Assembly (NCBI GenBank): GCA_964618115.1
Contig: CAZTZI010000206.1
Span: 5,779-69,778, forward strand
Direction of reading: 5' to 3'
DNA length: 64,000 bases
From: an uncultured Acidimicrobiales bacterium
GTDB lineage: Bacteria; Actinomycetota; Acidimicrobiia; Acidimicrobiales; CATQHL01
The position numbers and the translations under genes were made by a program. Position 1 is the stretch's first letter, and the number at the start of each line of letters is the position of its first letter. Below the pieces are notes generated by a model. It ran no database searches and was not told where the DNA came from. It worked only from the letters and a program-made list of their open reading frames with translations. This document shows, one piece after another, positions 1 through 64,000 of the stretch.

Positions 1-839
1 GCCGCCCCGGTGCGGGAGAAGTCCAGGACCATGCGGTCGCCGCTGATCGTGAGGTCCAGCGCCACGGGGATGGGGGCGTCCACCCTGCCGTCGTTGTCCA
101 GGAAGTCCTCGGCGGCGTAGGTCCCGTCGGGCAGGGAGGCGATGTTGGCCCGCATGAGCCGGGCGGCGCGGGCGGTGAGCTCGCCGAAGGCCGCGGCGAT
201 GACCTCGGCGCCGAACTCGTCGATCACCTCGCCCAGCCGGCGCACCCCGAGGTCCAGGGCGTTGAGCTGGGCGTGGAGATCGCCGTAGGCGTGGCCGGGC
301 ACCCGGCCGATGCTGCGGATGAGGGCCACCACGTCGCCGCGCAGCTCGCCGCCGTCGCACAGCTTCATCGGCGGGACGAGCACGCCCTCCTGGGCGCTCT
401 CGGTCGCCGAGGGGTTGTAGTTGCCGGGGACGGCGCCCCCCACGTCGGTGTAGTGCCCCACCGAGGCCAACCAGCAGAACAGGCCGCCGTCACAGAAGTA
501 GGGGCGCACGAGCTTCATGTCGTTGAGGTGCGTGCCGCCCCGGTAGGGATCGTTGAAGATCCAGATATCGCCGTCGGCCGGCCCGCCGCCGGCGGTGGCC
601 GCCTCGATGGCGAGTTCGACGGCGCCCGCCATGGTGCCGGCGAAGATCGGCAGCCCGGAGGCGCCCTGGACCAGCGTCGCCCCGGTGGTGGCGTGGTAGA
701 TGCCGTGGGAGGCGTCGTGAGCCTCGGCGATGATGGGGTTGAAGGCCGAGCGGAACAGGGTGGCGTCCATCTCGTCCACGAGTTGCTCGAACCGCCCCTG
801 GAGAACGGCCAGCGTCACCGGATCCAGTGCGACGCTCAC
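1..839 (-). CDS. Hydantoinase B/oxoprolinase family protein (N-terminal part; runs off the window)
   Basis: Manual translation from GTG at 839 gives MSVALDPVTLAVLQGRFEQLVDEMDATLFRSAFNPIIAEAHDASHGIY, later NDPYRGGTHLND, typical of hydantoinase B. Missing from the ORF track because it has no stop inside the window. Confidence 0.88.
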   Translation of the reverse strand, partial: MSVALDPVTLAVLQGRFEQLVDEMDATLFRSAFNPIIAEAHDASHGIYHATTGATLVQGASGLPIFAGTMAGAVELAIEAATAGGGPADGDIWIFNDPYRGGTHLNDMKLVRPYFCDGGLFCWLASVGHYTDVGGAVPGNYNPSATESAQEGVLVPPMKLCDGGELRGDVVALIRSIGRVPGHAYGDLHAQLNALDLGVRRLGEVIDEFGAEVIAAAFGELTARAARLMRANIASLPDGTYAAEDFLDNDGRVDAPIPVALDLTISGDRMVLDFSRTGA

Positions 840-930
840 GGGCGCGACACCGTCCTTCCGATCCTCCCGACCGCTGCACCGCCACCGCCGACCTGCGTGA
901 CCGGCTGCGCCACCGGATCCCCCACGACCC

Positions 931-2325
931 TCATGCGCGCAGTTCCCGTAGCGGCGCCAGCAGGCCCGTCGCGTCGCCCGCCGTCGCCAGGGCGCCCGTG
1001 CGCTCGACCAGTTCGTCCCGCCGAGCCGGCTCCAGCAGACCGTCGGCGTTGTCGGCGAACTTGGCGGCCAGCTCGGCCGAACTCAGTGGCAGTTCCGGTC
1101 CGCCCCGGTTGGCCCGGCGTTCGGAGACCAGCTGCGAACCGTCCCGTGTCTCCACCGTCAGGACCGCCGGCAACTGGTAGGGATAGATCTCGAGCAGATC
1201 CGGGTCGCCTACGACGTCGATGCGGCGCATCAGCTCCCGCCGCCGCGGGTCCCGGGCCAGCGCGTCGCTGAAGTCCTCCAGGCCCACGCCCAGTCCCCCT
1301 CCCCCGCAGAGCGCCGCGGCCACCGCGTACGGGCCGCTGAACTGGGCCGCGTAGCCCGTCTCGGGGGCGCGCTTGACCTCGATCGGCTCGCCGATGGTGC
1401 GCACGGTCGGCGGGGCGACGGCGAGGGAGACGGCCGCCACGTCGCCGGGCCGGAGCCCGCGCTCGCGCAGCGCCAGAGCCGCATCGATCCCGGCGTGCGT
1501 GAAATGGTTGGCGGGATACGGCTTGTAAGCGACGTCGGCGGCGTGCCAGCGGTCGCCGACGTCGTCGATGACCGCCTCGGGCCGGGCGGCGTCACCCAGG
1601 AGCGCCGCGAACAGCCCGAACCGGCCCTCGACCGCCGTCGGCGCGCCGGTGATGCCGCGGCACGCCAGTTCGGCGGCGGTGACCCCGGCCCGGGCCGCCC
1701 ACCCGCAGTGCAGGCGCTTGACGGTGCCGCCGGTCCGGTTGGATTCCAGGATCCCGCTGGCGAGGGAGCAGGCAATGGCCATGGCGTGGGTCACCGTGGC
1801 GACCTCGGCCCCGCGGATCCGCGCCGAGGCGGCCGCAGAGCCCACCGCCCCGCAGACGGACGTGGCGTGCTGGCCCCGCTCGAAGAACACCGACCGGCGG
1901 CCCTCCGGATCGAAGCCCCCCATGCCGAGACGGACGCACACCTCGATGCCCACGGCGATGGCCGACAGCACGTCGGCGTCGGGATCGCCGGCGCCCTCCG
2001 CGGTGGCGAGAACCGCCGGCACGATGGAGGCACTGGGGTGCAGGATCGAGGGCAGGTGCGTGTCGTCGTAGTCGAGGGAGTGGGCCAGCACGCCGTTCAC
2101 GAAGGCCGCCTCGGCGGCGGGCAGGCGTCGCTCCACACCGATGGCACTGGCCTGCGGTGATCCCCCCTGGGACTCGGAGAACGCGGCCACGGCCCGGCTC
2201 GTGTCGAGTTCGGTTGCACGGATGGCGATGCCGAGCACGTCGAGGACGCGGCTCGGCATCTCCGCCAGCAGCGACCCGGGCACCGGGCCGACGGCCATGG
2301 CGCCGAGCGAGCGCAGGATCGTCAC
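931..2325 (-). CDS. MmgE/PrpD family protein
   Basis: AAFVNGVLAHSLDYDDTH, HPSASIVPA, KRLHCGWAA and KPYPANHFTH motifs. Start moved from 2460 to GTG 2325 to avoid overlap with the cyclase gene. Confidence 0.88.
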   Translation of the reverse strand: MTILRSLGAMAVGPVPGSLLAEMPSRVLDVLGIAIRATELDTSRAVAAFSESQGGSPQASAIGVERRLPAAEAAFVNGVLAHSLDYDDTHLPSILHPSASIVPAVLATAEGAGDPDADVLSAIAVGIEVCVRLGMGGFDPEGRRSVFFERGQHATSVCGAVGSAAASARIRGAEVATVTHAMAIACSLASGILESNRTGGTVKRLHCGWAARAGVTAAELACRGITGAPTAVEGRFGLFAALLGDAARPEAVIDDVGDRWHAADVAYKPYPANHFTHAGIDAALALRERGLRPGDVAAVSLAVAPPTVRTIGEPIEVKRAPETGYAAQFSGPYAVAAALCGGGGLGVGLEDFSDALARDPRRRELMRRIDVVGDPDLLEIYPYQLPAVLTVETRDGSQLVSERRANRGGPELPLSSAELAAKFADNADGLLEPARRDELVERTGALATAGDATGLLAPLRELRA

Positions 2326-2341
2326 CGGCTCGAAGGGATCG

Positions 2342-3184
2342 TCACGGTCCGGGCGCGTCGTCCTCGACGGTGACGGCAAGCGGGCGCGCCGGTGCGCCGG
2401 TGGCCCCGAAGACGTTGAGATGCCCCAGCACGAACAGGAACTCACCGGACCCCGCCGCACTCAGTTCCTCAAGGTCCAGCACCTCGACGATGTTGATGCC
2501 GGCTTCGGTGAGCAGGATCCGGTGAACGGGCAGCAGGGCGTGACCGGCACCCGGCGCGAGCACTTCGAAGGCGAGCGTGTCGGCGCCGACCAGGGACACA
2601 CCCCGCTCCGCCAGCCACCGGGCCCCGGCGGTCCCGACGCCGGGGACACCGCTGCGGGCGCCGCGGAAGCGCTCGGGATCATCGATGTGGCACCCCCACC
2701 CGGTACGGACGAGGACGGCGTCGTTCGCCCCGACGGGCGTGGCTTGGGCGACAGCGGTGGCCTCGAGGTCCTCGACGGTGATCTCGTAGCCGGGCGCGCA
2801 GCAATCCACGCCGAGTTGCGCAGGCACGTCCATAAGCACACCGCGCCCCACGAAGGGCGGCAGCTCGTGGATTCCCAGCGACTCGAAGCGCCCTCCGGAC
2901 TGAGCCACCCGTGCGTCGACGCCTCCGTGGAGCCGGCCGTCCTGGCTGACGTGGGCCAATGCGTCCACGTGCGTGCCGACGTGGCATCCCATCGTGATCA
3001 GATCGGAGGCTGCCGAACCGCCGTCGGCGCGCACCATGTCGCCGTGGCGACGGTCGAGGCAGTGGCGGAACGCCGGATGGTTGGGCGACTGCGCCATGCC
3101 ATTGCGCAGCGGTCGCCCCAAATCGAACACCCGTGCGCCGCCGATGAGTTCCAGCAGGCGCCTCTGCGCAGCCGCGGCGGTCAC
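2342..3184 (-). CDS. Cyclase family metal-dependent hydrolase (kynurenine formamidase-like)
   Basis: HVGTHVDALAH motif, LVRTGW, GADT, HRILL and IVEVLDL. Confidence 0.9.
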   Translation of the reverse strand: MTAAAAQRRLLELIGGARVFDLGRPLRNGMAQSPNHPAFRHCLDRRHGDMVRADGGSAASDLITMGCHVGTHVDALAHVSQDGRLHGGVDARVAQSGGRFESLGIHELPPFVGRGVLMDVPAQLGVDCCAPGYEITVEDLEATAVAQATPVGANDAVLVRTGWGCHIDDPERFRGARSGVPGVGTAGARWLAERGVSLVGADTLAFEVLAPGAGHALLPVHRILLTEAGINIVEVLDLEELSAAGSGEFLFVLGHLNVFGATGAPARPLAVTVEDDAPGP

Positions 3185-4404
3185 GCCAGAACCTGACGTT
3201 CCCGCAGCGCGGCGATGAGGTCGGGAGCGATGTCCAACTCACCGCTGAGGATCGCGTCGGTGTCCGCGCCGAGCGGCCGGCCGGTGTGGCGGATGTCCCC
3301 GGGCGTCGCCGAGAGCCGGAAGGGCACGTTCTGCATGCGCAGCGGCCCAAGTTCCTCATCCGCCACGGTGGCCAGCGCTCCCCGGTGGACGACCTGCGGA
3401 TCGACGACGTAGTCGGCCACGCCGTAGACCGGGGCGATCGCCACGTCGGCCGTCTCGAAGGCGGCGATGACCTCATCAAGGGTGCGCTCACCGATCCAGG
3501 CGGCCATCAGGGAGTCGATCTCCTCGGCATGGGCGGCCCGGCCGGCGCCGGTGGCGAACCACGGCTCTTCGGCGATTTCCGGGCGGCCGACCAGCGCGAG
3601 CGCCCGCGCCGCCACCGGGTCGGCGCTGGTCGACACCGCCACCCAGGAGCCGTCGGCCGTGAGGTAGGTGTTGCGGGGGGAGTTGTTGAGCGAGCGGTTC
3701 CCCTGCCGGGTCGTTTCCTCACCGAACTGGTCGTAGCTCAGGATGTGCGGGCCGAGTGCGGCCACCATGGGCTCGAGGATGCTGAGATCGATGACCTGGC
3801 CCGCGCCGGTCGCGTCCCGGTGCCGCAGGGCCATCAGCACCGCGGCCGCGGCGGCGAGGCCGGCGATGCTGTCAGCCAGCCCGAACGGCGGGAGCGTGGG
3901 GGGGCCTTCCGGCTCGCCCGTCATGTGCGCGAACCCGCTCATGGCCTCGATGAGCGTGCCGAAGGCGGGGCGCGAGGCGTAGGGGCCGTCCTGACCGAAG
4001 CCGGTCACCCGGCAGAGCACGAGCCGCGGGTTGATCTCGGCCAGCCGATCCCGGCCGAGTCCCCAGCGTTCCAGCGTGCCGGGCCGGAAGTTCTCGACCA
4101 CCGCGTCCGCGGTCGCGACGAGCCTCTCGAAGAGGGCCGCTGCATCGGGATCGCCGAGGTAGAGGCCGATGCAGCGCTTGTTCCGGCTGACCATCTTCCA
4201 CCACAGTCCCTGCCCGTCCCGCTGACGACCGTGACCCCGCAGGCTGTCTCCCCTGACAGGATGCTCGATCTTGATCACCTCGGCTCCGTAGTCGCCCAGC
4301 AACTGGCAGGCGAGCGGGCCGGCGAGCATCGTGGAGCAGTCCAGGACGCGTAGATCGGCGAGCGGGCCGGACCGTGGTCCCTCCGCGGCGTGGCTCGAAT
4401 CCAC
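3181..4404 (-). CDS. Family III CoA-transferase (CaiB/BaiF)
   Basis: GPLADLRVLD, LAGP, GAEVIKIEHP, SRNKR, ENFRPGTLERWGL and VTGFGQDGPY. Start placed at GTG 4404. Confidence 0.92.
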   Translation of the reverse strand: MDSSHAAEGPRSGPLADLRVLDCSTMLAGPLACQLLGDYGAEVIKIEHPVRGDSLRGHGRQRDGQGLWWKMVSRNKRCIGLYLGDPDAAALFERLVATADAVVENFRPGTLERWGLGRDRLAEINPRLVLCRVTGFGQDGPYASRPAFGTLIEAMSGFAHMTGEPEGPPTLPPFGLADSIAGLAAAAAVLMALRHRDATGAGQVIDLSILEPMVAALGPHILSYDQFGEETTRQGNRSLNNSPRNTYLTADGSWVAVSTSADPVAARALALVGRPEIAEEPWFATGAGRAAHAEEIDSLMAAWIGERTLDEVIAAFETADVAIAPVYGVADYVVDPQVVHRGALATVADEELGPLRMQNVPFRLSATPGDIRHTGRPLGADTDAILSGELDIAPDLIAALRERQVLA

Positions 4405-4422
4405 GGCCCGATTGTAAACGCT

Positions 4423-4439
4423 GTTTCGTTCAGCGGAAC
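4423..4439. promoter_or_regulatory. Putative IclR operator (GTTTCGTTCAGCGGAAC)
   Basis: One mismatch to the GTTCC-N7-GGAAC palindrome, just upstream of the CoA-transferase operon. Confidence 0.7.
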
Positions 4440-4504
4440 AGATAGGACCATCAGCTTGCTTCTGCCGCGGTTTCGGTGCCGAGGTGAGCCATGATTGGCC
4501 TAGT

Positions 4505-4521
4505 GTTCCCCTGAGCGGAAC
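4505..4521. promoter_or_regulatory. Putative IclR operator (GTTCCCCTGAGCGGAAC), likely autoregulatory
   Basis: Palindrome immediately upstream of the IclR gene. Confidence 0.75.
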
Positions 4522-4529
4522 AGCGACAT

Positions 4530-5393
4530 GTGGACGAACGAATGGGAGGCGCGGAGGTGGACACACCGTCGGGGCACCCGGGGGCACCGGCAAGCGATCG
4601 CGCGGACGGCGAGGGCGCCGGGGCGGAGACCTCCTCGGGGCGCGGTGTCGCCTCGGTCGAACGTGCCGGCAACGTGCTGTTCTGTCTCGCACGGGCCGGC
4701 GCGCCCCGGGGGGTGACCGGGATCGCCTCCGAACTGGGCATCTCCAAGGCCGTCGTCCACCGCATCCTCACGTCGCTGCTGCAGCGCGACCTCGTGACGA
4801 TGGACGCCAACACGCGCCGGTACGCCCTCGGTCCCGCCGTGTTGGAACTGGCGGCCGCCTACCGCTCCCAACTCGACATCAGAGTGCTGGCGCTCGAGAC
4901 GATGCGGGATCTGGTGGCGGCGACCGGAGAGACGTCCACCCTCTCGATCCTTCACAACGACCGCCGCGTCTACGTGGACCAGGTCACTCCCAACCGAGAG
5001 GTCAGGATGACCGTCGAGGTGGGCGCCTCCTTCCCGCTCCACGCGGGCGCCTCCTCGAAGGCCTTCCTGGCCTGGTTCCCCGAGGAGAAGCAGCGCGCCT
5101 ACCTGGCCTCACCGCTGGAGCCTCTGACCGAGTCCACGATCACCGATGCCACCGAGTTGCGCCGGGAACTCTCGCGCATCCGCCAGCAGGGTTTCGCCGT
5201 GTCGCTCGGGGAGCGCCAAGCGGGGGCGGGCTCGGTGGCCGCGCCGCTGCTGGACGAGCAACTCTCGCCGGTGGCAGTCCTCAGCGTTTGCGGACCGCTC
5301 CAGCGGTTCACCGCGGAGATCGCCGGCGCAGCGGCCGAGTTGGTGCGGGCGACCAGGGCCTTGTCCCGCAAGCTCGGCGCCCCCCTGGAGTGA
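4530..5393 (+). CDS. IclR family transcriptional regulator
   Basis: SVERAGNVL...GVTGIASELGISKAVVHRILTSL HTH, YALGP, TGETSTL, PLHAGASSKAFLA and SVAAPL effector domain. True start may be 4542 or 4557. Confidence 0.93.
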   Translation: MDERMGGAEVDTPSGHPGAPASDRADGEGAGAETSSGRGVASVERAGNVLFCLARAGAPRGVTGIASELGISKAVVHRILTSLLQRDLVTMDANTRRYALGPAVLELAAAYRSQLDIRVLALETMRDLVAATGETSTLSILHNDRRVYVDQVTPNREVRMTVEVGASFPLHAGASSKAFLAWFPEEKQRAYLASPLEPLTESTITDATELRRELSRIRQQGFAVSLGERQAGAGSVAAPLLDEQLSPVAVLSVCGPLQRFTAEIAGAAAELVRATRALSRKLGAPLE

Positions 5394-6976
5394 GCGTGCC
5401 GGGAGTCACCGTCGCCGCAGTCCAGTTCGCGACGTCCACCGACGTCGAAGAGAACCTGGCCACCTGCCTGCGGATGATCGATTCCGCCGCGGCGACGGGC
5501 GCGCAACTCATCGTCCTCCCGGAGTTCTCCAACCATCCCTCCGTGTATGACAGTGCCGAGCACTGCCATCGCGTGGCCCTGGACCTCGACGGGCACTTCG
5601 TGGATTCCTGCGCCCGGCGCGCTCGCCGCCATGAGGCACACGTCGTCCTCACCGTGACCGTGAGGCGTCCGGACGGTGTGACGATCACCAACCTGCTGCT
5701 CGATCCCCGCGGGCGGCTCGCCGCCCAGGCCGACAAGCAGACGCTGATGGGCAACGAGCGGGACTACCTGCGACCGGGGTCGCGGGTGGCGCCCGTCATC
5801 GAGACCACGTTCGGCCCGGTCGGCATGTACTCCTGCATGGACGGCGTGACCTGCGAGGTGCCGCGGGCGCTCGCCGTGGGGGGCGCGCGCCTGCTGACCA
5901 ACAGCCTCAACTCCTTCGCCCTCGACGAGGCCGCGCTCCACGTCCCGGTGAGGGCCGTGGAGAACCAGGTATTCGTCGTGTCCGCCAACAAGGTGGGACC
6001 GCTCGTGCCCGCCCACCGCCTGGAGGCCTTCGTCGCCGCCCTCGACATCCCGGCGGCCGCGCTCGACGGGGCCGGGGAGAGCCAGATCATCGCGCCGGAC
6101 GGCTCCGTGCTGGCGAAGGCGCCCCGGCTCGGTGAGCACGTGGTGAGCGCCACCGTGGATCTCACAGAGGTGGACCGCGCCCGAGCCGCCGACCCGCTGC
6201 CGGCACGGCGCCCGCAGCTCTACGCGGCCCTCGCCGGATCGCAAACCCTGACCCCCCCTTCGAACAGCGCCGAGACCCTGCTCGCCGGCGCCGCGGCGGC
6301 GCCGAGCGGGGTGGCCGAGTTGCTGGAGGCCGGGGCGAGACTGCTGGTCCTGCCCGAACTCTGCGAGCCGCCCGCGCCGATCCCGCACGGGGTGACGGTC
6401 GTCGGTACCCGGCGGGACGGCAGCCGGCACCTCGGCGTGGCGACCAACGCCTCCGGCGTCCTGCTCGAGCAGCCGCAGCTCCATCACACGGCCAGATTGC
6501 CCTGGGCCGCGGGCGACGGCGACGGGCTGGCAACGGTGGACCTTCCCTGGGGACGCCTCGCCGTGGCGATCGGCGACGACATCGCGCTCCCGGAGGTGGC
6601 CCGCCTGGCCGCGCTGGCGGGAGTGAACGTGCTGGCGGTGTGCCACCGGCCTGAGCGACCCACCGACGTGGACCTCCTGCTCCTGGAGCGGGCGGCCGAG
6701 AACCGTCTCTGCATCGTGGCGGCGTCCCCGGTCGGCCCCACCTCCGGCTGCGCGCTGATCAGCCCGCCGGCCTACTCGCTGTTCGCGACGGATCGCACGC
6801 ATCCCTTCGACGGCACGATCAACATGCCGGACCTCCGGCGCATCGGATCCGGGCAGGATCACCTCCTCGGCACGATCCACCCTCGCCGGGCCGCCCAGCG
6901 GGAGGTGTCGCTGCAGACCGATCTCGTTGCCGGTCGCGCTCGCGCGGCTGCCGTCCGGCTGGTGGGGTCGGGCTGA
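5390..6976 (+). CDS. Carbon-nitrogen hydrolase (nitrilase superfamily) with a second degenerate domain
   Basis: VAAVQF, LIVLPEF (Glu), ADKQ (Lys), YSCMD (Cys) and RAVENQVFV; the C-terminal half repeats LLVLPEL and ERAAENRL. GTG start overlaps the IclR stop. Confidence 0.85.
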   Translation: MSVPGVTVAAVQFATSTDVEENLATCLRMIDSAAATGAQLIVLPEFSNHPSVYDSAEHCHRVALDLDGHFVDSCARRARRHEAHVVLTVTVRRPDGVTITNLLLDPRGRLAAQADKQTLMGNERDYLRPGSRVAPVIETTFGPVGMYSCMDGVTCEVPRALAVGGARLLTNSLNSFALDEAALHVPVRAVENQVFVVSANKVGPLVPAHRLEAFVAALDIPAAALDGAGESQIIAPDGSVLAKAPRLGEHVVSATVDLTEVDRARAADPLPARRPQLYAALAGSQTLTPPSNSAETLLAGAAAAPSGVAELLEAGARLLVLPELCEPPAPIPHGVTVVGTRRDGSRHLGVATNASGVLLEQPQLHHTARLPWAAGDGDGLATVDLPWGRLAVAIGDDIALPEVARLAALAGVNVLAVCHRPERPTDVDLLLLERAAENRLCIVAASPVGPTSGCALISPPAYSLFATDRTHPFDGTINMPDLRRIGSGQDHLLGTIHPRRAAQREVSLQTDLVAGRARAAAVRLVGSG

Positions 6977-7034
6977 ACGCGGGGCACTCCGTCACGCGCT
7001 GACCGCGACCCTGCGGCAGCGCGGCATGCGGCGG

Positions 7035-7841
7035 TCAGCGCGGCGCTTCGGGCAGACCCACCCGGGCCCGTTCCAGGATCCGCCGCGCCAGACGAACGGT
7101 GGCGTTGTCGACGAACGCTCCGTCGACGACCGCCGGCTCCCCGTCAGCGGCGGCGTGGGCGGCCACGAGGCGCCGCGCCCGGCGGATTTCCTCCTCGCCG
7201 GGGGTGAACACCCTGTTGACAGTCGCCACTTGGTGGGGATGAAGGACGCTGCGACCGCCGAAGCCCTGCCGGTACAACTGCCGGCTCGTGTGCTCCAGCG
7301 CCTCGTCGTCGCCCAGATCGGTGGGGGCCGGGCCGACGGGGGGCTCCAGTCCCGCCGCGGCCGACGCCACCACCACGTCGCTGCGGATCGCCCACAGCTC
7401 GCGCCCGTCGGCCGACGTGACCACGCCCAACTCGGCGCAGAGGTCCGCCTCACCGAGGGCGAGGCGCACGACCTGCGGGTGGGCGGCGATCCGGTCGAGA
7501 GACCGAACGCCCGCGGCCGTCTCGATCAGGGCCTGCACCGGAACGGCGGCGGCGGCGCAGGCCTCCTCGGTGGCCTTCGGCACCACAGCACCGGCCGCCC
7601 GTGACCGCGCGACCATCGCCAGGTCCTCGGCCAGCAGTTCCGCGTGGTTGTTGACCCTGATCCAGACCGCCAACGGTGGCGGCTCGTGGAGCCACGCCGC
7701 AACGGCGGCGCGGGCCTCCCGCTTGACATCGGCCCCGACGGCGTCCTCGAGGTCGACGATCACGGCATCGGCCCCGCTGGCGGCGGCCTTGGCGAACCGG
7801 TCGGGCCGGTGGCCGGGAACGTACAGGTAACTTCGGTTCAC
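7035..7841 (-). CDS. CitE-like CoA ester lyase (HpcH/HpaI aldolase/citrate lyase beta family)
   Basis: RSYLYVPGHRPDRFAKA, DAVIVDLEDAV, WIRVN, VPK, LIETAAG, GEADL and LHPHQV. Confidence 0.9.
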   Translation of the reverse strand: MNRSYLYVPGHRPDRFAKAAASGADAVIVDLEDAVGADVKREARAAVAAWLHEPPPLAVWIRVNNHAELLAEDLAMVARSRAAGAVVPKATEEACAAAAVPVQALIETAAGVRSLDRIAAHPQVVRLALGEADLCAELGVVTSADGRELWAIRSDVVVASAAAGLEPPVGPAPTDLGDDEALEHTSRQLYRQGFGGRSVLHPHQVATVNRVFTPGEEEIRRARRLVAAHAAADGEPAVVDGAFVDNATVRLARRILERARVGLPEAPR

Positions 7842-7921
7842 AGGTACTCCCGGAGGCGACGGTTGCACGTGCCGTAGCGTTGACACTCTGCGGCGTGCAT
7901 TCTAGCGTTCAGTGAAACATC

Positions 7922-7938
7922 GTTCCGCTGAGCGGAAC
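7922..7938. promoter_or_regulatory. Putative IclR operator (GTTCCGCTGAGCGGAAC), with a weaker site at 7902-7918
   Basis: Perfect 8-bp inverted repeat around one base, in the divergent citE / RCCR-like intergenic region. Confidence 0.8.
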
Positions 7939-7973
7939 CAGAGCCGCGGCCGGGACGACCACGGGAAGTGTGC

Positions 7974-8798
7974 ATGCGGGAGACACTCGAGGGCGTCGAA
8001 GAGATCTTCGACCGCCGGGCGAAACGTGACACGACCGCCGTCGTCGAGCACCTGTGGGCCACGACCGAGGAGTTGATGTCCAAGCTCCGAGATCGCTTCG
8101 AACTCGCCCGCGACCCGAGCACCACCGATCTGGAGTCCTACCGCGGCGCGGCCGAATACCCCGCGGGGCGCCTCGCCGCCTACGCCGGCCCGGAGATCGA
8201 CTGGCTCGTGCACAGCTGGATGGGGAACCCACCTCTGGGGTTCACCAACATGCACGTCACGGTCTGGTTGGGCCCCCACATCGAGGTGCCCCACTTCGGG
8301 TTCGCCTGCGGGACCCTGCCCGACGTGTGGTTCTACGTCGACTACAACTCCCGCTCGGACCTCATGCTCGACACCGAGGCCCTCGAGCGTTACTACCAGC
8401 CGCTCAACGAGCAGTTCCTGGCCCTCAGAGCCGACCCCGGCCTCGTGCCCTTCACCTCCAAGGCCCTCTACGTCCGCCAGGCGCTGTCTCATGTGGCGCT
8501 CTGCTTCACCACCGATGCCACACCGGAGCGGCTGGCACAGATCCGCGAACTGGCCCACGACCGCCTGGACCGGTGGCTCGGCCATGTGGACGAGGCGGAG
8601 CCGACCCGACCGGACCGCCGCGCCCTGCTGGCGGCGCACGACCTCACCCGGCGCCGCAACATCGCCGAACGCGATCCCGCGAACGTCATGGGCGTACGGT
8701 TCTTCGGCGAGGAGATGACCGACCGGCTCGTCCGGGCGCTCTGGGGAGGCGACCGCCTCCTGGGAAGCCCCGGCGCGGACACGACGAAGGCGGAGTGA
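7974..8798 (+). CDS. RCCR-like / ferredoxin-dependent bilin reductase fold protein (copy 1)
   Basis: Ordered motifs EIDWLVHSW, VPHFGF, YVDYNSRSDLMLDTEALERYY, PFTSKALYVRQALS, DRWL and ERDPAN...FFG match my recollection of plant and cyanobacterial RCCR sequences. Confidence 0.75.
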   Translation: MRETLEGVEEIFDRRAKRDTTAVVEHLWATTEELMSKLRDRFELARDPSTTDLESYRGAAEYPAGRLAAYAGPEIDWLVHSWMGNPPLGFTNMHVTVWLGPHIEVPHFGFACGTLPDVWFYVDYNSRSDLMLDTEALERYYQPLNEQFLALRADPGLVPFTSKALYVRQALSHVALCFTTDATPERLAQIRELAHDRLDRWLGHVDEAEPTRPDRRALLAAHDLTRRRNIAERDPANVMGVRFFGEEMTDRLVRALWGGDRLLGSPGADTTKAE

Positions 8799-8799
8799 C

Positions 8800-9969
8800 G
8801 TGCTCATCAAGAACCAGTGGTACGCCATCGAGTTCGGCCCCGTCGTGGCCGATCGGCCCGTGGCGGTGCCGGTCCACGGCCACGATCTCGTGCTGTACCG
8901 CACCAGCGACGGGACCGTGCACGCGCAGGCCGACCTGTGCGTGCACCGCGGTGGCGCGCTGTCCGGCGGGCGGGTTGTGGATGACTGCCTGCAGTGCCCC
9001 TACCACGGCTGGCGGTACGACACCGACGGCCGCTGCATCAGGATCCCGGCCAACCGCCCGGAGGTGCCGATCCCTCGCAAGGCCCGCATCGACACCTATC
9101 CGTGCGTCGAGCGCCACGGCTTCGTGTGGGTGTTCCTCGGTGACGCCCCCGAGCCGGAACGGCCACCGCTGCCCGTACTCGAGGGCCTCGATGCCCGCAC
9201 GGAGGCGTGGCGGGACGGCAGCCGAGCGGTGCGGGGCACGTTCGAGTGGCAGGCCAACTACGACCGCGTGCTGGAGAACGCCTTCGACATCGCCCACACC
9301 CCGTTCGTGCACGCCGGATCGTTCGGGAACCCCGACAAGCCCGAGATCCAGGACTACGAGGTGGAGCAGAACGTCGAGAACGGTCACCTCACCTCGGTGA
9401 CGGCCACCGTGGATCTGGACCCGCCCCCGCCGCGGGGCCGGTGGGCGAAGGTCTACCGGACCGAGGGGGATCGGCCCCCGGTGCGCACCACCACCGGCTT
9501 CTACCCGCCGAACGTGTCGCTGCTCATCGTCCGCCCGCCCCTCGGCGAGATCCGGATCTACACGGCCGCCGTCCCCATCGACGAGCACAGAACGATCTCC
9601 AAGTTCTACATGTTCCGCGACTTCTTCACGGGGCGCTGGGCCGACCGCGACTCCATAGCCCGAACTCTGAAGATCTTCCTCCAGGACCAGATCACCGTCG
9701 AGCGCCAGCGCCCGGAACTGCTGCCCTTCGATCTGGCCGCCGAACTCCACGTCAAGTCCGACTCGATCCAGCTGGCCTACCGCAGGTGGCGTCAGGACTG
9801 CCTGGACCGGGGTCTCGGCCTGGCGACACCCAGCGATGCCGAGACCGCCCGCCGGGTGGCGGTGATCCCGTCCCCCGCGCGCGCCGCGGATGCCGAGATG
9901 GCCGGGGCCTGGGTCTTCGGTGCGGTACCCGCCGGCGGCGAGGGGACCTCGACCGGGGAGACGACGTGA
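8800..9969 (+). CDS. Rieske non-heme iron oxygenase (PaO/VanA/KshA class)
   Basis: Rieske ligands CVHRG and CPYHGW; mononuclear iron motif ENAFDIAHTPFVH; distal IFLQD. Confidence 0.92.
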   Translation: MLIKNQWYAIEFGPVVADRPVAVPVHGHDLVLYRTSDGTVHAQADLCVHRGGALSGGRVVDDCLQCPYHGWRYDTDGRCIRIPANRPEVPIPRKARIDTYPCVERHGFVWVFLGDAPEPERPPLPVLEGLDARTEAWRDGSRAVRGTFEWQANYDRVLENAFDIAHTPFVHAGSFGNPDKPEIQDYEVEQNVENGHLTSVTATVDLDPPPPRGRWAKVYRTEGDRPPVRTTTGFYPPNVSLLIVRPPLGEIRIYTAAVPIDEHRTISKFYMFRDFFTGRWADRDSIARTLKIFLQDQITVERQRPELLPFDLAAELHVKSDSIQLAYRRWRQDCLDRGLGLATPSDAETARRVAVIPSPARAADAEMAGAWVFGAVPAGGEGTSTGETT

Positions 9970-16253: not shown

Positions 16254-19031
16254 CTAGTCGCCCGCGCCGGATGCGGACCCGCGGCGGGTGCGCCGCTCGC
16301 CCAGGTAGGAGCGGATCACGTCGGGGTGTGTGGTCACCTCAGCGGGGGTTCCCCGGGCGATGACCGCCCCCACCTCCAGAGCGAGCATCCTGTTGCACAC
16401 CTCGGCGAGCAGCGGCACGTCGTGCTCGATGATCACGAGCGTGACGCCGTAGGTCTCGCTGATCCGCTCCAGCACCGACGCCAGTTCCCGCGTCTCGGAC
16501 TGCGCGATCCCCGCCGAGGGCTCGTCCAGCAGCAGGACACGGGGATGCAGCGCCAGCCCGGCGGCCAACTCCACGAGACGGCGCGTCCCGGTGGGCATCG
16601 CGCTCAGCGGTTGGGCAGCGCGGGGACCGAGGCCGAAGGCGTCCAGGAACTCCCCGGGATCGGGCCGTGCGGGGTTGGCCGAGGCGGCCAGCGCCACCGT
16701 TTCCGCCACGGTCATCGTCGGGAACAACCGGGCGTCCTGGAAGGAGCGCACCAGCCCGGCGCGGCTGCGGCGCTCGGGCGAGTGGGCGGAGACGTTCATG
16801 CCGTCGAAGTGCACGGTGCCCGCGTCGGGTGCCACGAAGCCGCTGATCATCTCGAACAGCGTCGTCTTCCCGGCCCCGTTGGGCCCGATGATGCCGAGAC
16901 GGTCGCCCGGGGTCACCGAGAAGCTCACGCCGTCGACGGCCCGCGTCCCGCCGAACCGCTTCGAGAGACCCTCCACGACCAGCAGGTCCCCGCGGGCCGG
17001 GACCACGGTGCCAGGCCCGGTGCGGTCCGCGCCGGGCGCGCTCTGCCGCAGCGGGACGGGCTCGCCGGCACGGGCAGGATCGCGATCACCGGCGGGGTCG
17101 CGGGCGCCGCCCGGACCGCGCTCTCGGACGGGATCGAGGCCCGCCAGACGCGCCACGGCGTCGCAGTAGCCGTCCCGCACCCTGCCCAGCAGGGCGGACA
17201 GACCGCGCGGCTGCTCGAGGATCAGGATCAGCCAGCCGGCGTTCAGCGCGGCCAGGGGGGTGAGACCGAGGTCGAACAGCCGGGGGATGCCGACGAGGTA
17301 CAGCGCCCCCAGGAGCGGGCCGACGAACCCGCCCAGCCCGCCGATGACGGCGATGGACACGGCGTCCACGCTGCCGCGCGGCGTGAACAGGGCGGCGGAG
17401 ATCTGGGTGCTGGCGAACCCGATGACCGAACCGCCCAGCCCGGCCAGCATCCCGGCCACGACATAGGAACCGAGCTTCACGAAGGTCGCCGGTGTCCGCA
17501 GGGCGCGCGCCGCGTCCTCGTTGTCGCGGACCGCCCGGAGCCGTTGGCCGAAACGCGAGCGCCGCGCCAGGGCCGCGCCGGCCAGGGCCACGACGAAGGC
17601 CGCCAGCGCCACGTAGTAGTACGAGCGGGACGTGGTCAACTCGACGCCGAATACCTGCCGCGGCGGCGCGGAGACGCCGGTGCGGTCGAACGCCCACTCC
17701 TGGCGCAGCAGCCAGCCGGAGGCCATGAGGGTGAAGGCGAGGGTTGCCACGCCCAGGAGCTGGCCGCGGATGCGCAGTGCGGGCAGGCCCACGATCCCGG
17801 CCGCCAGCCCGCCGGCGACGGTGCCGCACAGCAGGGCGACGACGAGGCTGCCGGTCTCGCGCGCCACGATGACGGCGGCCAGCGCGCCCACTGCCCCGAA
17901 GGCCACCTGGCCCAGCGAGAGCTGGCCGCCGATGCCGGTGAGGAGGCTCACCGACATGGCGACGATGGCGAAGCCGAGGACGACCGCGAGGACGAAGGCG
18001 TTCTGGTTGCTGATCCAGGCGGGCACGAGCGCAGCGACCAGCGCGCAGGCGGCGGCCAGCACCGGCGGTGCCCAGCGGATCAGCGGGAGCCGCCGGTAGG
18101 CCTCGGGCAGCCGGGGCGCCGGCGCCAGCTCGGCCCAGCGGTCCTCGGCCGCCCGGCCGCGGCGCGAGCGGGACTGCAACCCCACCCCGATGAAGACGAC
18201 GGCGAAGACCGCCACCTCGAACGAGCCGGTGGCGCCGGGGTTGGACGCCAGGACCGCCTCCAGGATTCCCAGCCCCACACCGGCCGCGAAGGCGACGGGC
18301 AGGTTGGTGAAGCGGGCCAGGGCCGCCGCCGCCAGGCCGCGCAGCAGGAAACCCGGCCCCAGCGAGTCCGGCGTGACAACACCGCGGGAGGGCAGGATGA
18401 GCAGGGCCGAGAAGGTGGCGACCAGCCCGGCGAGAGCCCAGGCCAGCATCGACATGTACTGGGGGGCAGCCCCTGCCAGCGTCGCCGCGTCGGGATTCGA
18501 GGCGGCACCACGCATCGCCACGCCGTAGCGGGACCGTTCCAGGAACAACCCCAGCGCCACCAGCAGCACCGGCGTGAGGACCAGCAGCGCCGTCAGTGAG
18601 GACGGGATGAACAGCGGCCCCACCTCGAAGGAGGGGAAGAGCGTCGGCTGGGGGAACGTGCGGCCGCCCAGCCCGCCGGAGTTGAACGAGAGGGACAGCA
18701 GCAGCAGCGCCTCGCCGATGCCCAGGGTGGCGACCATGACAAGGACGCGGGGGGCGGCCGTGAGGCGCCGCACGATCAGCGCCTCGAGTCCGGCCCCCAC
18801 GAGAGCGCCGCAGAGCAGGGCCGCGGGGAATCCCAGCCCGTACGGGACCCCGTAGCGACCGACGACCACCGCGAAGAGCCCGGCGACGAACAGCCCGACG
18901 GCGCCGTGTGCGAAGTTGATGACACGGCTGGAGCGGTACGTGAGCACCAGGCCCACCGCCAGCAGGGCATAGCCGAGCCCCGTCAGCGTGCCGAGCAGGA
19001 CGACCGGGCCGGTGAGGTCGTAACCGCTCAC
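16254..19031 (-). CDS. Branched-chain amino acid-type ABC transporter, fused permease-permease-ATPase (LivH-LivM-LivG-like)
   Basis: RVINFAHG, GQLSLGQ and LRAVRDNE permease motifs; GPNGAGKTT Walker A; LLLDEP Walker B. Confidence 0.9.
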   Translation of the reverse strand: MSGYDLTGPVVLLGTLTGLGYALLAVGLVLTYRSSRVINFAHGAVGLFVAGLFAVVVGRYGVPYGLGFPAALLCGALVGAGLEALIVRRLTAAPRVLVMVATLGIGEALLLLSLSFNSGGLGGRTFPQPTLFPSFEVGPLFIPSSLTALLVLTPVLLVALGLFLERSRYGVAMRGAASNPDAATLAGAAPQYMSMLAWALAGLVATFSALLILPSRGVVTPDSLGPGFLLRGLAAAALARFTNLPVAFAAGVGLGILEAVLASNPGATGSFEVAVFAVVFIGVGLQSRSRRGRAAEDRWAELAPAPRLPEAYRRLPLIRWAPPVLAAACALVAALVPAWISNQNAFVLAVVLGFAIVAMSVSLLTGIGGQLSLGQVAFGAVGALAAVIVARETGSLVVALLCGTVAGGLAAGIVGLPALRIRGQLLGVATLAFTLMASGWLLRQEWAFDRTGVSAPPRQVFGVELTTSRSYYYVALAAFVVALAGAALARRSRFGQRLRAVRDNEDAARALRTPATFVKLGSYVVAGMLAGLGGSVIGFASTQISAALFTPRGSVDAVSIAVIGGLGGFVGPLLGALYLVGIPRLFDLGLTPLAALNAGWLILILEQPRGLSALLGRVRDGYCDAVARLAGLDPVRERGPGGARDPAGDRDPARAGEPVPLRQSAPGADRTGPGTVVPARGDLLVVEGLSKRFGGTRAVDGVSFSVTPGDRLGIIGPNGAGKTTLFEMISGFVAPDAGTVHFDGMNVSAHSPERRSRAGLVRSFQDARLFPTMTVAETVALAASANPARPDPGEFLDAFGLGPRAAQPLSAMPTGTRRLVELAAGLALHPRVLLLDEPSAGIAQSETRELASVLERISETYGVTLVIIEHDVPLLAEVCNRMLALEVGAVIARGTPAEVTTHPDVIRSYLGERRTRRGSASGAGD

Positions 19032-20995
19032 GTCACCGGGGTCGCCGGAGGGCCGGCGAGATACACCGACCGCACCAGGTCCCCCTGCGCCTGCAGGTCG
19101 GCCGGCGTGCCTTCCCGGCGGATCTCACCCCTCTCCATCACGTAGACGTAGTCGGCCACCTCGCAGGCGAGGTCCACGGACTGCTCGACCAGCAGGACCG
19201 AGGTGCCACGGGCCGCGATCCCGCGCAGCGCGGGCAGCAACTCGTCCACCAGCGCCGGTGCCAGCCCCAGCGAGAACTCGTCGATCAGCAGCAGCCGCGG
19301 TGAGGTGATGAACGCCTTGGCCAGAGCGAGCATCTGCTTCTCGCCGCCGGACAGGGTCGCGGCGCTCTGGGAGCGCCGCTCCGCCAGGCGCGGGAACTGC
19401 TCGAGGGCCGCGGCGATCCCCGGGCCGGCCGCCGAGCGCGGCAGGCTGTGGGCGAAGAGCCGGAGGTTCTCCGCGACGCTGAGTTCTGCAGCCACGGCGT
19501 CGCCGCCGACGATCTGGTGCAGACCCATCCCGACGCGCCACGTGGGCGGCGTCCGGGTGATGTCGAGCCCGCGATAGACGATCCGGCCCGCGCAGAGGGG
19601 CTCGAGGCCCGAGATCGCCCGCAGCGTGCTGGTCTTTCCGGCACCGTTGGTGCCCAGCAGGGCGACCACCCTGCCCTCGGGCACCACGAGGCCGGCCTCG
19701 AATACCACCTGGACCCCCTCGTAGGCCACCCCGACACCGTCCAGCCGCAGCAGCGGCGTCCCGGGGCCCTGCTCCACCCGCCCGGGCACGGTGGTGCGCC
19801 AGGCGCGCCGCCGGTGGACCGCGACCTCCTCGGCGGGGCATCGGCGGGCGAGCAGGTATCCCACCCCGATGGGGGCCAGGGCGGTGACGGCGATCCGCAA
19901 CTGGTCGTGCCGGCCTGCCAGCGGACCCGCCAGCAGGCCCACGGCCGCCGCCGCGCCGGCCGCGAAGCCCGCCACCTGGCGAGCCGCCACGACCCGCCGC
20001 GTGGCGGGACGGAAGCCCGCCCAGGTCGCCGCATCCAGTCCGACGGCCGCCAGCACCAGCGCGCCGGCGGCCAGGATCCACGAGGTGATCAGCCCGATGT
20101 AGGTGAAGGAGAGGGCGCCGAGCAGGGCCATCCCGCCGCCGAGCATCAGCAGGTGGCCGCTGATGGCGGCGCGGCCGGCTCCGCTCCGCCGTCCCAGGTG
20201 GTGGAACCACCGCCCGAGGATCACGGTCACGGCGGCGCCACCGGCGGTCGCCGCCAACACGCCGGCCGCGCCCTGCGGGGTGCGCTGCCACTCGCCGGCG
20301 AGCAGCGCATGCCCCGATGAGGCGGTGCCGGCGAACAGCGCGCCGAACCCGAAGGCGGCGGCGGCACCGCGCCTCGACCACGGGGCGCCGGCCACGGCGA
20401 TCCCGTCGGCACCGGGATCCGCCCACGGCAGCGGACGCAGGAGTGTGAGGACGCCGCCGGCCGCCGCGGCCACGCCGGCGCCCCGGAGCACGGCGACGAT
20501 CCCGACCGGCTGGACCATGGACGCCAGGAAGACGCCGAGGACGCCAAGGGTCAACGCTGTCCAGTACCAGCTGAACAGCACGAAACGCGCTTCGTTGCCC
20601 TCGGCGTCCCGGGCCGGCCAGGCGAGACGGGGCGTGTTGAGGACTTCGGCACTCTCGGCGATCAGCAGGCGCTGCAGGGCGATGGACGGACCGAACCCGG
20701 CGGCCGCCACCGCCAGACCGGCCGTCCCGGCGGTGCCGCCCGGATCGCTCGCCGCCAGCCACATGCCGGCGCCGGCACCGACGGCGGCCGTGCCGATCAG
20801 GATCTGCTCGGGGATCCGGCCCGCCGCCCGGGTGGCGGCCAGCGCGCCCGCCAGGGCCACGAGTGCCATCACGGGAAGCGCCCGGGCGGCGAGCGCCTCG
20901 CCGGTGCCCGCGGGCAGCATCAGTCGAGCGGCGCTCGCGCCGGCGGCCCCGGCGATCACGCCCGGGCCGGCCAGCCGGGCCAGGATGGCCCGCAC
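19028..20995 (-). CDS. LivF-like ABC ATPase fused to an N-terminal multi-pass (MFS-like) membrane domain
   Basis: About 400 aa of hydrophobic helices, then GTNGAGKT, LSGGEKQML, LLIDEFSLGLAP and LLVEQ. Start at GTG 20995. Confidence 0.85.
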   Translation of the reverse strand: MRAILARLAGPGVIAGAAGASAARLMLPAGTGEALAARALPVMALVALAGALAATRAAGRIPEQILIGTAAVGAGAGMWLAASDPGGTAGTAGLAVAAAGFGPSIALQRLLIAESAEVLNTPRLAWPARDAEGNEARFVLFSWYWTALTLGVLGVFLASMVQPVGIVAVLRGAGVAAAAGGVLTLLRPLPWADPGADGIAVAGAPWSRRGAAAAFGFGALFAGTASSGHALLAGEWQRTPQGAAGVLAATAGGAAVTVILGRWFHHLGRRSGAGRAAISGHLLMLGGGMALLGALSFTYIGLITSWILAAGALVLAAVGLDAATWAGFRPATRRVVAARQVAGFAAGAAAAVGLLAGPLAGRHDQLRIAVTALAPIGVGYLLARRCPAEEVAVHRRRAWRTTVPGRVEQGPGTPLLRLDGVGVAYEGVQVVFEAGLVVPEGRVVALLGTNGAGKTSTLRAISGLEPLCAGRIVYRGLDITRTPPTWRVGMGLHQIVGGDAVAAELSVAENLRLFAHSLPRSAAGPGIAAALEQFPRLAERRSQSAATLSGGEKQMLALAKAFITSPRLLLIDEFSLGLAPALVDELLPALRGIAARGTSVLLVEQSVDLACEVADYVYVMERGEIRREGTPADLQAQGDLVRSVYLAGPPATPVT

Positions 20996-20996
20996 G

Positions 20997-22769
20997 TCAG
21001 CCCCCGAAGGGGATCGTGTCACTCCGGATGACCATGCACGCACAGGACTCGTCGTAGGAGAACACGCGGTAGCCGGCGCTCCCGGTGTAGTCGCCCTCCC
21101 GGAATGCCACCGAGTAGACGCTGGCGGGCTCGAACCGGTCGCCGACGGCCCACATCGCCGCGCCGATGCCCTCGGGGCTCAGTGAGTCGGCGTGATCGCC
21201 GGCGAGTTGCAGGAGCCTGACCGCGTCGCAGTACAGGAGCGCGCTGCGGGAGTTGGCGCGGCTCTCGAAGTCGGCCCCGGCGTCGGCGGCGATGCCGAGG
21301 CACAGGGCCTCGGCGGCGTTGGCCGGTGCGGGATACTGGTCCTCGTGAACGTCCCAGCCGGGCAGGACGGAGATCCCGACTGAACCCCGCATCAGGTCGG
21401 GGTAGTTGCGGATGTTGAATTCGGGACTGTCGTAGCTGGTCACGGCGTAGGCGGGCGAGAAATTCTGGGTGGCGCCGATGTCCAGCATCCACGAGGCCAG
21501 GCGGGATCCCCCCACGGCGATGACCTTGTCCACACCGGCACTCTTGAAGTCGAGGATCGCCTGCTGCATGCCCGCCTCGAGGCTGGTGCCGTCGACCGGG
21601 TCCGCCCAGTTGACCGACGCAACCTCCACGCCGGCAGCGGCGAGGCGAGGCTGCAGCACCTCCTCGAAGATCCGGCGGTTCATGTCGTTCTCGATGCCGA
21701 CGACGCCGACCGTGGCGCCGTCGAACCACCCGGCGGACTCCAGCGCCCCGGCCAGGCCGCTGAGCAACTGGTCGTAGCTCGGGAGCAGCGGCGACCACAG
21801 GTACGGGGCGAGGTCCGCGTAGCCGGAGCGGTCGATCGGGAAGAGGGTCACATCCAGCATCAGCGTGCCGGCTGCGGCGTAGCAGGGCCGGGCGTTCTCC
21901 TGGAACTGGCCCGTGAGGACGACGACGTCGGCACCGTCGTCCTGGGTGATGGCGTTGCAGAGTTGCTCCTCGGAGATGGGAGAGTCGGTGATGGCGTTGA
22001 AGACCCGCACGACCGGTCGGATCGGCCGGCCGGCCACGCCTCCGGTGTCGTTGGCGCGAGCCACGACCGCTTCGATCACAGCCTCCAGATCGCCCTGGTC
22101 GGGAACCTCCCAGCCCAGCGCCTGAGCGACGACGCTCACGTCGGTGACGATGAACGACACCACCAGCGGCTCGGCACTCATGTCGGCGGGGCCGCGAGAG
22201 GCCTCGAGCGGCTGGGGCGCCGCGGGCGGCTGGGGCGGGGGCGCCGCAGGTCGCTCCGGCTCGTCGCCGGCCGCGGGCGCCGCGGGGGGATCCGCGGGCT
22301 CGGGCGCCGCCGGGGCCTCCGGCGCCGGAGCAGGCTCATCGGGCGCCGGCGCAGGCGTCTCCGCTGCGGCGGCCGCCTGCTGCTGGGCTTCCTCGGCTTC
22401 GGCGCGCGCCTGCTCGGACGCGCTCTGGGCGGCGGCGGCCTGCGTGCGCGCCTCCTCCGCCTCGGCCTGAGCCTCCGCGAGTGCCGCCTCGGCCTCGGCG
22501 ACGGCCTCCTGGTCGCCCTCGGCTGCGGCCTGGGCAAGTTCGGCTGCCGCCTGAGCCTCCTCCTCGGCGGCGAGCGCGGCCTGCTCCCGGGCCTCGGCCG
22601 CCGCCGCCTCGGCCTCCGCCGCCTGCGCCTCGGCCTCGGCCTCGGCCGCCCGCGCTTCGCTCAGCGCCGCGGCGGCACCGTCCGCCGCACCGTCGTCGCC
22701 TGCCGCACATGCAGCCGCCAGCAGCGCCAACGCGCTCAGGGCGGCCGTCGCAAGAATGCGGATCCTCAT
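20997..22769 (-). CDS. ABC substrate-binding lipoprotein (type 1 PBP) with Ala/Glu coiled-coil stalk
   Basis: Lipobox LAAAC, Ala/Glu-rich helix, Pro-rich linker, then ANDTGGVAGRPI and FKSAGVDKVI motifs. Confidence 0.85.
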   Translation of the reverse strand: MRIRILATAALSALALLAAACAAGDDGAADGAAAALSEARAAEAEAEAQAAEAEAAAAEAREQAALAAEEEAQAAAELAQAAAEGDQEAVAEAEAALAEAQAEAEEARTQAAAAQSASEQARAEAEEAQQQAAAAAETPAPAPDEPAPAPEAPAAPEPADPPAAPAAGDEPERPAAPPPQPPAAPQPLEASRGPADMSAEPLVVSFIVTDVSVVAQALGWEVPDQGDLEAVIEAVVARANDTGGVAGRPIRPVVRVFNAITDSPISEEQLCNAITQDDGADVVVLTGQFQENARPCYAAAGTLMLDVTLFPIDRSGYADLAPYLWSPLLPSYDQLLSGLAGALESAGWFDGATVGVVGIENDMNRRIFEEVLQPRLAAAGVEVASVNWADPVDGTSLEAGMQQAILDFKSAGVDKVIAVGGSRLASWMLDIGATQNFSPAYAVTSYDSPEFNIRNYPDLMRGSVGISVLPGWDVHEDQYPAPANAAEALCLGIAADAGADFESRANSRSALLYCDAVRLLQLAGDHADSLSPEGIGAAMWAVGDRFEPASVYSVAFREGDYTGSAGYRVFSYDESCACMVIRSDTIPFGG

Positions 22770-22770
22770 G

Positions 22771-23022
22771 TCAACTCCCCTCCACCAGCGAGTTCTCGCG
22801 GAACGCCGCCCGCACCGCTGCGTCGTAGGCGGCTCTGCGGGCGGCGAGTATGCGTACCGCCAGCCGGACGGCCAGTGCCAGCAGCACGACCACGATCACC
22901 ACGTGCGCCCACCGCGGCAGGGCGAGCCAGCCGCCCCCGATCCTGTCGAGAGCCTCGTCGTTCATGCCGGCGACGTACAACATGGCGCCGACCAGGCCCC
23001 AGAACCACCGCCGGCGGATCAC
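22771..23022 (-). CDS. Small hypothetical membrane protein (83 aa)
   Basis: Two hydrophobic segments; start overlaps the upstream stop and stop abuts the SBP start. Confidence 0.6.
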   Translation of the reverse strand: MIRRRWFWGLVGAMLYVAGMNDEALDRIGGGWLALPRWAHVVIVVVLLALAVRLAVRILAARRAAYDAAVRAAFRENSLVEGS

Positions 23023-24350
23023 GTGGCGGCGCCGAACTGCGCGCCCTCCGCACCGTGCACCAGGTACTCGGCGGCCTCGAGGCGCCCTCGCTCAGGCGGG
23101 AAGCCCTGCACCAAGGCCATGGCGAGGTCTCGCAGGCCCCGGGAGATCGGCGAACCGAAGCCGGTGTTCCCCGTACCGCACGCCTTGAGGGCCGTCACGG
23201 CCACGTCGAAGCAGTTCTCGGCGATCTCACCCTTGGCGATGCGCCAGTGCGCCACCTCCTCGTCCTTGGACATCCGGGGCGGGTCGCAGGTCTCCAGTTG
23301 CAGCTGGCGCCGTGCCCAACCCAGCGCCGTCTGCAGCGAGGCCTGCATCCTCCCGATGAGTTGCTTGTGCAACTCGCTGCCGCCGATGGGCTCGTCGGTG
23401 CCGTGGTAGGTGGTCGTGCGCAGATGGTTCAGGGCAAACTCCGTCACGGCGTGCGCCGCACCGAGGTAGACCGACGACAGCGCCACCTGGTTGCCGACGA
23501 AGCTGCCCCGGCTCACCCGGGTCATCTTCACGAAGGCGCCCGGTAGGGCCAGCGCGCTGGCATCGGGCACGAAGACGTCCTCGAGGACGATCCCGTGCGT
23601 GGCCGATGCCCGCATCCCCAGGGCGTCCCAGCGGGTCCGGTCAGACACGCCGGTGCTGTCGCGGGGGATCAGGAAGACGGCCAGGTGCTCGGCCGTGGCG
23701 CCGCCGGGGAGCCTGGCCGTGACGAGGTAGTCGTCGGCGACCCCGGTGGCGCAGCCGAACGACTTGACCCCGTTGACGATCCAGCCGCCGTCGGCGGGCG
23801 AGGCCTCGGTGGCGATGGCGATCGCGGCGTTCTTGACGCGCACCGACTCGCTCGCGAAGTTGGCGACCCAGCGCCCCTCCGAACCCATCCGCCGCAGGAG
23901 CTTCTCGCCGAACGCCCGGACCACCGGCACCTCCTTGGGGGAGAACAGCCCGGCGTCGGCCGCGGCCAGCGGGAGGAGGCCGCGCGACGTGCCGCTGCAC
24001 TGGAAGAAATAGGCGATGGCCGTCGAGGCGCAGGCGGTCGCCATGGCGAAGGTGGCGGCCGCCAGATCGCGCAGACCGCCTCCGAGACCTCCGTATTCGA
24101 CCGGGACGTTCAGGCCCAACAGCCCGGCTTCGGACAGCGTCCTCACATGCTCGACGGGGAACTCGCCCGTGCGGTCCGCCTCGGTGGCACGGGCCGCCAG
24201 AGCACCCAGCACCCCCTCGACCCGAGCGGCCCGGGCGCGCTCGCCGGCGGTCATGTCGTCGACGAGGATCTCCCCGGTGAGACCGCCCGTCGCGGCGGTG
24301 GGGGCCCCGCTCCGCCCGGCCGGCGCCACGATCGCCCGGGCCGTCCCCAT
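23019..24350 (-). CDS. Acyl-CoA dehydrogenase family flavoprotein (possibly a DszC/SfnB-like monooxygenase)
   Basis: ADRTGEFP, VPVEYGGLGG, WIVNGVKSFGCAT, WDALGMRASATH and SVYLGAA. Confidence 0.85.
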   Translation of the reverse strand: MGTARAIVAPAGRSGAPTAATGGLTGEILVDDMTAGERARAARVEGVLGALAARATEADRTGEFPVEHVRTLSEAGLLGLNVPVEYGGLGGGLRDLAAATFAMATACASTAIAYFFQCSGTSRGLLPLAAADAGLFSPKEVPVVRAFGEKLLRRMGSEGRWVANFASESVRVKNAAIAIATEASPADGGWIVNGVKSFGCATGVADDYLVTARLPGGATAEHLAVFLIPRDSTGVSDRTRWDALGMRASATHGIVLEDVFVPDASALALPGAFVKMTRVSRGSFVGNQVALSSVYLGAAHAVTEFALNHLRTTTYHGTDEPIGGSELHKQLIGRMQASLQTALGWARRQLQLETCDPPRMSKDEEVAHWRIAKGEIAENCFDVAVTALKACGTGNTGFGSPISRGLRDLAMALVQGFPPERGRLEAAEYLVHGAEGAQFGAAT

Positions 24351-24372
24351 CGAGATCGCGCCCCCGGAGCGC

Positions 24373-24915
24373 TCAGCCCGTTGCCATGTCCGAGGGCGGC
24401 TCCCCGGCGCCGTCGCTGCCGGCATCCGCCGGGGCTTCTTCGGCGGGAGGCTCCTCCTCGGTGGTGCCGCCCGGGCCGGCGAACGTGATCTCGACACCGG
24501 CGTAGTTCGCGTTGGGCCCGAAGCCGTCGCCGGCGACGACGAAGCACGGGTTCTCGTGATCGCAGCGTCCGGGGATCACCATCACGGGATACTCCAGGCC
24601 GGCCGTGCCGTCGTCGGCGGAGGTGGCCGTGTGCTGGCCGTAGTTGCTCAACTCGCAGTCCGCGGGTCCCACCGCCGGGAAGTTGAAGCACGTCACCACC
24701 GTGATGGTCTTGCCGGGGAGGAAGCTGGACAGGTTGACCGTGATCGTCTCGCCGTCGGTGATGCCGCTGTCCTTGGAGAGCGTCATGGTCTCGCCGTTGT
24801 GGCCCAGACCATGGTCCGCGGATGTGTGCGACGCCGTCAGCGCGGTGACCGCCAGGATGACGGCGCCCGCCGCAGCGAGCCGGCGGACGGGGGTGGGGAT
24901 GATCGGTTTCGACAC
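24373..24915 (-). CDS. Secreted neocarzinostatin apoprotein-like protein
   Basis: Signal peptide; GITDGETITV...FLPG...TC...GPADC...ADDGTA...RCDHENPC...ITF with four Cys in the chromoprotein pattern. Confidence 0.7.
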   Translation of the reverse strand: MSKPIIPTPVRRLAAAGAVILAVTALTASHTSADHGLGHNGETMTLSKDSGITDGETITVNLSSFLPGKTITVVTCFNFPAVGPADCELSNYGQHTATSADDGTAGLEYPVMVIPGRCDHENPCFVVAGDGFGPNANYAGVEITFAGPGGTTEEEPPAEEAPADAGSDGAGEPPSDMATG

Positions 24916-25007
24916 GTTTCGTCCTTTCGGGGGACCGACCGCCTTACCGAGGGCCGTTCGCCCTTTCCGAGGTCGGCGTTGTGAGTCGTACAGTAGGCCG
25001 TTCGGAT

Positions 25008-25024
25008 GTTCCGATCAATGGAAC
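25008..25024. promoter_or_regulatory. Putative IclR operator (GTTCCGATCAATGGAAC), with a half-site at 25028
   Basis: Palindrome about 90 bp upstream of the neocarzinostatin-like/ABC operon. Confidence 0.75.
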
Positions 25025-25125
25025 GTTGTTCCACTTCAGGGCTGATCTGGAACTGTCGGCCGGCTTCACCGCCTGCGTCGGCGAGCGGGGGACCTGCGAC
25101 GTCCGGCCGGACCGGCGGTGCCCCG

Positions 25126-25782
25126 TCAGCGGGCGAGGTAGGCCAGCACCTCCGCCTCGTCCACGACGTCGGCGTACTTGGCGTCGAGATCGAAGAGGTT
25201 CGCCTCGTGGACGGCCTCGCTGCGATCACCCACCGCTTGGCGGACCACGATGGGGACGAACCCGTACTGGCAGGCGTCCAGCGCGGTCGCCCGCACGCAG
25301 CCGCTCGTGGAAACACCCGTCACGATCACCGTGTCGACGCCCAGTGACGTGAGCGTGGACGCCAGCGACGTGCCGAAGAAGGCGCTGGGGTACTGCTTGG
25401 TGACGACGATGTCGCCGGGCTCCGGCTTCAGCGACGGGGCCAGTTCCGCCAGGGGGTTGCCCCGGTCGAAGCAGGCCAGCGCCGCCACCTTCCGGTAGAA
25501 GACGCCCCCGTCGACCCCGCCGGGGTGGAACTCCACCCGGGTGAGGATCACCGGTATGCCGGCCGACCGGGCGGCGTCGAGGACGCGCTCGCAGGACGCC
25601 AGCGTGTCCTCCACCCCCGCGTACAGCGGTGAGCCCTCCTCGAGGTAGGCGAGGGCGAAGTCGATGATCACCAGGGCCGGGCGCTCCCCGAACCCCAGCC
25701 GGCCACGGAAGCCCGCCTTCGTGTAGTCCTCCTCGAGCGCCGTTCCGGTCATCTCGCCGGCATCGGTGTCTCGGTCATCCAT
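25126..25782 (-). CDS. Isochorismatase-family cysteine hydrolase (maleamate amidohydrolase/N-carbamoylsarcosine amidase-like)
   Basis: GFGERPALVIIDF, KQYPSAFFGT, GVSTSGCVRATALDA and NLFDLDAKYADV. Confidence 0.9.
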   Translation of the reverse strand: MDDRDTDAGEMTGTALEEDYTKAGFRGRLGFGERPALVIIDFALAYLEEGSPLYAGVEDTLASCERVLDAARSAGIPVILTRVEFHPGGVDGGVFYRKVAALACFDRGNPLAELAPSLKPEPGDIVVTKQYPSAFFGTSLASTLTSLGVDTVIVTGVSTSGCVRATALDACQYGFVPIVVRQAVGDRSEAVHEANLFDLDAKYADVVDEAEVLAYLAR

Positions 25783-25793
25783 CTCCGGTTCCT

Positions 25794-25835
25794 CCTGTCT
25801 CGGTCGTCCTGTCTCGGTCGTCCTGTCCCGGTCGT
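25794..25835. repeat. 14-bp tandem repeat (CCTGTCTCGGTCGT) x3
   Basis: Two exact copies and one single-mismatch copy upstream of the isochorismatase RBS. Confidence 0.75.
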
Positions 25836-25909
25836 CCGTATCTCGTCCTCGACCGCCCGATCCTCCTCCGAGTTCGGGTTCCGGCCGCGGAGCGCCGGCC
25901 GGGCGGTGC

Positions 25910-27193
25910 TCACGAAGCGATCGTCGCTCGCCGGCGGGCTTCCCGGCCGGCCCCGGCGTCGCCGCCCGCCGGAGCACCGACCGCGGCGCTGCCGCGTGCC
26001 TCGCCGAGCAGATCGTCCATCGCCCAGCGGGCCCTCAGCATGGAGGCGTCCAGCAGGTACTCGCGGGCGGCGCCGGGGTCGGCGGCGGTCTCGGACATCT
26101 CCGCCAGCGCCCGCCGCCGCGCCGCGCCGTCCACCGCCGCAAGGCTCCGTGCGTTGCGGTGGGTGTGTCGCTGGACGTAGTCGAGGGCCAGCCGCCGGCG
26201 GCAGTCGGCCGCGGCACTCAGCCGGTCGGCGCCCAGCGTGCCGGCGCACACCGAGCCGACGGCGTGGCCGAACAGGAACGCGTCGTGGATCCCGCCGTTC
26301 ATGCCCATGCCGCCGAGGGGATTGTTGATGTGGGCGGCGTCACCGGCGAGCAGCACCCGCCCGGCGCGGAACGTCCCGGCGACGCGCTGGTGCACCCGGT
26401 AGATCGTGCGGTGCGCCACCTCGTAGCCGCCGGGCAGCGCCGCGATCCCGCCCAAGCGGCGCTGCACGCTCCCCTCGCTCAGCGCCCCGGCGTCGCTCTC
26501 GCCGGGCCCCACCGGAAACAGCGCCCGCCACAGGTCCGCGGTCCGCAGCAGGACCAGCCACTCGTCGGGATCGCTGATGTAGTTCACGTATGACAGGTCG
26601 TCCAGATCGTCCGCGAAGTCGTGCGGCGTCGAGACCACGAGATACCGGTCCTCGTAGGTCATGCCATCGAAGGTCAGCCCCAGCGACTTCCGCACCGCGC
26701 TGGAGGCCCCGTCGGCGGCGAGCACCCAGTCGGCGCCGTGCACCGAGCCGTCCGCCAGCGTGACCGTGGCGTGATCGCCCCTGTCGGACGCGCCGGTGAC
26801 GCGGTGCGCGAAACGGACCGTCACCGCCGGCTCGTCCCGGAGCCGCCGGAGGAGGATCTCGCAGAGCTTGAACTGCTCGCTCTGCAAGCGGTAGGGGTGG
26901 GCGGTGACGTCTGCGATGGCACCCAGGTCGAATCTCGCCACCACGCCGGCCCGGCGGTCCCGGTAGGCGAAGTGGCGGGCGACGAGCCCCCGGCCGATCA
27001 GTTCCTCGGTGACATCGAGTTCGGCCAGCAGGTCAAGCGTGGCGGGATGAAACGTCGAGGCCCGCAACTCCCTCCGCAGCGCCGGCTCGGCCTCCATGAG
27101 CGTGACCGCCACGCCCCGCCGGGCGAGCACGGCGGCGGCGACACACCCGACCGGCCCGGCGCCGACGACGATCACCCGCGGCGCGCCGGACAT
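25910..27193 (-). CDS. FAD-dependent monooxygenase (MhpA/PheA-like)
   Basis: VVGAGPVG, AADGASSAVRK, GRVLLAGDAAH and GGMGMNGGIHDA. Start at ATG 27193. Confidence 0.9.
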   Translation of the reverse strand: MSGAPRVIVVGAGPVGCVAAAVLARRGVAVTLMEAEPALRRELRASTFHPATLDLLAELDVTEELIGRGLVARHFAYRDRRAGVVARFDLGAIADVTAHPYRLQSEQFKLCEILLRRLRDEPAVTVRFAHRVTGASDRGDHATVTLADGSVHGADWVLAADGASSAVRKSLGLTFDGMTYEDRYLVVSTPHDFADDLDDLSYVNYISDPDEWLVLLRTADLWRALFPVGPGESDAGALSEGSVQRRLGGIAALPGGYEVAHRTIYRVHQRVAGTFRAGRVLLAGDAAHINNPLGGMGMNGGIHDAFLFGHAVGSVCAGTLGADRLSAAADCRRRLALDYVQRHTHRNARSLAAVDGAARRRALAEMSETAADPGAAREYLLDASMLRARWAMDDLLGEARGSAAVGAPAGGDAGAGREARRRATIAS

Positions 27194-27194
27194 C

Positions 27195-27941
27195 TCAGAA
27201 TTCGCGGAGCATCGTGCCGAAGCCGACGAACCGGTCGTCGATTCCCAGGGTGCGCAGGGCGTGCCAGATGCAGATGGCGTTGATGGCCAGAACGGGCTTG
27301 TCCAGCCATCTCTCGGCCTGGTCGGCGACCTCGACCATCGACAGGTTGGTGCCGCACTGCACGATCGCCTCGATGTCATCACCGTCGAGGCGCCGAAGTT
27401 CGGAGACGAGCCGGTCCGGGGGAACATCGGCGATCGATGTCGCCGTCGCGCAGCGCAGGCCGTGGACCCGCTTCACGTCGAAACCGCACTCGGTGAAGTA
27501 GTTGTAGACCTGCTCGTCGCCGACGCTCTGATAGGGCGTGATACAGGCGATGGACGACACGCCGAGCCGCGCCAAGGCCGCGTTGCAGGCATCGGCGCCC
27601 GACGTGATCCCGAGGTCGCCGGAGATCTGGCGCACACGTGCCTCGAAGGCGGCATTGCCCTCCTTGCCTCCCCAGAAGGTCTCCGCCGACATACCCATGA
27701 GGATGTAGTCGGGCTCGCAGGTCATGACGTCGCGTACAGAGCCGGGGATGGTGTCGCGGATCTTGTCCAGGAAGTAGAGGAAGGCGTCGTCGGAACTGAG
27801 GTCGGGCGCCTCGACGAAGAACCGGGCGGCGTGGAAGGTCACACCGGGCAGCGGCAGGGCGTTGCAGTCGTGCTCCACAACCGTGTTGGTCGAGGGGACG
27901 ATCACGCCGATCTTGGCGCGGTAGCCGACGATGTCCGGCAT
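27195..27941 (-). CDS. Asp/Glu racemase superfamily protein (maleate isomerase/arylmalonate decarboxylase-like)
   Basis: KIGVIVPSTNTVVE, ITPY, GTNL, KPVLAIN and WHALR. Confidence 0.85.
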   Translation of the reverse strand: MPDIVGYRAKIGVIVPSTNTVVEHDCNALPLPGVTFHAARFFVEAPDLSSDDAFLYFLDKIRDTIPGSVRDVMTCEPDYILMGMSAETFWGGKEGNAAFEARVRQISGDLGITSGADACNAALARLGVSSIACITPYQSVGDEQVYNYFTECGFDVKRVHGLRCATATSIADVPPDRLVSELRRLDGDDIEAIVQCGTNLSMVEVADQAERWLDKPVLAINAICIWHALRTLGIDDRFVGFGTMLREF

Positions 27942-27970
27942 TCGCCTCTCCTGTCACTCAGTGGAACGGC

Positions 27971-27987
27971 GTTCCGATCAACGGAAC
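27971..27987. promoter_or_regulatory. Putative IclR operator (GTTCCGATCAACGGAAC), with a half-site at 27951-27967
   Basis: Palindrome 30 bp upstream of the isomerase start; differs from the 25008 site at one base. Confidence 0.78.
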
Positions 27988-28041
27988 AGAGCCTAACGGG
28001 CCGCGGCGAGGCGCGGTAAGTCGCACCGGCGGGGCGCGACG

Positions 28042-28152
28042 CCCGCGCCATGGCCGACACCTCAACCCGCGTCGCGCCTCCAACGTGCCCGAGGGCTACG
28101 TGCAGGGAGTGGACCCGCGCCATGGCCGACACCTCAACCCGCGTCGCGCCTC
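28042..28152. repeat. Two identical 39-bp direct repeats separated by 33 bp
   Basis: CCCGCGCCATGGCCGACACCTCAACCCGCGTCGCGCCTC at 28042-28080 and 28114-28152. Confidence 0.8.
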
Positions 28153-28191
28153 ACGTCAGTCCCGATGGACGGCTCGGACCCCCCCTGACGC

Positions 28192-29100
28192 TCAGCCGGC
28201 CGCCGGGCCGCTTCCGGGGATGGTGCCGGGGGGCAGGCTCATCACGTGCGCGGCGATGTCCTCGGGTCGCGCCAGCCACACGTCGTCGCGCCGCGCCGCG
28301 ATGTGTTCGAGCGCGGCGCGCAGGTACTTCAGGCGGAATGGCTGGCCGACGAGGAACGTGTGCAGCGAGATCGAATAAACCAGCGGCTGCTCCTCCGCGA
28401 GGCGGAGCATCTCGTCGAACTGATCGATCATCATCTGGGCGAACACAGGCGGGGGGTTGTGCCGCAGGATGTGGACGCCCACATCGTTCAATTCCAACGG
28501 GTACGGGATGCTGAGCAGCGGCCCCGAGCGGGTGCGGAGCCAGATCGGCTGGTCGTCGCACGGCGACTGCAGCGTGTACGTGTAGCCGGCCTCGACGAGA
28601 AGGTCACTGGTAACGGCGGACTCGGCGATGTACGGGCCCAACCAGCCGCTCGGACGGCGGCCCCACTGCTGCGTGATGACCTCGGTGGTCTCGGCGATGA
28701 GGCGCGCCTCGTCCTCCTCCCAGAGGCCGTCGCTGCGCTCGGAGTTCGTCCGCCCGTGGGCGATGATCTCGTCGCCCCGCTCGATGATCTTCGCCACGAT
28801 GTCGGGGTAGAGCTCCATCACCGTGGAGTTGACGTTGTGCGACCACGGGATGTCCAACTCGTCGAAGGCGTCGAACATGCGCCAGATGCCGATCCGGTTG
28901 CCGTAGTCGCGCCAGGCATAACTCCGGTAGTTGGCCGGCGCGTTGATCGCGGAGTCGTTCACGCCGAGACCGGCCCGATAGGCGAAGTGCTCGATGTTGT
29001 TCGACAGGCAGACGGCGAGACGGGTGCCGTTGGGCCAGTCATAGGGCACACGATCCTTGATCGACACGTAGTCGTAGCGGTCGTTGGCCGGCAGCTTCAT
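28192..29100 (-). CDS. Polysaccharide deacetylase family protein (PuuE/allantoinase-like)
   Basis: WPNGTRLAV, WRDYGNRIGIWR, IAHG, GWLGP, DDQP, IPYPLELND and LHTFLVGQPFR. Confidence 0.88.
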   Translation of the reverse strand: MKLPANDRYDYVSIKDRVPYDWPNGTRLAVCLSNNIEHFAYRAGLGVNDSAINAPANYRSYAWRDYGNRIGIWRMFDAFDELDIPWSHNVNSTVMELYPDIVAKIIERGDEIIAHGRTNSERSDGLWEEDEARLIAETTEVITQQWGRRPSGWLGPYIAESAVTSDLLVEAGYTYTLQSPCDDQPIWLRTRSGPLLSIPYPLELNDVGVHILRHNPPPVFAQMMIDQFDEMLRLAEEQPLVYSISLHTFLVGQPFRLKYLRAALEHIAARRDDVWLARPEDIAAHVMSLPPGTIPGSGPAAG

Positions 29101-29945
29101 GCGAAGAACTCCTCGAAGCAACCCGCGATCTCGTCCGAAGCCGTCGTGAAGAGTTCCAGCACATCGGTGAGATCCGGTCGCGAGACGACCCGGGTGTGAG
29201 CGGGCAGCAGCGGGATCGCCCGGCGGGTCTGCTCGGTGAGGTCGTCGTGGACGTCCAGGACCAAGAAGGGCTGGCGGATCTTCGAGACGTACTCACCGGT
29301 GGGGTGGTCGAAGACGGCGTGATAGGTCATCCAGGGGTCGGGTTGGGCCCCCAGATGATCCATCAGGAACTCGTGCAACAGGTCGGGCGACCAGGCTCGG
29401 GACCGCTCGGCCGCGCCGCCGAACCCGCCGTCGCGCCACCACCGCCAGTACCAGTCGAGATGCGAGCCGTCCACGTCGGGCTTCGGTTCGTGGAGGTAGT
29501 TGTCCTTGTACTGCGGTATCTCCTCGGGCGAGAACACCGGCACGGTCACCACGGCGATCCGCCGGATCCGGTCCGGGTAGCGCACTGCCAGATCGATCGC
29601 CTCGCACGAACCGGTGTGGACGCCGGCCACGTCGAACCGGCCGATCCCCATGGCGTCGAGGGCCTCGAGTGTGGAATCGGCATAGTCGCCCAGGGACAGG
29701 CCGGGCCGCGGGTGGTCGGAGCACCCGAACCCCAGGCGGTCGGGCACGATCACCCGGCGCCCGGCGGACAGCCGCGGCGTGATGTGGCGGTACATCCGGC
29801 CCGACGAGAGGCCCATGTGCAGCAGCACGAGCGGTGGCTCGCCCTCGCCGTTGCTGCGCACGTGCACGTGGCCGTGGCGAGTGCATATGAGCCTGCGGCT
29901 CGTGCCCTCCGCTTCCAGCATCGTGATCCCCTCCGCCACCGGCAT
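29097..29945 (-). CDS. Alpha/beta hydrolase fold protein with non-canonical GVHTG elbow
   Basis: PPLVLLH, PDRLGFGCSD and AGVHTGS. Confidence 0.85.
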   Translation of the reverse strand: MPVAEGITMLEAEGTSRRLICTRHGHVHVRSNGEGEPPLVLLHMGLSSGRMYRHITPRLSAGRRVIVPDRLGFGCSDHPRPGLSLGDYADSTLEALDAMGIGRFDVAGVHTGSCEAIDLAVRYPDRIRRIAVVTVPVFSPEEIPQYKDNYLHEPKPDVDGSHLDWYWRWWRDGGFGGAAERSRAWSPDLLHEFLMDHLGAQPDPWMTYHAVFDHPTGEYVSKIRQPFLVLDVHDDLTEQTRRAIPLLPAHTRVVSRPDLTDVLELFTTASDEIAGCFEEFFA

Positions 29946-30003
29946 CCGGTGCGCGGGGTACTGTACCCGACGTCCTGCACCCGGACTGTTGCGAGGGGGA
30001 CTG

Positions 30004-30828
30004 ATGAGGCGCGGCTACGCCGACACAGAGGTCGGGCAGGTTCACTACGTCGAAGCCGGCGAGGGTCCACCCGTCGTCCTGCTCCACCAAACTGCGAGCA
30101 GTTCGGTGATGTACGCCAGAGCGCTGCCGCTCTTCGCGGCGCGGTGCCGCGTCATCGCCATGGATACGCCCGGTTTCGGCATGTCCGACCATCCGCCCGA
30201 ACAGCCCACCGAAGGGATCCCCTACTACTCCCGCGCCGTCATCGGCCTGCTGGATCATCTCGGTCTCGAACAGGCGCACCTCGTGGGGTTCCACACGGGT
30301 GCGAGCATCGTCACCGACGTGGGCGCCCATTCGCCGGAGCGGGTGAAATCCCTGGTCATCGCGCCGATCCTCGCAATAGACGATGACGAGGAGCGGGAGG
30401 AGTGGCTGGCCCGCGACGACTTGAAACGCACCTGGGTCCCCGACGGGAAGGGGGAGTTCCTGGAACGGGAGATTCTCGACTACGTCGCCCATTTCGCCAC
30501 CGAGAACGACGGCGAGACCTACCTCCGGGAACTCATCGCCAACCTGCAGGCCGGCCCGAAGTACTGGTGGACCTATGTGGCGGTCGTCACCTACGACCAC
30601 TACTCGGCGTACGCCAAGTTGCAGTGCCCCGTGCTGGTGCTCAATGCCACCGACGAAGTGCTGTACTCCTACACCGTCAAGGCGCACGAGGCCATCGGCC
30701 ACAGCGAGTACGTGGAGATTCCCGGCCCGGAACCCAACGTGCGCGGCTGGGTGGCCGTCGTGCCGGAGTACCCGCAGGAATTCACCGACGCCGTGATGTC
30801 CTTCGTGGACCGGGTCGAGGAGGGATGA
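30004..30828 (+). CDS. Alpha/beta hydrolase fold protein with non-canonical GFHTG elbow
   Basis: MRRGYADTEVGQVHY, PVVLLHQT, DTPGFGMSD, VGFHTGA and CPVLVL. Confidence 0.87.
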   Translation: MRRGYADTEVGQVHYVEAGEGPPVVLLHQTASSSVMYARALPLFAARCRVIAMDTPGFGMSDHPPEQPTEGIPYYSRAVIGLLDHLGLEQAHLVGFHTGASIVTDVGAHSPERVKSLVIAPILAIDDDEEREEWLARDDLKRTWVPDGKGEFLEREILDYVAHFATENDGETYLRELIANLQAGPKYWWTYVAVVTYDHYSAYAKLQCPVLVLNATDEVLYSYTVKAHEAIGHSEYVEIPGPEPNVRGWVAVVPEYPQEFTDAVMSFVDRVEEG

Positions 30829-32402
30829 CGGGCCGGGCGCGTGCCTCCCGACGACAAGTGACGGCGCAGCGGTCCCACTGGTGGGTGACCGCGTCAGGGA
30901 CACTCACGGCGCTGGTCCTGAACCTCGACCAGGCGACGGTCCTGCTGGCGGCGCCGTCCATCGCCGAGGCGCTCGGCGCCGACCTCTCGGAAACCCAGTG
31001 GATGTTCTCGGGGTTCCTCCTTCCCTTGGCGGCATTGGTCATGCTGGGAGGCGGCCTGACGGACCGTTTCGGCGCCTCGTTGATGCTCCGCTGCGGACTG
31101 GCACTCTTCATTGCGGGCACGGTCGGCAGCGCCTTCGCCGGCGGCATGGGACTGTTGATCGGCCTGAGGGCGGTGTCGGGTACCGGCGCGGCACTGGCCT
31201 TTCCGGCCTCGGTGGCGCTGCTGCGCGTGCACCTGCCGGCCGGGCGGCCGCTCAACGTCGCGCTGGGCCTCTGGTTCACCGGTGCGCTCGGGGGTTCGGC
31301 GATCGGCCCCCTCATCGGCGGGCTGTTGCTGCGGGCCTGGCCCTGGTCGTCGATCTTCTGGCTGTCGTGCGGCTTCGCAGTGGCCGCGCTGGTGCCCGTG
31401 CTGCTCGGCGTGCAGGAGGATCCGGCGCCGCCGGCCGCAACCGACCTGCGGGTGCTGCCCAGTCTTGCGGGCTCGGTCGGCCTGGCCCTGCTGATCTGGG
31501 GCCTCATCAGCGCCGGCGGGGAGGGCTGGGGCGCCGGCCCGGTGTTGTGGCGGGTGCTCGGAGGCCTGGGGGTGCTGGCACTCATGACCGTGGCCCTGCG
31601 CCGCGGGTCCGGCTCCGGCCCCGAGATGGGGATCGACCGCCGGCGCCTCGCCGCGGGCCTCATCATCATGCTGCTGGCGATCGTCTCGGTGGTCGGGACG
31701 ATGTTCTTCGTGATCACCTACCTGCAGTCGGTGCTGGGATTCTCGCCGCTGGTGGCCGGCGCCGCGTTCATGCCGTTCGGCGTCGTGGCCGCCCTGATCT
31801 CCCCGTTCGCCATGCGCCTGCTGGAACGGTTCGGGTTCGGCCGCATGCTTGGTTCGGCCGTGCTGCTGGAGGTGGCCGGCCTCGTGCTGGTCTCCCGGAT
31901 GACCCCCACGTCGCCGTACCCCGTCGTCGGTATCGCACTGGCGTTGGTCGGAGCCGCAATGTCGGTGTTCCCGGCGGTCTCGCTGCATCTGGCGCTCAGC
32001 GCCGCGCCCGCCTCCCGCGGCGGGATCGTCTCGGGCGCGCACACCGTGGCGATCCAGCTCGGCCAACTCCTCTCGATCGCGATCATCGGATCGCTGGTGG
32101 CCTCGCGGGTCGGCGGCATCTACCGCTCGCTCCTGCGGGATGCCGGTCTCGACCCGGACGTGCCCGCCGGGATCACCACCGATCTGGCGTTGGGGCGCAG
32201 CGCGGCGCCCCCGGGCGTCTCGGAGGCGGACGGCCTGCTCTACGAGATCGCCGGTGAGAAGGCGTTCACCACCGCCGTGGGCCAGGCCGCTCTGATCGTG
32301 CTCGCCGCCATCGCCGTGGCGGCCGTCGCCGCTATGGCCGTCCTGCGGCCGAAGCGATCTCCGTCCCCGCCGGTCAGCCGGACGGAGCCGTCAACTCCCT
32401 GA
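30825..32402 (+). CDS. MFS transporter, DHA2 (EmrB/QacA-like)
   Basis: LDQATV, QWMFSGFLL, GGLTDRFG, IGPLIGG and YLQSVLGFSPL; many TM segments. Confidence 0.85.
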   Translation: MTGRARASRRQVTAQRSHWWVTASGTLTALVLNLDQATVLLAAPSIAEALGADLSETQWMFSGFLLPLAALVMLGGGLTDRFGASLMLRCGLALFIAGTVGSAFAGGMGLLIGLRAVSGTGAALAFPASVALLRVHLPAGRPLNVALGLWFTGALGGSAIGPLIGGLLLRAWPWSSIFWLSCGFAVAALVPVLLGVQEDPAPPAATDLRVLPSLAGSVGLALLIWGLISAGGEGWGAGPVLWRVLGGLGVLALMTVALRRGSGSGPEMGIDRRRLAAGLIIMLLAIVSVVGTMFFVITYLQSVLGFSPLVAGAAFMPFGVVAALISPFAMRLLERFGFGRMLGSAVLLEVAGLVLVSRMTPTSPYPVVGIALALVGAAMSVFPAVSLHLALSAAPASRGGIVSGAHTVAIQLGQLLSIAIIGSLVASRVGGIYRSLLRDAGLDPDVPAGITTDLALGRSAAPPGVSEADGLLYEIAGEKAFTTAVGQAALIVLAAIAVAAVAAMAVLRPKRSPSPPVSRTEPSTP

Positions 32403-33087
32403 GCCGTTCGATCACCGCTTCCGTCGGCATGACGTCGGCGTACTTGGCGTCCAGGTCGAACAAGCCCACATCGTGGCTCGCCCGGATGCGGTCGTAGACG
32501 CATTCCTCAGCCACGATCGTCCGGAAGTTGTAGGAGAAGGCATCCACGGCCGTGGCCCGGATGCAGCCGCTGGTGGTGCAGCCCGCGAGGATCACCGTGT
32601 CCACCCCGAAGTCCACGAGGTAGCTCACCAGGGCCGTGCCGAAGAAGGCGCTGGCGTGGCGCTTGGGCAGCAGCACGTCCCCGTCCGCCGGCGCAACCTC
32701 GGCCACGAACTCGTAGCCCCGCCGGCTGATCGACGTGATCGCCGGGTTGATGCTGCCGAACCGCCCTGCGTCGACGGCCCTCTTGGGTGCCACGTACGGG
32801 TAGACGATCGGAATCCCGCCCGCCCGCGCCGCGCCGACGAGCCGGGCGATGTGCGGAATCGCGGCCCATGCCCTGTCGCCGCAGGCCGTCGGGTACATGG
32901 TGGTGATGGCTTCGCGGATCGGCGCCGGCCTGTCGCCGGCGGTGCGGTACTGCACGTCGATGACGAGCAGTGCGGGATGGTCGCCGAAACCGGAAGGCCC
33001 GCCGAATCCCGACAACTCGTAGACGTCGAGGTCATCGCCGGGGATCGAGGCCAGCCACGAACGCCGATCCTCGGTCTGTCCGCTCAT
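32374..33087 (-). CDS. Isochorismatase-family cysteine hydrolase
   Basis: PALLVIDVQ, KRHASAFFGT, GCTTSGCIRATAVDA and LFDLDAKYADV. Confidence 0.9.
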   Translation of the reverse strand: MSGQTEDRRSWLASIPGDDLDVYELSGFGGPSGFGDHPALLVIDVQYRTAGDRPAPIREAITTMYPTACGDRAWAAIPHIARLVGAARAGGIPIVYPYVAPKRAVDAGRFGSINPAITSISRRGYEFVAEVAPADGDVLLPKRHASAFFGTALVSYLVDFGVDTVILAGCTTSGCIRATAVDAFSYNFRTIVAEECVYDRIRASHDVGLFDLDAKYADVMPTEAVIERLRELTAPSG

Positions 33088-33097
33088 GGGATCTCCC

Positions 33098-34033
33098 CTA
33101 TTTCTCGATCGATTCATTGCTCAGCCGGTTCTCGAGGTCGTCGAACCGCTCCAGATCCACGAGGGCCTGACGCTCCGCCCATCCGAGCACGCGGTCGTCC
33201 AACGCGACGGAGTCACCGTGCTCGTAGAGATGCGCCAGAGCATCCTGGCCGGCCTTGAGCATGACCCGCAGCAGCAGATTGGCGTGCAGGATCAGCCGGT
33301 AGCCCATCTCCTGCAGCTGCTCGCGGGGCAACTGCGGGGTCCTGCCGCCCTCCACGACGTTGAGGAGCACGGGCGTGCCGGTCAACTCGGCCGGAATCAT
33401 GCGCATCTCCTCGACCGTCCGCGGTGCCTCCACGAAGATGACATCGGCGCCCGCCTCCGCGTAGAGACGCGCCCGGCGTATCGCCTCGTCGAGGCCCAGA
33501 ACCGACCGGGCATCGGTCCGGGCAATCAACACCAGGTCGGGGTCGGCACGAGCGCTGAGAGCGGCGTCGATCCGGGAGAGCATCTCGGCGGGCTCCACGA
33601 GCCGCTGCCCGGCGAAGTGCCCGCACCGCTTCGGCATGGCCTGATCCTCGATCTGTACGGCAGCGGCGCCCGCCTCCTCCAAGAGGTGGACCGTGCGCAT
33701 GACCGACAGCGGTCCGCCGAAGCCGGTGTCGGCATCCACGATGACCGGGATGTCGACGGCGTCGCAGATCCTGGCTGCCTCGGCCACCAACTCCGTCATC
33801 GAGACGAGCCCGATGTCGGGCAGTCCGAACTGCGAGTTGGCGAGCCCCGCGCCGGTCACGAAGCAGCAGTCGAATCCTGCCCGCTCCACCAGGCGCGCTG
33901 ACAGGGCGTTCGCGGCGCCGGCCACGACCGTGGCCTGCGGGCTGTCGAGCACGGACCGCAGGGCGGCGCACCGTGACGGGGCCGGCGGCCCCCCGACCCC
34001 GCGAGGAACACCGGCCGTCTCCGGGGAGTCCAT
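33098..34033 (-). CDS. Isocitrate lyase/PEP mutase family lyase (PrpB/2,3-dimethylmalate lyase-like)
   Basis: GLPDIGL, VDADTGFG, IEDQAMPKRCGH, IARTDA and GADVIFVEAP. Confidence 0.9.
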   Translation of the reverse strand: MDSPETAGVPRGVGGPPAPSRCAALRSVLDSPQATVVAGAANALSARLVERAGFDCCFVTGAGLANSQFGLPDIGLVSMTELVAEAARICDAVDIPVIVDADTGFGGPLSVMRTVHLLEEAGAAAVQIEDQAMPKRCGHFAGQRLVEPAEMLSRIDAALSARADPDLVLIARTDARSVLGLDEAIRRARLYAEAGADVIFVEAPRTVEEMRMIPAELTGTPVLLNVVEGGRTPQLPREQLQEMGYRLILHANLLLRVMLKAGQDALAHLYEHGDSVALDDRVLGWAERQALVDLERFDDLENRLSNESIEK

Positions 34034-34147
34034 CAGCGCTGCCGGATCGAGGAGTCGCCGCCGGTTACCAGTACGGCCGCGCCGCCGGAGTCTCCCCGCG
34101 CATCGGGCTCCGGGAGTACGGTTGCAACTCGTGCGGGAGGCACTCTC

Positions 34148-35167
34148 GTGAGGGCGCGGCAATGGGCGTGGCTCATCGTCAAGCGCATCCTCTTCATGAT
34201 TCCGATCCTATTCGGCGTGGCGACGGCGACTTTCTTCCTGACCCGGCTGGCGGGCGGCGACCCGGCCTACCTGGTCGCCGGATCCTTCGCCACCGAGGAG
34301 GTGATCGCCAGCGTTCGAGCCCAACTCGGCACGGATCAGCCGCTTGGTACGCAGTACGCCGACTTCCTCGGCGACACCATCCGCGGCGATCTCGGCACGT
34401 CGCTCTTCACCGATCGCCCGGTCACCACCGATCTGGCTGACCGGCTACCGGCCACCTTGGAGTTGGTCGTGCTGGCACTGGCCTTCGCCCTGGTCTTCGG
34501 ACTGGCGCTGGGCAGCTACGCGGCCCATCGCCGAGGCAGGGGTGGCGACAGAGCGGTCCGCTTCGGCAGTTTCTCCGCGCTCTCGGTGCCCGACTTCTGG
34601 CTGGGACTGGTCCTGCTGTTCGTCTTCTTCTTCAAGTTCGGCATCGCTCCGGGTCCCACGGGCCAGCTCGCACCGGGCGGACCCGCCCCGCGCGACGTGA
34701 CCGGCGCGGCGCTCTTCGACGCGATGATCACGCTGAACGGTGAGGCCTTCAAGGCGTCTCTGCACCACATCTGGCTGCCGCTCATGACGATGGTGCTCAT
34801 CTTCACCGCACCCATCGCCCGCCTGGCCCGCTCGGCCGCCATCGAATCGCTGACATCGGATTCCATCCTCTTCGGGCGGGCCTGCGGCCTATCGAACCGC
34901 AAGCTCTGGACCTACGCCACGCGTGGCGCTCTTCCGCCGGTCGTGACCTTCGTGGGAATCCTCTTCAGTGTGCTGCTGGGCAGCGCCGTGCTGGTCGAGA
35001 CGGTGTTCTCGTGGGGAGGGGCGGCTCAGTACGCCGTCAACGCCATCCGCCAGAGCGACTTCCCGGCCGTGCAGGGGTTCGTGCTGGTCGCCGGGGCACT
35101 GTCCGTGGCCATCTTCTTCGTCGTTGATCTGCTCTACCGGGTCATCGACCCCCGGGTGCGGCTGTGA
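34148..35167 (+). CDS. Peptide/nickel ABC permease (DppB/OppB-like)
   Basis: GDPA, GDLGTS, LPATLEL, VETVFSWGG and VDLLYRVIDPRVR. Confidence 0.92.
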   Translation: MRARQWAWLIVKRILFMIPILFGVATATFFLTRLAGGDPAYLVAGSFATEEVIASVRAQLGTDQPLGTQYADFLGDTIRGDLGTSLFTDRPVTTDLADRLPATLELVVLALAFALVFGLALGSYAAHRRGRGGDRAVRFGSFSALSVPDFWLGLVLLFVFFFKFGIAPGPTGQLAPGGPAPRDVTGAALFDAMITLNGEAFKASLHHIWLPLMTMVLIFTAPIARLARSAAIESLTSDSILFGRACGLSNRKLWTYATRGALPPVVTFVGILFSVLLGSAVLVETVFSWGGAAQYAVNAIRQSDFPAVQGFVLVAGALSVAIFFVVDLLYRVIDPRVRL

Positions 35168-36060
35168 ACCCGCCACCGGAGACCCCCAACCAGGACGCGC
35201 CCCAATTGGTGCTGCCGCGACACGCGGAAGGCTTTGGGATGCGGCTGCGACGGAAGCTGAACCCCCCGCTGCTGTGGGGCGCGTTCATCATCTTCGTACT
35301 GGCGCTGGGCGCCTACGTGGTCCCGGCGATCTGGCAGTTCGGTGCGGAGATCGCCAACCCGCGTGAGGCGCTGTCGCCGCCCAGCGCCCGGCACCCCTTC
35401 GGCACCGACCGCTCCGGGTTCGACATCTTCGTGCGGGTGTTCCATGCCCCGCGGATCGATCTGACGATCGTGGTGCTGGGCGTCGGCCTCGGAGCGCTGA
35501 TCGGCATCGTGCTCGGGGTCGCCGCGGGATTCTCCCGGCGCCTCATGGGTGAGTTCTCGATGAGGCTCGCCGACATCGTGCAGGCCTTCCCGCTGCTCAT
35601 CCTGGCCATCGCCCTCGTCTCGCTGGGGGGCAACAGCCTGACGAACGTGGTGTTCGTCCTGGCCTTCGTGAACGCTCCGGTCTTTCTGCGGCTGATCCGG
35701 AGCCGTGTGCTGACAGTCCGCGAGCAGCGCTTCATCCAGGCGTCGGTCGCCCTCGGGAACTCGACCTCGCGACTCGTCTTCCGTCATGTGCTGCCGAACT
35801 CGCTCGGTCCGGCAGTCGTGCAGTTCGGCATCTCGATGGGTTACGGGATCCTGACGCTCGCCGGTCTGGCCTACCTCGGCGTCGGCGTTCAGGTGCCGAC
35901 GCCCGAATGGGGATCGATGATCCTCGGCGGTGCGAGCTACATCACGACCGGGCAGTGGTGGATCTCGATCTTCCCGGGGATCTTCCTGGCGATCGCGGTG
36001 TTCGCCTTCAACCTCCTGAGTGAGGGAATCGAGCAGGCTCGGGAGGTGCATCTCCGATGA
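35164..36060 (+). CDS. Peptide/nickel ABC permease (DppC/OppC-like)
   Basis: HPFGTD, AFPLLILAI, RHVLPN, PEWGSMI and WWISIFPG. Confidence 0.92.
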   Translation: MNPPPETPNQDAPQLVLPRHAEGFGMRLRRKLNPPLLWGAFIIFVLALGAYVVPAIWQFGAEIANPREALSPPSARHPFGTDRSGFDIFVRVFHAPRIDLTIVVLGVGLGALIGIVLGVAAGFSRRLMGEFSMRLADIVQAFPLLILAIALVSLGGNSLTNVVFVLAFVNAPVFLRLIRSRVLTVREQRFIQASVALGNSTSRLVFRHVLPNSLGPAVVQFGISMGYGILTLAGLAYLGVGVQVPTPEWGSMILGGASYITTGQWWISIFPGIFLAIAVFAFNLLSEGIEQAREVHLR

Positions 36061-36881
36061 CACAGCCCGCTCTGGTGGTCGAGGATCTCAGCGTCGAGAT
36101 CGCAGGGCGCGACGGGGTCACGCCGGTGCTGAGCAGTGTCCACCTCACCCTGGCGCGAGGCGAGATGCACGGCCTCGTGGGAGAGACCGGGTCGGGCAAA
36201 TCCATGACGGCTCGCTCGATAGTCAGGCTCCTGCCGCCCGGCGGTCGGGTCACCTCGGGCTCGGTGACGCTCGGCGACCGCCGGTTGCTCGGGCTGGACC
36301 CCGGGGAGATGCGGGAAGTTCGCGGGGCGTCGATCGGCATGGTGTTCCAGAACCCGCGCACCGCCCTGTACCCGATGACCACTGTCGCGAGCCAGATGGC
36401 AAACGTTCTGAAGGCCCACATGGATCTGGACCGCGCCGGACGCGCCAACCGGATCCGGGAGCACCTCCGGTTGGTGGGCATCGACGACGTCGACCGGGTT
36501 GCGCACTCGTATCCCCACGAGTTGAGCGGCGGGCTGGCGCAGCGAGCTGTGATCGCCACGGCGCTGCTGTGCGATCCCGAGGTGCTGATCGCCGACGAGC
36601 CCACGACCGGACTCGACGCCACGATCCAGCGCCAGATTCTGGAGTTGATCGCCTTCCTGCAGGAGCGGCTGTCTCTTTCGGTCCTGATCATCACCCACGA
36701 TCTGGGCATCATCGCCCAGTACTGCGACACCGTGTCGGTCATGCACGACGGGCGCGTGGTGGAGGACGGGCCCATGCGGCGCGTTCTGCTCTCGCCGGAA
36801 CACGACTACACGGCGCGCCTCATCGCCGCCTCCGACCTGCGCCGGCTCTACGAGCAGAGGCTGGGAGGCAGGGACCGATGA
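36057..36881 (+). CDS. Peptide ABC ATPase (DppD-like)
   Basis: GETGSGKS, YPHELSGGLAQR, IADEPTTGLD and ITHDLG. Confidence 0.92.
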   Translation: MTQPALVVEDLSVEIAGRDGVTPVLSSVHLTLARGEMHGLVGETGSGKSMTARSIVRLLPPGGRVTSGSVTLGDRRLLGLDPGEMREVRGASIGMVFQNPRTALYPMTTVASQMANVLKAHMDLDRAGRANRIREHLRLVGIDDVDRVAHSYPHELSGGLAQRAVIATALLCDPEVLIADEPTTGLDATIQRQILELIAFLQERLSLSVLIITHDLGIIAQYCDTVSVMHDGRVVEDGPMRRVLLSPEHDYTARLIAASDLRRLYEQRLGGRDR

Positions 36882-37894
36882 GTGACGCATCGACCGGAGC
36901 CGCCGGCGGCGGCTCCGTCGCCATCTCCGTCGAGGGCCTGAACAAGACGTTCCCCACCAGACGCGGCGTGCCGGATGTCGTGGCCGTCGAGGACGTCTCC
37001 TTCACCGTCTCCTACGGGCGCACGCTCGGCATCGTGGGCGAGAGCGGATCGGGCAAGTCCACCGTCGCCCGCTGCATCCTGGGGCTGACACCGGTCGATT
37101 CCGGCACCGTCAAGGTCCTCGGCCGATCCATCGTGGGAGCCCCGGCCCGCTCGCTGCGAACCTGGCGCAGCGAGATGCAGATCGTCTTCCAGGAGCCGTA
37201 CGAGTCGCTGGACCCCCGCTACCGGGTCTGGGAGTCCGTCGCCGAACCGCTGCTCCTGCACACCGAACTCCGGGGGGCTGAACTGTCCAAGGAGGTGCAC
37301 GAACTCCTGGAGCACGTCGCCCTCACCCCCGACCTGGCGGGCCGCTACCCGCACGAACTGTCCGGCGGGCAGCAGCAGCGCGTCAATATCGCCCGAGCCC
37401 TGGCTACGTCTCCCCGGGTGCTGGTGCTCGATGAACCCACCGCCTCGCTGGATGTCTCGGTTCAGGAAGGGGTGCTGCAGTTGCTGTTGAACCTGCAGCA
37501 GGAACTCAACCTCACCTACGTCCTGATCTCGCACGACTTGAAGGCGATCCGGGCCGTGTGCGAGCGCGTGGCGGTCATGTACCTGGGGCGTCTCGTGGAG
37601 ATCGGCCCGACCGACGAGGTCCTCTCGAATCCGAAGCATCCCTACACCGAGTTCCTCATCGGCGCCGAACTGTCGGTCGACCCCGATGTGGCTCCCGCGG
37701 CGCGCGTCGTCCGGGGCGAGGTGAGCAACACCGAACGACCCGGCGGTTGTGTCTTCACAACGCGCTGCCCGTTGGTCACGAGCGCATGTCACGAGGCACA
37801 ACCCGCCCTGGTGGAGGCGAGTCCCGACCACGCCGCCGCCTGCATCCTCGTCAACCGCGAGAGCACCGGACCGGGACTCTCCGAGTCAACGTGA
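36878..37894 (+). CDS. Peptide ABC ATPase (DppF-like)
   Basis: GESGSGKST, YPHELSGGQQQR, HPYT and C-terminal GCVFTTRCP...C...C. Confidence 0.92.
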   Translation: MSDASTGAAGGGSVAISVEGLNKTFPTRRGVPDVVAVEDVSFTVSYGRTLGIVGESGSGKSTVARCILGLTPVDSGTVKVLGRSIVGAPARSLRTWRSEMQIVFQEPYESLDPRYRVWESVAEPLLLHTELRGAELSKEVHELLEHVALTPDLAGRYPHELSGGQQQRVNIARALATSPRVLVLDEPTASLDVSVQEGVLQLLLNLQQELNLTYVLISHDLKAIRAVCERVAVMYLGRLVEIGPTDEVLSNPKHPYTEFLIGAELSVDPDVAPAARVVRGEVSNTERPGGCVFTTRCPLVTSACHEAQPALVEASPDHAAACILVNRESTGPGLSEST

Positions 37895-38111
37895 GCGCAT
37901 AGGGGCGGGCGCAAAGACACACGGCGAACGAGGAGAGCGCGGCGAGCCGTCGCAAATTGCTCCTCGTTGCGGAACCCGGCAGCCCGCGGCCCGTTGCCCG
38001 GCCGGAATCGGGCGACTACCCTGCCCGCGTCATCTTCGGACCTCCGGCCACCGGAGCCTCGACCGGGCTCGAAGGCCAGCTGTTCAGGGCAGAACCACTG
38101 GGGAGTGAACC

Positions 38112-40154
38112 ATGCACCAGTACTCCGGAACGTCGAGCACGCCTCGGCACCATCGAGCCTCGCGAAGGGCGCGGTGGATAGCGGCCCTCAGCGCACTGGC
38201 GCTGCTGACGGCAGCCTGTGCCGCGGACGACGGCGCCATGGACACCGCCAACTCGGCCCAGAGCGAAGCTCAGGCCGCGCAGTCCGAGGCCAGCGTGGCG
38301 CTCGCCGACGCACAGGCGGCTTCCGCCCAGGCGGAAGCGGCGCTCGCCGCAGCGGAAGAGGCCCAGGCAGCCGCCAACCTGGCGCAGGCCACCGCCGAAG
38401 GCAATCAGGCGGCCGTTGAGGAGGCCGAGCAGGCACTCGCCGCGGCCCAGGCCGCGGCCGACGACGCGCGCTCACAGGCAGCCGCCGCTCAGAGCGAGGC
38501 CGACGCGGCGCGGACCGCCGCAGCGGAGGCCCAGGCAGAAGCCGAAGCGGCAGCCGAACGCGAGGCAGCGGCGCCGGCCCCGGCGCCGGAACCGCCCGCG
38601 GCGGCACCCGAGCCCCCGCCCCCGGCGCCGGCCGCCCCGGCAGTGCCCGACGAGGTCGTGCTGGCTCTCGCCGGACCGGTGCTCGCCATCAACCCCGACG
38701 GTCCCGGGCAGAACAACCTCCCGTCGGTGGGCATCTTCTTCGCCACCTACGACAGCCTCACGAACTGGGAGATCTCCAGCGACCGTGACGAGTTGTACGC
38801 CAGCCTCGCCGACGGCAACGCCGGTCAGGCGAAGCCGGAGCTCGCCGAGAGCTGGGAGATCTCCGACGACGGCAGCACCTACACCTTCCACCTGCGCCAG
38901 GGCGTGATGAGCGACTTCGGCAACGAGATGACCGCCGAGGACGTGCGGTGGTCCCTCGAGAAGACGATGTCGACGTTCACCACGGGGTCCTTCTGGGTCT
39001 CCCTCGGTGGCCTCGTGAGCATCGATCAGGTCGAGGTCGTCGATGACTACACGATCCGCATCAACGGCGCCTTCGGCGACAAGCTGCTTCCCTCGCTGGG
39101 CTCGGGATGGCTGGTCGTCTACGACTCGACCGAGGTCAAGAAGTACGCCACCGACGAGGATCCGTACGCCAACGAGTGGCTCAACCAGAACACGGCCGGA
39201 TTCGGCCCCTACCGGGTCGTGGATTTCGGACCCGGCGGCGACGAGGTGACCCTCGAGGCGCGTGAGAACTACTGGGGACCCCAGCCGGCCCTCAAGCGGG
39301 TCATCCAGCGCAGCGTCCCCGATGCCAACTCGCGGCTGCAGCTCCTGCTCAGCGGCGACGTGGCGTTCGCCGCCGAGTTGACGACGCTCGGCGTCGAGCA
39401 GGCGAAGGCAACCGACGGGGTGGCCGTCACCCGCATCCCGACGACGACGGGCGCCTTCCTGGCCCTGACCTACGAGCCGCCGTTCGACGATCCCGCCGTG
39501 CGTGCGGCGATCGCCCAGGCGATCCCCTACCAGGACATCATCGACGTGGTGTTCCAGGGCGACGCCGTGCTGTGGGATTCGATCCTGATCCCACCGGTTC
39601 CGGGCTACACCAACGAATTCTTCCGGGGCTACGACGTCGAAGCAGCCGGGGCGGTGCTCTCGGGCATCGACGCGCCGCTCACCCTGGCGTATGCGGACGG
39701 CCTGCCGCTGGACGAGGAGATCGCCATCCTGGTGCAGAACTCGTTCCGCGAGGCGGGCTTCGACCTCAACATCGAGAAGCAGCCGCGAGCCACCTTCGAC
39801 GGGCGCAAGTACGGCAGGACCGGCGAGTTGCAGTTCTTCGTGGACGTGATCGACACGCCGGGCTACTACGACGCCAACTACTACGGCTTCATCTACGCCG
39901 GTGTCGGCGGGTTCCTGAACTGGTTCGGTTACGAGAACGAGGCGCTGAACGCGGCCCTCGCGGCCATGGCCGACCCCGCCACGGCGGACGAGGCCATCCG
40001 GGAGACCCAGCGGATCTTCGCCGAGGACTACCCGATCCATCCGATCGCCTGGACGGGCCTCGACTACGCCCACGCCGACTACATCGCCCTGCCTCGCGCC
40101 ATCACCGGCAACGGCCTCGTGCGGATGCAGGACTTCGTGGCGGCGGGCGGCTAG
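38112..40154 (+). CDS. ABC substrate-binding lipoprotein (family 5) with Ala-rich coiled-coil stalk
   Basis: Lipobox LTAAC; PELAESWEISDDGSTYTFHLRQGV, TAEDVRWS, GFGPY and PFDDPAVRAAIA. Confidence 0.92.
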   Translation: MHQYSGTSSTPRHHRASRRARWIAALSALALLTAACAADDGAMDTANSAQSEAQAAQSEASVALADAQAASAQAEAALAAAEEAQAAANLAQATAEGNQAAVEEAEQALAAAQAAADDARSQAAAAQSEADAARTAAAEAQAEAEAAAEREAAAPAPAPEPPAAAPEPPPPAPAAPAVPDEVVLALAGPVLAINPDGPGQNNLPSVGIFFATYDSLTNWEISSDRDELYASLADGNAGQAKPELAESWEISDDGSTYTFHLRQGVMSDFGNEMTAEDVRWSLEKTMSTFTTGSFWVSLGGLVSIDQVEVVDDYTIRINGAFGDKLLPSLGSGWLVVYDSTEVKKYATDEDPYANEWLNQNTAGFGPYRVVDFGPGGDEVTLEARENYWGPQPALKRVIQRSVPDANSRLQLLLSGDVAFAAELTTLGVEQAKATDGVAVTRIPTTTGAFLALTYEPPFDDPAVRAAIAQAIPYQDIIDVVFQGDAVLWDSILIPPVPGYTNEFFRGYDVEAAGAVLSGIDAPLTLAYADGLPLDEEIAILVQNSFREAGFDLNIEKQPRATFDGRKYGRTGELQFFVDVIDTPGYYDANYYGFIYAGVGGFLNWFGYENEALNAALAAMADPATADEAIRETQRIFAEDYPIHPIAWTGLDYAHADYIALPRAITGNGLVRMQDFVAAGG

Positions 40155-40192
40155 GCGAGAGAGCCGAGCCACGCCACCCGTAGGAGGACGAG

Positions 40193-41320
40193 ATGCCTGA
40201 GCTGCCTGCTCCGACACAGGAGCAGGCAGCTCACTTCGACTACCTCGAGGGCCTGCGGGGGTACAACTACACCGTGCATGTCAAGGGCGCCCTCGATGCC
40301 TACGCGCACGAGGCGGCCGCAGCCCGAGCCGAGCCGGCCACAATGGACGAGGCGGCTTCGATCATCGCGCCGAGCGCCCTCTACCAATTCGCCGCCGCCA
40401 CGCAGCACCAGGCCCAGAAGATGGGCTGGGCCGCGGCACGGCACTCGCTCGAGGGTCACGCGGACCGTCTCGCGGGGCTCCTCGAGGAGTTGCCCGCCGA
40501 ACCCGTCGGCCGCCTGGCGCTCGATCCCACCCTGGAGTTGCCCGAGTACTACACCGCTCGCGACAGCGAGGGTCTCGACGACATCCACCTGGTGCCCGGC
40601 GGGTACTGGGGCGACCCGCTCGTCGGCCCCGTCTACGAGAGGGGCGGGGCGCTGTACCGCATGGCGTGGCGCACGGGCTACACGGGCAGCCCTCCGGGCG
40701 CGCTCGTGGCATTCGCCAGCGGGGCGCCACCGGGCGAGTACCGGCGGATCCTCGACCTGGGCTGCTCCTTCGGCGGGCTCACGATGGCTCTTCGCCAGGC
40801 CTACCCCGATGCAGCCGAAGTGGTCGGTATCGACATCTCGGCGGCCGCACTGCGCTGGGCACACCTCACGGCAGAAGAACGCGGGCTCCCCATCTCCTTC
40901 GAGCAGCGTGACGCAACCGCCACCGGCTACCCGGACGGGAGTTTCGACCTCATCGCCGGATTCCTCCTCCTGCACGAGTTGAGCGCGGAGGTGCTCGACG
41001 AGGTCATGGCCGAGGCCTACCGGCTGCTGCGTCCCGGCGGGCACATCCGCTTCCTGGACATGCCTCCCTACGCCGAGTTGCCCCCGGAAAGGGCCTTCCT
41101 CCAGTCGTTCGACCGCGAGGGGAACGGCGAGGCGTTCTGGGACGAGTTCCTGTCGCGGGACTTCAAGGCACTGCTGCGCGAGATCGGCTTCGTGAACGTC
41201 GGCGACGGCCCGCTGGACCATGACGAACCGAACTACTGGGGCACGGCCGCGCTCCTTCGCACCGGGGAGTTCCGGCTGGAGAATCGCTGGGTGAACGAGG
41301 CCGACAAGCCCGACGCCTGA
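40193..41320 (+). CDS. Class I SAM-dependent methyltransferase
   Basis: RILDLGCSFG, GIDIS, DGSFDLI, LLHE and RLLRPGG. Confidence 0.88.
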   Translation: MPELPAPTQEQAAHFDYLEGLRGYNYTVHVKGALDAYAHEAAAARAEPATMDEAASIIAPSALYQFAAATQHQAQKMGWAAARHSLEGHADRLAGLLEELPAEPVGRLALDPTLELPEYYTARDSEGLDDIHLVPGGYWGDPLVGPVYERGGALYRMAWRTGYTGSPPGALVAFASGAPPGEYRRILDLGCSFGGLTMALRQAYPDAAEVVGIDISAAALRWAHLTAEERGLPISFEQRDATATGYPDGSFDLIAGFLLLHELSAEVLDEVMAEAYRLLRPGGHIRFLDMPPYAELPPERAFLQSFDREGNGEAFWDEFLSRDFKALLREIGFVNVGDGPLDHDEPNYWGTAALLRTGEFRLENRWVNEADKPDA

Positions 41321-41327
41321 GATTTCC

Positions 41328-41648
41328 TTGCCGCCGCCACCGGATCCCTCGCCGACTGCACCGGAGGCTGCATCCGGTTCGCCGACTCGGGCGTATCACG
41401 CCTTTGCCGATCCCGTCCACGATCGGTTGCTCGGGATCATCCTGGCTCTGGGAGCAGAGGTGTGGAACCTCCGCGAGCGACTCGGCCTCCTGGAAGGCGC
41501 GCTGGCCCACCGCGGGGTTGACGTCACCGACCTCATCGAAGAGCTGGCGCTGGATCCGGAGCGGGAACCATCGATGATCGCCGACAGGGACGCGTTCCTG
41601 GCGCGTTTCCTGCGCGCCATCAGCGCCGACGGAGCAGGGAGCGAGTGA
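41328..41648 (+). CDS. Small hypothetical helical protein
   Basis: DRLLGIILALGAEVWNLRERL...LE pattern; fills the gap and couples to the next gene; start uncertain. Confidence 0.65.
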   Translation: MPPPPDPSPTAPEAASGSPTRAYHAFADPVHDRLLGIILALGAEVWNLRERLGLLEGALAHRGVDVTDLIEELALDPEREPSMIADRDAFLARFLRAISADGAGSE

Positions 41649-42568
41649 GCCCCGGCCCTGACCGCGGCGTCGCACAGTTCTTCCGGATCGACGACGTCCC
41701 GCCGGCACCACTCTCCGAGCCCGCACTGCTGCGCGGCTGCTCCGGGCGCCTGCTGTCACACAACCCCCACACAGGGCAACGGACCGTCGTGGCGGAGATC
41801 CCCGCCGGCTGGTCGGCGCCCGTCGGCGGGGACGGGGGAACGCTGGAACTCCTGATCCTCGAGGGCTCGCTGACAGTTGACGGCGTGCAGTTGGGTGCGG
41901 GGGGTTTCGTGGCCGTGCCCACCGCTTGTGCCCCCCTAGTGGTGGCAACTCAGGGAGCAACCCGGGGCATCGTGATCTGGAGCCCCCACTTCGACCCTGG
42001 GGACTATTACGACGCGGCTCCGCTCGTCGTGCGGTCGGTGGACCTGCCGTGGGAACCCACGGTGTTCCCCGCCGAACTCCAGGCACCGGGCCGCCTCCAC
42101 GGCGTCTGGTCGAAGTCGTTGCGCCTCCCCGACCCTGTTCACGGCGACATCCATGGCGGGCCGAAGGGCTTGCTCCGCATCGTCGTCCTCGTGGCGGGAT
42201 TCGTGGGCGATCACCGCCAGGAGTCCCACCCGGGATGCTGGGAGGAGATCATCTGGCTGTCGGGCGACTTCTTCATGCCCGGCACGGGCCGGCAGGCGGC
42301 CGGCAGCTACGTCGGCAACCCGTCACATCACCGCCACGGCCCGCTGCTGACCCAGCGAGGGTGCATCCTGCTGGTCCACACCGATGCCCCGGCGGATTTC
42401 TGCTTCCACGATCCGCCCATCCCGGCGGCTCTGATCTCGGCGTACATGGACGGGGTCTCGTGGCTGGATACCCCTGTTCACCTGCGGGTTCCGGCCGCGC
42501 CACCATGGGGTTCGGACACCCGCTCGGCGGCTCGCGTGGCCGGATTGACCCCGGGGCACGCGTGCTAG
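41645..42568 (+). CDS. Tandem cupin (DUF4437/ChrR-like) protein
   Basis: ELLILEG in domain 1; ESH...WEEIIWLSG...GSY...HGP in domain 2. Confidence 0.72.
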   Translation: MSPGPDRGVAQFFRIDDVPPAPLSEPALLRGCSGRLLSHNPHTGQRTVVAEIPAGWSAPVGGDGGTLELLILEGSLTVDGVQLGAGGFVAVPTACAPLVVATQGATRGIVIWSPHFDPGDYYDAAPLVVRSVDLPWEPTVFPAELQAPGRLHGVWSKSLRLPDPVHGDIHGGPKGLLRIVVLVAGFVGDHRQESHPGCWEEIIWLSGDFFMPGTGRQAAGSYVGNPSHHRHGPLLTQRGCILLVHTDAPADFCFHDPPIPAALISAYMDGVSWLDTPVHLRVPAAPPWGSDTRSAARVAGLTPGHAC

Positions 42569-42655
42569 GCTCCCCCGGCGCATCGTGGTCCGGATGAGCA
42601 CACGGTTCGAATCGTCAACGTCAGGCGCCGGACAGAGGTCAAGGAGTACGTAGTC

Positions 42656-44707
42656 ATGGCAGACGTATGGGTGGGAGTCGACACCGGCGGTACGTTCACC
42701 GACCTGCTGGCCTTCAACGAGGACGGTCAGCTCTACGCGGCCAAGACGCCGTCGACGCCCGAGGACGACACCAAGGCGTTCCTGACGGGGCTCGCCTCCC
42801 TGCAATCCTCGGCGGAATTCGAACCGGGTGACGTCGTCGGGCTGCACTACGGCACGACGGTCGCCCTCAACGCGGTCCTCCAGAAGCGCTGGCCGTCGCT
42901 GGGACTGATCGTCACCGACGGCTACCGGGAGATGATCGAGATCGCCCGGCAGACGGTGCCCGGCGACTGGGGAGCCATCTACACCTGGGTCAAGCCGCCC
43001 CGAGTCGTGCCCCTGGAGAACGTGCGGCAGGTGCGCGGGCGCATCACCCATACCGGCGAGGTGCTCGAGGAGATGAGCACCGACGACGTGCGCTCGGCCG
43101 CGGGGTTCTTCAAGCAGAAGGGCATCAACGCGGTCGCCCTGTGCTTCATGCACAGCTACCTGGATCCCTCCCACGAGCAGCGGGCGCGCGAGGTATTCCG
43201 CGAGATCCACCCGGACTGCTTCCTGACGATCTCCTCCGACGTCCTCCCGGAGTTCCGCGAGTACGAGAGGGCCATGACGACGTGCCTGAACGCCGCGCTC
43301 ATGCCGCTGGTCACCGACTACCTGGACAACCTCGACAGCAGCCTCAAGGCAGCTGGCTATTCCGCCCCGCTGCTGCTGATGCGTTCCTCGGGGGGTCTCT
43401 CCCAGAGCGACCGGGTGGTGGAGCAGCCGGCCACCATCGCCTATTCGGGGCCCAGCGCCGGAGTGCTGGGCATGGCCTGGTTGGCCAACCAGATCGGCGA
43501 GGACAAGGTACTCACCTACGACATGGGGGGAACCTCCACCGACGTGGCGCTCGTCGAGGACGGGCGGCCGCTGCTGACCACCGAGGGGCTGCTGGACATC
43601 TACCCGATGGGCATGCCGTCGATCGACATCGTGTCCATCGGTGCGGGCGGCGGGTCGATCGCCTCGCTGGGCACCGGCGACCGCCTCCGGGTCGGCCCCG
43701 AGAGCGCCGGCGCCGACCCCGGGCCGGTGTGCTACGGCAAGGGCGGGACCAACCCCACGGTGACCGACGCCAACCTCGTCCTCGGGCGCATCCCCGACTA
43801 CCTGCTCGGCGGGGACATGCCGTTGAACGCCGAGGCGGCGCGTGACGTGGTCGGCACCATGGGAGGGAAGCTCGGCCTCGGCCCCGAGGAGTTCGCCTAC
43901 GGCATCCTGCAGCTTGCCGCCGCCCGCATGTCCGCCGCTGTCCGCCAAGTCTCGATCGCCCGCGGCCGCGACCCGCGTGAGTACGCTCTCTTCGCCTTCG
44001 GCGGGGCCGGTCCGCTGCACGCCGCCGAGTTGGCCGACCAGCTGGGCATCCGCAGGATCGTGATTCCCCCGCGCCCCGGTCTCGGCTCCTGCCTGGGCCT
44101 GCTGGCGGCCGACATCCAGGCGAGCGCCGTGCAGACCGTCAACTCGCGCGCCGAGAACATCGCGCCCGAGCGGATCGGGACGACGTTCGCCGAACTCGAG
44201 GCGAAGGTGGTCGCCGACATTCAAGGTCAGGGCATCGCCACCCCCTCCACGGAGCGATTCGCCGACCTCTGCTACGTGGGCATGGCCACGGAGTTGACCG
44301 TGCCTGTTCCGGACGGGCCGGTCTCCGCCACCGGTCTGGACGCCGCCACCGAGGCATTCCACGCCGAGCACCGGCGCACATACGGCTACCACTACGCCGG
44401 CGAGCAACCCGTGGAGTTCGTGAACCTGCGCGTCCGGGGAACCGGCCCGCTGCCCCGCATCGAGTTGGCCGAGACGACACCCCGGGAGGGTTCGGTGGAC
44501 GACGCCGTCCTCGGGGACCGCGAGGTGTACTACGGACCCCGGCACGGGCAGCAACGGACCCGCCTCTACGACCGGGACCGGCTGGCCGTCGGTCACGAGG
44601 TGGCGGGCCCGGCGATCATCGTGGAGTACGACTCCACCGTGCTGGTGCCGCCGGGAGCCAACACCCGCGTCGACGCCCTCGGCAACCTGCTCATTCACCT
44701 GCCCTGA
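42656..44707 (+). CDS. Hydantoinase A/oxoprolinase family protein
   Basis: GVDTGGTFTD, SGPSAG, DMGGTSTD, GAGGGSI, GPESAGADPGP and AFGGAGPLH. Confidence 0.95.
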   Translation: MADVWVGVDTGGTFTDLLAFNEDGQLYAAKTPSTPEDDTKAFLTGLASLQSSAEFEPGDVVGLHYGTTVALNAVLQKRWPSLGLIVTDGYREMIEIARQTVPGDWGAIYTWVKPPRVVPLENVRQVRGRITHTGEVLEEMSTDDVRSAAGFFKQKGINAVALCFMHSYLDPSHEQRAREVFREIHPDCFLTISSDVLPEFREYERAMTTCLNAALMPLVTDYLDNLDSSLKAAGYSAPLLLMRSSGGLSQSDRVVEQPATIAYSGPSAGVLGMAWLANQIGEDKVLTYDMGGTSTDVALVEDGRPLLTTEGLLDIYPMGMPSIDIVSIGAGGGSIASLGTGDRLRVGPESAGADPGPVCYGKGGTNPTVTDANLVLGRIPDYLLGGDMPLNAEAARDVVGTMGGKLGLGPEEFAYGILQLAAARMSAAVRQVSIARGRDPREYALFAFGGAGPLHAAELADQLGIRRIVIPPRPGLGSCLGLLAADIQASAVQTVNSRAENIAPERIGTTFAELEAKVVADIQGQGIATPSTERFADLCYVGMATELTVPVPDGPVSATGLDAATEAFHAEHRRTYGYHYAGEQPVEFVNLRVRGTGPLPRIELAETTPREGSVDDAVLGDREVYYGPRHGQQRTRLYDRDRLAVGHEVAGPAIIVEYDSTVLVPPGANTRVDALGNLLIHLP

Positions 44708-44779
44708 TCGGCCACCTGGCCTGCCATTGGCCACCGACCACCCGACGACGACCCGACGACGACCCAAAGGAGCCGACAC

Positions 44780-46651
44780 ATGTCACCCTCCGGCAACGGT
44801 TCTGCAGTGACCACCGAGTTCGAGCCGATCCTCTTCGAGATCATCGAGGGCGCCATCGAGTCGGCGCGCCGCGAGATGGAGATCCAGGTGGAGCGCACGG
44901 CGCGCTCCACGATCGTGCGCGAGCAGCACGACCACCGGTCGGGCATCTTCGACTCGCACGGCAACAGCGTGACGGCCCTGTCGTTCGCGTCCGTGCCGAC
45001 GCCGATCATGAACAAGTTCGCCGGCAACATCCATCCGGACGACGTCTTCCTCTACAACGACCCCTACAAGTCCGATGGCGGCATCACGCACCTCGGCGAC
45101 ATGTGCATCACGCGGCCGGTCTTCGCCGACGGCCGGATCGTGGCATACGTGCAGGTGTTCGGCCACGTCAACGACATCGGGGGCCTGACCCCGGGCAGCG
45201 TTCCGCTCACGGCCTTCGAGATCTTCCAGGAGGGCTTCGTCGTCCCGCCCGTGAAGCTCTACGACCGCGGCCGGCTCAACGAGGCGCTCTTCGAGACCAT
45301 CCTGAACAACTCGCGGTTCCCCGACGACCTGCGAGCGGACATCGACGCATTCGTGAACGCCTGCGGCATCGGTGTCGTCCGGGTGCAGGAGTTGTGCGAG
45401 CGCTACGGATCCGAGGCGCTGGCGCAGACCTTCCAGGGGCTGCTCGACCGCTGCTCCCGCAGCCTGCGCGAGACGGTCCTGCCGATGATCCCCGACGGCT
45501 CGTACACCTTCGAGGACTTCTGCGAGTACGTGGACGTGCAGCCCCGTGAGCCGCGCCACTACGTCAAGCTGCGGGCCACGATGACGAAGACGCCCGACGG
45601 CATCAACTTCGATTTCTCCGGCACCGACCCCCAGATCAAGGGTTCCCTCAACTGGCCGGCGAACGGCCGGTACTACGCCAAGTCGCTCGGCACGCTCTTC
45701 TTGGCCTTCGCCCCGGACATGATCATCAACGACGGGGTCAACGAGGTCATCACGTGCACACTGCCCGAGCGCACCGTGCTCAGCCCCGAGTGGCCGGCCG
45801 CCTGCGGCTGGCGCACGTTCCCGCTGCTGCGCATCCTGGACCTCGGCCTCGGCATCCTGGCCAAGGCGTCAGGCGGTTTCGTGCCCGCGCCATCGGAGTC
45901 GATCTCCTCCTACGGGCTGTTCGGCCACAACGCCGACGGTGACTACTTCCTGCTGCGGGAGATCACCGGCGCCGGGTCCGGCGCCCGTCCCTTCGCCGAC
46001 GGCGCCGACACAGTCGACGTGGCCCCGGAGTCCCGGAACATGCCCGCGGAGTTCGCCGAGACCAACTTCCCGGTCCGGATCGCCCGGTTGGGCCTGCGCC
46101 GGGACTCCGGCGGGGCCGGCACGTTCCGCGGCGGCCTCGGCTATTTCAAGGACATCGAGATCCTCGTCGACGGCGAGATGCTGATCCACTCCGACCGCGC
46201 CACGCTGCAGCCGTGGGGGGTCAAGGGCGGCAGGGCCGGCCAGGGCTCGGTCTGGCTCCTGAACCCCGATACGCCCGCCGAGACCATCCTGCCGGGCAAG
46301 TCGGACTCGATCCCGGTCCGCAAGGGCGACATCCTGCGGGTGCTCAGCCCCGGCGGCGGCGGCTGGGGTGACCCCCTCGACCGCGATCCGGCCGCTGTGC
46401 TGCTGGACGTGCGGCGCGGCCTGGTCTCCCCCGACAGCGCTCGCGACGACTACGGCGTGCTGTTCCTGCCGACCGACGACGACTACGAACTCGAGTTGGA
46501 CAGCGCGGCAACGGAGGCACAGCGAGCAACCCTCCGAGCCGAGCGGCCGCCGCTGAAGCTGTTCGACCGCGGTGAGAACTTCTACAGGCTCGTCGAGGAG
46601 GGGAAGATCACCCTGACGAGCAGCGACGAGGCAATGGCCCCGGCAGGCTGA
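44780..46651 (+). CDS. Hydantoinase B/oxoprolinase family protein
   Basis: NDPY...THLGD, GHVNDIGG, EIFQEG, DSGGAGTFRGG and PGGGGWGDP. Confidence 0.95.
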   Translation: MSPSGNGSAVTTEFEPILFEIIEGAIESARREMEIQVERTARSTIVREQHDHRSGIFDSHGNSVTALSFASVPTPIMNKFAGNIHPDDVFLYNDPYKSDGGITHLGDMCITRPVFADGRIVAYVQVFGHVNDIGGLTPGSVPLTAFEIFQEGFVVPPVKLYDRGRLNEALFETILNNSRFPDDLRADIDAFVNACGIGVVRVQELCERYGSEALAQTFQGLLDRCSRSLRETVLPMIPDGSYTFEDFCEYVDVQPREPRHYVKLRATMTKTPDGINFDFSGTDPQIKGSLNWPANGRYYAKSLGTLFLAFAPDMIINDGVNEVITCTLPERTVLSPEWPAACGWRTFPLLRILDLGLGILAKASGGFVPAPSESISSYGLFGHNADGDYFLLREITGAGSGARPFADGADTVDVAPESRNMPAEFAETNFPVRIARLGLRRDSGGAGTFRGGLGYFKDIEILVDGEMLIHSDRATLQPWGVKGGRAGQGSVWLLNPDTPAETILPGKSDSIPVRKGDILRVLSPGGGGWGDPLDRDPAAVLLDVRRGLVSPDSARDDYGVLFLPTDDDYELELDSAATEAQRATLRAERPPLKLFDRGENFYRLVEEGKITLTSSDEAMAPAG

Positions 46652-47556
46652 TGCTGCGAGCCGCCGCCGTCCAGATCTGCCCGGTCGACGGGGACGCCGG
46701 CGCCACCCTCGACAAGGCCGAGCAGTGGCTCGCCGACGCCGGCGAGCAGGGCGTGAAGCTGGCGGTCCTCCCCGAGGGCTACCTGCCGGGCTTCGCACTG
46801 ATTCGAGAGGCCAAGGAGTCGGGCGACCCGCAGCGGCTCGCGGAGGTGTTCGCCGCATTCGACACGGTGCCCGGCGTCGCCACCGACCGAGTGGGGGCCA
46901 TCGCCCGTCGCTACGGCATGGTGGTCGCCTTCGGCATGCTGGCGCGCGCCACCGAGGGTGAGCGGCCCACCAACGTCTCGGTGCTGATCGACGAGAACGG
47001 CGACATCGCCAACGTGCATCGCAAGATCCACCTCACCCCCACCATCGAGGCCCCCGACTTCACCCCGGGCAACTCGCTCGCCGTCGCCGACACCGCCGCC
47101 GGCTGCGTGGGGAACATGATCTGCGCCGACTTCTCCCTCCCGGAAACCACGCGGATCCTGGCGATCAAGGGGGCCCGGGTGATCTGCGGATCCCTGGCGG
47201 GGTTCTACGTGGAAGGGCCCGACGCCGAGCAGGTCGTGCTCCACCTCTTCAAGCACTCCCACACGTCGCCGACCCGAGCCATCGACAACTCCGTCTACCT
47301 CGTGCTCGCCAACATGGTCGGACGCAGCGGGGATCTGGGGTTCTTCGGGAAGAGCCGGATCATCAACCCCGAGGGGCGCATCCTGGCCGAGGGAGGCGAG
47401 GGCACCGACTGCGAGGAGTTGGTCATCGCCGACATCGACCCGAGCGTCGACCGGGGGGACATGCCTTTCCGCCTGATCGACCGGCGCCGCCCCGACCTCT
47501 ACGAGGACATCCTCCTGCCGAATCCCAACGTCGGGGCGATCGAATGGCAGGGGTAG
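46651..47556 (+). CDS. Carbon-nitrogen hydrolase (nitrilase superfamily)
   Basis: VLPE (Glu), HRKIHL (Lys), ICAD (Cys), RAIDN and RRPDLY. Confidence 0.9.
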   Translation: MLRAAAVQICPVDGDAGATLDKAEQWLADAGEQGVKLAVLPEGYLPGFALIREAKESGDPQRLAEVFAAFDTVPGVATDRVGAIARRYGMVVAFGMLARATEGERPTNVSVLIDENGDIANVHRKIHLTPTIEAPDFTPGNSLAVADTAAGCVGNMICADFSLPETTRILAIKGARVICGSLAGFYVEGPDAEQVVLHLFKHSHTSPTRAIDNSVYLVLANMVGRSGDLGFFGKSRIINPEGRILAEGGEGTDCEELVIADIDPSVDRGDMPFRLIDRRRPDLYEDILLPNPNVGAIEWQG

Positions 47557-49475
47557 TCGAGACCGTCACCCACCCTCTCGAGCCGCTGACAGCAACCGAG
47601 ATCGAACGCGCCACGGCCATCATCCGGCGAGAATGCGCCGGTATGGAGCGGCTGCGGTTCCCCCTCCTGATGCTCGCCGAGCCCCCCAAGGACGAGGTGT
47701 ACGGGTTCGAGCCCGGCGATCCGATCCACCGCCGGGCGCGCGCCACCCTGCTGAACCGGGCCGATGGCGCTGCCTACGAGGCCGTGGTGTCGCTGAACGA
47801 GGGCCGGATCACCTCGTGGCGCTCGCTCGAGGGGGCGCAGCCTCCGATCCTCATGGAGGAATTCGCCACCGTCGACGAACTCGTGAAGAACGACGAGCGC
47901 TGGCGCGCTGCCCTGGCGCGGCGCGGTGTCACCGATTTCGACATGGTGCAGGTGGACCTCTGGTCGGTTGGCGATTTCCCGATCGAGGGAGTCGACCCGA
48001 ATCGGCGCCTGGTCCGGGCGGCGTCCTACCTGCGGCACGCCCCCACCGACAACGGCTACGCCAAGCCCATCGAGAACGTCGTGGCCATCGTGGACCTCAA
48101 CGAGAACCGGGTGCTCAAGGTCCTCGACGGCGAGGTCGTCCCGATCCCTCCCGAGTCGGGCAACTACGACGCCACCTCAGTGGGCCAATTGCGCACCGAC
48201 CTGAAGCCCCTCGACATCGTCCAACCCGAGGGACCGAGCTTCTCCATCGAGGGGAACCTGCTGAGTTGGCAGCGCTGGAGCGTCCGGGTCTCGATGCACC
48301 CGACCGACGGGCTCGTGCTCCATCAGGTGGCCTACGACGACGGCGGGAACCGCCGTTCCATCCTCTACCGCGCCGCCCTGTCGGAGATGGTCGTGCCCTA
48401 CGGGGACGGCACCGACGCCTTCCACTGGCGCAATGCGTTCGACGCCGGCGAGTATGGCATGGGCCGGAACATGGGCTCCCTGACCCTGGGGTGCGACTGC
48501 CTCGGCGAGATCCGCTACCTGGACACCGTCGTGGCCGATGACGACGGTCAGCCCACTCTGTGCCGGAATGTCGTCTGCATCCACGAGGAGGACTACTCGA
48601 TCCTCTGGAAGCACTTGGACCTCAGCACGGGTTCCAGTGAGGTGAGGAGGTCGCGACGCCTCGTCGTCTCGTGCATCGGCACGCTCGGCAACTACGAGTA
48701 CGGCTTCTACTGGTACTTCTACCAGGACGGCCACATGGAGTTCGAGATCAAGCTCACCGGCGTGGTGCAGACGCGCGCCCTTCCGCCGGGCGGCGTCGAC
48801 GACTACGGCACGCTCGTCTCAACTGATCTCAGCGCGGTCCTCCACCAGCACATCTTCAACATGCGCCTCGACTTCGACGTGGACGGGGCGGACAACTCCG
48901 TCGTCGAGGTCGACACCGTGCCGCTGCCACCCGGAGAGGCCAATCCGCATCTCAATGCCTTCGGTGGCAAGGAATCGCTGCTGGAGAGCGAGCAGCAGGC
49001 ACAGCGGATCATCGACCCGCTGAAGGCGCGCTACTGGAAGATCGTGAACCCCTCCAGACTCAACCGGTTCGGCCGGCCGGTGGCCTACAAGCTGCTGCCG
49101 GAGGCGAGCTCGCTCATGCTCGCCGCGCCGGAGTCACGAGTGGCGGCACGAGCCCGGTTCGCGCAGAAGCACCTCTGGGTTACCCCGTACCATCCCGATG
49201 AGATGCACGCCGCCGGCGACTACCCCAACCAGAGCACCGGTGAGGACGGGCTGCCCCGCTGGACCGCGCAGGATCGCAGCACCACCGACACCGACGTGGT
49301 GGTGTGGCACACCTTCGGGGTCTCACACATCCCGCGACCCGAGGACTGGCCGATCATGCCGGTCGAGCGCATCGGGTTCCAGTTGCTGCCCGTGGGCTTC
49401 TTCGACCGCAACCCGTCGCTGGATGTCGCGCCCCCGGAGGCGGCCTGCCACACCGGCGGCGACTGCGACGAGTAA
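47544..49475 (+). CDS. Copper/topaquinone primary-amine oxidase
   Basis: HPLEPLT, EMVVPYGD, FDAGEYG, LGCDCLG, TLGNYEY (TPQ consensus), HQH and HIPRPEDWPIMP. Confidence 0.95.
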   Translation: MAGVVETVTHPLEPLTATEIERATAIIRRECAGMERLRFPLLMLAEPPKDEVYGFEPGDPIHRRARATLLNRADGAAYEAVVSLNEGRITSWRSLEGAQPPILMEEFATVDELVKNDERWRAALARRGVTDFDMVQVDLWSVGDFPIEGVDPNRRLVRAASYLRHAPTDNGYAKPIENVVAIVDLNENRVLKVLDGEVVPIPPESGNYDATSVGQLRTDLKPLDIVQPEGPSFSIEGNLLSWQRWSVRVSMHPTDGLVLHQVAYDDGGNRRSILYRAALSEMVVPYGDGTDAFHWRNAFDAGEYGMGRNMGSLTLGCDCLGEIRYLDTVVADDDGQPTLCRNVVCIHEEDYSILWKHLDLSTGSSEVRRSRRLVVSCIGTLGNYEYGFYWYFYQDGHMEFEIKLTGVVQTRALPPGGVDDYGTLVSTDLSAVLHQHIFNMRLDFDVDGADNSVVEVDTVPLPPGEANPHLNAFGGKESLLESEQQAQRIIDPLKARYWKIVNPSRLNRFGRPVAYKLLPEASSLMLAAPESRVAARARFAQKHLWVTPYHPDEMHAAGDYPNQSTGEDGLPRWTAQDRSTTDTDVVVWHTFGVSHIPRPEDWPIMPVERIGFQLLPVGFFDRNPSLDVAPPEAACHTGGDCDE

Positions 49476-49567
49476 GCACGGACCCGGTCCCCGGTGTCCG
49501 GCCGTCCACCGGCGCGCCGGTGACGGGATTCGACTAGAAACTGCACCCGACGAGAGAGGGAACCAGC

Positions 49568-50476
49568 ATGGACCATCGCAACCGTGACGACCCGCAATTC
49601 TTCGACGTGTTGGCCTTGCCGTGGGAAACCGTCCGCGGCGCGAAGTTCCTGCATGGCGCCGAGACGCGCACCATGTCGGAGCGTCCCGAGACGGGATGCG
49701 GCAGCTACATGGTCAAGATGCCGGCGGGTTGGTCGCACATCGAGCAGGCCGACGAGGGGGCCCTGGAGATCTTCGTCGTGGAGGGCGACCTGACCGCCAA
49801 CGGCCGAACCGTCGGCGCCGGAGGTTACGCGGCGGTTCCGAAGGGTTGCGGCCCGTTGGAACTCGCCACCGAGGGCGGCTTTCAGGCCTACGCCTTCTGG
49901 AATCCGGTCTGGGCCGAGGGCTACTACTACGACGACCAGCCGTTCGTGGCCAAGGTCTGGGAGATCGATTGGATCCTCACCGAGATGCCCGGTCTGCGCC
50001 ACGGCATCATGCACAAGTCCCTGCGGTGGCCCGATCCGGCCGAGGGCCTGTTCCACGGCGGCCCCGGCGGGATGCTGCGATTCATCCACATGGCGCCGGG
50101 CTTCGGCGAGCCCCGCCAGGAGGTCCACTGGGACACCTGGGAGGAGATGGTCTGGCTGGCCGGCGACCTGCTCATGCCCGAGCGGGGCATGCACGCCCCC
50201 GGGTCGTTCCTGGCGAATCCCGCCGGTCTGAAGCACGGGCCGCTGCTCACCGCCAAGGGAAGCCTGTTGATGCTCCACTGCGAGGCTCCCATGGGTGCGC
50301 AGTTCTACGAACTGACCAACGACGAGGGCGAAGAGGTCGGCACCGAGTTGGTGGCGGACTTCCACGATGGCGAGTCGTGGTTGGAGGCTCCCCGGCACAC
50401 CGACTGGGACGAGCGGCGCGAGCAGCCGATCTATCCGAGCACGACACCGGTGTACGCCGTCCCCGACGACGCCTAG
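49568..50476 (+). CDS. Tandem cupin (DUF4437/ChrR-like) protein, paralog of 41645-42568
   Basis: KSLRWPDP...HGGPGGMLR...QEVHWDTWEEMVWLAGD...HGPLLT. Confidence 0.75.
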   Translation: MDHRNRDDPQFFDVLALPWETVRGAKFLHGAETRTMSERPETGCGSYMVKMPAGWSHIEQADEGALEIFVVEGDLTANGRTVGAGGYAAVPKGCGPLELATEGGFQAYAFWNPVWAEGYYYDDQPFVAKVWEIDWILTEMPGLRHGIMHKSLRWPDPAEGLFHGGPGGMLRFIHMAPGFGEPRQEVHWDTWEEMVWLAGDLLMPERGMHAPGSFLANPAGLKHGPLLTAKGSLLMLHCEAPMGAQFYELTNDEGEEVGTELVADFHDGESWLEAPRHTDWDERREQPIYPSTTPVYAVPDDA

Positions 50477-50509
50477 AGGACCACTGGACAAGTCAAGGAG
50501 GACAGAGGC

Positions 50510-50932
50510 ATGGCGGAGATGAGCAACGCCGACCTGGTGCGCAAGACCTACGACGCATTCAACAGTCGCGACTTCGAGGCGGCGATCGAGTGCGTGCACG
50601 AGGACCTGGACTGGACGGAGGTGGCCAGCGGGCGCCGCTACCGGGGGCCGGAGGGGATGCTGCGAGAGTACAGCGAGTGGGCTCGGGCCTTCCCCGACGG
50701 CTCGGCCGAGATCACCAACCTCATCGACGGCGGCGAGTGGGTGGTCGTGGAGTTCACGGTCCGGGGCACCAACACCGGGCCCATGATGGGTCCCGACGGC
50801 GAGATCCCGCCCTCGAACAAGAAGATCGAACTGCAGTCCTGCGACGTCCTGCGCGTCGTGGACGGCCGCGTCGCCGGCGGCCGGAGCTACTTCGACCTCA
50901 ACACGGTCAGCCGTCAGGTCGCCGGGGGCTGA
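50510..50932 (+). CDS. SnoaL-like ester cyclase / NTF2-fold protein
   Basis: YDAFNSRD, AFPD, VVVEFTVRGTNTG and YFD. Confidence 0.85.
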   Translation: MAEMSNADLVRKTYDAFNSRDFEAAIECVHEDLDWTEVASGRRYRGPEGMLREYSEWARAFPDGSAEITNLIDGGEWVVVEFTVRGTNTGPMMGPDGEIPPSNKKIELQSCDVLRVVDGRVAGGRSYFDLNTVSRQVAGG

Positions 50933-50990
50933 GCGGGGATCCCGCACCCCGTCGCGGCGCCGGCTGTCCGGGGCGCCACGACGCGATCGA

Positions 50991-52184
50991 TCAGACGATG
51001 CCGCCGGCGACCAGTGCGGCCACCTCGTCGCTGCTGAGGCCGAGCAGGCCGCTGAGGATCTCCGCGTTGTGCTCGCCGAGGCCGGGACCGGGCCAGCGCA
51101 GCCGTCCGGGAGTCTCCGACAGCTTCGGCACGACGTTCTGCATCGGCAGTTCACCGATCTCCGGATGCGTGAGCCGTACGATGGCCTCCCGGGCTGCGAA
51201 GTGCGGATCGCGCAGCATCTCCGGAGCCCGGTAGATGTGGCCGGTGGGCACCCCGTGTTGCTCCAGGACGTCGTTCAGCTCCCCGGCATCCAGCCCGGCG
51301 CTCCAGGTCGAGATCAGCTCATCCAGTTCCGCCTGGTGGGCGCCGCGGGCCACGTGTGTGGCGTAGCGCTCGTCCGTGGCCAGGTCCGGCCGCCCCATGG
51401 CCTCGGCCAGCCGGCCGAAGACCGTGTCCTGGTTGGCGGCAATGATCACCATCTGCCCGTCGGCGGTGGGGTACACGTTCGACGGCGCAACGTTGGGGAG
51501 GATCGCGCCGGTGCGCTCCCGCACATAGCCCGCCACGGCGAATTCCGGTATCAGCGACTCCATCACCCCCAGAACCGCCTCGTAGATGGCCGAGTCCACC
51601 ACTTGGCCACGGCCGGTGCGCGCCCGGGCGTGCAGGGCGCAGAGCGCCCCGACGCAGGCGAAGGTGGCGGCCAGCGTGTCACCGATGCTGATGCCGACCC
51701 TGCTCGGCGGGGAGCCGGGATTGCCGACCACGTACCGCAGCCCTCCCATGGCCTCGCCGACCGAGCCGTAGCCGGGCCGCCCGGCGTACGGGCCGGTCTG
51801 ACCGAATCCCGTCACCCGGACGAGGATCAGGCGCGGGTTGATCGCCGCAAGATCCTCGTAGCCCAGCCCCCAGCGCTCCAACGTCCCGGGCCGGAAGTTC
51901 TCAACCATGATGTCCGAGGAGGCAACGAGCCTCCGCACGAGGTCCTGGCCACGGGGTTCGCGCAGGTTGAGGGTGATCGACTTCTTGTTGCGGGCCACGA
52001 CGGGCCACCACAGCGAGTGCCCCCCGGCGCGTTCCCGACCCCACTGCCGCATCGGGTCGCCGACACCGGGTTGCTCGATCTTGATGACCTCGGCGCCGAA
52101 GTCAGCGAGGAGTTGCCCGCAGAACGGCCCGGCCAGTAGGACGCCGGTCTCGAGGACGCGGAGTCCGTCGAGCGCCGGCGTCAT
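50991..52184 (-). CDS. Family III CoA-transferase (CaiB/BaiF)
   Basis: LDGLRVLE, LAGPF, ARNKKSITLNL, ENFRPGTLERWGL and GPGLGEHN. Confidence 0.93.
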   Translation of the reverse strand: MTPALDGLRVLETGVLLAGPFCGQLLADFGAEVIKIEQPGVGDPMRQWGRERAGGHSLWWPVVARNKKSITLNLREPRGQDLVRRLVASSDIMVENFRPGTLERWGLGYEDLAAINPRLILVRVTGFGQTGPYAGRPGYGSVGEAMGGLRYVVGNPGSPPSRVGISIGDTLAATFACVGALCALHARARTGRGQVVDSAIYEAVLGVMESLIPEFAVAGYVRERTGAILPNVAPSNVYPTADGQMVIIAANQDTVFGRLAEAMGRPDLATDERYATHVARGAHQAELDELISTWSAGLDAGELNDVLEQHGVPTGHIYRAPEMLRDPHFAAREAIVRLTHPEIGELPMQNVVPKLSETPGRLRWPGPGLGEHNAEILSGLLGLSSDEVAALVAGGIV

Positions 52185-52241
52185 CGATCGTTCCTCCGGC
52201 CGCTGGCTGCCGGCCGCGCCCCTGGCTGCGAACGACGCCTG

Positions 52242-52739
52242 CTACAGGGCGCTGAGAGCGGCGTCGTAGTCCGGTTCGTCGCTGATCGGATTCACGAGTT
52301 CGGAATGGGCGACGTTGCCATCCTCGTCGATCACCACCACGGCCCTCGCGCACAGCCCTGCCAGCGGCCCATCGGCGATCTGCACGCCGTAGGCGTCGTA
52401 GAAGTCCGGCGAGCGGAACGTCGACGCGCAGGACACATTCTCGATGCCCTCGTCGCCGCAGAACCGTGCGGCCGCGAACGGCAGATCCACCGAGACGCAC
52501 AGGACGGTGGTGTTGCCGAGGCCCGCGGCCCGCTCGTTGAACGTCCTCACCGAGGTGGCGCACGTCGGTGTGTCGATACTCGGGAAGATGTTCAGCACCA
52601 CGCGCTGTCCGGCGAAGTCGCCGAGGCTCACCGGCGCCAAGCCGTCGCCGGTGAGGCTGAAGTCCGGAGCGGGCGCACCCACGCCGGGCAGGTCGCCGCC
52701 GGTGTGCATGATGGTCCCGCGAAATTCGATTTCAGGCAT
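52242..52739 (-). CDS. tpx: Thiol peroxidase (atypical 2-Cys peroxiredoxin)
   Basis: LNIFPSIDTPTCATSVRTFN, SVDLPFAAARFC, GPLAGLCARAV and EPDYDAAL. Confidence 0.95.
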   Translation of the reverse strand: MPEIEFRGTIMHTGGDLPGVGAPAPDFSLTGDGLAPVSLGDFAGQRVVLNIFPSIDTPTCATSVRTFNERAAGLGNTTVLCVSVDLPFAAARFCGDEGIENVSCASTFRSPDFYDAYGVQIADGPLAGLCARAVVVIDEDGNVAHSELVNPISDEPDYDAALSAL

Positions 52740-53040
52740 GGTGGATCCTCCTCGGTGATTCCTTCGCCGCTGTTTTCTAGCGGATCCGCGGGCTGATGCC
52801 TCCGGCCGCGGCCCGCGGCGGGCAGATCGCCGACGCAGGAGCCCCCGGACTCACCGATTCGGTGACCTGGGCGTCGCGCACGCTCGCTCGAGGCGCGGGT
52901 GACACTCTGCACGGATTCGTCGCGCGCTCCGATGGCAGATGCGGGGCACCGAAACCGGTACCGTGAATCGCGAACATCGTCCCGATCATGGGCAGTCCCC
53001 CGGCGCCCGCAGCGGCGGAGACTTGAGACTCGAGGAGATC

Positions 53041-54828
53041 ATGAGCACCTACCGCCCGCCACTGCAGGAGATGCAGTTCGTCCTCGAGCACCTCTGCGAC
53101 GTGCGCTCGCTGGCCAAGCTGGAGGCGTTCCAGTCCTTCGATCCCGACAGCCTCGAGGACATCCTCGCCGAGGCCGGCCGCTTCTTCACGGAGGTCTTCG
53201 CTCCGCTGAACCGCACGGGCGACACCACGCCCAGCGTGCGCAACGATGACGGAAGCGTCACGACGCCACCCGGATTCCGCGAGGCCTACGAGGCCTACGT
53301 GGATGCAGGCTGGGGCGCGGCGGCCTTCGACCCCGAACTCGGCGGGGGCGGCCTGCCGTGGGCGGTCGGGCTGGCCCTGCAGGAGATGATGACGGCCTCC
53401 AACCTGGCGCTCTCGCTGTGCCCGCTGCTGACGCAGGGAGGTATCCATCTGCTGGATCTGCACAGCAGCCCGGCCCAGCGAGCCGAGTACCTGCCGAAGC
53501 TCGTCGCCGGTGAGTGGACAGCCACGATGCTGCTGACCGAACCCCACGCGGGCTCGGATCTCGGCGCCCTGTCGACACGCGCCGAGCCGGCCACCGACGG
53601 CAGCTACCGCCTGTTCGGCCAGAAGATCTTCATCACCTGGGGCGAGCACGACATGGCCGCCAACACCATCCACCTCGTCCTGGCGCGCACACCGGACGCT
53701 CCCCGCGGATCGCGGGGAATCTCGTGCTTCATCGTGCCCAAGTACCTGCCCGACGCAGCCGGGCTCCCGGGAGAGCGCAACGACATCAGCTGCGTCTCGA
53801 TCGAGCACAAGCTGGGCATCCACGCCAGCCCCACCTGCGTGATGTCCCTCGGCGAGCGCGACGGTGCCGTGGGCTACCTCATCGGCGAGGAGAACATGGG
53901 AATGGTCTACATGTTCACGATGATGAACAACGCCCGGCTCGGTGTCGGTCTCGAGGGTGTCGGTGTCGCAGACCGGGCCTACCAGCAGGCTCTCGACTTC
54001 ACGACCGAGCGCCTGCAGGGCCGCCGGCCCACCACAGCGCCGGGTGAGCGAGCCGCCATCATCGAGCACCCCGACGTGCGGCGCATGTTGCTGACCCAGA
54101 AGGCCTACATCGAGGCGATGCGCTGCCTGTGCTATTTCAACGCCACCGCCCTGGACCTCGCCCAGCACCACCCCGACGAGGCGGAACGGCGCGCCGCGCA
54201 GGAGTTGTGCGACCTGCTGACACCCCTGTCCAAGGCCTGGTGCACCGACGTGGCGAACGAGACAACCTCCATCGCGCTGCAAATCCACGGCGGCATGGGC
54301 TACGTGGAGGAGACCGGAGCGGCGCAGTACTGCCGGGACGTGCGCATCGCCGCCATCTACGAGGGCACCAACGGCATCCAGGCCATAGACCTCGTCGGGC
54401 GCAAGCTGCCCGTGCGCGGCGGCGCGGTCGTCCACGAGTTGCTGGACCGCGTCAACTCGACCGCCGAGGCGCTGCACGACGATCTCTCGACCCTCCGGGC
54501 GCCGCTGACCGAGGCCGCCGCTGCGGCACGCTCCTGCACCGATTGGCTGCTGGCGCATCCGGGCGACGCGGCCCTGGCAGGCGCCACCCCCTACCTGCGC
54601 CTACTGGCCAGCGTCGTGGGGGCGTGGTTGCTCGCCCGCTCGGCGGGGAATGCGCGTGCCGAGATCGTCGCCGGGGCAACCGGAACCGAAGCCGAGGCTC
54701 TGGAGGCCAAGATGGTCACCGCCGAGTTCTTCTGCCGCCAGTTGCTGCCGCAGGCCCTGGGCCTGGCACCGGCCGTCACCGGCGGTGCCGAGATCCTCGC
54801 CGCCCTCAGCGCCGATCAGCTGCGCTAG
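53041..54828 (+). CDS. Acyl-CoA dehydrogenase (DmdC/FadE5-like long type)
   Basis: YRPPLQEM, TMLLTEPHAGSDLG, GQKIFITWGEHD, EHKLGIHASPT and IYEGTNGIQAIDL. Confidence 0.93.
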   Translation: MSTYRPPLQEMQFVLEHLCDVRSLAKLEAFQSFDPDSLEDILAEAGRFFTEVFAPLNRTGDTTPSVRNDDGSVTTPPGFREAYEAYVDAGWGAAAFDPELGGGGLPWAVGLALQEMMTASNLALSLCPLLTQGGIHLLDLHSSPAQRAEYLPKLVAGEWTATMLLTEPHAGSDLGALSTRAEPATDGSYRLFGQKIFITWGEHDMAANTIHLVLARTPDAPRGSRGISCFIVPKYLPDAAGLPGERNDISCVSIEHKLGIHASPTCVMSLGERDGAVGYLIGEENMGMVYMFTMMNNARLGVGLEGVGVADRAYQQALDFTTERLQGRRPTTAPGERAAIIEHPDVRRMLLTQKAYIEAMRCLCYFNATALDLAQHHPDEAERRAAQELCDLLTPLSKAWCTDVANETTSIALQIHGGMGYVEETGAAQYCRDVRIAAIYEGTNGIQAIDLVGRKLPVRGGAVVHELLDRVNSTAEALHDDLSTLRAPLTEAAAAARSCTDWLLAHPGDAALAGATPYLRLLASVVGAWLLARSAGNARAEIVAGATGTEAEALEAKMVTAEFFCRQLLPQALGLAPAVTGGAEILAALSADQLR

Positions 54829-54923
54829 CGCTCGCCCGGCGGCGGCAGGCCGAGAACCCGGCATCCACTCACCGGGTCGGCTCCCCCGATGATCGCAGAC
54901 ATTGTGCAAACTACGACGCCGGT

Positions 54924-55079
54924 TCAGCGGCCCTCAATGCGAGACACGCGCTCGGCAAGGGCACTCAAACGATCGCTCAGAGAATCGACCGCGGCCCTCA
55001 GGTCGCGGATATCCAGCTTGAGCCAGCCGAACAGGACGAGCATCAAGCCTGCCAACCCTGCGAACTGCCCCCAATCCAC
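54924..55079 (-). CDS. 51-aa TM + coiled-coil microprotein (copy A; absent from ORF track)
   Basis: GTG start after GAGGAGG; MDWGQFAGLAGLMLVLFGWLKLDIRDLRAAVDSLSDRLSALAERVSRIEGR. Confidence 0.75.
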   Translation of the reverse strand: MDWGQFAGLAGLMLVLFGWLKLDIRDLRAAVDSLSDRLSALAERVSRIEGR

Positions 55080-55148
55080 ACTTCCTCCTCGAGACTCTCC
55101 TCAATCCTGAAATGCTCGGGGAAGCGAGGCAAGCGTACCAGGCCGAGG

Positions 55149-55340
55149 CTAGGGGGCAGACCCTCGAGGACCGGCCCGCTCCTCGAGACGCGCGAGCCGC
55201 TCGCCGTGATCCCGCAACCGCTCATCAACGTTGGCGAGGCGCTCGTAGACGCGGGCGAACCCGTCGCGGATGTCCAACTTCAACCAGCCGAACAGCACCA
55301 GCATCAGGCCGCTCAGACCCGCGAACTGCCCCCAATCCAT
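55149..55340 (-). CDS. 63-aa TM + coiled-coil microprotein (copy B)
   Basis: ATG after AGGAGG; MDWGQFAGLSGLMLVLFGWLKLDIRDGFARVYERLANVDERLRDHGERLARLEER; first 26 aa differ from copy A at one residue. Confidence 0.75.
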   Translation of the reverse strand: MDWGQFAGLSGLMLVLFGWLKLDIRDGFARVYERLANVDERLRDHGERLARLEERAGPRGSAP

Positions 55341-55446
55341 GCTTCCTCCTTGAGACTCTCCTTGATGAGACTCTCCTCGATCCTGAAATGCTCGGGGAAG
55401 CGAGACAAGCGTACCAGGCCGGGAGCGGGCGGCCCGGTCGTGGGGC

Positions 55447-56163
55447 TCAGCGGGTTGTGATGCGACCGACGGGCATCGCGGGATCCAGGGTGCCGTCAGG
55501 GCCAAGCGCGGCGCACAACAGGCGGGTCAGGGGGGCGAACTCGCCGATCTCGGGGAACGTGACGACCATGGTCCGCACCCCGTTCTCGGCCACGATCATC
55601 CGGTAGCGGAAGTCCTCGGTGGCATTGGGGCCGACCTCGGTCTCGTGGCCGTCGTGGGCCAGGAGGCCGGCCGCCAGCAGCTCTGGACGTCGCCCGCCAC
55701 CGTCGGCGGCAACGGGCACGATCGAACCCCACGCACCCGAGTTCACGGGATTGTCGGGGTCATAGCCGGGCGAGGTGCGCAGAGCCACGCCCGCCTCGTC
55801 GGTGACGATCACCTCGAAGTCGCGGTCGGTGGTGTTGGTCACACGGAAGCCAACGCTCTCGCCGGGTGCCACGCTGAAGTCCCGCGGGACACAGCCCGCC
55901 CGGCCGGCGGCGATGTCCTCCGGCCGCGGCGGCGACAACTCCTCGCCGTCGCCCAGGAACACGACCATCGCCACCGCGATCCAGGCCAATCCGACGGCGA
56001 CGGCCACCCACATCACCATGCGCCACAGGCGGCTGCGGTCGGGCTTGCGACGCCGGCCACGCCGCTGCGCGCCGGCACTGGGCTGCGCCCTGGCGCCGGC
56101 GGCGGCCGGCGGGGCAGAGGCCCTCGAGCCGCCGACTCGCCGCTTCGGCGGACCGGCGCTCAT
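55447..56163 (-). CDS. Hypothetical membrane-anchored protein (possibly cupredoxin-like)
   Basis: One TM helix, then SVAPGESVGFRVTN and C-terminal LLC...MP; start overlaps the upstream stop. Confidence 0.55.
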   Translation of the reverse strand: MSAGPPKRRVGGSRASAPPAAAGARAQPSAGAQRRGRRRKPDRSRLWRMVMWVAVAVGLAWIAVAMVVFLGDGEELSPPRPEDIAAGRAGCVPRDFSVAPGESVGFRVTNTTDRDFEVIVTDEAGVALRTSPGYDPDNPVNSGAWGSIVPVAADGGGRRPELLAAGLLAHDGHETEVGPNATEDFRYRMIVAENGVRTMVVTFPEIGEFAPLTRLLCAALGPDGTLDPAMPVGRITTR

Positions 56164-57014
56164 CCCTGCTGCGGGATGGCCTCGGGATGCTCTGGAGGCA
56201 CACCCACCGCCCCCGAGCAGGCCGCGCCGGGCTCGGGCACCGTCGGTCCATCGAACAGGTACACATCCAGGAAGCGATCGAAGCGTGGATCGTCAAGGGT
56301 CTCGAGGGGGAGTTGGCGTGCCCAGGCGGTCAGCACCAGCGGGGTCTTCTGCGCCTCGTAGGGCGAGACCAGCACGTGCGACGACTCGGTCGCCAGCACC
56401 GCCAACTGCCGGCGCACCTCAGGGGGTACATCAGACCGGTAGGTCACCCAGACGGCACCGTGCTCCAGGGAATGCACGGCCAGTTCGTCGAGCACGGGCA
56501 CCGTGTAGAAACCGCAGTTCAGCCAGATACCGAGGTGCGGGCCGCCGGCGGGCGGCGCCGTCGGATACTCGACGTCGTAACGCACATGGTCGGCGCTCGC
56601 CACCGGAACCGCGATCACCCCCTCGATGCCCTCGGGCGAGTCGCCGGGACCATCCGCCGGATCCGAGGACGCCAGCGGGGCGGAGGATTCCGCCATCGTG
56701 GATACCGTCAGCAGGGCATCCGCCAGGTCGGAACCGACTCGCCCACCACTCCCCGCTCGCGACTCATCGACGGGCTCGGCGGGAGGCTCAGTGCCATCCA
56801 GCGGCGCGGTGGGGGTGCTTGCCGGCGGGGGCTGCACCTCGGCCTCCGGTGTGCTCTCGGATCCCGTCGTCGGCGGTGGAGAACTCTCGGCGGTCGTCAC
56901 AGGCTCACCCGCGGGCGGCGACGCGGGTGCCTCGGCGACATCGTCCCCCCCGCAGGCGGCGACGAGAAAGATCGCGAGCACCAGCGTCGAAACCCTCCGT
57001 CGGAACGTCCCCAT
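56160..57014 (-). CDS. DUF3105 domain lipoprotein
   Basis: Lipobox VAAC; PPAGGPH...NCGFY...VHSLEHGAVWVTY...LTAW...PEPGAAC. Confidence 0.88.
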   Translation of the reverse strand: MGTFRRRVSTLVLAIFLVAACGGDDVAEAPASPPAGEPVTTAESSPPPTTGSESTPEAEVQPPPASTPTAPLDGTEPPAEPVDESRAGSGGRVGSDLADALLTVSTMAESSAPLASSDPADGPGDSPEGIEGVIAVPVASADHVRYDVEYPTAPPAGGPHLGIWLNCGFYTVPVLDELAVHSLEHGAVWVTYRSDVPPEVRRQLAVLATESSHVLVSPYEAQKTPLVLTAWARQLPLETLDDPRFDRFLDVYLFDGPTVPEPGAACSGAVGVPPEHPEAIPQQG

Positions 57015-57260
57015 CGGTGCGCTGTCCCCTCTACGTCTCCGGATCGCCGTCGCCGGGTGGCCGGCACCGCCATGCACCTGGGCGGACCTCGCTGGTTGGC
57101 GAAGGCCGAGGCGGCCGAACCTCCCACCCGGACACTACGGGACCGGGGCACGATTCCACGACCTGACCCGTCGGGCGGTCCTGTGTCGACTTGCCACCTC
57201 GTGTGCGGCCGCAGCCCAACACGCGGGACGGCCGCCGCCGGCGGCTCTAACCTCCGCGCT

Positions 57261-58142
57261 GTGACCGAGGCGCGGCGCAGTCACCCCGGGCGTTCTCCCC
57301 GAGACGGGAGGGATGCGCCGCTCTACAGCCGCTACCCGCCCGCGCCGGGTGCGGTGGCGATCGTGACGGGCGCGGCGAGCGGCATCGGGGCGGCGCTGGC
57401 ACGGCGCCTGGCGGCTGACGGTGCTCGGGTCGTGGTCAGCGATATCCACATCGAGGGCGCTGCGGCCGTCGCCGGGGACATCGGTGGCGAGGCCCGCGCC
57501 CTCGACGTGACCGACGCGGTGGCCACCCGCCACCTGATCGACGACGTGGAACGTTCGCTGGGTCCCGTGGAGATCTACTGCTCCAATGCGGGCCTGCTGA
57601 TCCCGGGAGGTGTCGAGACCACAACAGCGGGCTGGCAGCGGAGTTGGGACGTGCACGTCATGGCGCATTTCCATGCGGCGGCGGTTCTGGTGCCCCGCTG
57701 GCGCGCGCGCGGCGGTGGCATCCTCGTGGTGACCGCCTCCGCCGCGGGCCTGCTCACCCAGCTGGACTCCGCCTCCTACGCCGTGACGAAACATGCTGCA
57801 GTCGCCGCCGCCGAGTGGCTGGCCATCACGCACGGTGACCAGGGCGTGCAGGTCGCGGCCCTGTGCCCGCAGGCCGTGCGGACGCCGCTGCTGGAGGGCT
57901 CGACGGGATCGCGCGAATCGCCAGAACCCGGCGGCGTCGCACCGGCAGCGCGTTCGGCCGCCGCGGTCGACGGCGTGCTGGAGCCCGAGGCGGTCGCCGA
58001 CGCCACAGCCGCGGCTCTCCGCGAGGGACGGTTCCTCGTCCTGCCACACCCCGAGACGGCGACATACGCCAAGCGCCGCGCCGATGATCCCGATCGCTGG
58101 CTGGCGGGAATGCGTCGCCTCGCCCGCCGGATGGCGATCTAG
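57261..58142 (+). CDS. SDR oxidoreductase
   Basis: IVTGAASGIG, CSNAG, TASAAGLL, YAVTKHA and LCPQAVRT. Start approximate. Confidence 0.9.
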   Translation: MTEARRSHPGRSPRDGRDAPLYSRYPPAPGAVAIVTGAASGIGAALARRLAADGARVVVSDIHIEGAAAVAGDIGGEARALDVTDAVATRHLIDDVERSLGPVEIYCSNAGLLIPGGVETTTAGWQRSWDVHVMAHFHAAAVLVPRWRARGGGILVVTASAAGLLTQLDSASYAVTKHAAVAAAEWLAITHGDQGVQVAALCPQAVRTPLLEGSTGSRESPEPGGVAPAARSAAAVDGVLEPEAVADATAAALREGRFLVLPHPETATYAKRRADDPDRWLAGMRRLARRMAI

Positions 58143-58155
58143 CAGCGGCGCCGGA

Positions 58156-58851
58156 TCACTCGCCCGGCGGCGAGCCGGCAGCCGGCTGCACGAGTTCCGC
58201 CAGGGCCCCCATCACCGCCGCTGCCACCCGCTCGCGGTCGGTTCGCTCTCCCGGCGCGAGCGGTCCGAGCGCCTCGACGAGGACCCGGACCGTGGGACGG
58301 GCCCGGCCGAGGCGGAGACGCGGGAACCTCCGTCCGAGGGGCCACACCGCGTCGGTGCCGGTGATTGCACAGAGTGCCAGCGGCACGGTGCTGCGAGCCG
58401 CCAGCACGCCGATGCCGGCTTCCGGCGGGCCGACGCCGCTGGTCCGTTCCTCGGGGGGTATCACCCGACCCTCGGGCATGATCACCACCGTCTCGCCTCG
58501 CTCGAGAGCCGCGAGACACATCTTGATGCCCGTCAGGGCAGACCGGCCCGCCCCCATGGGAATGCAGCCCCCGGCACGCAGCAGGCGCCCCATCAGCCAG
58601 TGGTCGAAGTAGCGCTTGGCAACCACGATGTGGACCGACGACGGGTAGTTCCAGAACAGGCGGAAACCGACGACGATGTCGAACAGGCTGCGGTGGTTGC
58701 CCGCGAAGATGGCGGGCGCCGGCACGGGCAGCACCTGCGGTATGTCCCAGCGCGCCATCGCCGCGGCCGGCAGCCGGACGACCGTGCCCAGGAATCCGAA
58801 TCTGCGATGGTGGCTGGTTCGGTGACCGCTGATGGGCCGCATCGGCGGCAT
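58156..58851 (-). CDS. Lysophospholipid acyltransferase (PlsC family)
   Basis: NHRSLFD (HX4D) and IMPEG motifs. Start approximate. Confidence 0.85.
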   Translation of the reverse strand: MPPMRPISGHRTSHHRRFGFLGTVVRLPAAAMARWDIPQVLPVPAPAIFAGNHRSLFDIVVGFRLFWNYPSSVHIVVAKRYFDHWLMGRLLRAGGCIPMGAGRSALTGIKMCLAALERGETVVIMPEGRVIPPEERTSGVGPPEAGIGVLAARSTVPLALCAITGTDAVWPLGRRFPRLRLGRARPTVRVLVEALGPLAPGERTDRERVAAAVMGALAELVQPAAGSPPGE

Positions 58852-58914
58852 CGTAGAGGCCTCCGCGCTGCCTCCCGGGCCCAATACGCTGGTGACCGAA
58901 CGGGAGGTGAGTCC

Positions 58915-61200
58915 GTGGTCCACACAGAACTCCCGGACGGGCGGGAACGCCCGGAGTCTCCGCAGCGGGAGACCCGCGTCGATCTGACCGTCGGCGGCAT
59001 GCACTGCGGAGCCTGCGCGGCGCGCATCGAGGGCGCCCTTCGCGGGACCGCCGGCGTGTCCAGCGCGCACGTCAATTTCGCGGCCCACCGGGCCAGCGTC
59101 AGCTACGACGCGCAGCTGCTGAGCGAGCGCGACGTGCTTGAGTGCATCGAGCACCTCGGCTACCAGGCCGTCCCGGGTCGCTTGCGCCTGGAAGGGGAGG
59201 AGCCACGCTGGACGAGTGGGCGGGCGCTTGTGGTCACCCTCGCGCTGGCCGCCGCCTCGATGCTGGTCTCATCGCTCGACGCGCTTCGCTTCGCCGGGTG
59301 GCAGTGGCTCGTGTTGGGGCTCACCATGCCGGTCGTCCTGATCAGCGGGCTGGCGTTCCACCGGCCCGGCTGGAGGGCGGTGCGGCGGCGCCACGCCACC
59401 ATGGACACACTCGTCTCACTGGGATCGTCGGTGGCGTGGGGCTGGTCGGCGGTCATCACGATCGGCGATCTCGCCGGGCACGTGTACTTCGACACGGCCG
59501 CGGTCATCGTGGCCGTCGTGCTGGCGGGTCGACGCCTCGAGGCCCGCGCCCGGCAACGTGCGGGCGATGCCATCGGGGCTCTCGTACGACTCGGCGCCGG
59601 CTCTGTCCGGCTCCCCGACGGCAGCGACGTTTCCCCGGAGCAGCTCGCCGTCGGGATGCGCTTCCTGGTGCGACCCGGCGAGAGGATCGCGGCCGACGGC
59701 GTCGTGATCGAGGGTCACTCCGCCGTCGACACGTCGGTGATGACCGGGGAGCCGGTGCCGGTCGAGGTCGGTCCCGGCACCGAGGTGACCGGCGGCGCGC
59801 TCAACACCAACGGCTCGCTCACCGTGGAGGCTCGCCGGGTGGGCGCCGAGGGAACCCTGGCGCAGGTTGTTCGCCTGGTCGAGGAGGCACTGGTCCGCAA
59901 GGCGCCGATCCAGCGACTCGCCGACCGGGTCTCGGCGATCTTCGTACCCGCTGTGGTCGTGGTGGCGCTGGCCACGCTCGTCGGGTGGCTGCTCGTCGGA
60001 CCGGCGGGCGAGGCCATCAGCCCGGCCGTGGCCGTGTTGATCGTCGCCTGCCCGTGCGCCCTCGGTCTGGCCACCCCGGCGGCATTCCTGGCCGGCAGCG
60101 GGCGCGGCGCTCGCATGGGAGTGATCATCCGAGGCCCCGACGCCCTGGAGGCCGCCAGGAGCATCGACGTCGTCGCCCTGGACAAGACGGGAACGATCAC
60201 CGAGGGACGGCTGGAGGTCGTGGCGACCGAGACCAGCGCCGGAACGACCGAGGCCGAGTTGCTCGCGATGGCTGCGGCACTCGAGGCCCGTTCCGAACAC
60301 CCCGTCGCGGAGGCCGTGGTCCGCGCCGCGAGGGTGGCGGAGCGGGGGCCCGCACCGCCGGGCGCCCCCGACCACCGGCGCCCGGTGGAAGACTTCAAGA
60401 ACCTGCCGGGCTTCGGCGTCCAGGGCCGGGTGCTCGCGCCAGGATCGAACGACTCCGGCGGTGGCGGCAGCAGTGCCGGAGCGTTCGAACCCGATCCCGC
60501 CGGCGGGACGGCCGTGACCGCCGGCCGCCGCGAGCTGTTCGATGACGTCCCGCAAGCTCTGGCATCAGCCGCGGATCGCCACGCGGCCGACGGGCGCACG
60601 CTCGTGTTCGTGGGCACCGGCGGCACCGCAGTGGGGTTCCTGGCGCTGGCCGACACCGTGAAGACCACGAGTGCCCCAGCCGTCGCCGCCTGGAGGGAAC
60701 TGGGCCTGGAGGTCGTGCTGCTGAGCGGCGACAACAGAGCCGCGGCGGAGCAGGTGGCCCGGGAGGTGGGCATCGACCGCACACTCGCCGAGCTGAGCCC
60801 CGCCGACAAGGCGGCCGAAATCGAGCGCCTGCAGGCGGCAGGTCGGCGCGTGGCCATGGTCGGCGACGGCGTGAACGACGCCCCGGCTCTGGCTTCCGCG
60901 GAACTTGGCGTGGCCATCGGCACCGGTGCAGACGTGGCGGCCGAGGCGTCGGACCTGACCCTCGTGGGCGCCGATCTGCGTGTGGCGGTCGACGCGTTGG
61001 CGCTGGCGCGGCGCACCCTCGGCACCATCCGGGGGAACCTGTTCTGGGCGTTCGCCTACAACACCGCTGCCATCCCCCTGGCTGCGGTGGGCTTACTACG
61101 TCCGGAGATCGCGGCGGCGGCCATGGGGCTATCCTCGCTCTTCGTGCTCGGCAACTCGTTGCGTCTCAGCCGCTTCGGAAGTCTCCGCACATCCCGATGA
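58915..61200 (+). CDS. copA: Copper-translocating P1B-type ATPase
   Basis: GMHCGAC HMA domain, TGEP, CPCALGLATP, DKTGT, EHP, GDGVNDAP, WAFAYN and MGLSS. Confidence 0.9.
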   Translation: MVHTELPDGRERPESPQRETRVDLTVGGMHCGACAARIEGALRGTAGVSSAHVNFAAHRASVSYDAQLLSERDVLECIEHLGYQAVPGRLRLEGEEPRWTSGRALVVTLALAAASMLVSSLDALRFAGWQWLVLGLTMPVVLISGLAFHRPGWRAVRRRHATMDTLVSLGSSVAWGWSAVITIGDLAGHVYFDTAAVIVAVVLAGRRLEARARQRAGDAIGALVRLGAGSVRLPDGSDVSPEQLAVGMRFLVRPGERIAADGVVIEGHSAVDTSVMTGEPVPVEVGPGTEVTGGALNTNGSLTVEARRVGAEGTLAQVVRLVEEALVRKAPIQRLADRVSAIFVPAVVVVALATLVGWLLVGPAGEAISPAVAVLIVACPCALGLATPAAFLAGSGRGARMGVIIRGPDALEAARSIDVVALDKTGTITEGRLEVVATETSAGTTEAELLAMAAALEARSEHPVAEAVVRAARVAERGPAPPGAPDHRRPVEDFKNLPGFGVQGRVLAPGSNDSGGGGSSAGAFEPDPAGGTAVTAGRRELFDDVPQALASAADRHAADGRTLVFVGTGGTAVGFLALADTVKTTSAPAVAAWRELGLEVVLLSGDNRAAAEQVAREVGIDRTLAELSPADKAAEIERLQAAGRRVAMVGDGVNDAPALASAELGVAIGTGADVAAEASDLTLVGADLRVAVDALALARRTLGTIRGNLFWAFAYNTAAIPLAAVGLLRPEIAAAAMGLSSLFVLGNSLRLSRFGSLRTSR

Positions 61201-61279
61201 GCCGCCGCACAGCCGGGGCGGCGACCGGCGACCGGCCAACGCTCCGCATCGGGACGCCACCAGCGCAGCCGGCCGACCG

Positions 61280-62305
61280 ATGATTGCCGACGGCGTCGCG
61301 CCCGGCGCCGGACACATCCCGCTCGACGGGCCGTACTACGACCTGCTGCAACCGGGAGTCGAGTTACCGCAGCAGCCGGGCGTGACCATCGACAGTGGCG
61401 TCTGCGCCATCTACCAGGCCCTCGTCGGCGAGCGACTGCCGCTCACCCAGAATCGGCGGACATGTGCCGAGGTGACCGGCTCCGATCAGCCACTCGTCAG
61501 TCCCGGCCTCATCATGGCGCTGTCCGTCGGCCACACCACGACCGTCAGCCGGCGCGTCGTCGCCAACCTCTTCTACCGCGACGTCCTCCTGCCGCATCCG
61601 GTCTACCAGGGCGAGACATTGGAGACCACGGTCCGCGTGCTGGCCATGCGCGACGGGCGACGCCGCCCCGACCGCCCGCCGCGCGGCATGGTCCTCGTCG
61701 CCTGCGAGAGCACCGCTGACGGTGCCGTGGCGGCCACCTACCAGCGCTGCCCGCTGCTGCCGACCATCGGGAGCGACCTGCCGGGATTCTCCGACGACAT
61801 CGGCGGCGGCGCCGCCGGCGACGACCCGACCGGCGGGATCGACCTGGAGGCCTGTGCAGGACTGGTGCCGGGCGACTGGCGGCTGCCACTGCTCGGCCAA
61901 CCCGACACCTGGGAGGTCGGGGCAATCGTGGCCGATCCCCTGCGGGACTACATCGACAACACCCCGGCGCTGCTGCACCTGACCCACAACCTGGCGTTCG
62001 TTCATCGAGACGCCGACGTCTCGCCGTACGGGCGCCGCCTGGTGAACGGCCTGCAGGTGGTCGGCATGGCACAGGCCTCGCTCAGCCGGGTGCTGGGTGG
62101 CATGGCAACCGTGGTGGCCTGGGGCTACTGCAACCACACCGGCCCGGTGTTCGAGAGCGACCTGCTGTCGTTCTCCCACACCCTGCTCGGCGAGATCTCC
62201 GCCGGTCAGGGTCGCGTACGTGCGGTGCGGGTGGAGGCGACCGCCCATCGTGACGACGGCCCCGCCCACGTACTCGACTGGACCCTCGCCGCCGTCACCC
62301 CCTGA
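61280..62305 (+). CDS. MaoC double-hotdog acyl-CoA hydratase (mesaconyl-CoA hydratase-like)
   Basis: GPYYDLL, VVANLFYR, PVYQGETL, LTHNLAFVHRD, GRRLVNG, HTGPVFESD and VLDW. Confidence 0.82.
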   Translation: MIADGVAPGAGHIPLDGPYYDLLQPGVELPQQPGVTIDSGVCAIYQALVGERLPLTQNRRTCAEVTGSDQPLVSPGLIMALSVGHTTTVSRRVVANLFYRDVLLPHPVYQGETLETTVRVLAMRDGRRRPDRPPRGMVLVACESTADGAVAATYQRCPLLPTIGSDLPGFSDDIGGGAAGDDPTGGIDLEACAGLVPGDWRLPLLGQPDTWEVGAIVADPLRDYIDNTPALLHLTHNLAFVHRDADVSPYGRRLVNGLQVVGMAQASLSRVLGGMATVVAWGYCNHTGPVFESDLLSFSHTLLGEISAGQGRVRAVRVEATAHRDDGPAHVLDWTLAAVTP

Positions 62306-62346
62306 GCCGGCGATCACGTCTTGGACGCGCCAGGAGCCGCGTCCCG

Positions 62347-64000
62347 TCAGTCCCGGATGAGCGAGCGGATCAGTTCCGGCGTGGCGGGCAGTGTCGTGAC
62401 TGCGCCAGGTTGCCCGATGGCGTCGTCGATGGCCGCCGCTATGGCCGCCCCGCAGGCGTTCGTGCCACCCTCGCCCACACCCTTGAGACCCAGCGGGTTG
62501 AGCGGGCTGGGGGCGTCCTCGCTCAGCAGAACCTCCACGGCCGGTTGCTCGGCCACCGTCGGCATCAGATAGTCCATGAACGAAGTGGCGAGTGGCTGGC
62601 CGTCGGCGTCGTAGCTGAAGAGCTCGAGCAGCGCGCCGCCGACACCCTGGGCGACACCGCCGACGATCTGGCCCTCGCACAGCATCGGGTTCACAGCCCG
62701 ACCCACGTCATAGGCCACGACATAGCGCTCGATCACTACCCCGCCCGTGCCCTCGTCGACACGCACGACCGCGGCGTGGGCACCGTAGGGGTAGGTCATG
62801 TGATCGGCGTTGAACGTGGCCTCGGCAGGCTCACCCGTCGCAGCCAGTTCGGTTGCTGCCAGGTACACGGCCACGCCGGTCATGACCGTCACCCGGCTGG
62901 CGAAGGCCCCCATGCCGCGGCCGATCATGTCGGTCTGCCCGTGGTGAACCGTCACGTCGCCATAGTCCACACCCAGCACCTCGGCGCAGATCTGGGCGAT
63001 GGCGGTCTCCATCCCCTGGCCCACCGACGCGGCGCCCGTCACCACCTCCACGCCCCCGCCATCGAGACGACGCACGCACACGTCGTCGAACGGCCCCAGA
63101 CCGGACTTCTCGACGAACATGCCGATGCCCAGTCCCACCAGCTCCCCGGCGCCGCGCCTCCGGGCCAACGACTCCCGCAGCGACTCGTAGCCGACGTGGC
63201 CGAGCAGCCGGTCCAGCAGCCTCCGGTAGTCGCCGGAGTCGAAGACGACCTTCGTGCCGAGGGTGCTGACCCGGCGATCGAACGGCATGTCCTCGGAGGG
63301 GATGAGGTTGCGGCGTCGCACCTCCGCCGGGTCCAGGTCGTACGCGGTCGCCACGGCGTCCATCAGCCGCTCGCGCACGAACGTGCTCTCGAACCGGCCC
63401 GGCGCGCGATACGTGCCCCCAGGGGTCTTGTTGGTGAGCCGGATGTGGCCGCGCACGCGGTAGGCGGGCAGGACGTAGGGACCTGGCAGCAGCGCCACCG
63501 ACAGGTTCGGCACGGTCGCCCCGTGGGTGCGGACGTACCCACCCTGGTCGTGGAAGAACTCGGCGTCGAGAGCCTGGACGATGCCGCGGGAGTCCACGGC
63601 TGCACGAACGTGGTAGGTCTGGTCGCGCGAGTGGTTGGTCGCCAGCAGGTGCTCCCTCCGGTCCTCCACCCATTTCACGGGACGATCCAGCTTCAGCGCG
63701 GCGTACGTCACGAGCAGATCCTCGGGGTAGAGCTCGCCGCGGACCCCGAACCCTCCGCCCACGTGCCCTTCCCTGCCGATGATCTGTCCGGGCGCCAGGT
63801 CGAGCATGGCGGCGATGGTGGCGCAGTTGTAGTGGGGCACCTTGGCGATGCCGTACAACTCCACGCCGCCGCCCTCCACCGGCCGCGCCAGCAGGCCGCG
63901 GGTCTCCAGCGGGATCCCGCTGTGGCGACCCACCGCCGCCCGCAACTCCACGACTCTGTGGGCGCCGGCGAAGGCTTCGTCCACGTCGCCGTAACCGTTC
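62347..64000 (-). CDS. Xanthine dehydrogenase/CoxL family molybdopterin-binding subunit (start lies beyond the window)
   Basis: VGGGFG, TYRAPGR, FDSGDY, GQGMET, GQIVGGVAQG and GLKGVGEGG. Confidence 0.9.
   Translation of the reverse strand, partial: NGYGDVDEAFAGAHRVVELRAAVGRHSGIPLETRGLLARPVEGGGVELYGIAKVPHYNCATIAAMLDLAPGQIIGREGHVGGGFGVRGELYPEDLLVTYAALKLDRPVKWVEDRREHLLATNHSRDQTYHVRAAVDSRGIVQALDAEFFHDQGGYVRTHGATVPNLSVALLPGPYVLPAYRVRGHIRLTNKTPGGTYRAPGRFESTFVRERLMDAVATAYDLDPAEVRRRNLIPSEDMPFDRRVSTLGTKVVFDSGDYRRLLDRLLGHVGYESLRESLARRRGAGELVGLGIGMFVEKSGLGPFDDVCVRRLDGGGVEVVTGAASVGQGMETAIAQICAEVLGVDYGDVTVHHGQTDMIGRGMGAFASRVTVMTGVAVYLAATELAATGEPAEATFNADHMTYPYGAHAAVVRVDEGTGGVVIERYVVAYDVGRAVNPMLCEGQIVGGVAQGVGGALLELFSYDADGQPLATSFMDYLMPTVAEQPAVEVLLSEDAPSPLNPLGLKGVGEGGTNACGAAIAAAIDDAIGQPGAVTTLPATPELIRSLIRD

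Follow-up and report, generated by a model that had tools for sequence, protein, structure and literature searches.

Palindromic sites as probable operators of an IclR-family regulator across a 31-kb gene block of an uncultured Acidimicrobiales bacterium

Gene block and palindromic sites

The window, a 64,000-nucleotide stretch of DNA from an uncultured, sponge-associated Acidimicrobiales bacterium, begins with a block of genes that appears to be organized as eight transcription units. Genes were mapped by GC3-based calls and Pfam matches, and operon boundaries were inferred from strand and from gaps of up to 130 bp only. The first unit (positions 3-4404, minus strand) encodes a CoA-transferase III (3181-4404), a cyclase-type hydrolase (2342-3184), an MmgE/PrpD protein (931-2379), and hydantoinase B (3-839), and it extends about 3 kb beyond the left edge of the window to a hydantoinase A gene on the same contig. 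Divergent from it, on the plus strand, is the gene for an IclR-family regulator (4557-5393), read as 278 amino acids from a GTG codon preceded by GGGAGG; the longest open reading frame starts at 4530. This gene overlaps by 4 bp a gene for a carbon-nitrogen hydrolase of 528 amino acids (5390-6976, plus strand), with which it is probably co-transcribed, and the order of the two is kept in relatives. The third unit (7035-7886, minus strand) encodes an HpcH/HpaI (CitE-like) acyl-CoA lyase recognized by Pfam, whose best NCBIfam match, RipC/Ccl, scores 155 bits, under the cut-off of 375 bits.

The fourth unit (7974-11662, plus strand) comprises genes for an RCCR-like protein (gene 8, 7974-8798) and a Rieske/VanA_C oxygenase (8800-9969), followed by gene 10 (9966-10715, weakly RCCR-like) and gene 11 (10712-11662, a predicted double beta-barrel). 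The fifth (11835-15064, minus strand), whose gene order is kept in relatives, includes gene 15 (14606-15064, a calycin-type barrel), a DUF3891 gene (13717-14535), gene 13 (12628-13626), and gene 12 (11835-12497). A Dabb alpha/beta-barrel protein (15127-15423) and a short-chain dehydrogenase (15438-16229) make up the sixth unit (15127-16229, plus strand). The seventh (16254-24915, minus strand) encodes a neocarzinostatin-like small protein (24373-24915), an acyl-CoA-dehydrogenase-fold protein (23019-24350), the products of genes 21 and 20, and two proteins of a branched-chain-type ABC importer, each a permease/ATPase fusion (19028-20995 and 16254-19031). An Amdase/maleate-isomerase-family protein (27195-27941), an FAD monooxygenase (25910-27193), and an isochorismatase-family amidase (25126-25782) complete the eighth unit (25126-27941, minus strand). 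The eight units hold 26 genes of the window plus the hydantoinase A gene. An earlier note on this DNA had described a regulon of roughly 28 kb; a block with sites before every unit is indeed present, but it spans about 31 kb because the first unit runs past the left edge of the window.

The palindrome GTTCC-N7-GGAAC occurs exactly at positions 4505, 7922, 15095, 25008, and 27971 of the window, where 0.07 copies are expected, and five copies were reached in none of 100 shuffles. A sixth copy counted by the earlier note, at 4423, differs by one mismatch (GTTTC-N7-GGAAC). All six are intergenic and lie before operon starts on the gene map, as had been claimed, each marking the 5' end of one or two inferred transcription units, eight in total. 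Allowing up to two mismatches gives 36 matches in the window against 31.9 expected, which is chance level, and thus only the strong copies count. A scan of the genome assembly (3,302,157 bases in 230 contigs, 91% complete) recovered only nine exact copies, five of them inside a 23.6-kb stretch of the window. Other spacers from N0 to N14 (N7 excluded) give 1 to 10 copies each in the assembly.

An independent matrix, trained on 79 unique sites that all come from other genomes, scores the six window sites at 23.2-29.3 and places them among the genome's seven best. The window contains seven matches scoring at least 10, every one of them intergenic. In the rest of the genome, the best match is at position 2836 of contig C14 (23.4) and the next best scores 18.6; other matches lie on contigs C28, C107, and C61, the last within a gene. 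The C14 site is located about 355 bp upstream of a gene for a secreted 826-amino-acid protein of unassigned family, without homologues in either the window or 80 related loci. Being as strong as the window sites, away from the block, and next to an unrelated gene, this site counts against the operator interpretation.

The six sites, O1 to O6, differ in their relation to neighboring starts and promoter-like elements, the latter identified by our own looser actinobacterial-type pattern or, at O1, O2, and O6, by eye. O1 (4415-4439, plus strand; TAAAC-N3-GTTTC-N7-GGAAC, main palindrome 4423-4439) has its center 27 bp ahead of the CoA-transferase start (4404, minus strand), and its GTTTC left half is kept at the CoA-transferase-proximal site of relatives. 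O2 (4505-4521, plus strand) is an exact palindrome with a matrix score of 29.3, the genome's best; the likely IclR start at 4557 follows 36 bp downstream, and the palindrome overlaps a -10-like TAGTGT at 4501-4506. There are two motif copies between the IclR gene and its divergent neighbor. O3 (7914-7938, plus strand; GAAAC-N3-GTTCCGCTGAGCGGAAC) is a perfect 8-1-8 palindrome whose center is equidistant (44 bp) from the divergent starts at 7886 and 7974. A regular-expression scan found a promoter-like TTGACA-17-TAGCGT at 7880-7908 on the plus strand, ending 13 bp before the O3 palindrome.

O4 (15087-15111, plus strand; GAAAC-N3-GTTCC-N7-GGAAC) is placed between gene 15 (start 15064, minus strand) and the Dabb gene (start 15127). 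The promoter-like TTGACG-18-TAGCGT at 15051-15080 on the plus strand, which ends 14 bp before the O4 palindrome, is a feature of the window only, and its -35 is not conserved in relatives. O5 (25008-25032, minus strand; GGAAC-N3-GTTCC-N7-GGAAC, main palindrome 25008-25024) has a -35-like TTGATC inside the palindrome and a -10-like TACTGT at 24995-24990. O6 (27963-27987, plus strand; GGAAC-N3-GTTCC-N7-GGAAC, main palindrome 27971-27987) is centered 38 bp upstream of the minus-strand start at 27941.

The regulator and its operator class

The regulator belongs to the IclR family, with Pfam matches to HTH_IclR (7.4e-10, residues 42-92) and IclR_C (2.1e-42, residues 110-275). Full-length profile matches to solved IclR proteins reach a best E of 1e-47, the best solved relatives being 5tjj and 1mkm, and those to the solved KdgR, IclR, AllR, and TtgV structures lie between E 1e-33 and 1e-23. 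Only two IclR_C genes are found in the assembly, this one and a paralogue on contig C201. Characterized IclR equivalogs were considered and rejected, all of them falling below the curated NCBIfam cut-offs: BhcR (166.5 against 350), pcaR_pcaU (129.9 against 284.75), KdgR (110.5 against 275), IclR (109.6 against 380), and AllR (103.6 against 406).

The proposed operators are 17-bp inverted repeats that belong to the GTT-11-AAC class. The published consensus of this class, GTTYCRYW3RYGRAAC, is that of group 1, the commonest operator class of the IclR family (Suvorova and Gelfand 2021, PMC8222616). With up to two mismatches, the consensus finds exactly the six reported sites in the window, against 0.12 expected. 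Window sites have the same outer bases and spacing and match the class at 15-16 of 17 positions (PMC8222616), and because of this match the operator interpretation is supported by sequence comparison. Similarly, five of the six sites lie 24-44 bp upstream of starts, inside the published main range (PMC8222616).

The earlier note had also reported a weaker site exactly 20 bp away at four loci (7902, 15075, 25028, and 27951). Only the palindrome-proximal half is present there (GAAAC, GAAAC, GTTCC, and GGAAC, respectively, each at a gap of 3 bp), and TAAAC at 4415 is a fifth case. The half-site is real, but no second full palindrome exists, and the description is best replaced by a single third half-site, G[GA]AAC, that is conserved at a distance of 3 bp. 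The three-box pattern GRAAC-N3-GTTYC-N7-GRAAC, with up to one mismatch, occurs at five sites in the window against 0.00 expected, O2 being the one site that lacks a third box. A matrix trained on the six window sites scores 7902 at 14.4 and leaves the other three positions below its listing threshold of 14, and the independent matrix scores all four below 10. Among 99 exact sites in relatives, nRAAC is present at the 3-bp gap in 74, always on one side only, and at other gaps in 0-2 each, but in 23 at gap 8. Relatives do not preserve the distal halves of the would-be second palindromes; two of these halves coincide with a -10-like hexamer. A tandem operator, meaning two full palindromes 18-22 nt apart, was ruled out because only the proximal half is conserved. 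By way of comparison, the BlcR operator consists of two inverted repeats with 3 nt between them.

Three-box sites and tandem sites 18-22 nt apart are frequent in the IclR family (PMC8222616). In the window, the third box alternates in direction and thereby gives a group-2-like pair, GRAAC-N3-GTTYC, and the center-to-center distance it implies, 20 bp, falls inside that tandem range (PMC8222616). PcaU needs an external extra half-site for binding (as cited in PMC8222616), and with PcaU, PobR, and PcaR the present system shares a probably autoregulated IclR gene divergent from a catabolic operon as well as a palindrome with an external half-site. These proteins, however, activate beta-ketoadipate genes or act on them as dual regulators, whereas the operator positions in the window suggest repression, and no beta-ketoadipate pathway genes were recognized in the block. 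The nearest aromatic-pathway matches in NCBIfam are weak, below-cut-off PcaD-like ones to two alpha/beta hydrolases just outside the block.

TtgV, E. coli IclR, AllR, and KdgR, all repressors with tetrameric binding, have the same domain architecture, and tetramer binding with occlusion of RNA polymerase is the model invoked here as well. Their operators, however, are A/T-rich and have the polarity GGAA-N5-TTCC, unlike those in the window (PMC8222616). Their effectors and regulons are also unrelated, and the window's regulator scores far under their NCBIfam cut-offs. Regulon content is different as well: in the table of 181 regulogs in PMC8222616, PrpD appears in four, COG1878 in two, and hydantoinase B (COG0146) in none; that work drew on complete MicrobesOnline genomes, whereas the orthologous group of the window comes from uncultured Acidimicrobiia. 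Literature searches on the BlcR tetramer or spacer and on IclR in sponge-symbiont Acidimicrobiia found nothing, and, judged from titles and abstracts, most of the papers listed for IclR with GTTCC/GGAAC concerned strain engineering or unrelated subjects.

Conservation of the sites in relatives

Two sets of relatives were compared. Among 200 other genomes sampled from the same order, 13 carry an orthologue of the regulator (E <= 1e-40); of the 13, 10 have a site upstream of the IclR gene. The second set consists of 80 related loci (1.44 Mb), in which kin are not independent of one another. Because these loci were gathered through the IclR gene, the sampling itself partly accounts for finding regulator and motif together. 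They contain 99 exact N7 copies, compared with 0-3 for each other spacer from N3 to N12. The orthologues are mostly 253-274 amino acids long, and their recognition-helix region is invariant.

The sites occupy the same places in these loci. Of 78 loci, 61 have a site with up to one mismatch in the 350 bp upstream of the IclR gene and 17 do not, and all 55 unique CoA-transferase/IclR intergenic regions contain a site scoring at least 9. This, together with O2 before the regulator's own gene, agrees at the sequence level with autoregulation, which the earlier note gave as frequent among IclR regulators. Intergenic regions between the HpcH and RCCR-like genes have the site in 39 of 40 orthologous cases, 37 of them exact, and the O4 position upstream of gene 15 has it in 26 of 26. 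None of the 169 sites scoring at least 16 is inside a homologue gene. Furthermore, positions are kept between loci whose IclR proteins are 50-85% identical, despite divergence of the surrounding intergenic sequence.

The motif thus follows the IclR orthologues and keeps its place before orthologous operons, and together with the consensus fit this favors the proposal that the IclR protein controls the block. Three genomes (G067, G179, and G128) have a site ahead of a CoA-transferase homologue, which is followed by Amdase, FAD-monooxygenase, and isochorismatase homologues in G067 and by the first two in G179; the stretch fetched from G128 reaches none of the three. Copies are found within about 11-22 kb beside the IclR gene in G078 (4 of 6), G100 (3 of 7), and G112 (3 of 6). 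Two genomes of the same genus that have no IclR orthologue at E <= 1e-40, G137 and G187, contain only dispersed copies, 6 and 8 respectively.

Mode of control and possible pathway

The six palindromes are very probably operators of the IclR protein encoded at 4557-5393, which would repress eight transcription units including its own. A dimer would bind the palindrome, and binding by a dimer of dimers through the extra box is proposed as probable because five of six operators carry the third half-site 3 bp away. Dimeric and tetrameric binding are both known for IclR proteins, which repress by occluding RNA polymerase (10.1101/2023.07.27.550818). With operators predicted over or just downstream of the promoters of the eight units, occlusion combined with autorepression would be the most likely mode, and repression might be lifted when a pathway intermediate binds the C-terminal domain of the regulator. 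The switch is most likely of an ordinary type, an autoregulated IclR with the commonest operator class; the pathway that it seems to tie together is uncharacterized.

The regulon might reach farther to the right, although this is rather doubtful. A Dpp/Opp-type ABC importer (34148-40154) could be included through a weak candidate seventh site at 37959-37975 (plus strand; GCTCC-N7-GGAAC), and perhaps the genes at 28192-33952 through weak or unrecognized sites. The candidate is intergenic, has one mismatch, and is located 137 bp upstream of the SBP_bac_5 binding-protein gene (38112). In distant relatives (L100, L101, L105, L110, L112, L119, G086, and G142), an IclR gene lies near homologues of genes 34-36, with sites close by in several of them, and a homologue of gene 32 (PrpB-like) is inside the cluster of L091, L095, and G023. 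The uncertain 37959 site, however, scores 10.8 against 23-29 for the six operators and lacks a third box, and no other intergenic region beyond 28 kb has a match of at least 10. The earlier observation that strong intergenic copies end there is upheld.

Activation or dual regulation by the same IclR protein at some promoters, as with PcaR, PcaU, and PobR, is unlikely. The family does include activators and dual regulators, and PcaR activates from a site overlapping -35 and -10 elements while repressing its own gene (10.1101/2023.07.27.550818). The existence of such activators and the overlap of the O5 palindrome with a -35-like hexamer count against pure repression. Promoters at O1, O2, and O6 were called by eye, and an E. 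coli-type scan of the five operator intergenic regions returned no promoters and no terminators. Against activation, 34 of the 38 unique HpcH/RCCR-like sequences, compared with 4 of 2000 random controls, have a TTGAC-type -35 with a TANNNT -10 ending 13-18 bp before the palindrome, which puts the boxes at about the transcription start to about +30, a repressor position. O2 likewise overlaps a -10-like hexamer.

It is very improbable that another regulator, either the C201 paralogue or a non-IclR protein, binds the motif. The GTT-11-AAC class is common to many IclR proteins (PMC8222616), and paralogues could therefore cross-recognize it; a class site on C201 (position 5042 of locus L003) lies about 4.5 kb from the second IclR gene. 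The C201-type site, GTTCCA[AG]AATACGGAAC, nevertheless recurs in G137 and G187, both without an orthologue of the window's IclR, whereas cluster-type sites occur only beside such an orthologue. The site at position 10041 of C201 is assigned to the other paralogue as its putative regulator. Pfam detects no further DNA-binding domain in the block, though seven block genes have no Pfam family. Finally, chance matches or pieces of a dispersed repeat can be dismissed as next to impossible: the two-mismatch pattern is at chance level in the window and the roughly four exact copies elsewhere equal the background of other spacers, but exact, consensus, three-box, matrix, and N7-spacer statistics all reject this reading, as does the retention of positions across loci whose flanks have diverged.

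If IclR repression through these operators is correct, the operator acts as a delimiter: independently of gene order, it provides evidence that 27 genes, arranged in eight units, act together. Among them are several genes without a family assignment and one pair with resemblance to plant enzymes of chlorophyll breakdown and bilin reduction. The nearest solved structures to gene 8 are plant RCCR (E 4e-9) and a bilin reductase (E 4e-4), gene 10 is a weak second copy of the RCCR/FDBR family, and the Rieske oxygenase gene directly follows gene 8. This regulon context, as distinct from the operator, recalls the plant PAO/RCCR step. The Rieske protein, however, possesses a VanA_C domain, its nearest matches being SxtT, NdmA, and DdmC-type monooxygenases, and neither Pfam nor structure-profile comparison found similarity to PAO itself. 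In the passages of PMC10151467 consulted, bacterial RCCR-like sequences appear only as an outgroup; searches for a bacterial RCCR and Rieske gene cluster returned plant papers only, and those for maleimide, bilin, or imidase nothing relevant.

Two further proteins might be relevant. A fold search with the model of gene 15 (pLDDT 69, moderate confidence) places it nearest to BFA1/DUF3598, the CpeS bilin lyase, and nitrobindin, and this search alone confirmed its Atlas lead. Gene 11 encodes a second, predicted double-barrel protein whose model has a pLDDT of 57 overall and a poor N-terminal half. For neither gene was the Atlas lead borne out by Pfam (E up to 10) or by PDB profile searches. The block also holds a set of lactamase-, amidase-, isomerase-, CoA-transferase-, and lyase-type enzymes.

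As a tentative proposal, the operators might mark a conserved, IclR-gated system for the uptake and breakdown of a linear-tetrapyrrole-type pigment (a chlorophyll catabolite, bilin, or heme product) in Acidimicrobiia including sponge symbionts, yielding substituted maleimide or maleamate and methyl-branched dicarboxyl-CoA intermediates, one of which would be the IclR effector. The pigment is a lead only. The operator-defined gene set narrows the search for the substrate, and a compound that releases IclR from the 25-bp operator would be the pathway inducer, which offers a direct assay; the operator itself might be usable as a portable sensor part. The block has been kept in many uncultured Acidimicrobiia. 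Sequencing runs listed as containing window positions 4300-9300, none of which is an RNA run, are mainly sponge metagenomes.

The palindrome and the gene block it marks

An earlier note on this DNA proposed that a GTTCC-N7-GGAAC palindrome defines a regulon of about 28 kb under an IclR-family regulator. The gene of this protein, 278 aa from its likely start, lies at 4557-5393 (+). A scan of the window (64 kb, about 70% G+C; G000:C206:5779-69778) finds exact copies at 4505, 7922, 15095, 25008 and 27971, or 5 against 0.07 expected, and a GTTTC-N7-GGAAC variant at 4423. All six copies are intergenic and are located at the 5' ends of eight predicted transcription units, in agreement with the original observation. 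When up to two mismatches are allowed, the number of matches falls to chance level (36 found, 31.9 expected), and thus weight can be placed on the strong copies only. The genome-wide scan suggested in the earlier note yields 9 exact copies in the whole assembly (3.30 Mb in 230 contigs, rated 91% complete), 5 of which occur within one 23.6-kb stretch of the window; the same half-sites at other spacers occur 1-10 times each.

Genes were called from third-position G+C and named from Pfam and NCBIfam, and units were delimited by strand and spacing. The first unit (- strand) encodes a CoA-transferase III, a cyclase-type hydrolase, a PrpD-like protein and hydantoinase B, and the second (+) carries the IclR gene and a 528-aa C-N hydrolase. 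A CitE/HpcH-type lyase forms the third (-), which diverges from a fourth (+) comprising an RCCR-like protein (gene 8, 7974-8798), a Rieske/VanA_C oxygenase and two genes without assigned function. The fifth (-) includes gene 15 (14606-15064), DUF3891 and two more genes without assigned function, and the sixth (+) pairs a Dabb protein with a short-chain dehydrogenase. Both remaining units are on the - strand: the seventh encodes a small neocarzinostatin-like protein, an acyl-CoA-dehydrogenase-fold protein, two proteins annotated without a function and a branched-chain-type ABC importer, and the eighth an Amdase/maleate-isomerase-family protein, an FAD monooxygenase and an isochorismatase-type amidase. 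None of the genes in the eight units reaches the cut-off of an NCBIfam model. The operator-marked block stands as proposed, but its size becomes about 31 kb, with the first unit running past the window edge to a hydantoinase A gene.

Paralogues of regulon genes, namely a second hydantoinase A/B pair, a C-N hydrolase and a CoA-transferase III, are present at 42656-47556 and 50991-52184 with no operator in the window. A homologue of the 50991-52184 gene sits within the cluster in many relatives, and in some it is preceded by a site. Downstream of the block, a copper amine oxidase gene (47544-49475) amid cupin, SnoaL-like and methyltransferase genes falls outside the regulon as judged by the motif.

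Conservation of sites beside the regulator

IclR_C is encoded by just two genes of the assembly, that of the window and one on contig C201. Orthologues of the window protein (46-64% identity) occur in 13 of 200 other sampled genomes of the order, and in 10 of these the IclR gene is preceded by a site with at most one mismatch; among the remaining three loci, one has sites past the 3' end only and two lack them altogether. In 40-kb views of same-order loci, the gene block recurs and its sites occupy the matching intergenic regions. Copies also gather near the regulator in three orthologue-bearing genomes, where stretches of about 11-22 kb next to the IclR gene contain 4 of 6, 3 of 7 and 3 of 6 copies, whereas two same-genus genomes without an orthologue carry 6 and 8 exact copies in dispersed positions.

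When 185,579 species genomes were searched with a profile, 80 loci (50-85% identity) were obtained; nearly all belong to MAGs of Acidimicrobiales or Acidimicrobiia, the rest to a small number of other actinobacteria and to bins with odd labels. Within these 1.44 Mb, which were gathered via the IclR gene from relatives that are not independent, 99 exact copies and 140 with one mismatch have the N7 spacer, compared to 0-3 and 33-56, respectively, for each other spacer from N3 to N12. Upstream of the IclR gene, 61 of 78 loci carry a site within 350 bp. The placement at orthologous loci, another check raised in the earlier note, is retained in the divergent HpcH/RCCR-like intergenic region (39/40, 37 of them exact), upstream of gene 15 (26/26) and in unique CoA-transferase/IclR intergenic regions, where 55 of 55 have at least one site scoring at least 9 and 33 of 55 have at least two. 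The GTTTC variant seen at 4423 is regular at the CoA-transferase-proximal site of relatives, and no site scoring at least 16 was found inside homologue genes (0/169).

An independent matrix, trained on 79 unique sites that all come from other genomes, gives the six window sites scores of 23.2-29.3. Elsewhere in the genome its sole comparable match is at C14:2836 (23.4), followed by C201:10041 (18.6) and one on C107 (16.3). Taken as comparative evidence from sequence, these patterns support the proposed IclR regulon, albeit with its operator form and block size corrected.

Operator form and family resemblance

The earlier note also described a weaker site exactly 20 bp away at four of the loci. 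Alignment of orthologous intergenic regions indicates that its proximal half is real and conserved, as a single additional half-site, G[GA]AAC, at exactly 3 bp from the main palindrome. The distal half of the supposed second palindrome lacks conservation, and in the cases of 7902 and 15075 it falls on a -10-like hexamer. Among 99 exact sites of relatives, 74 have the half-site at the 3-bp gap on one side only, and each other gap accounts for 0-2, apart from gap 8, which has 23. The 25-bp three-box pattern is found in the window at 4415, 7914, 15087, 25008 (- strand) and 27963, with 0.00 expected; the pattern scan finds no third box at the 4505 site. The operator is a three-box site rather than a pair of palindromes. 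The nRAAC half-site 8 bp from the palindrome in relatives may be an alternative box arrangement.

The portions of Suvorova and Gelfand (PMC8222616) considered here describe two types of IclR-family motif. Within the first type, GTTYCRYW3RYGRAAC is the most frequent subgroup (54 orthologous groups, 1364 sites); three-box sites of alternating direction are given for 32 groups and tandem sites 18-22 nt apart for 94. With at most two mismatches, that consensus matches the six sites and nothing else in the window, and the third box makes a group-2-like pair, as in their three-box sites. Judged by its motif, the operator is typical of a described IclR-family class, which lends support to an IclR protein as the binder. 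For the family in general, dimers and tetramers, RNA polymerase occlusion and autoregulation are described in the part of 10.1101/2023.07.27.550818 used here.

An E. coli-type promoter scan of five operator regions returned no promoters. With a looser pattern of our own (TTG[AC][CT]N, 16-19 nt, TANNNT), a promoter-like element ends 13-18 bp ahead of the palindrome in 34 of 38 unique HpcH/RCCR-like sequences (control, 4 of 2000 random 70-mers). Window matches are at 7880-7908, 15051-15080 and, on the - strand, 25018-24990, where the -35 falls within the palindrome; -10-like hexamers at 4505 and 27971 were recognized by eye only. The positions fit a repressor without proving one. The centre of the operator at 7922 (position 7930) is exactly 44 bp from each divergent start codon (7886 and 7974).

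Content of the proposed regulon and sites elsewhere in the genome

The regulatory device is of a familiar type, and the interest lies in the uncharacterised genes it ties together. Among solved structures, gene 8 comes closest to plant RCCR (E 4e-9) and to a bilin reductase (E 4e-4), and gene 10 (9966-10715, +) and gene 8 show a weak resemblance in a single comparison (E 0.003). In the part of PMC10151467 considered, bacterial RCCR-like sequences serve only as an outgroup. The Rieske protein resembles SxtT, NdmA and DdmC-type monooxygenases. Gene 15 matches no family at the sequence level in Pfam and PDB profile searches; it lies near DUF3598 and CpeS-lyase clusters in the Atlas, and the closest folds to its moderate-confidence model (pLDDT 69) are those of BFA1/DUF3598, the CpeS bilin lyase, Rv0813 and nitrobindin. 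Gene 11 (10712-11662, +) is a predicted double barrel with a poorly modelled N-terminal half. Other enzymes of the block are of lactam-/amide-hydrolase, isomerase, CoA-transferase and acyl-CoA-lyase types. As a lead only, this set is compatible with a route that degrades a pyrrole-derived pigment to branched dicarboxylates. Compared by COG content, the COG table of PMC8222616 gives no sign of a like regulon, since among its 181 regulogs PrpD is present in 4, COG1878 in 2 and COG0146 in none.

The strong C14 site (C14:2836-2870) overlaps a weaker palindrome of TGTGCC-N-GGTACA type 18 bp off, and it is about 355 bp upstream of a gene for a secreted 826-aa protein of unassigned family that has no homologue in the window or the 80 related loci. 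At C223:7472, a one-mismatch GTATC-N7-GGAAC precedes a Peripla_BP_6 binding-protein gene that adjoins molybdopterin dehydrogenase and ABC genes; it scores 21.7 by a window-trained matrix and below 13 by the independent one. The C201:10041 site reads GTTCCAAAATACGGAAC. It is flanked by a DAO/GCV_T (dimethylglycine-dehydrogenase-like) gene on one side and formate-tetrahydrofolate ligase on the other, and the second IclR gene is about 4.5 kb away. Sites almost identical to it occur in G137, G187 and G078, three genomes of the order. Because this sequence recurs in genomes without an orthologue of the window IclR, it is probably the second paralogue's own operator.
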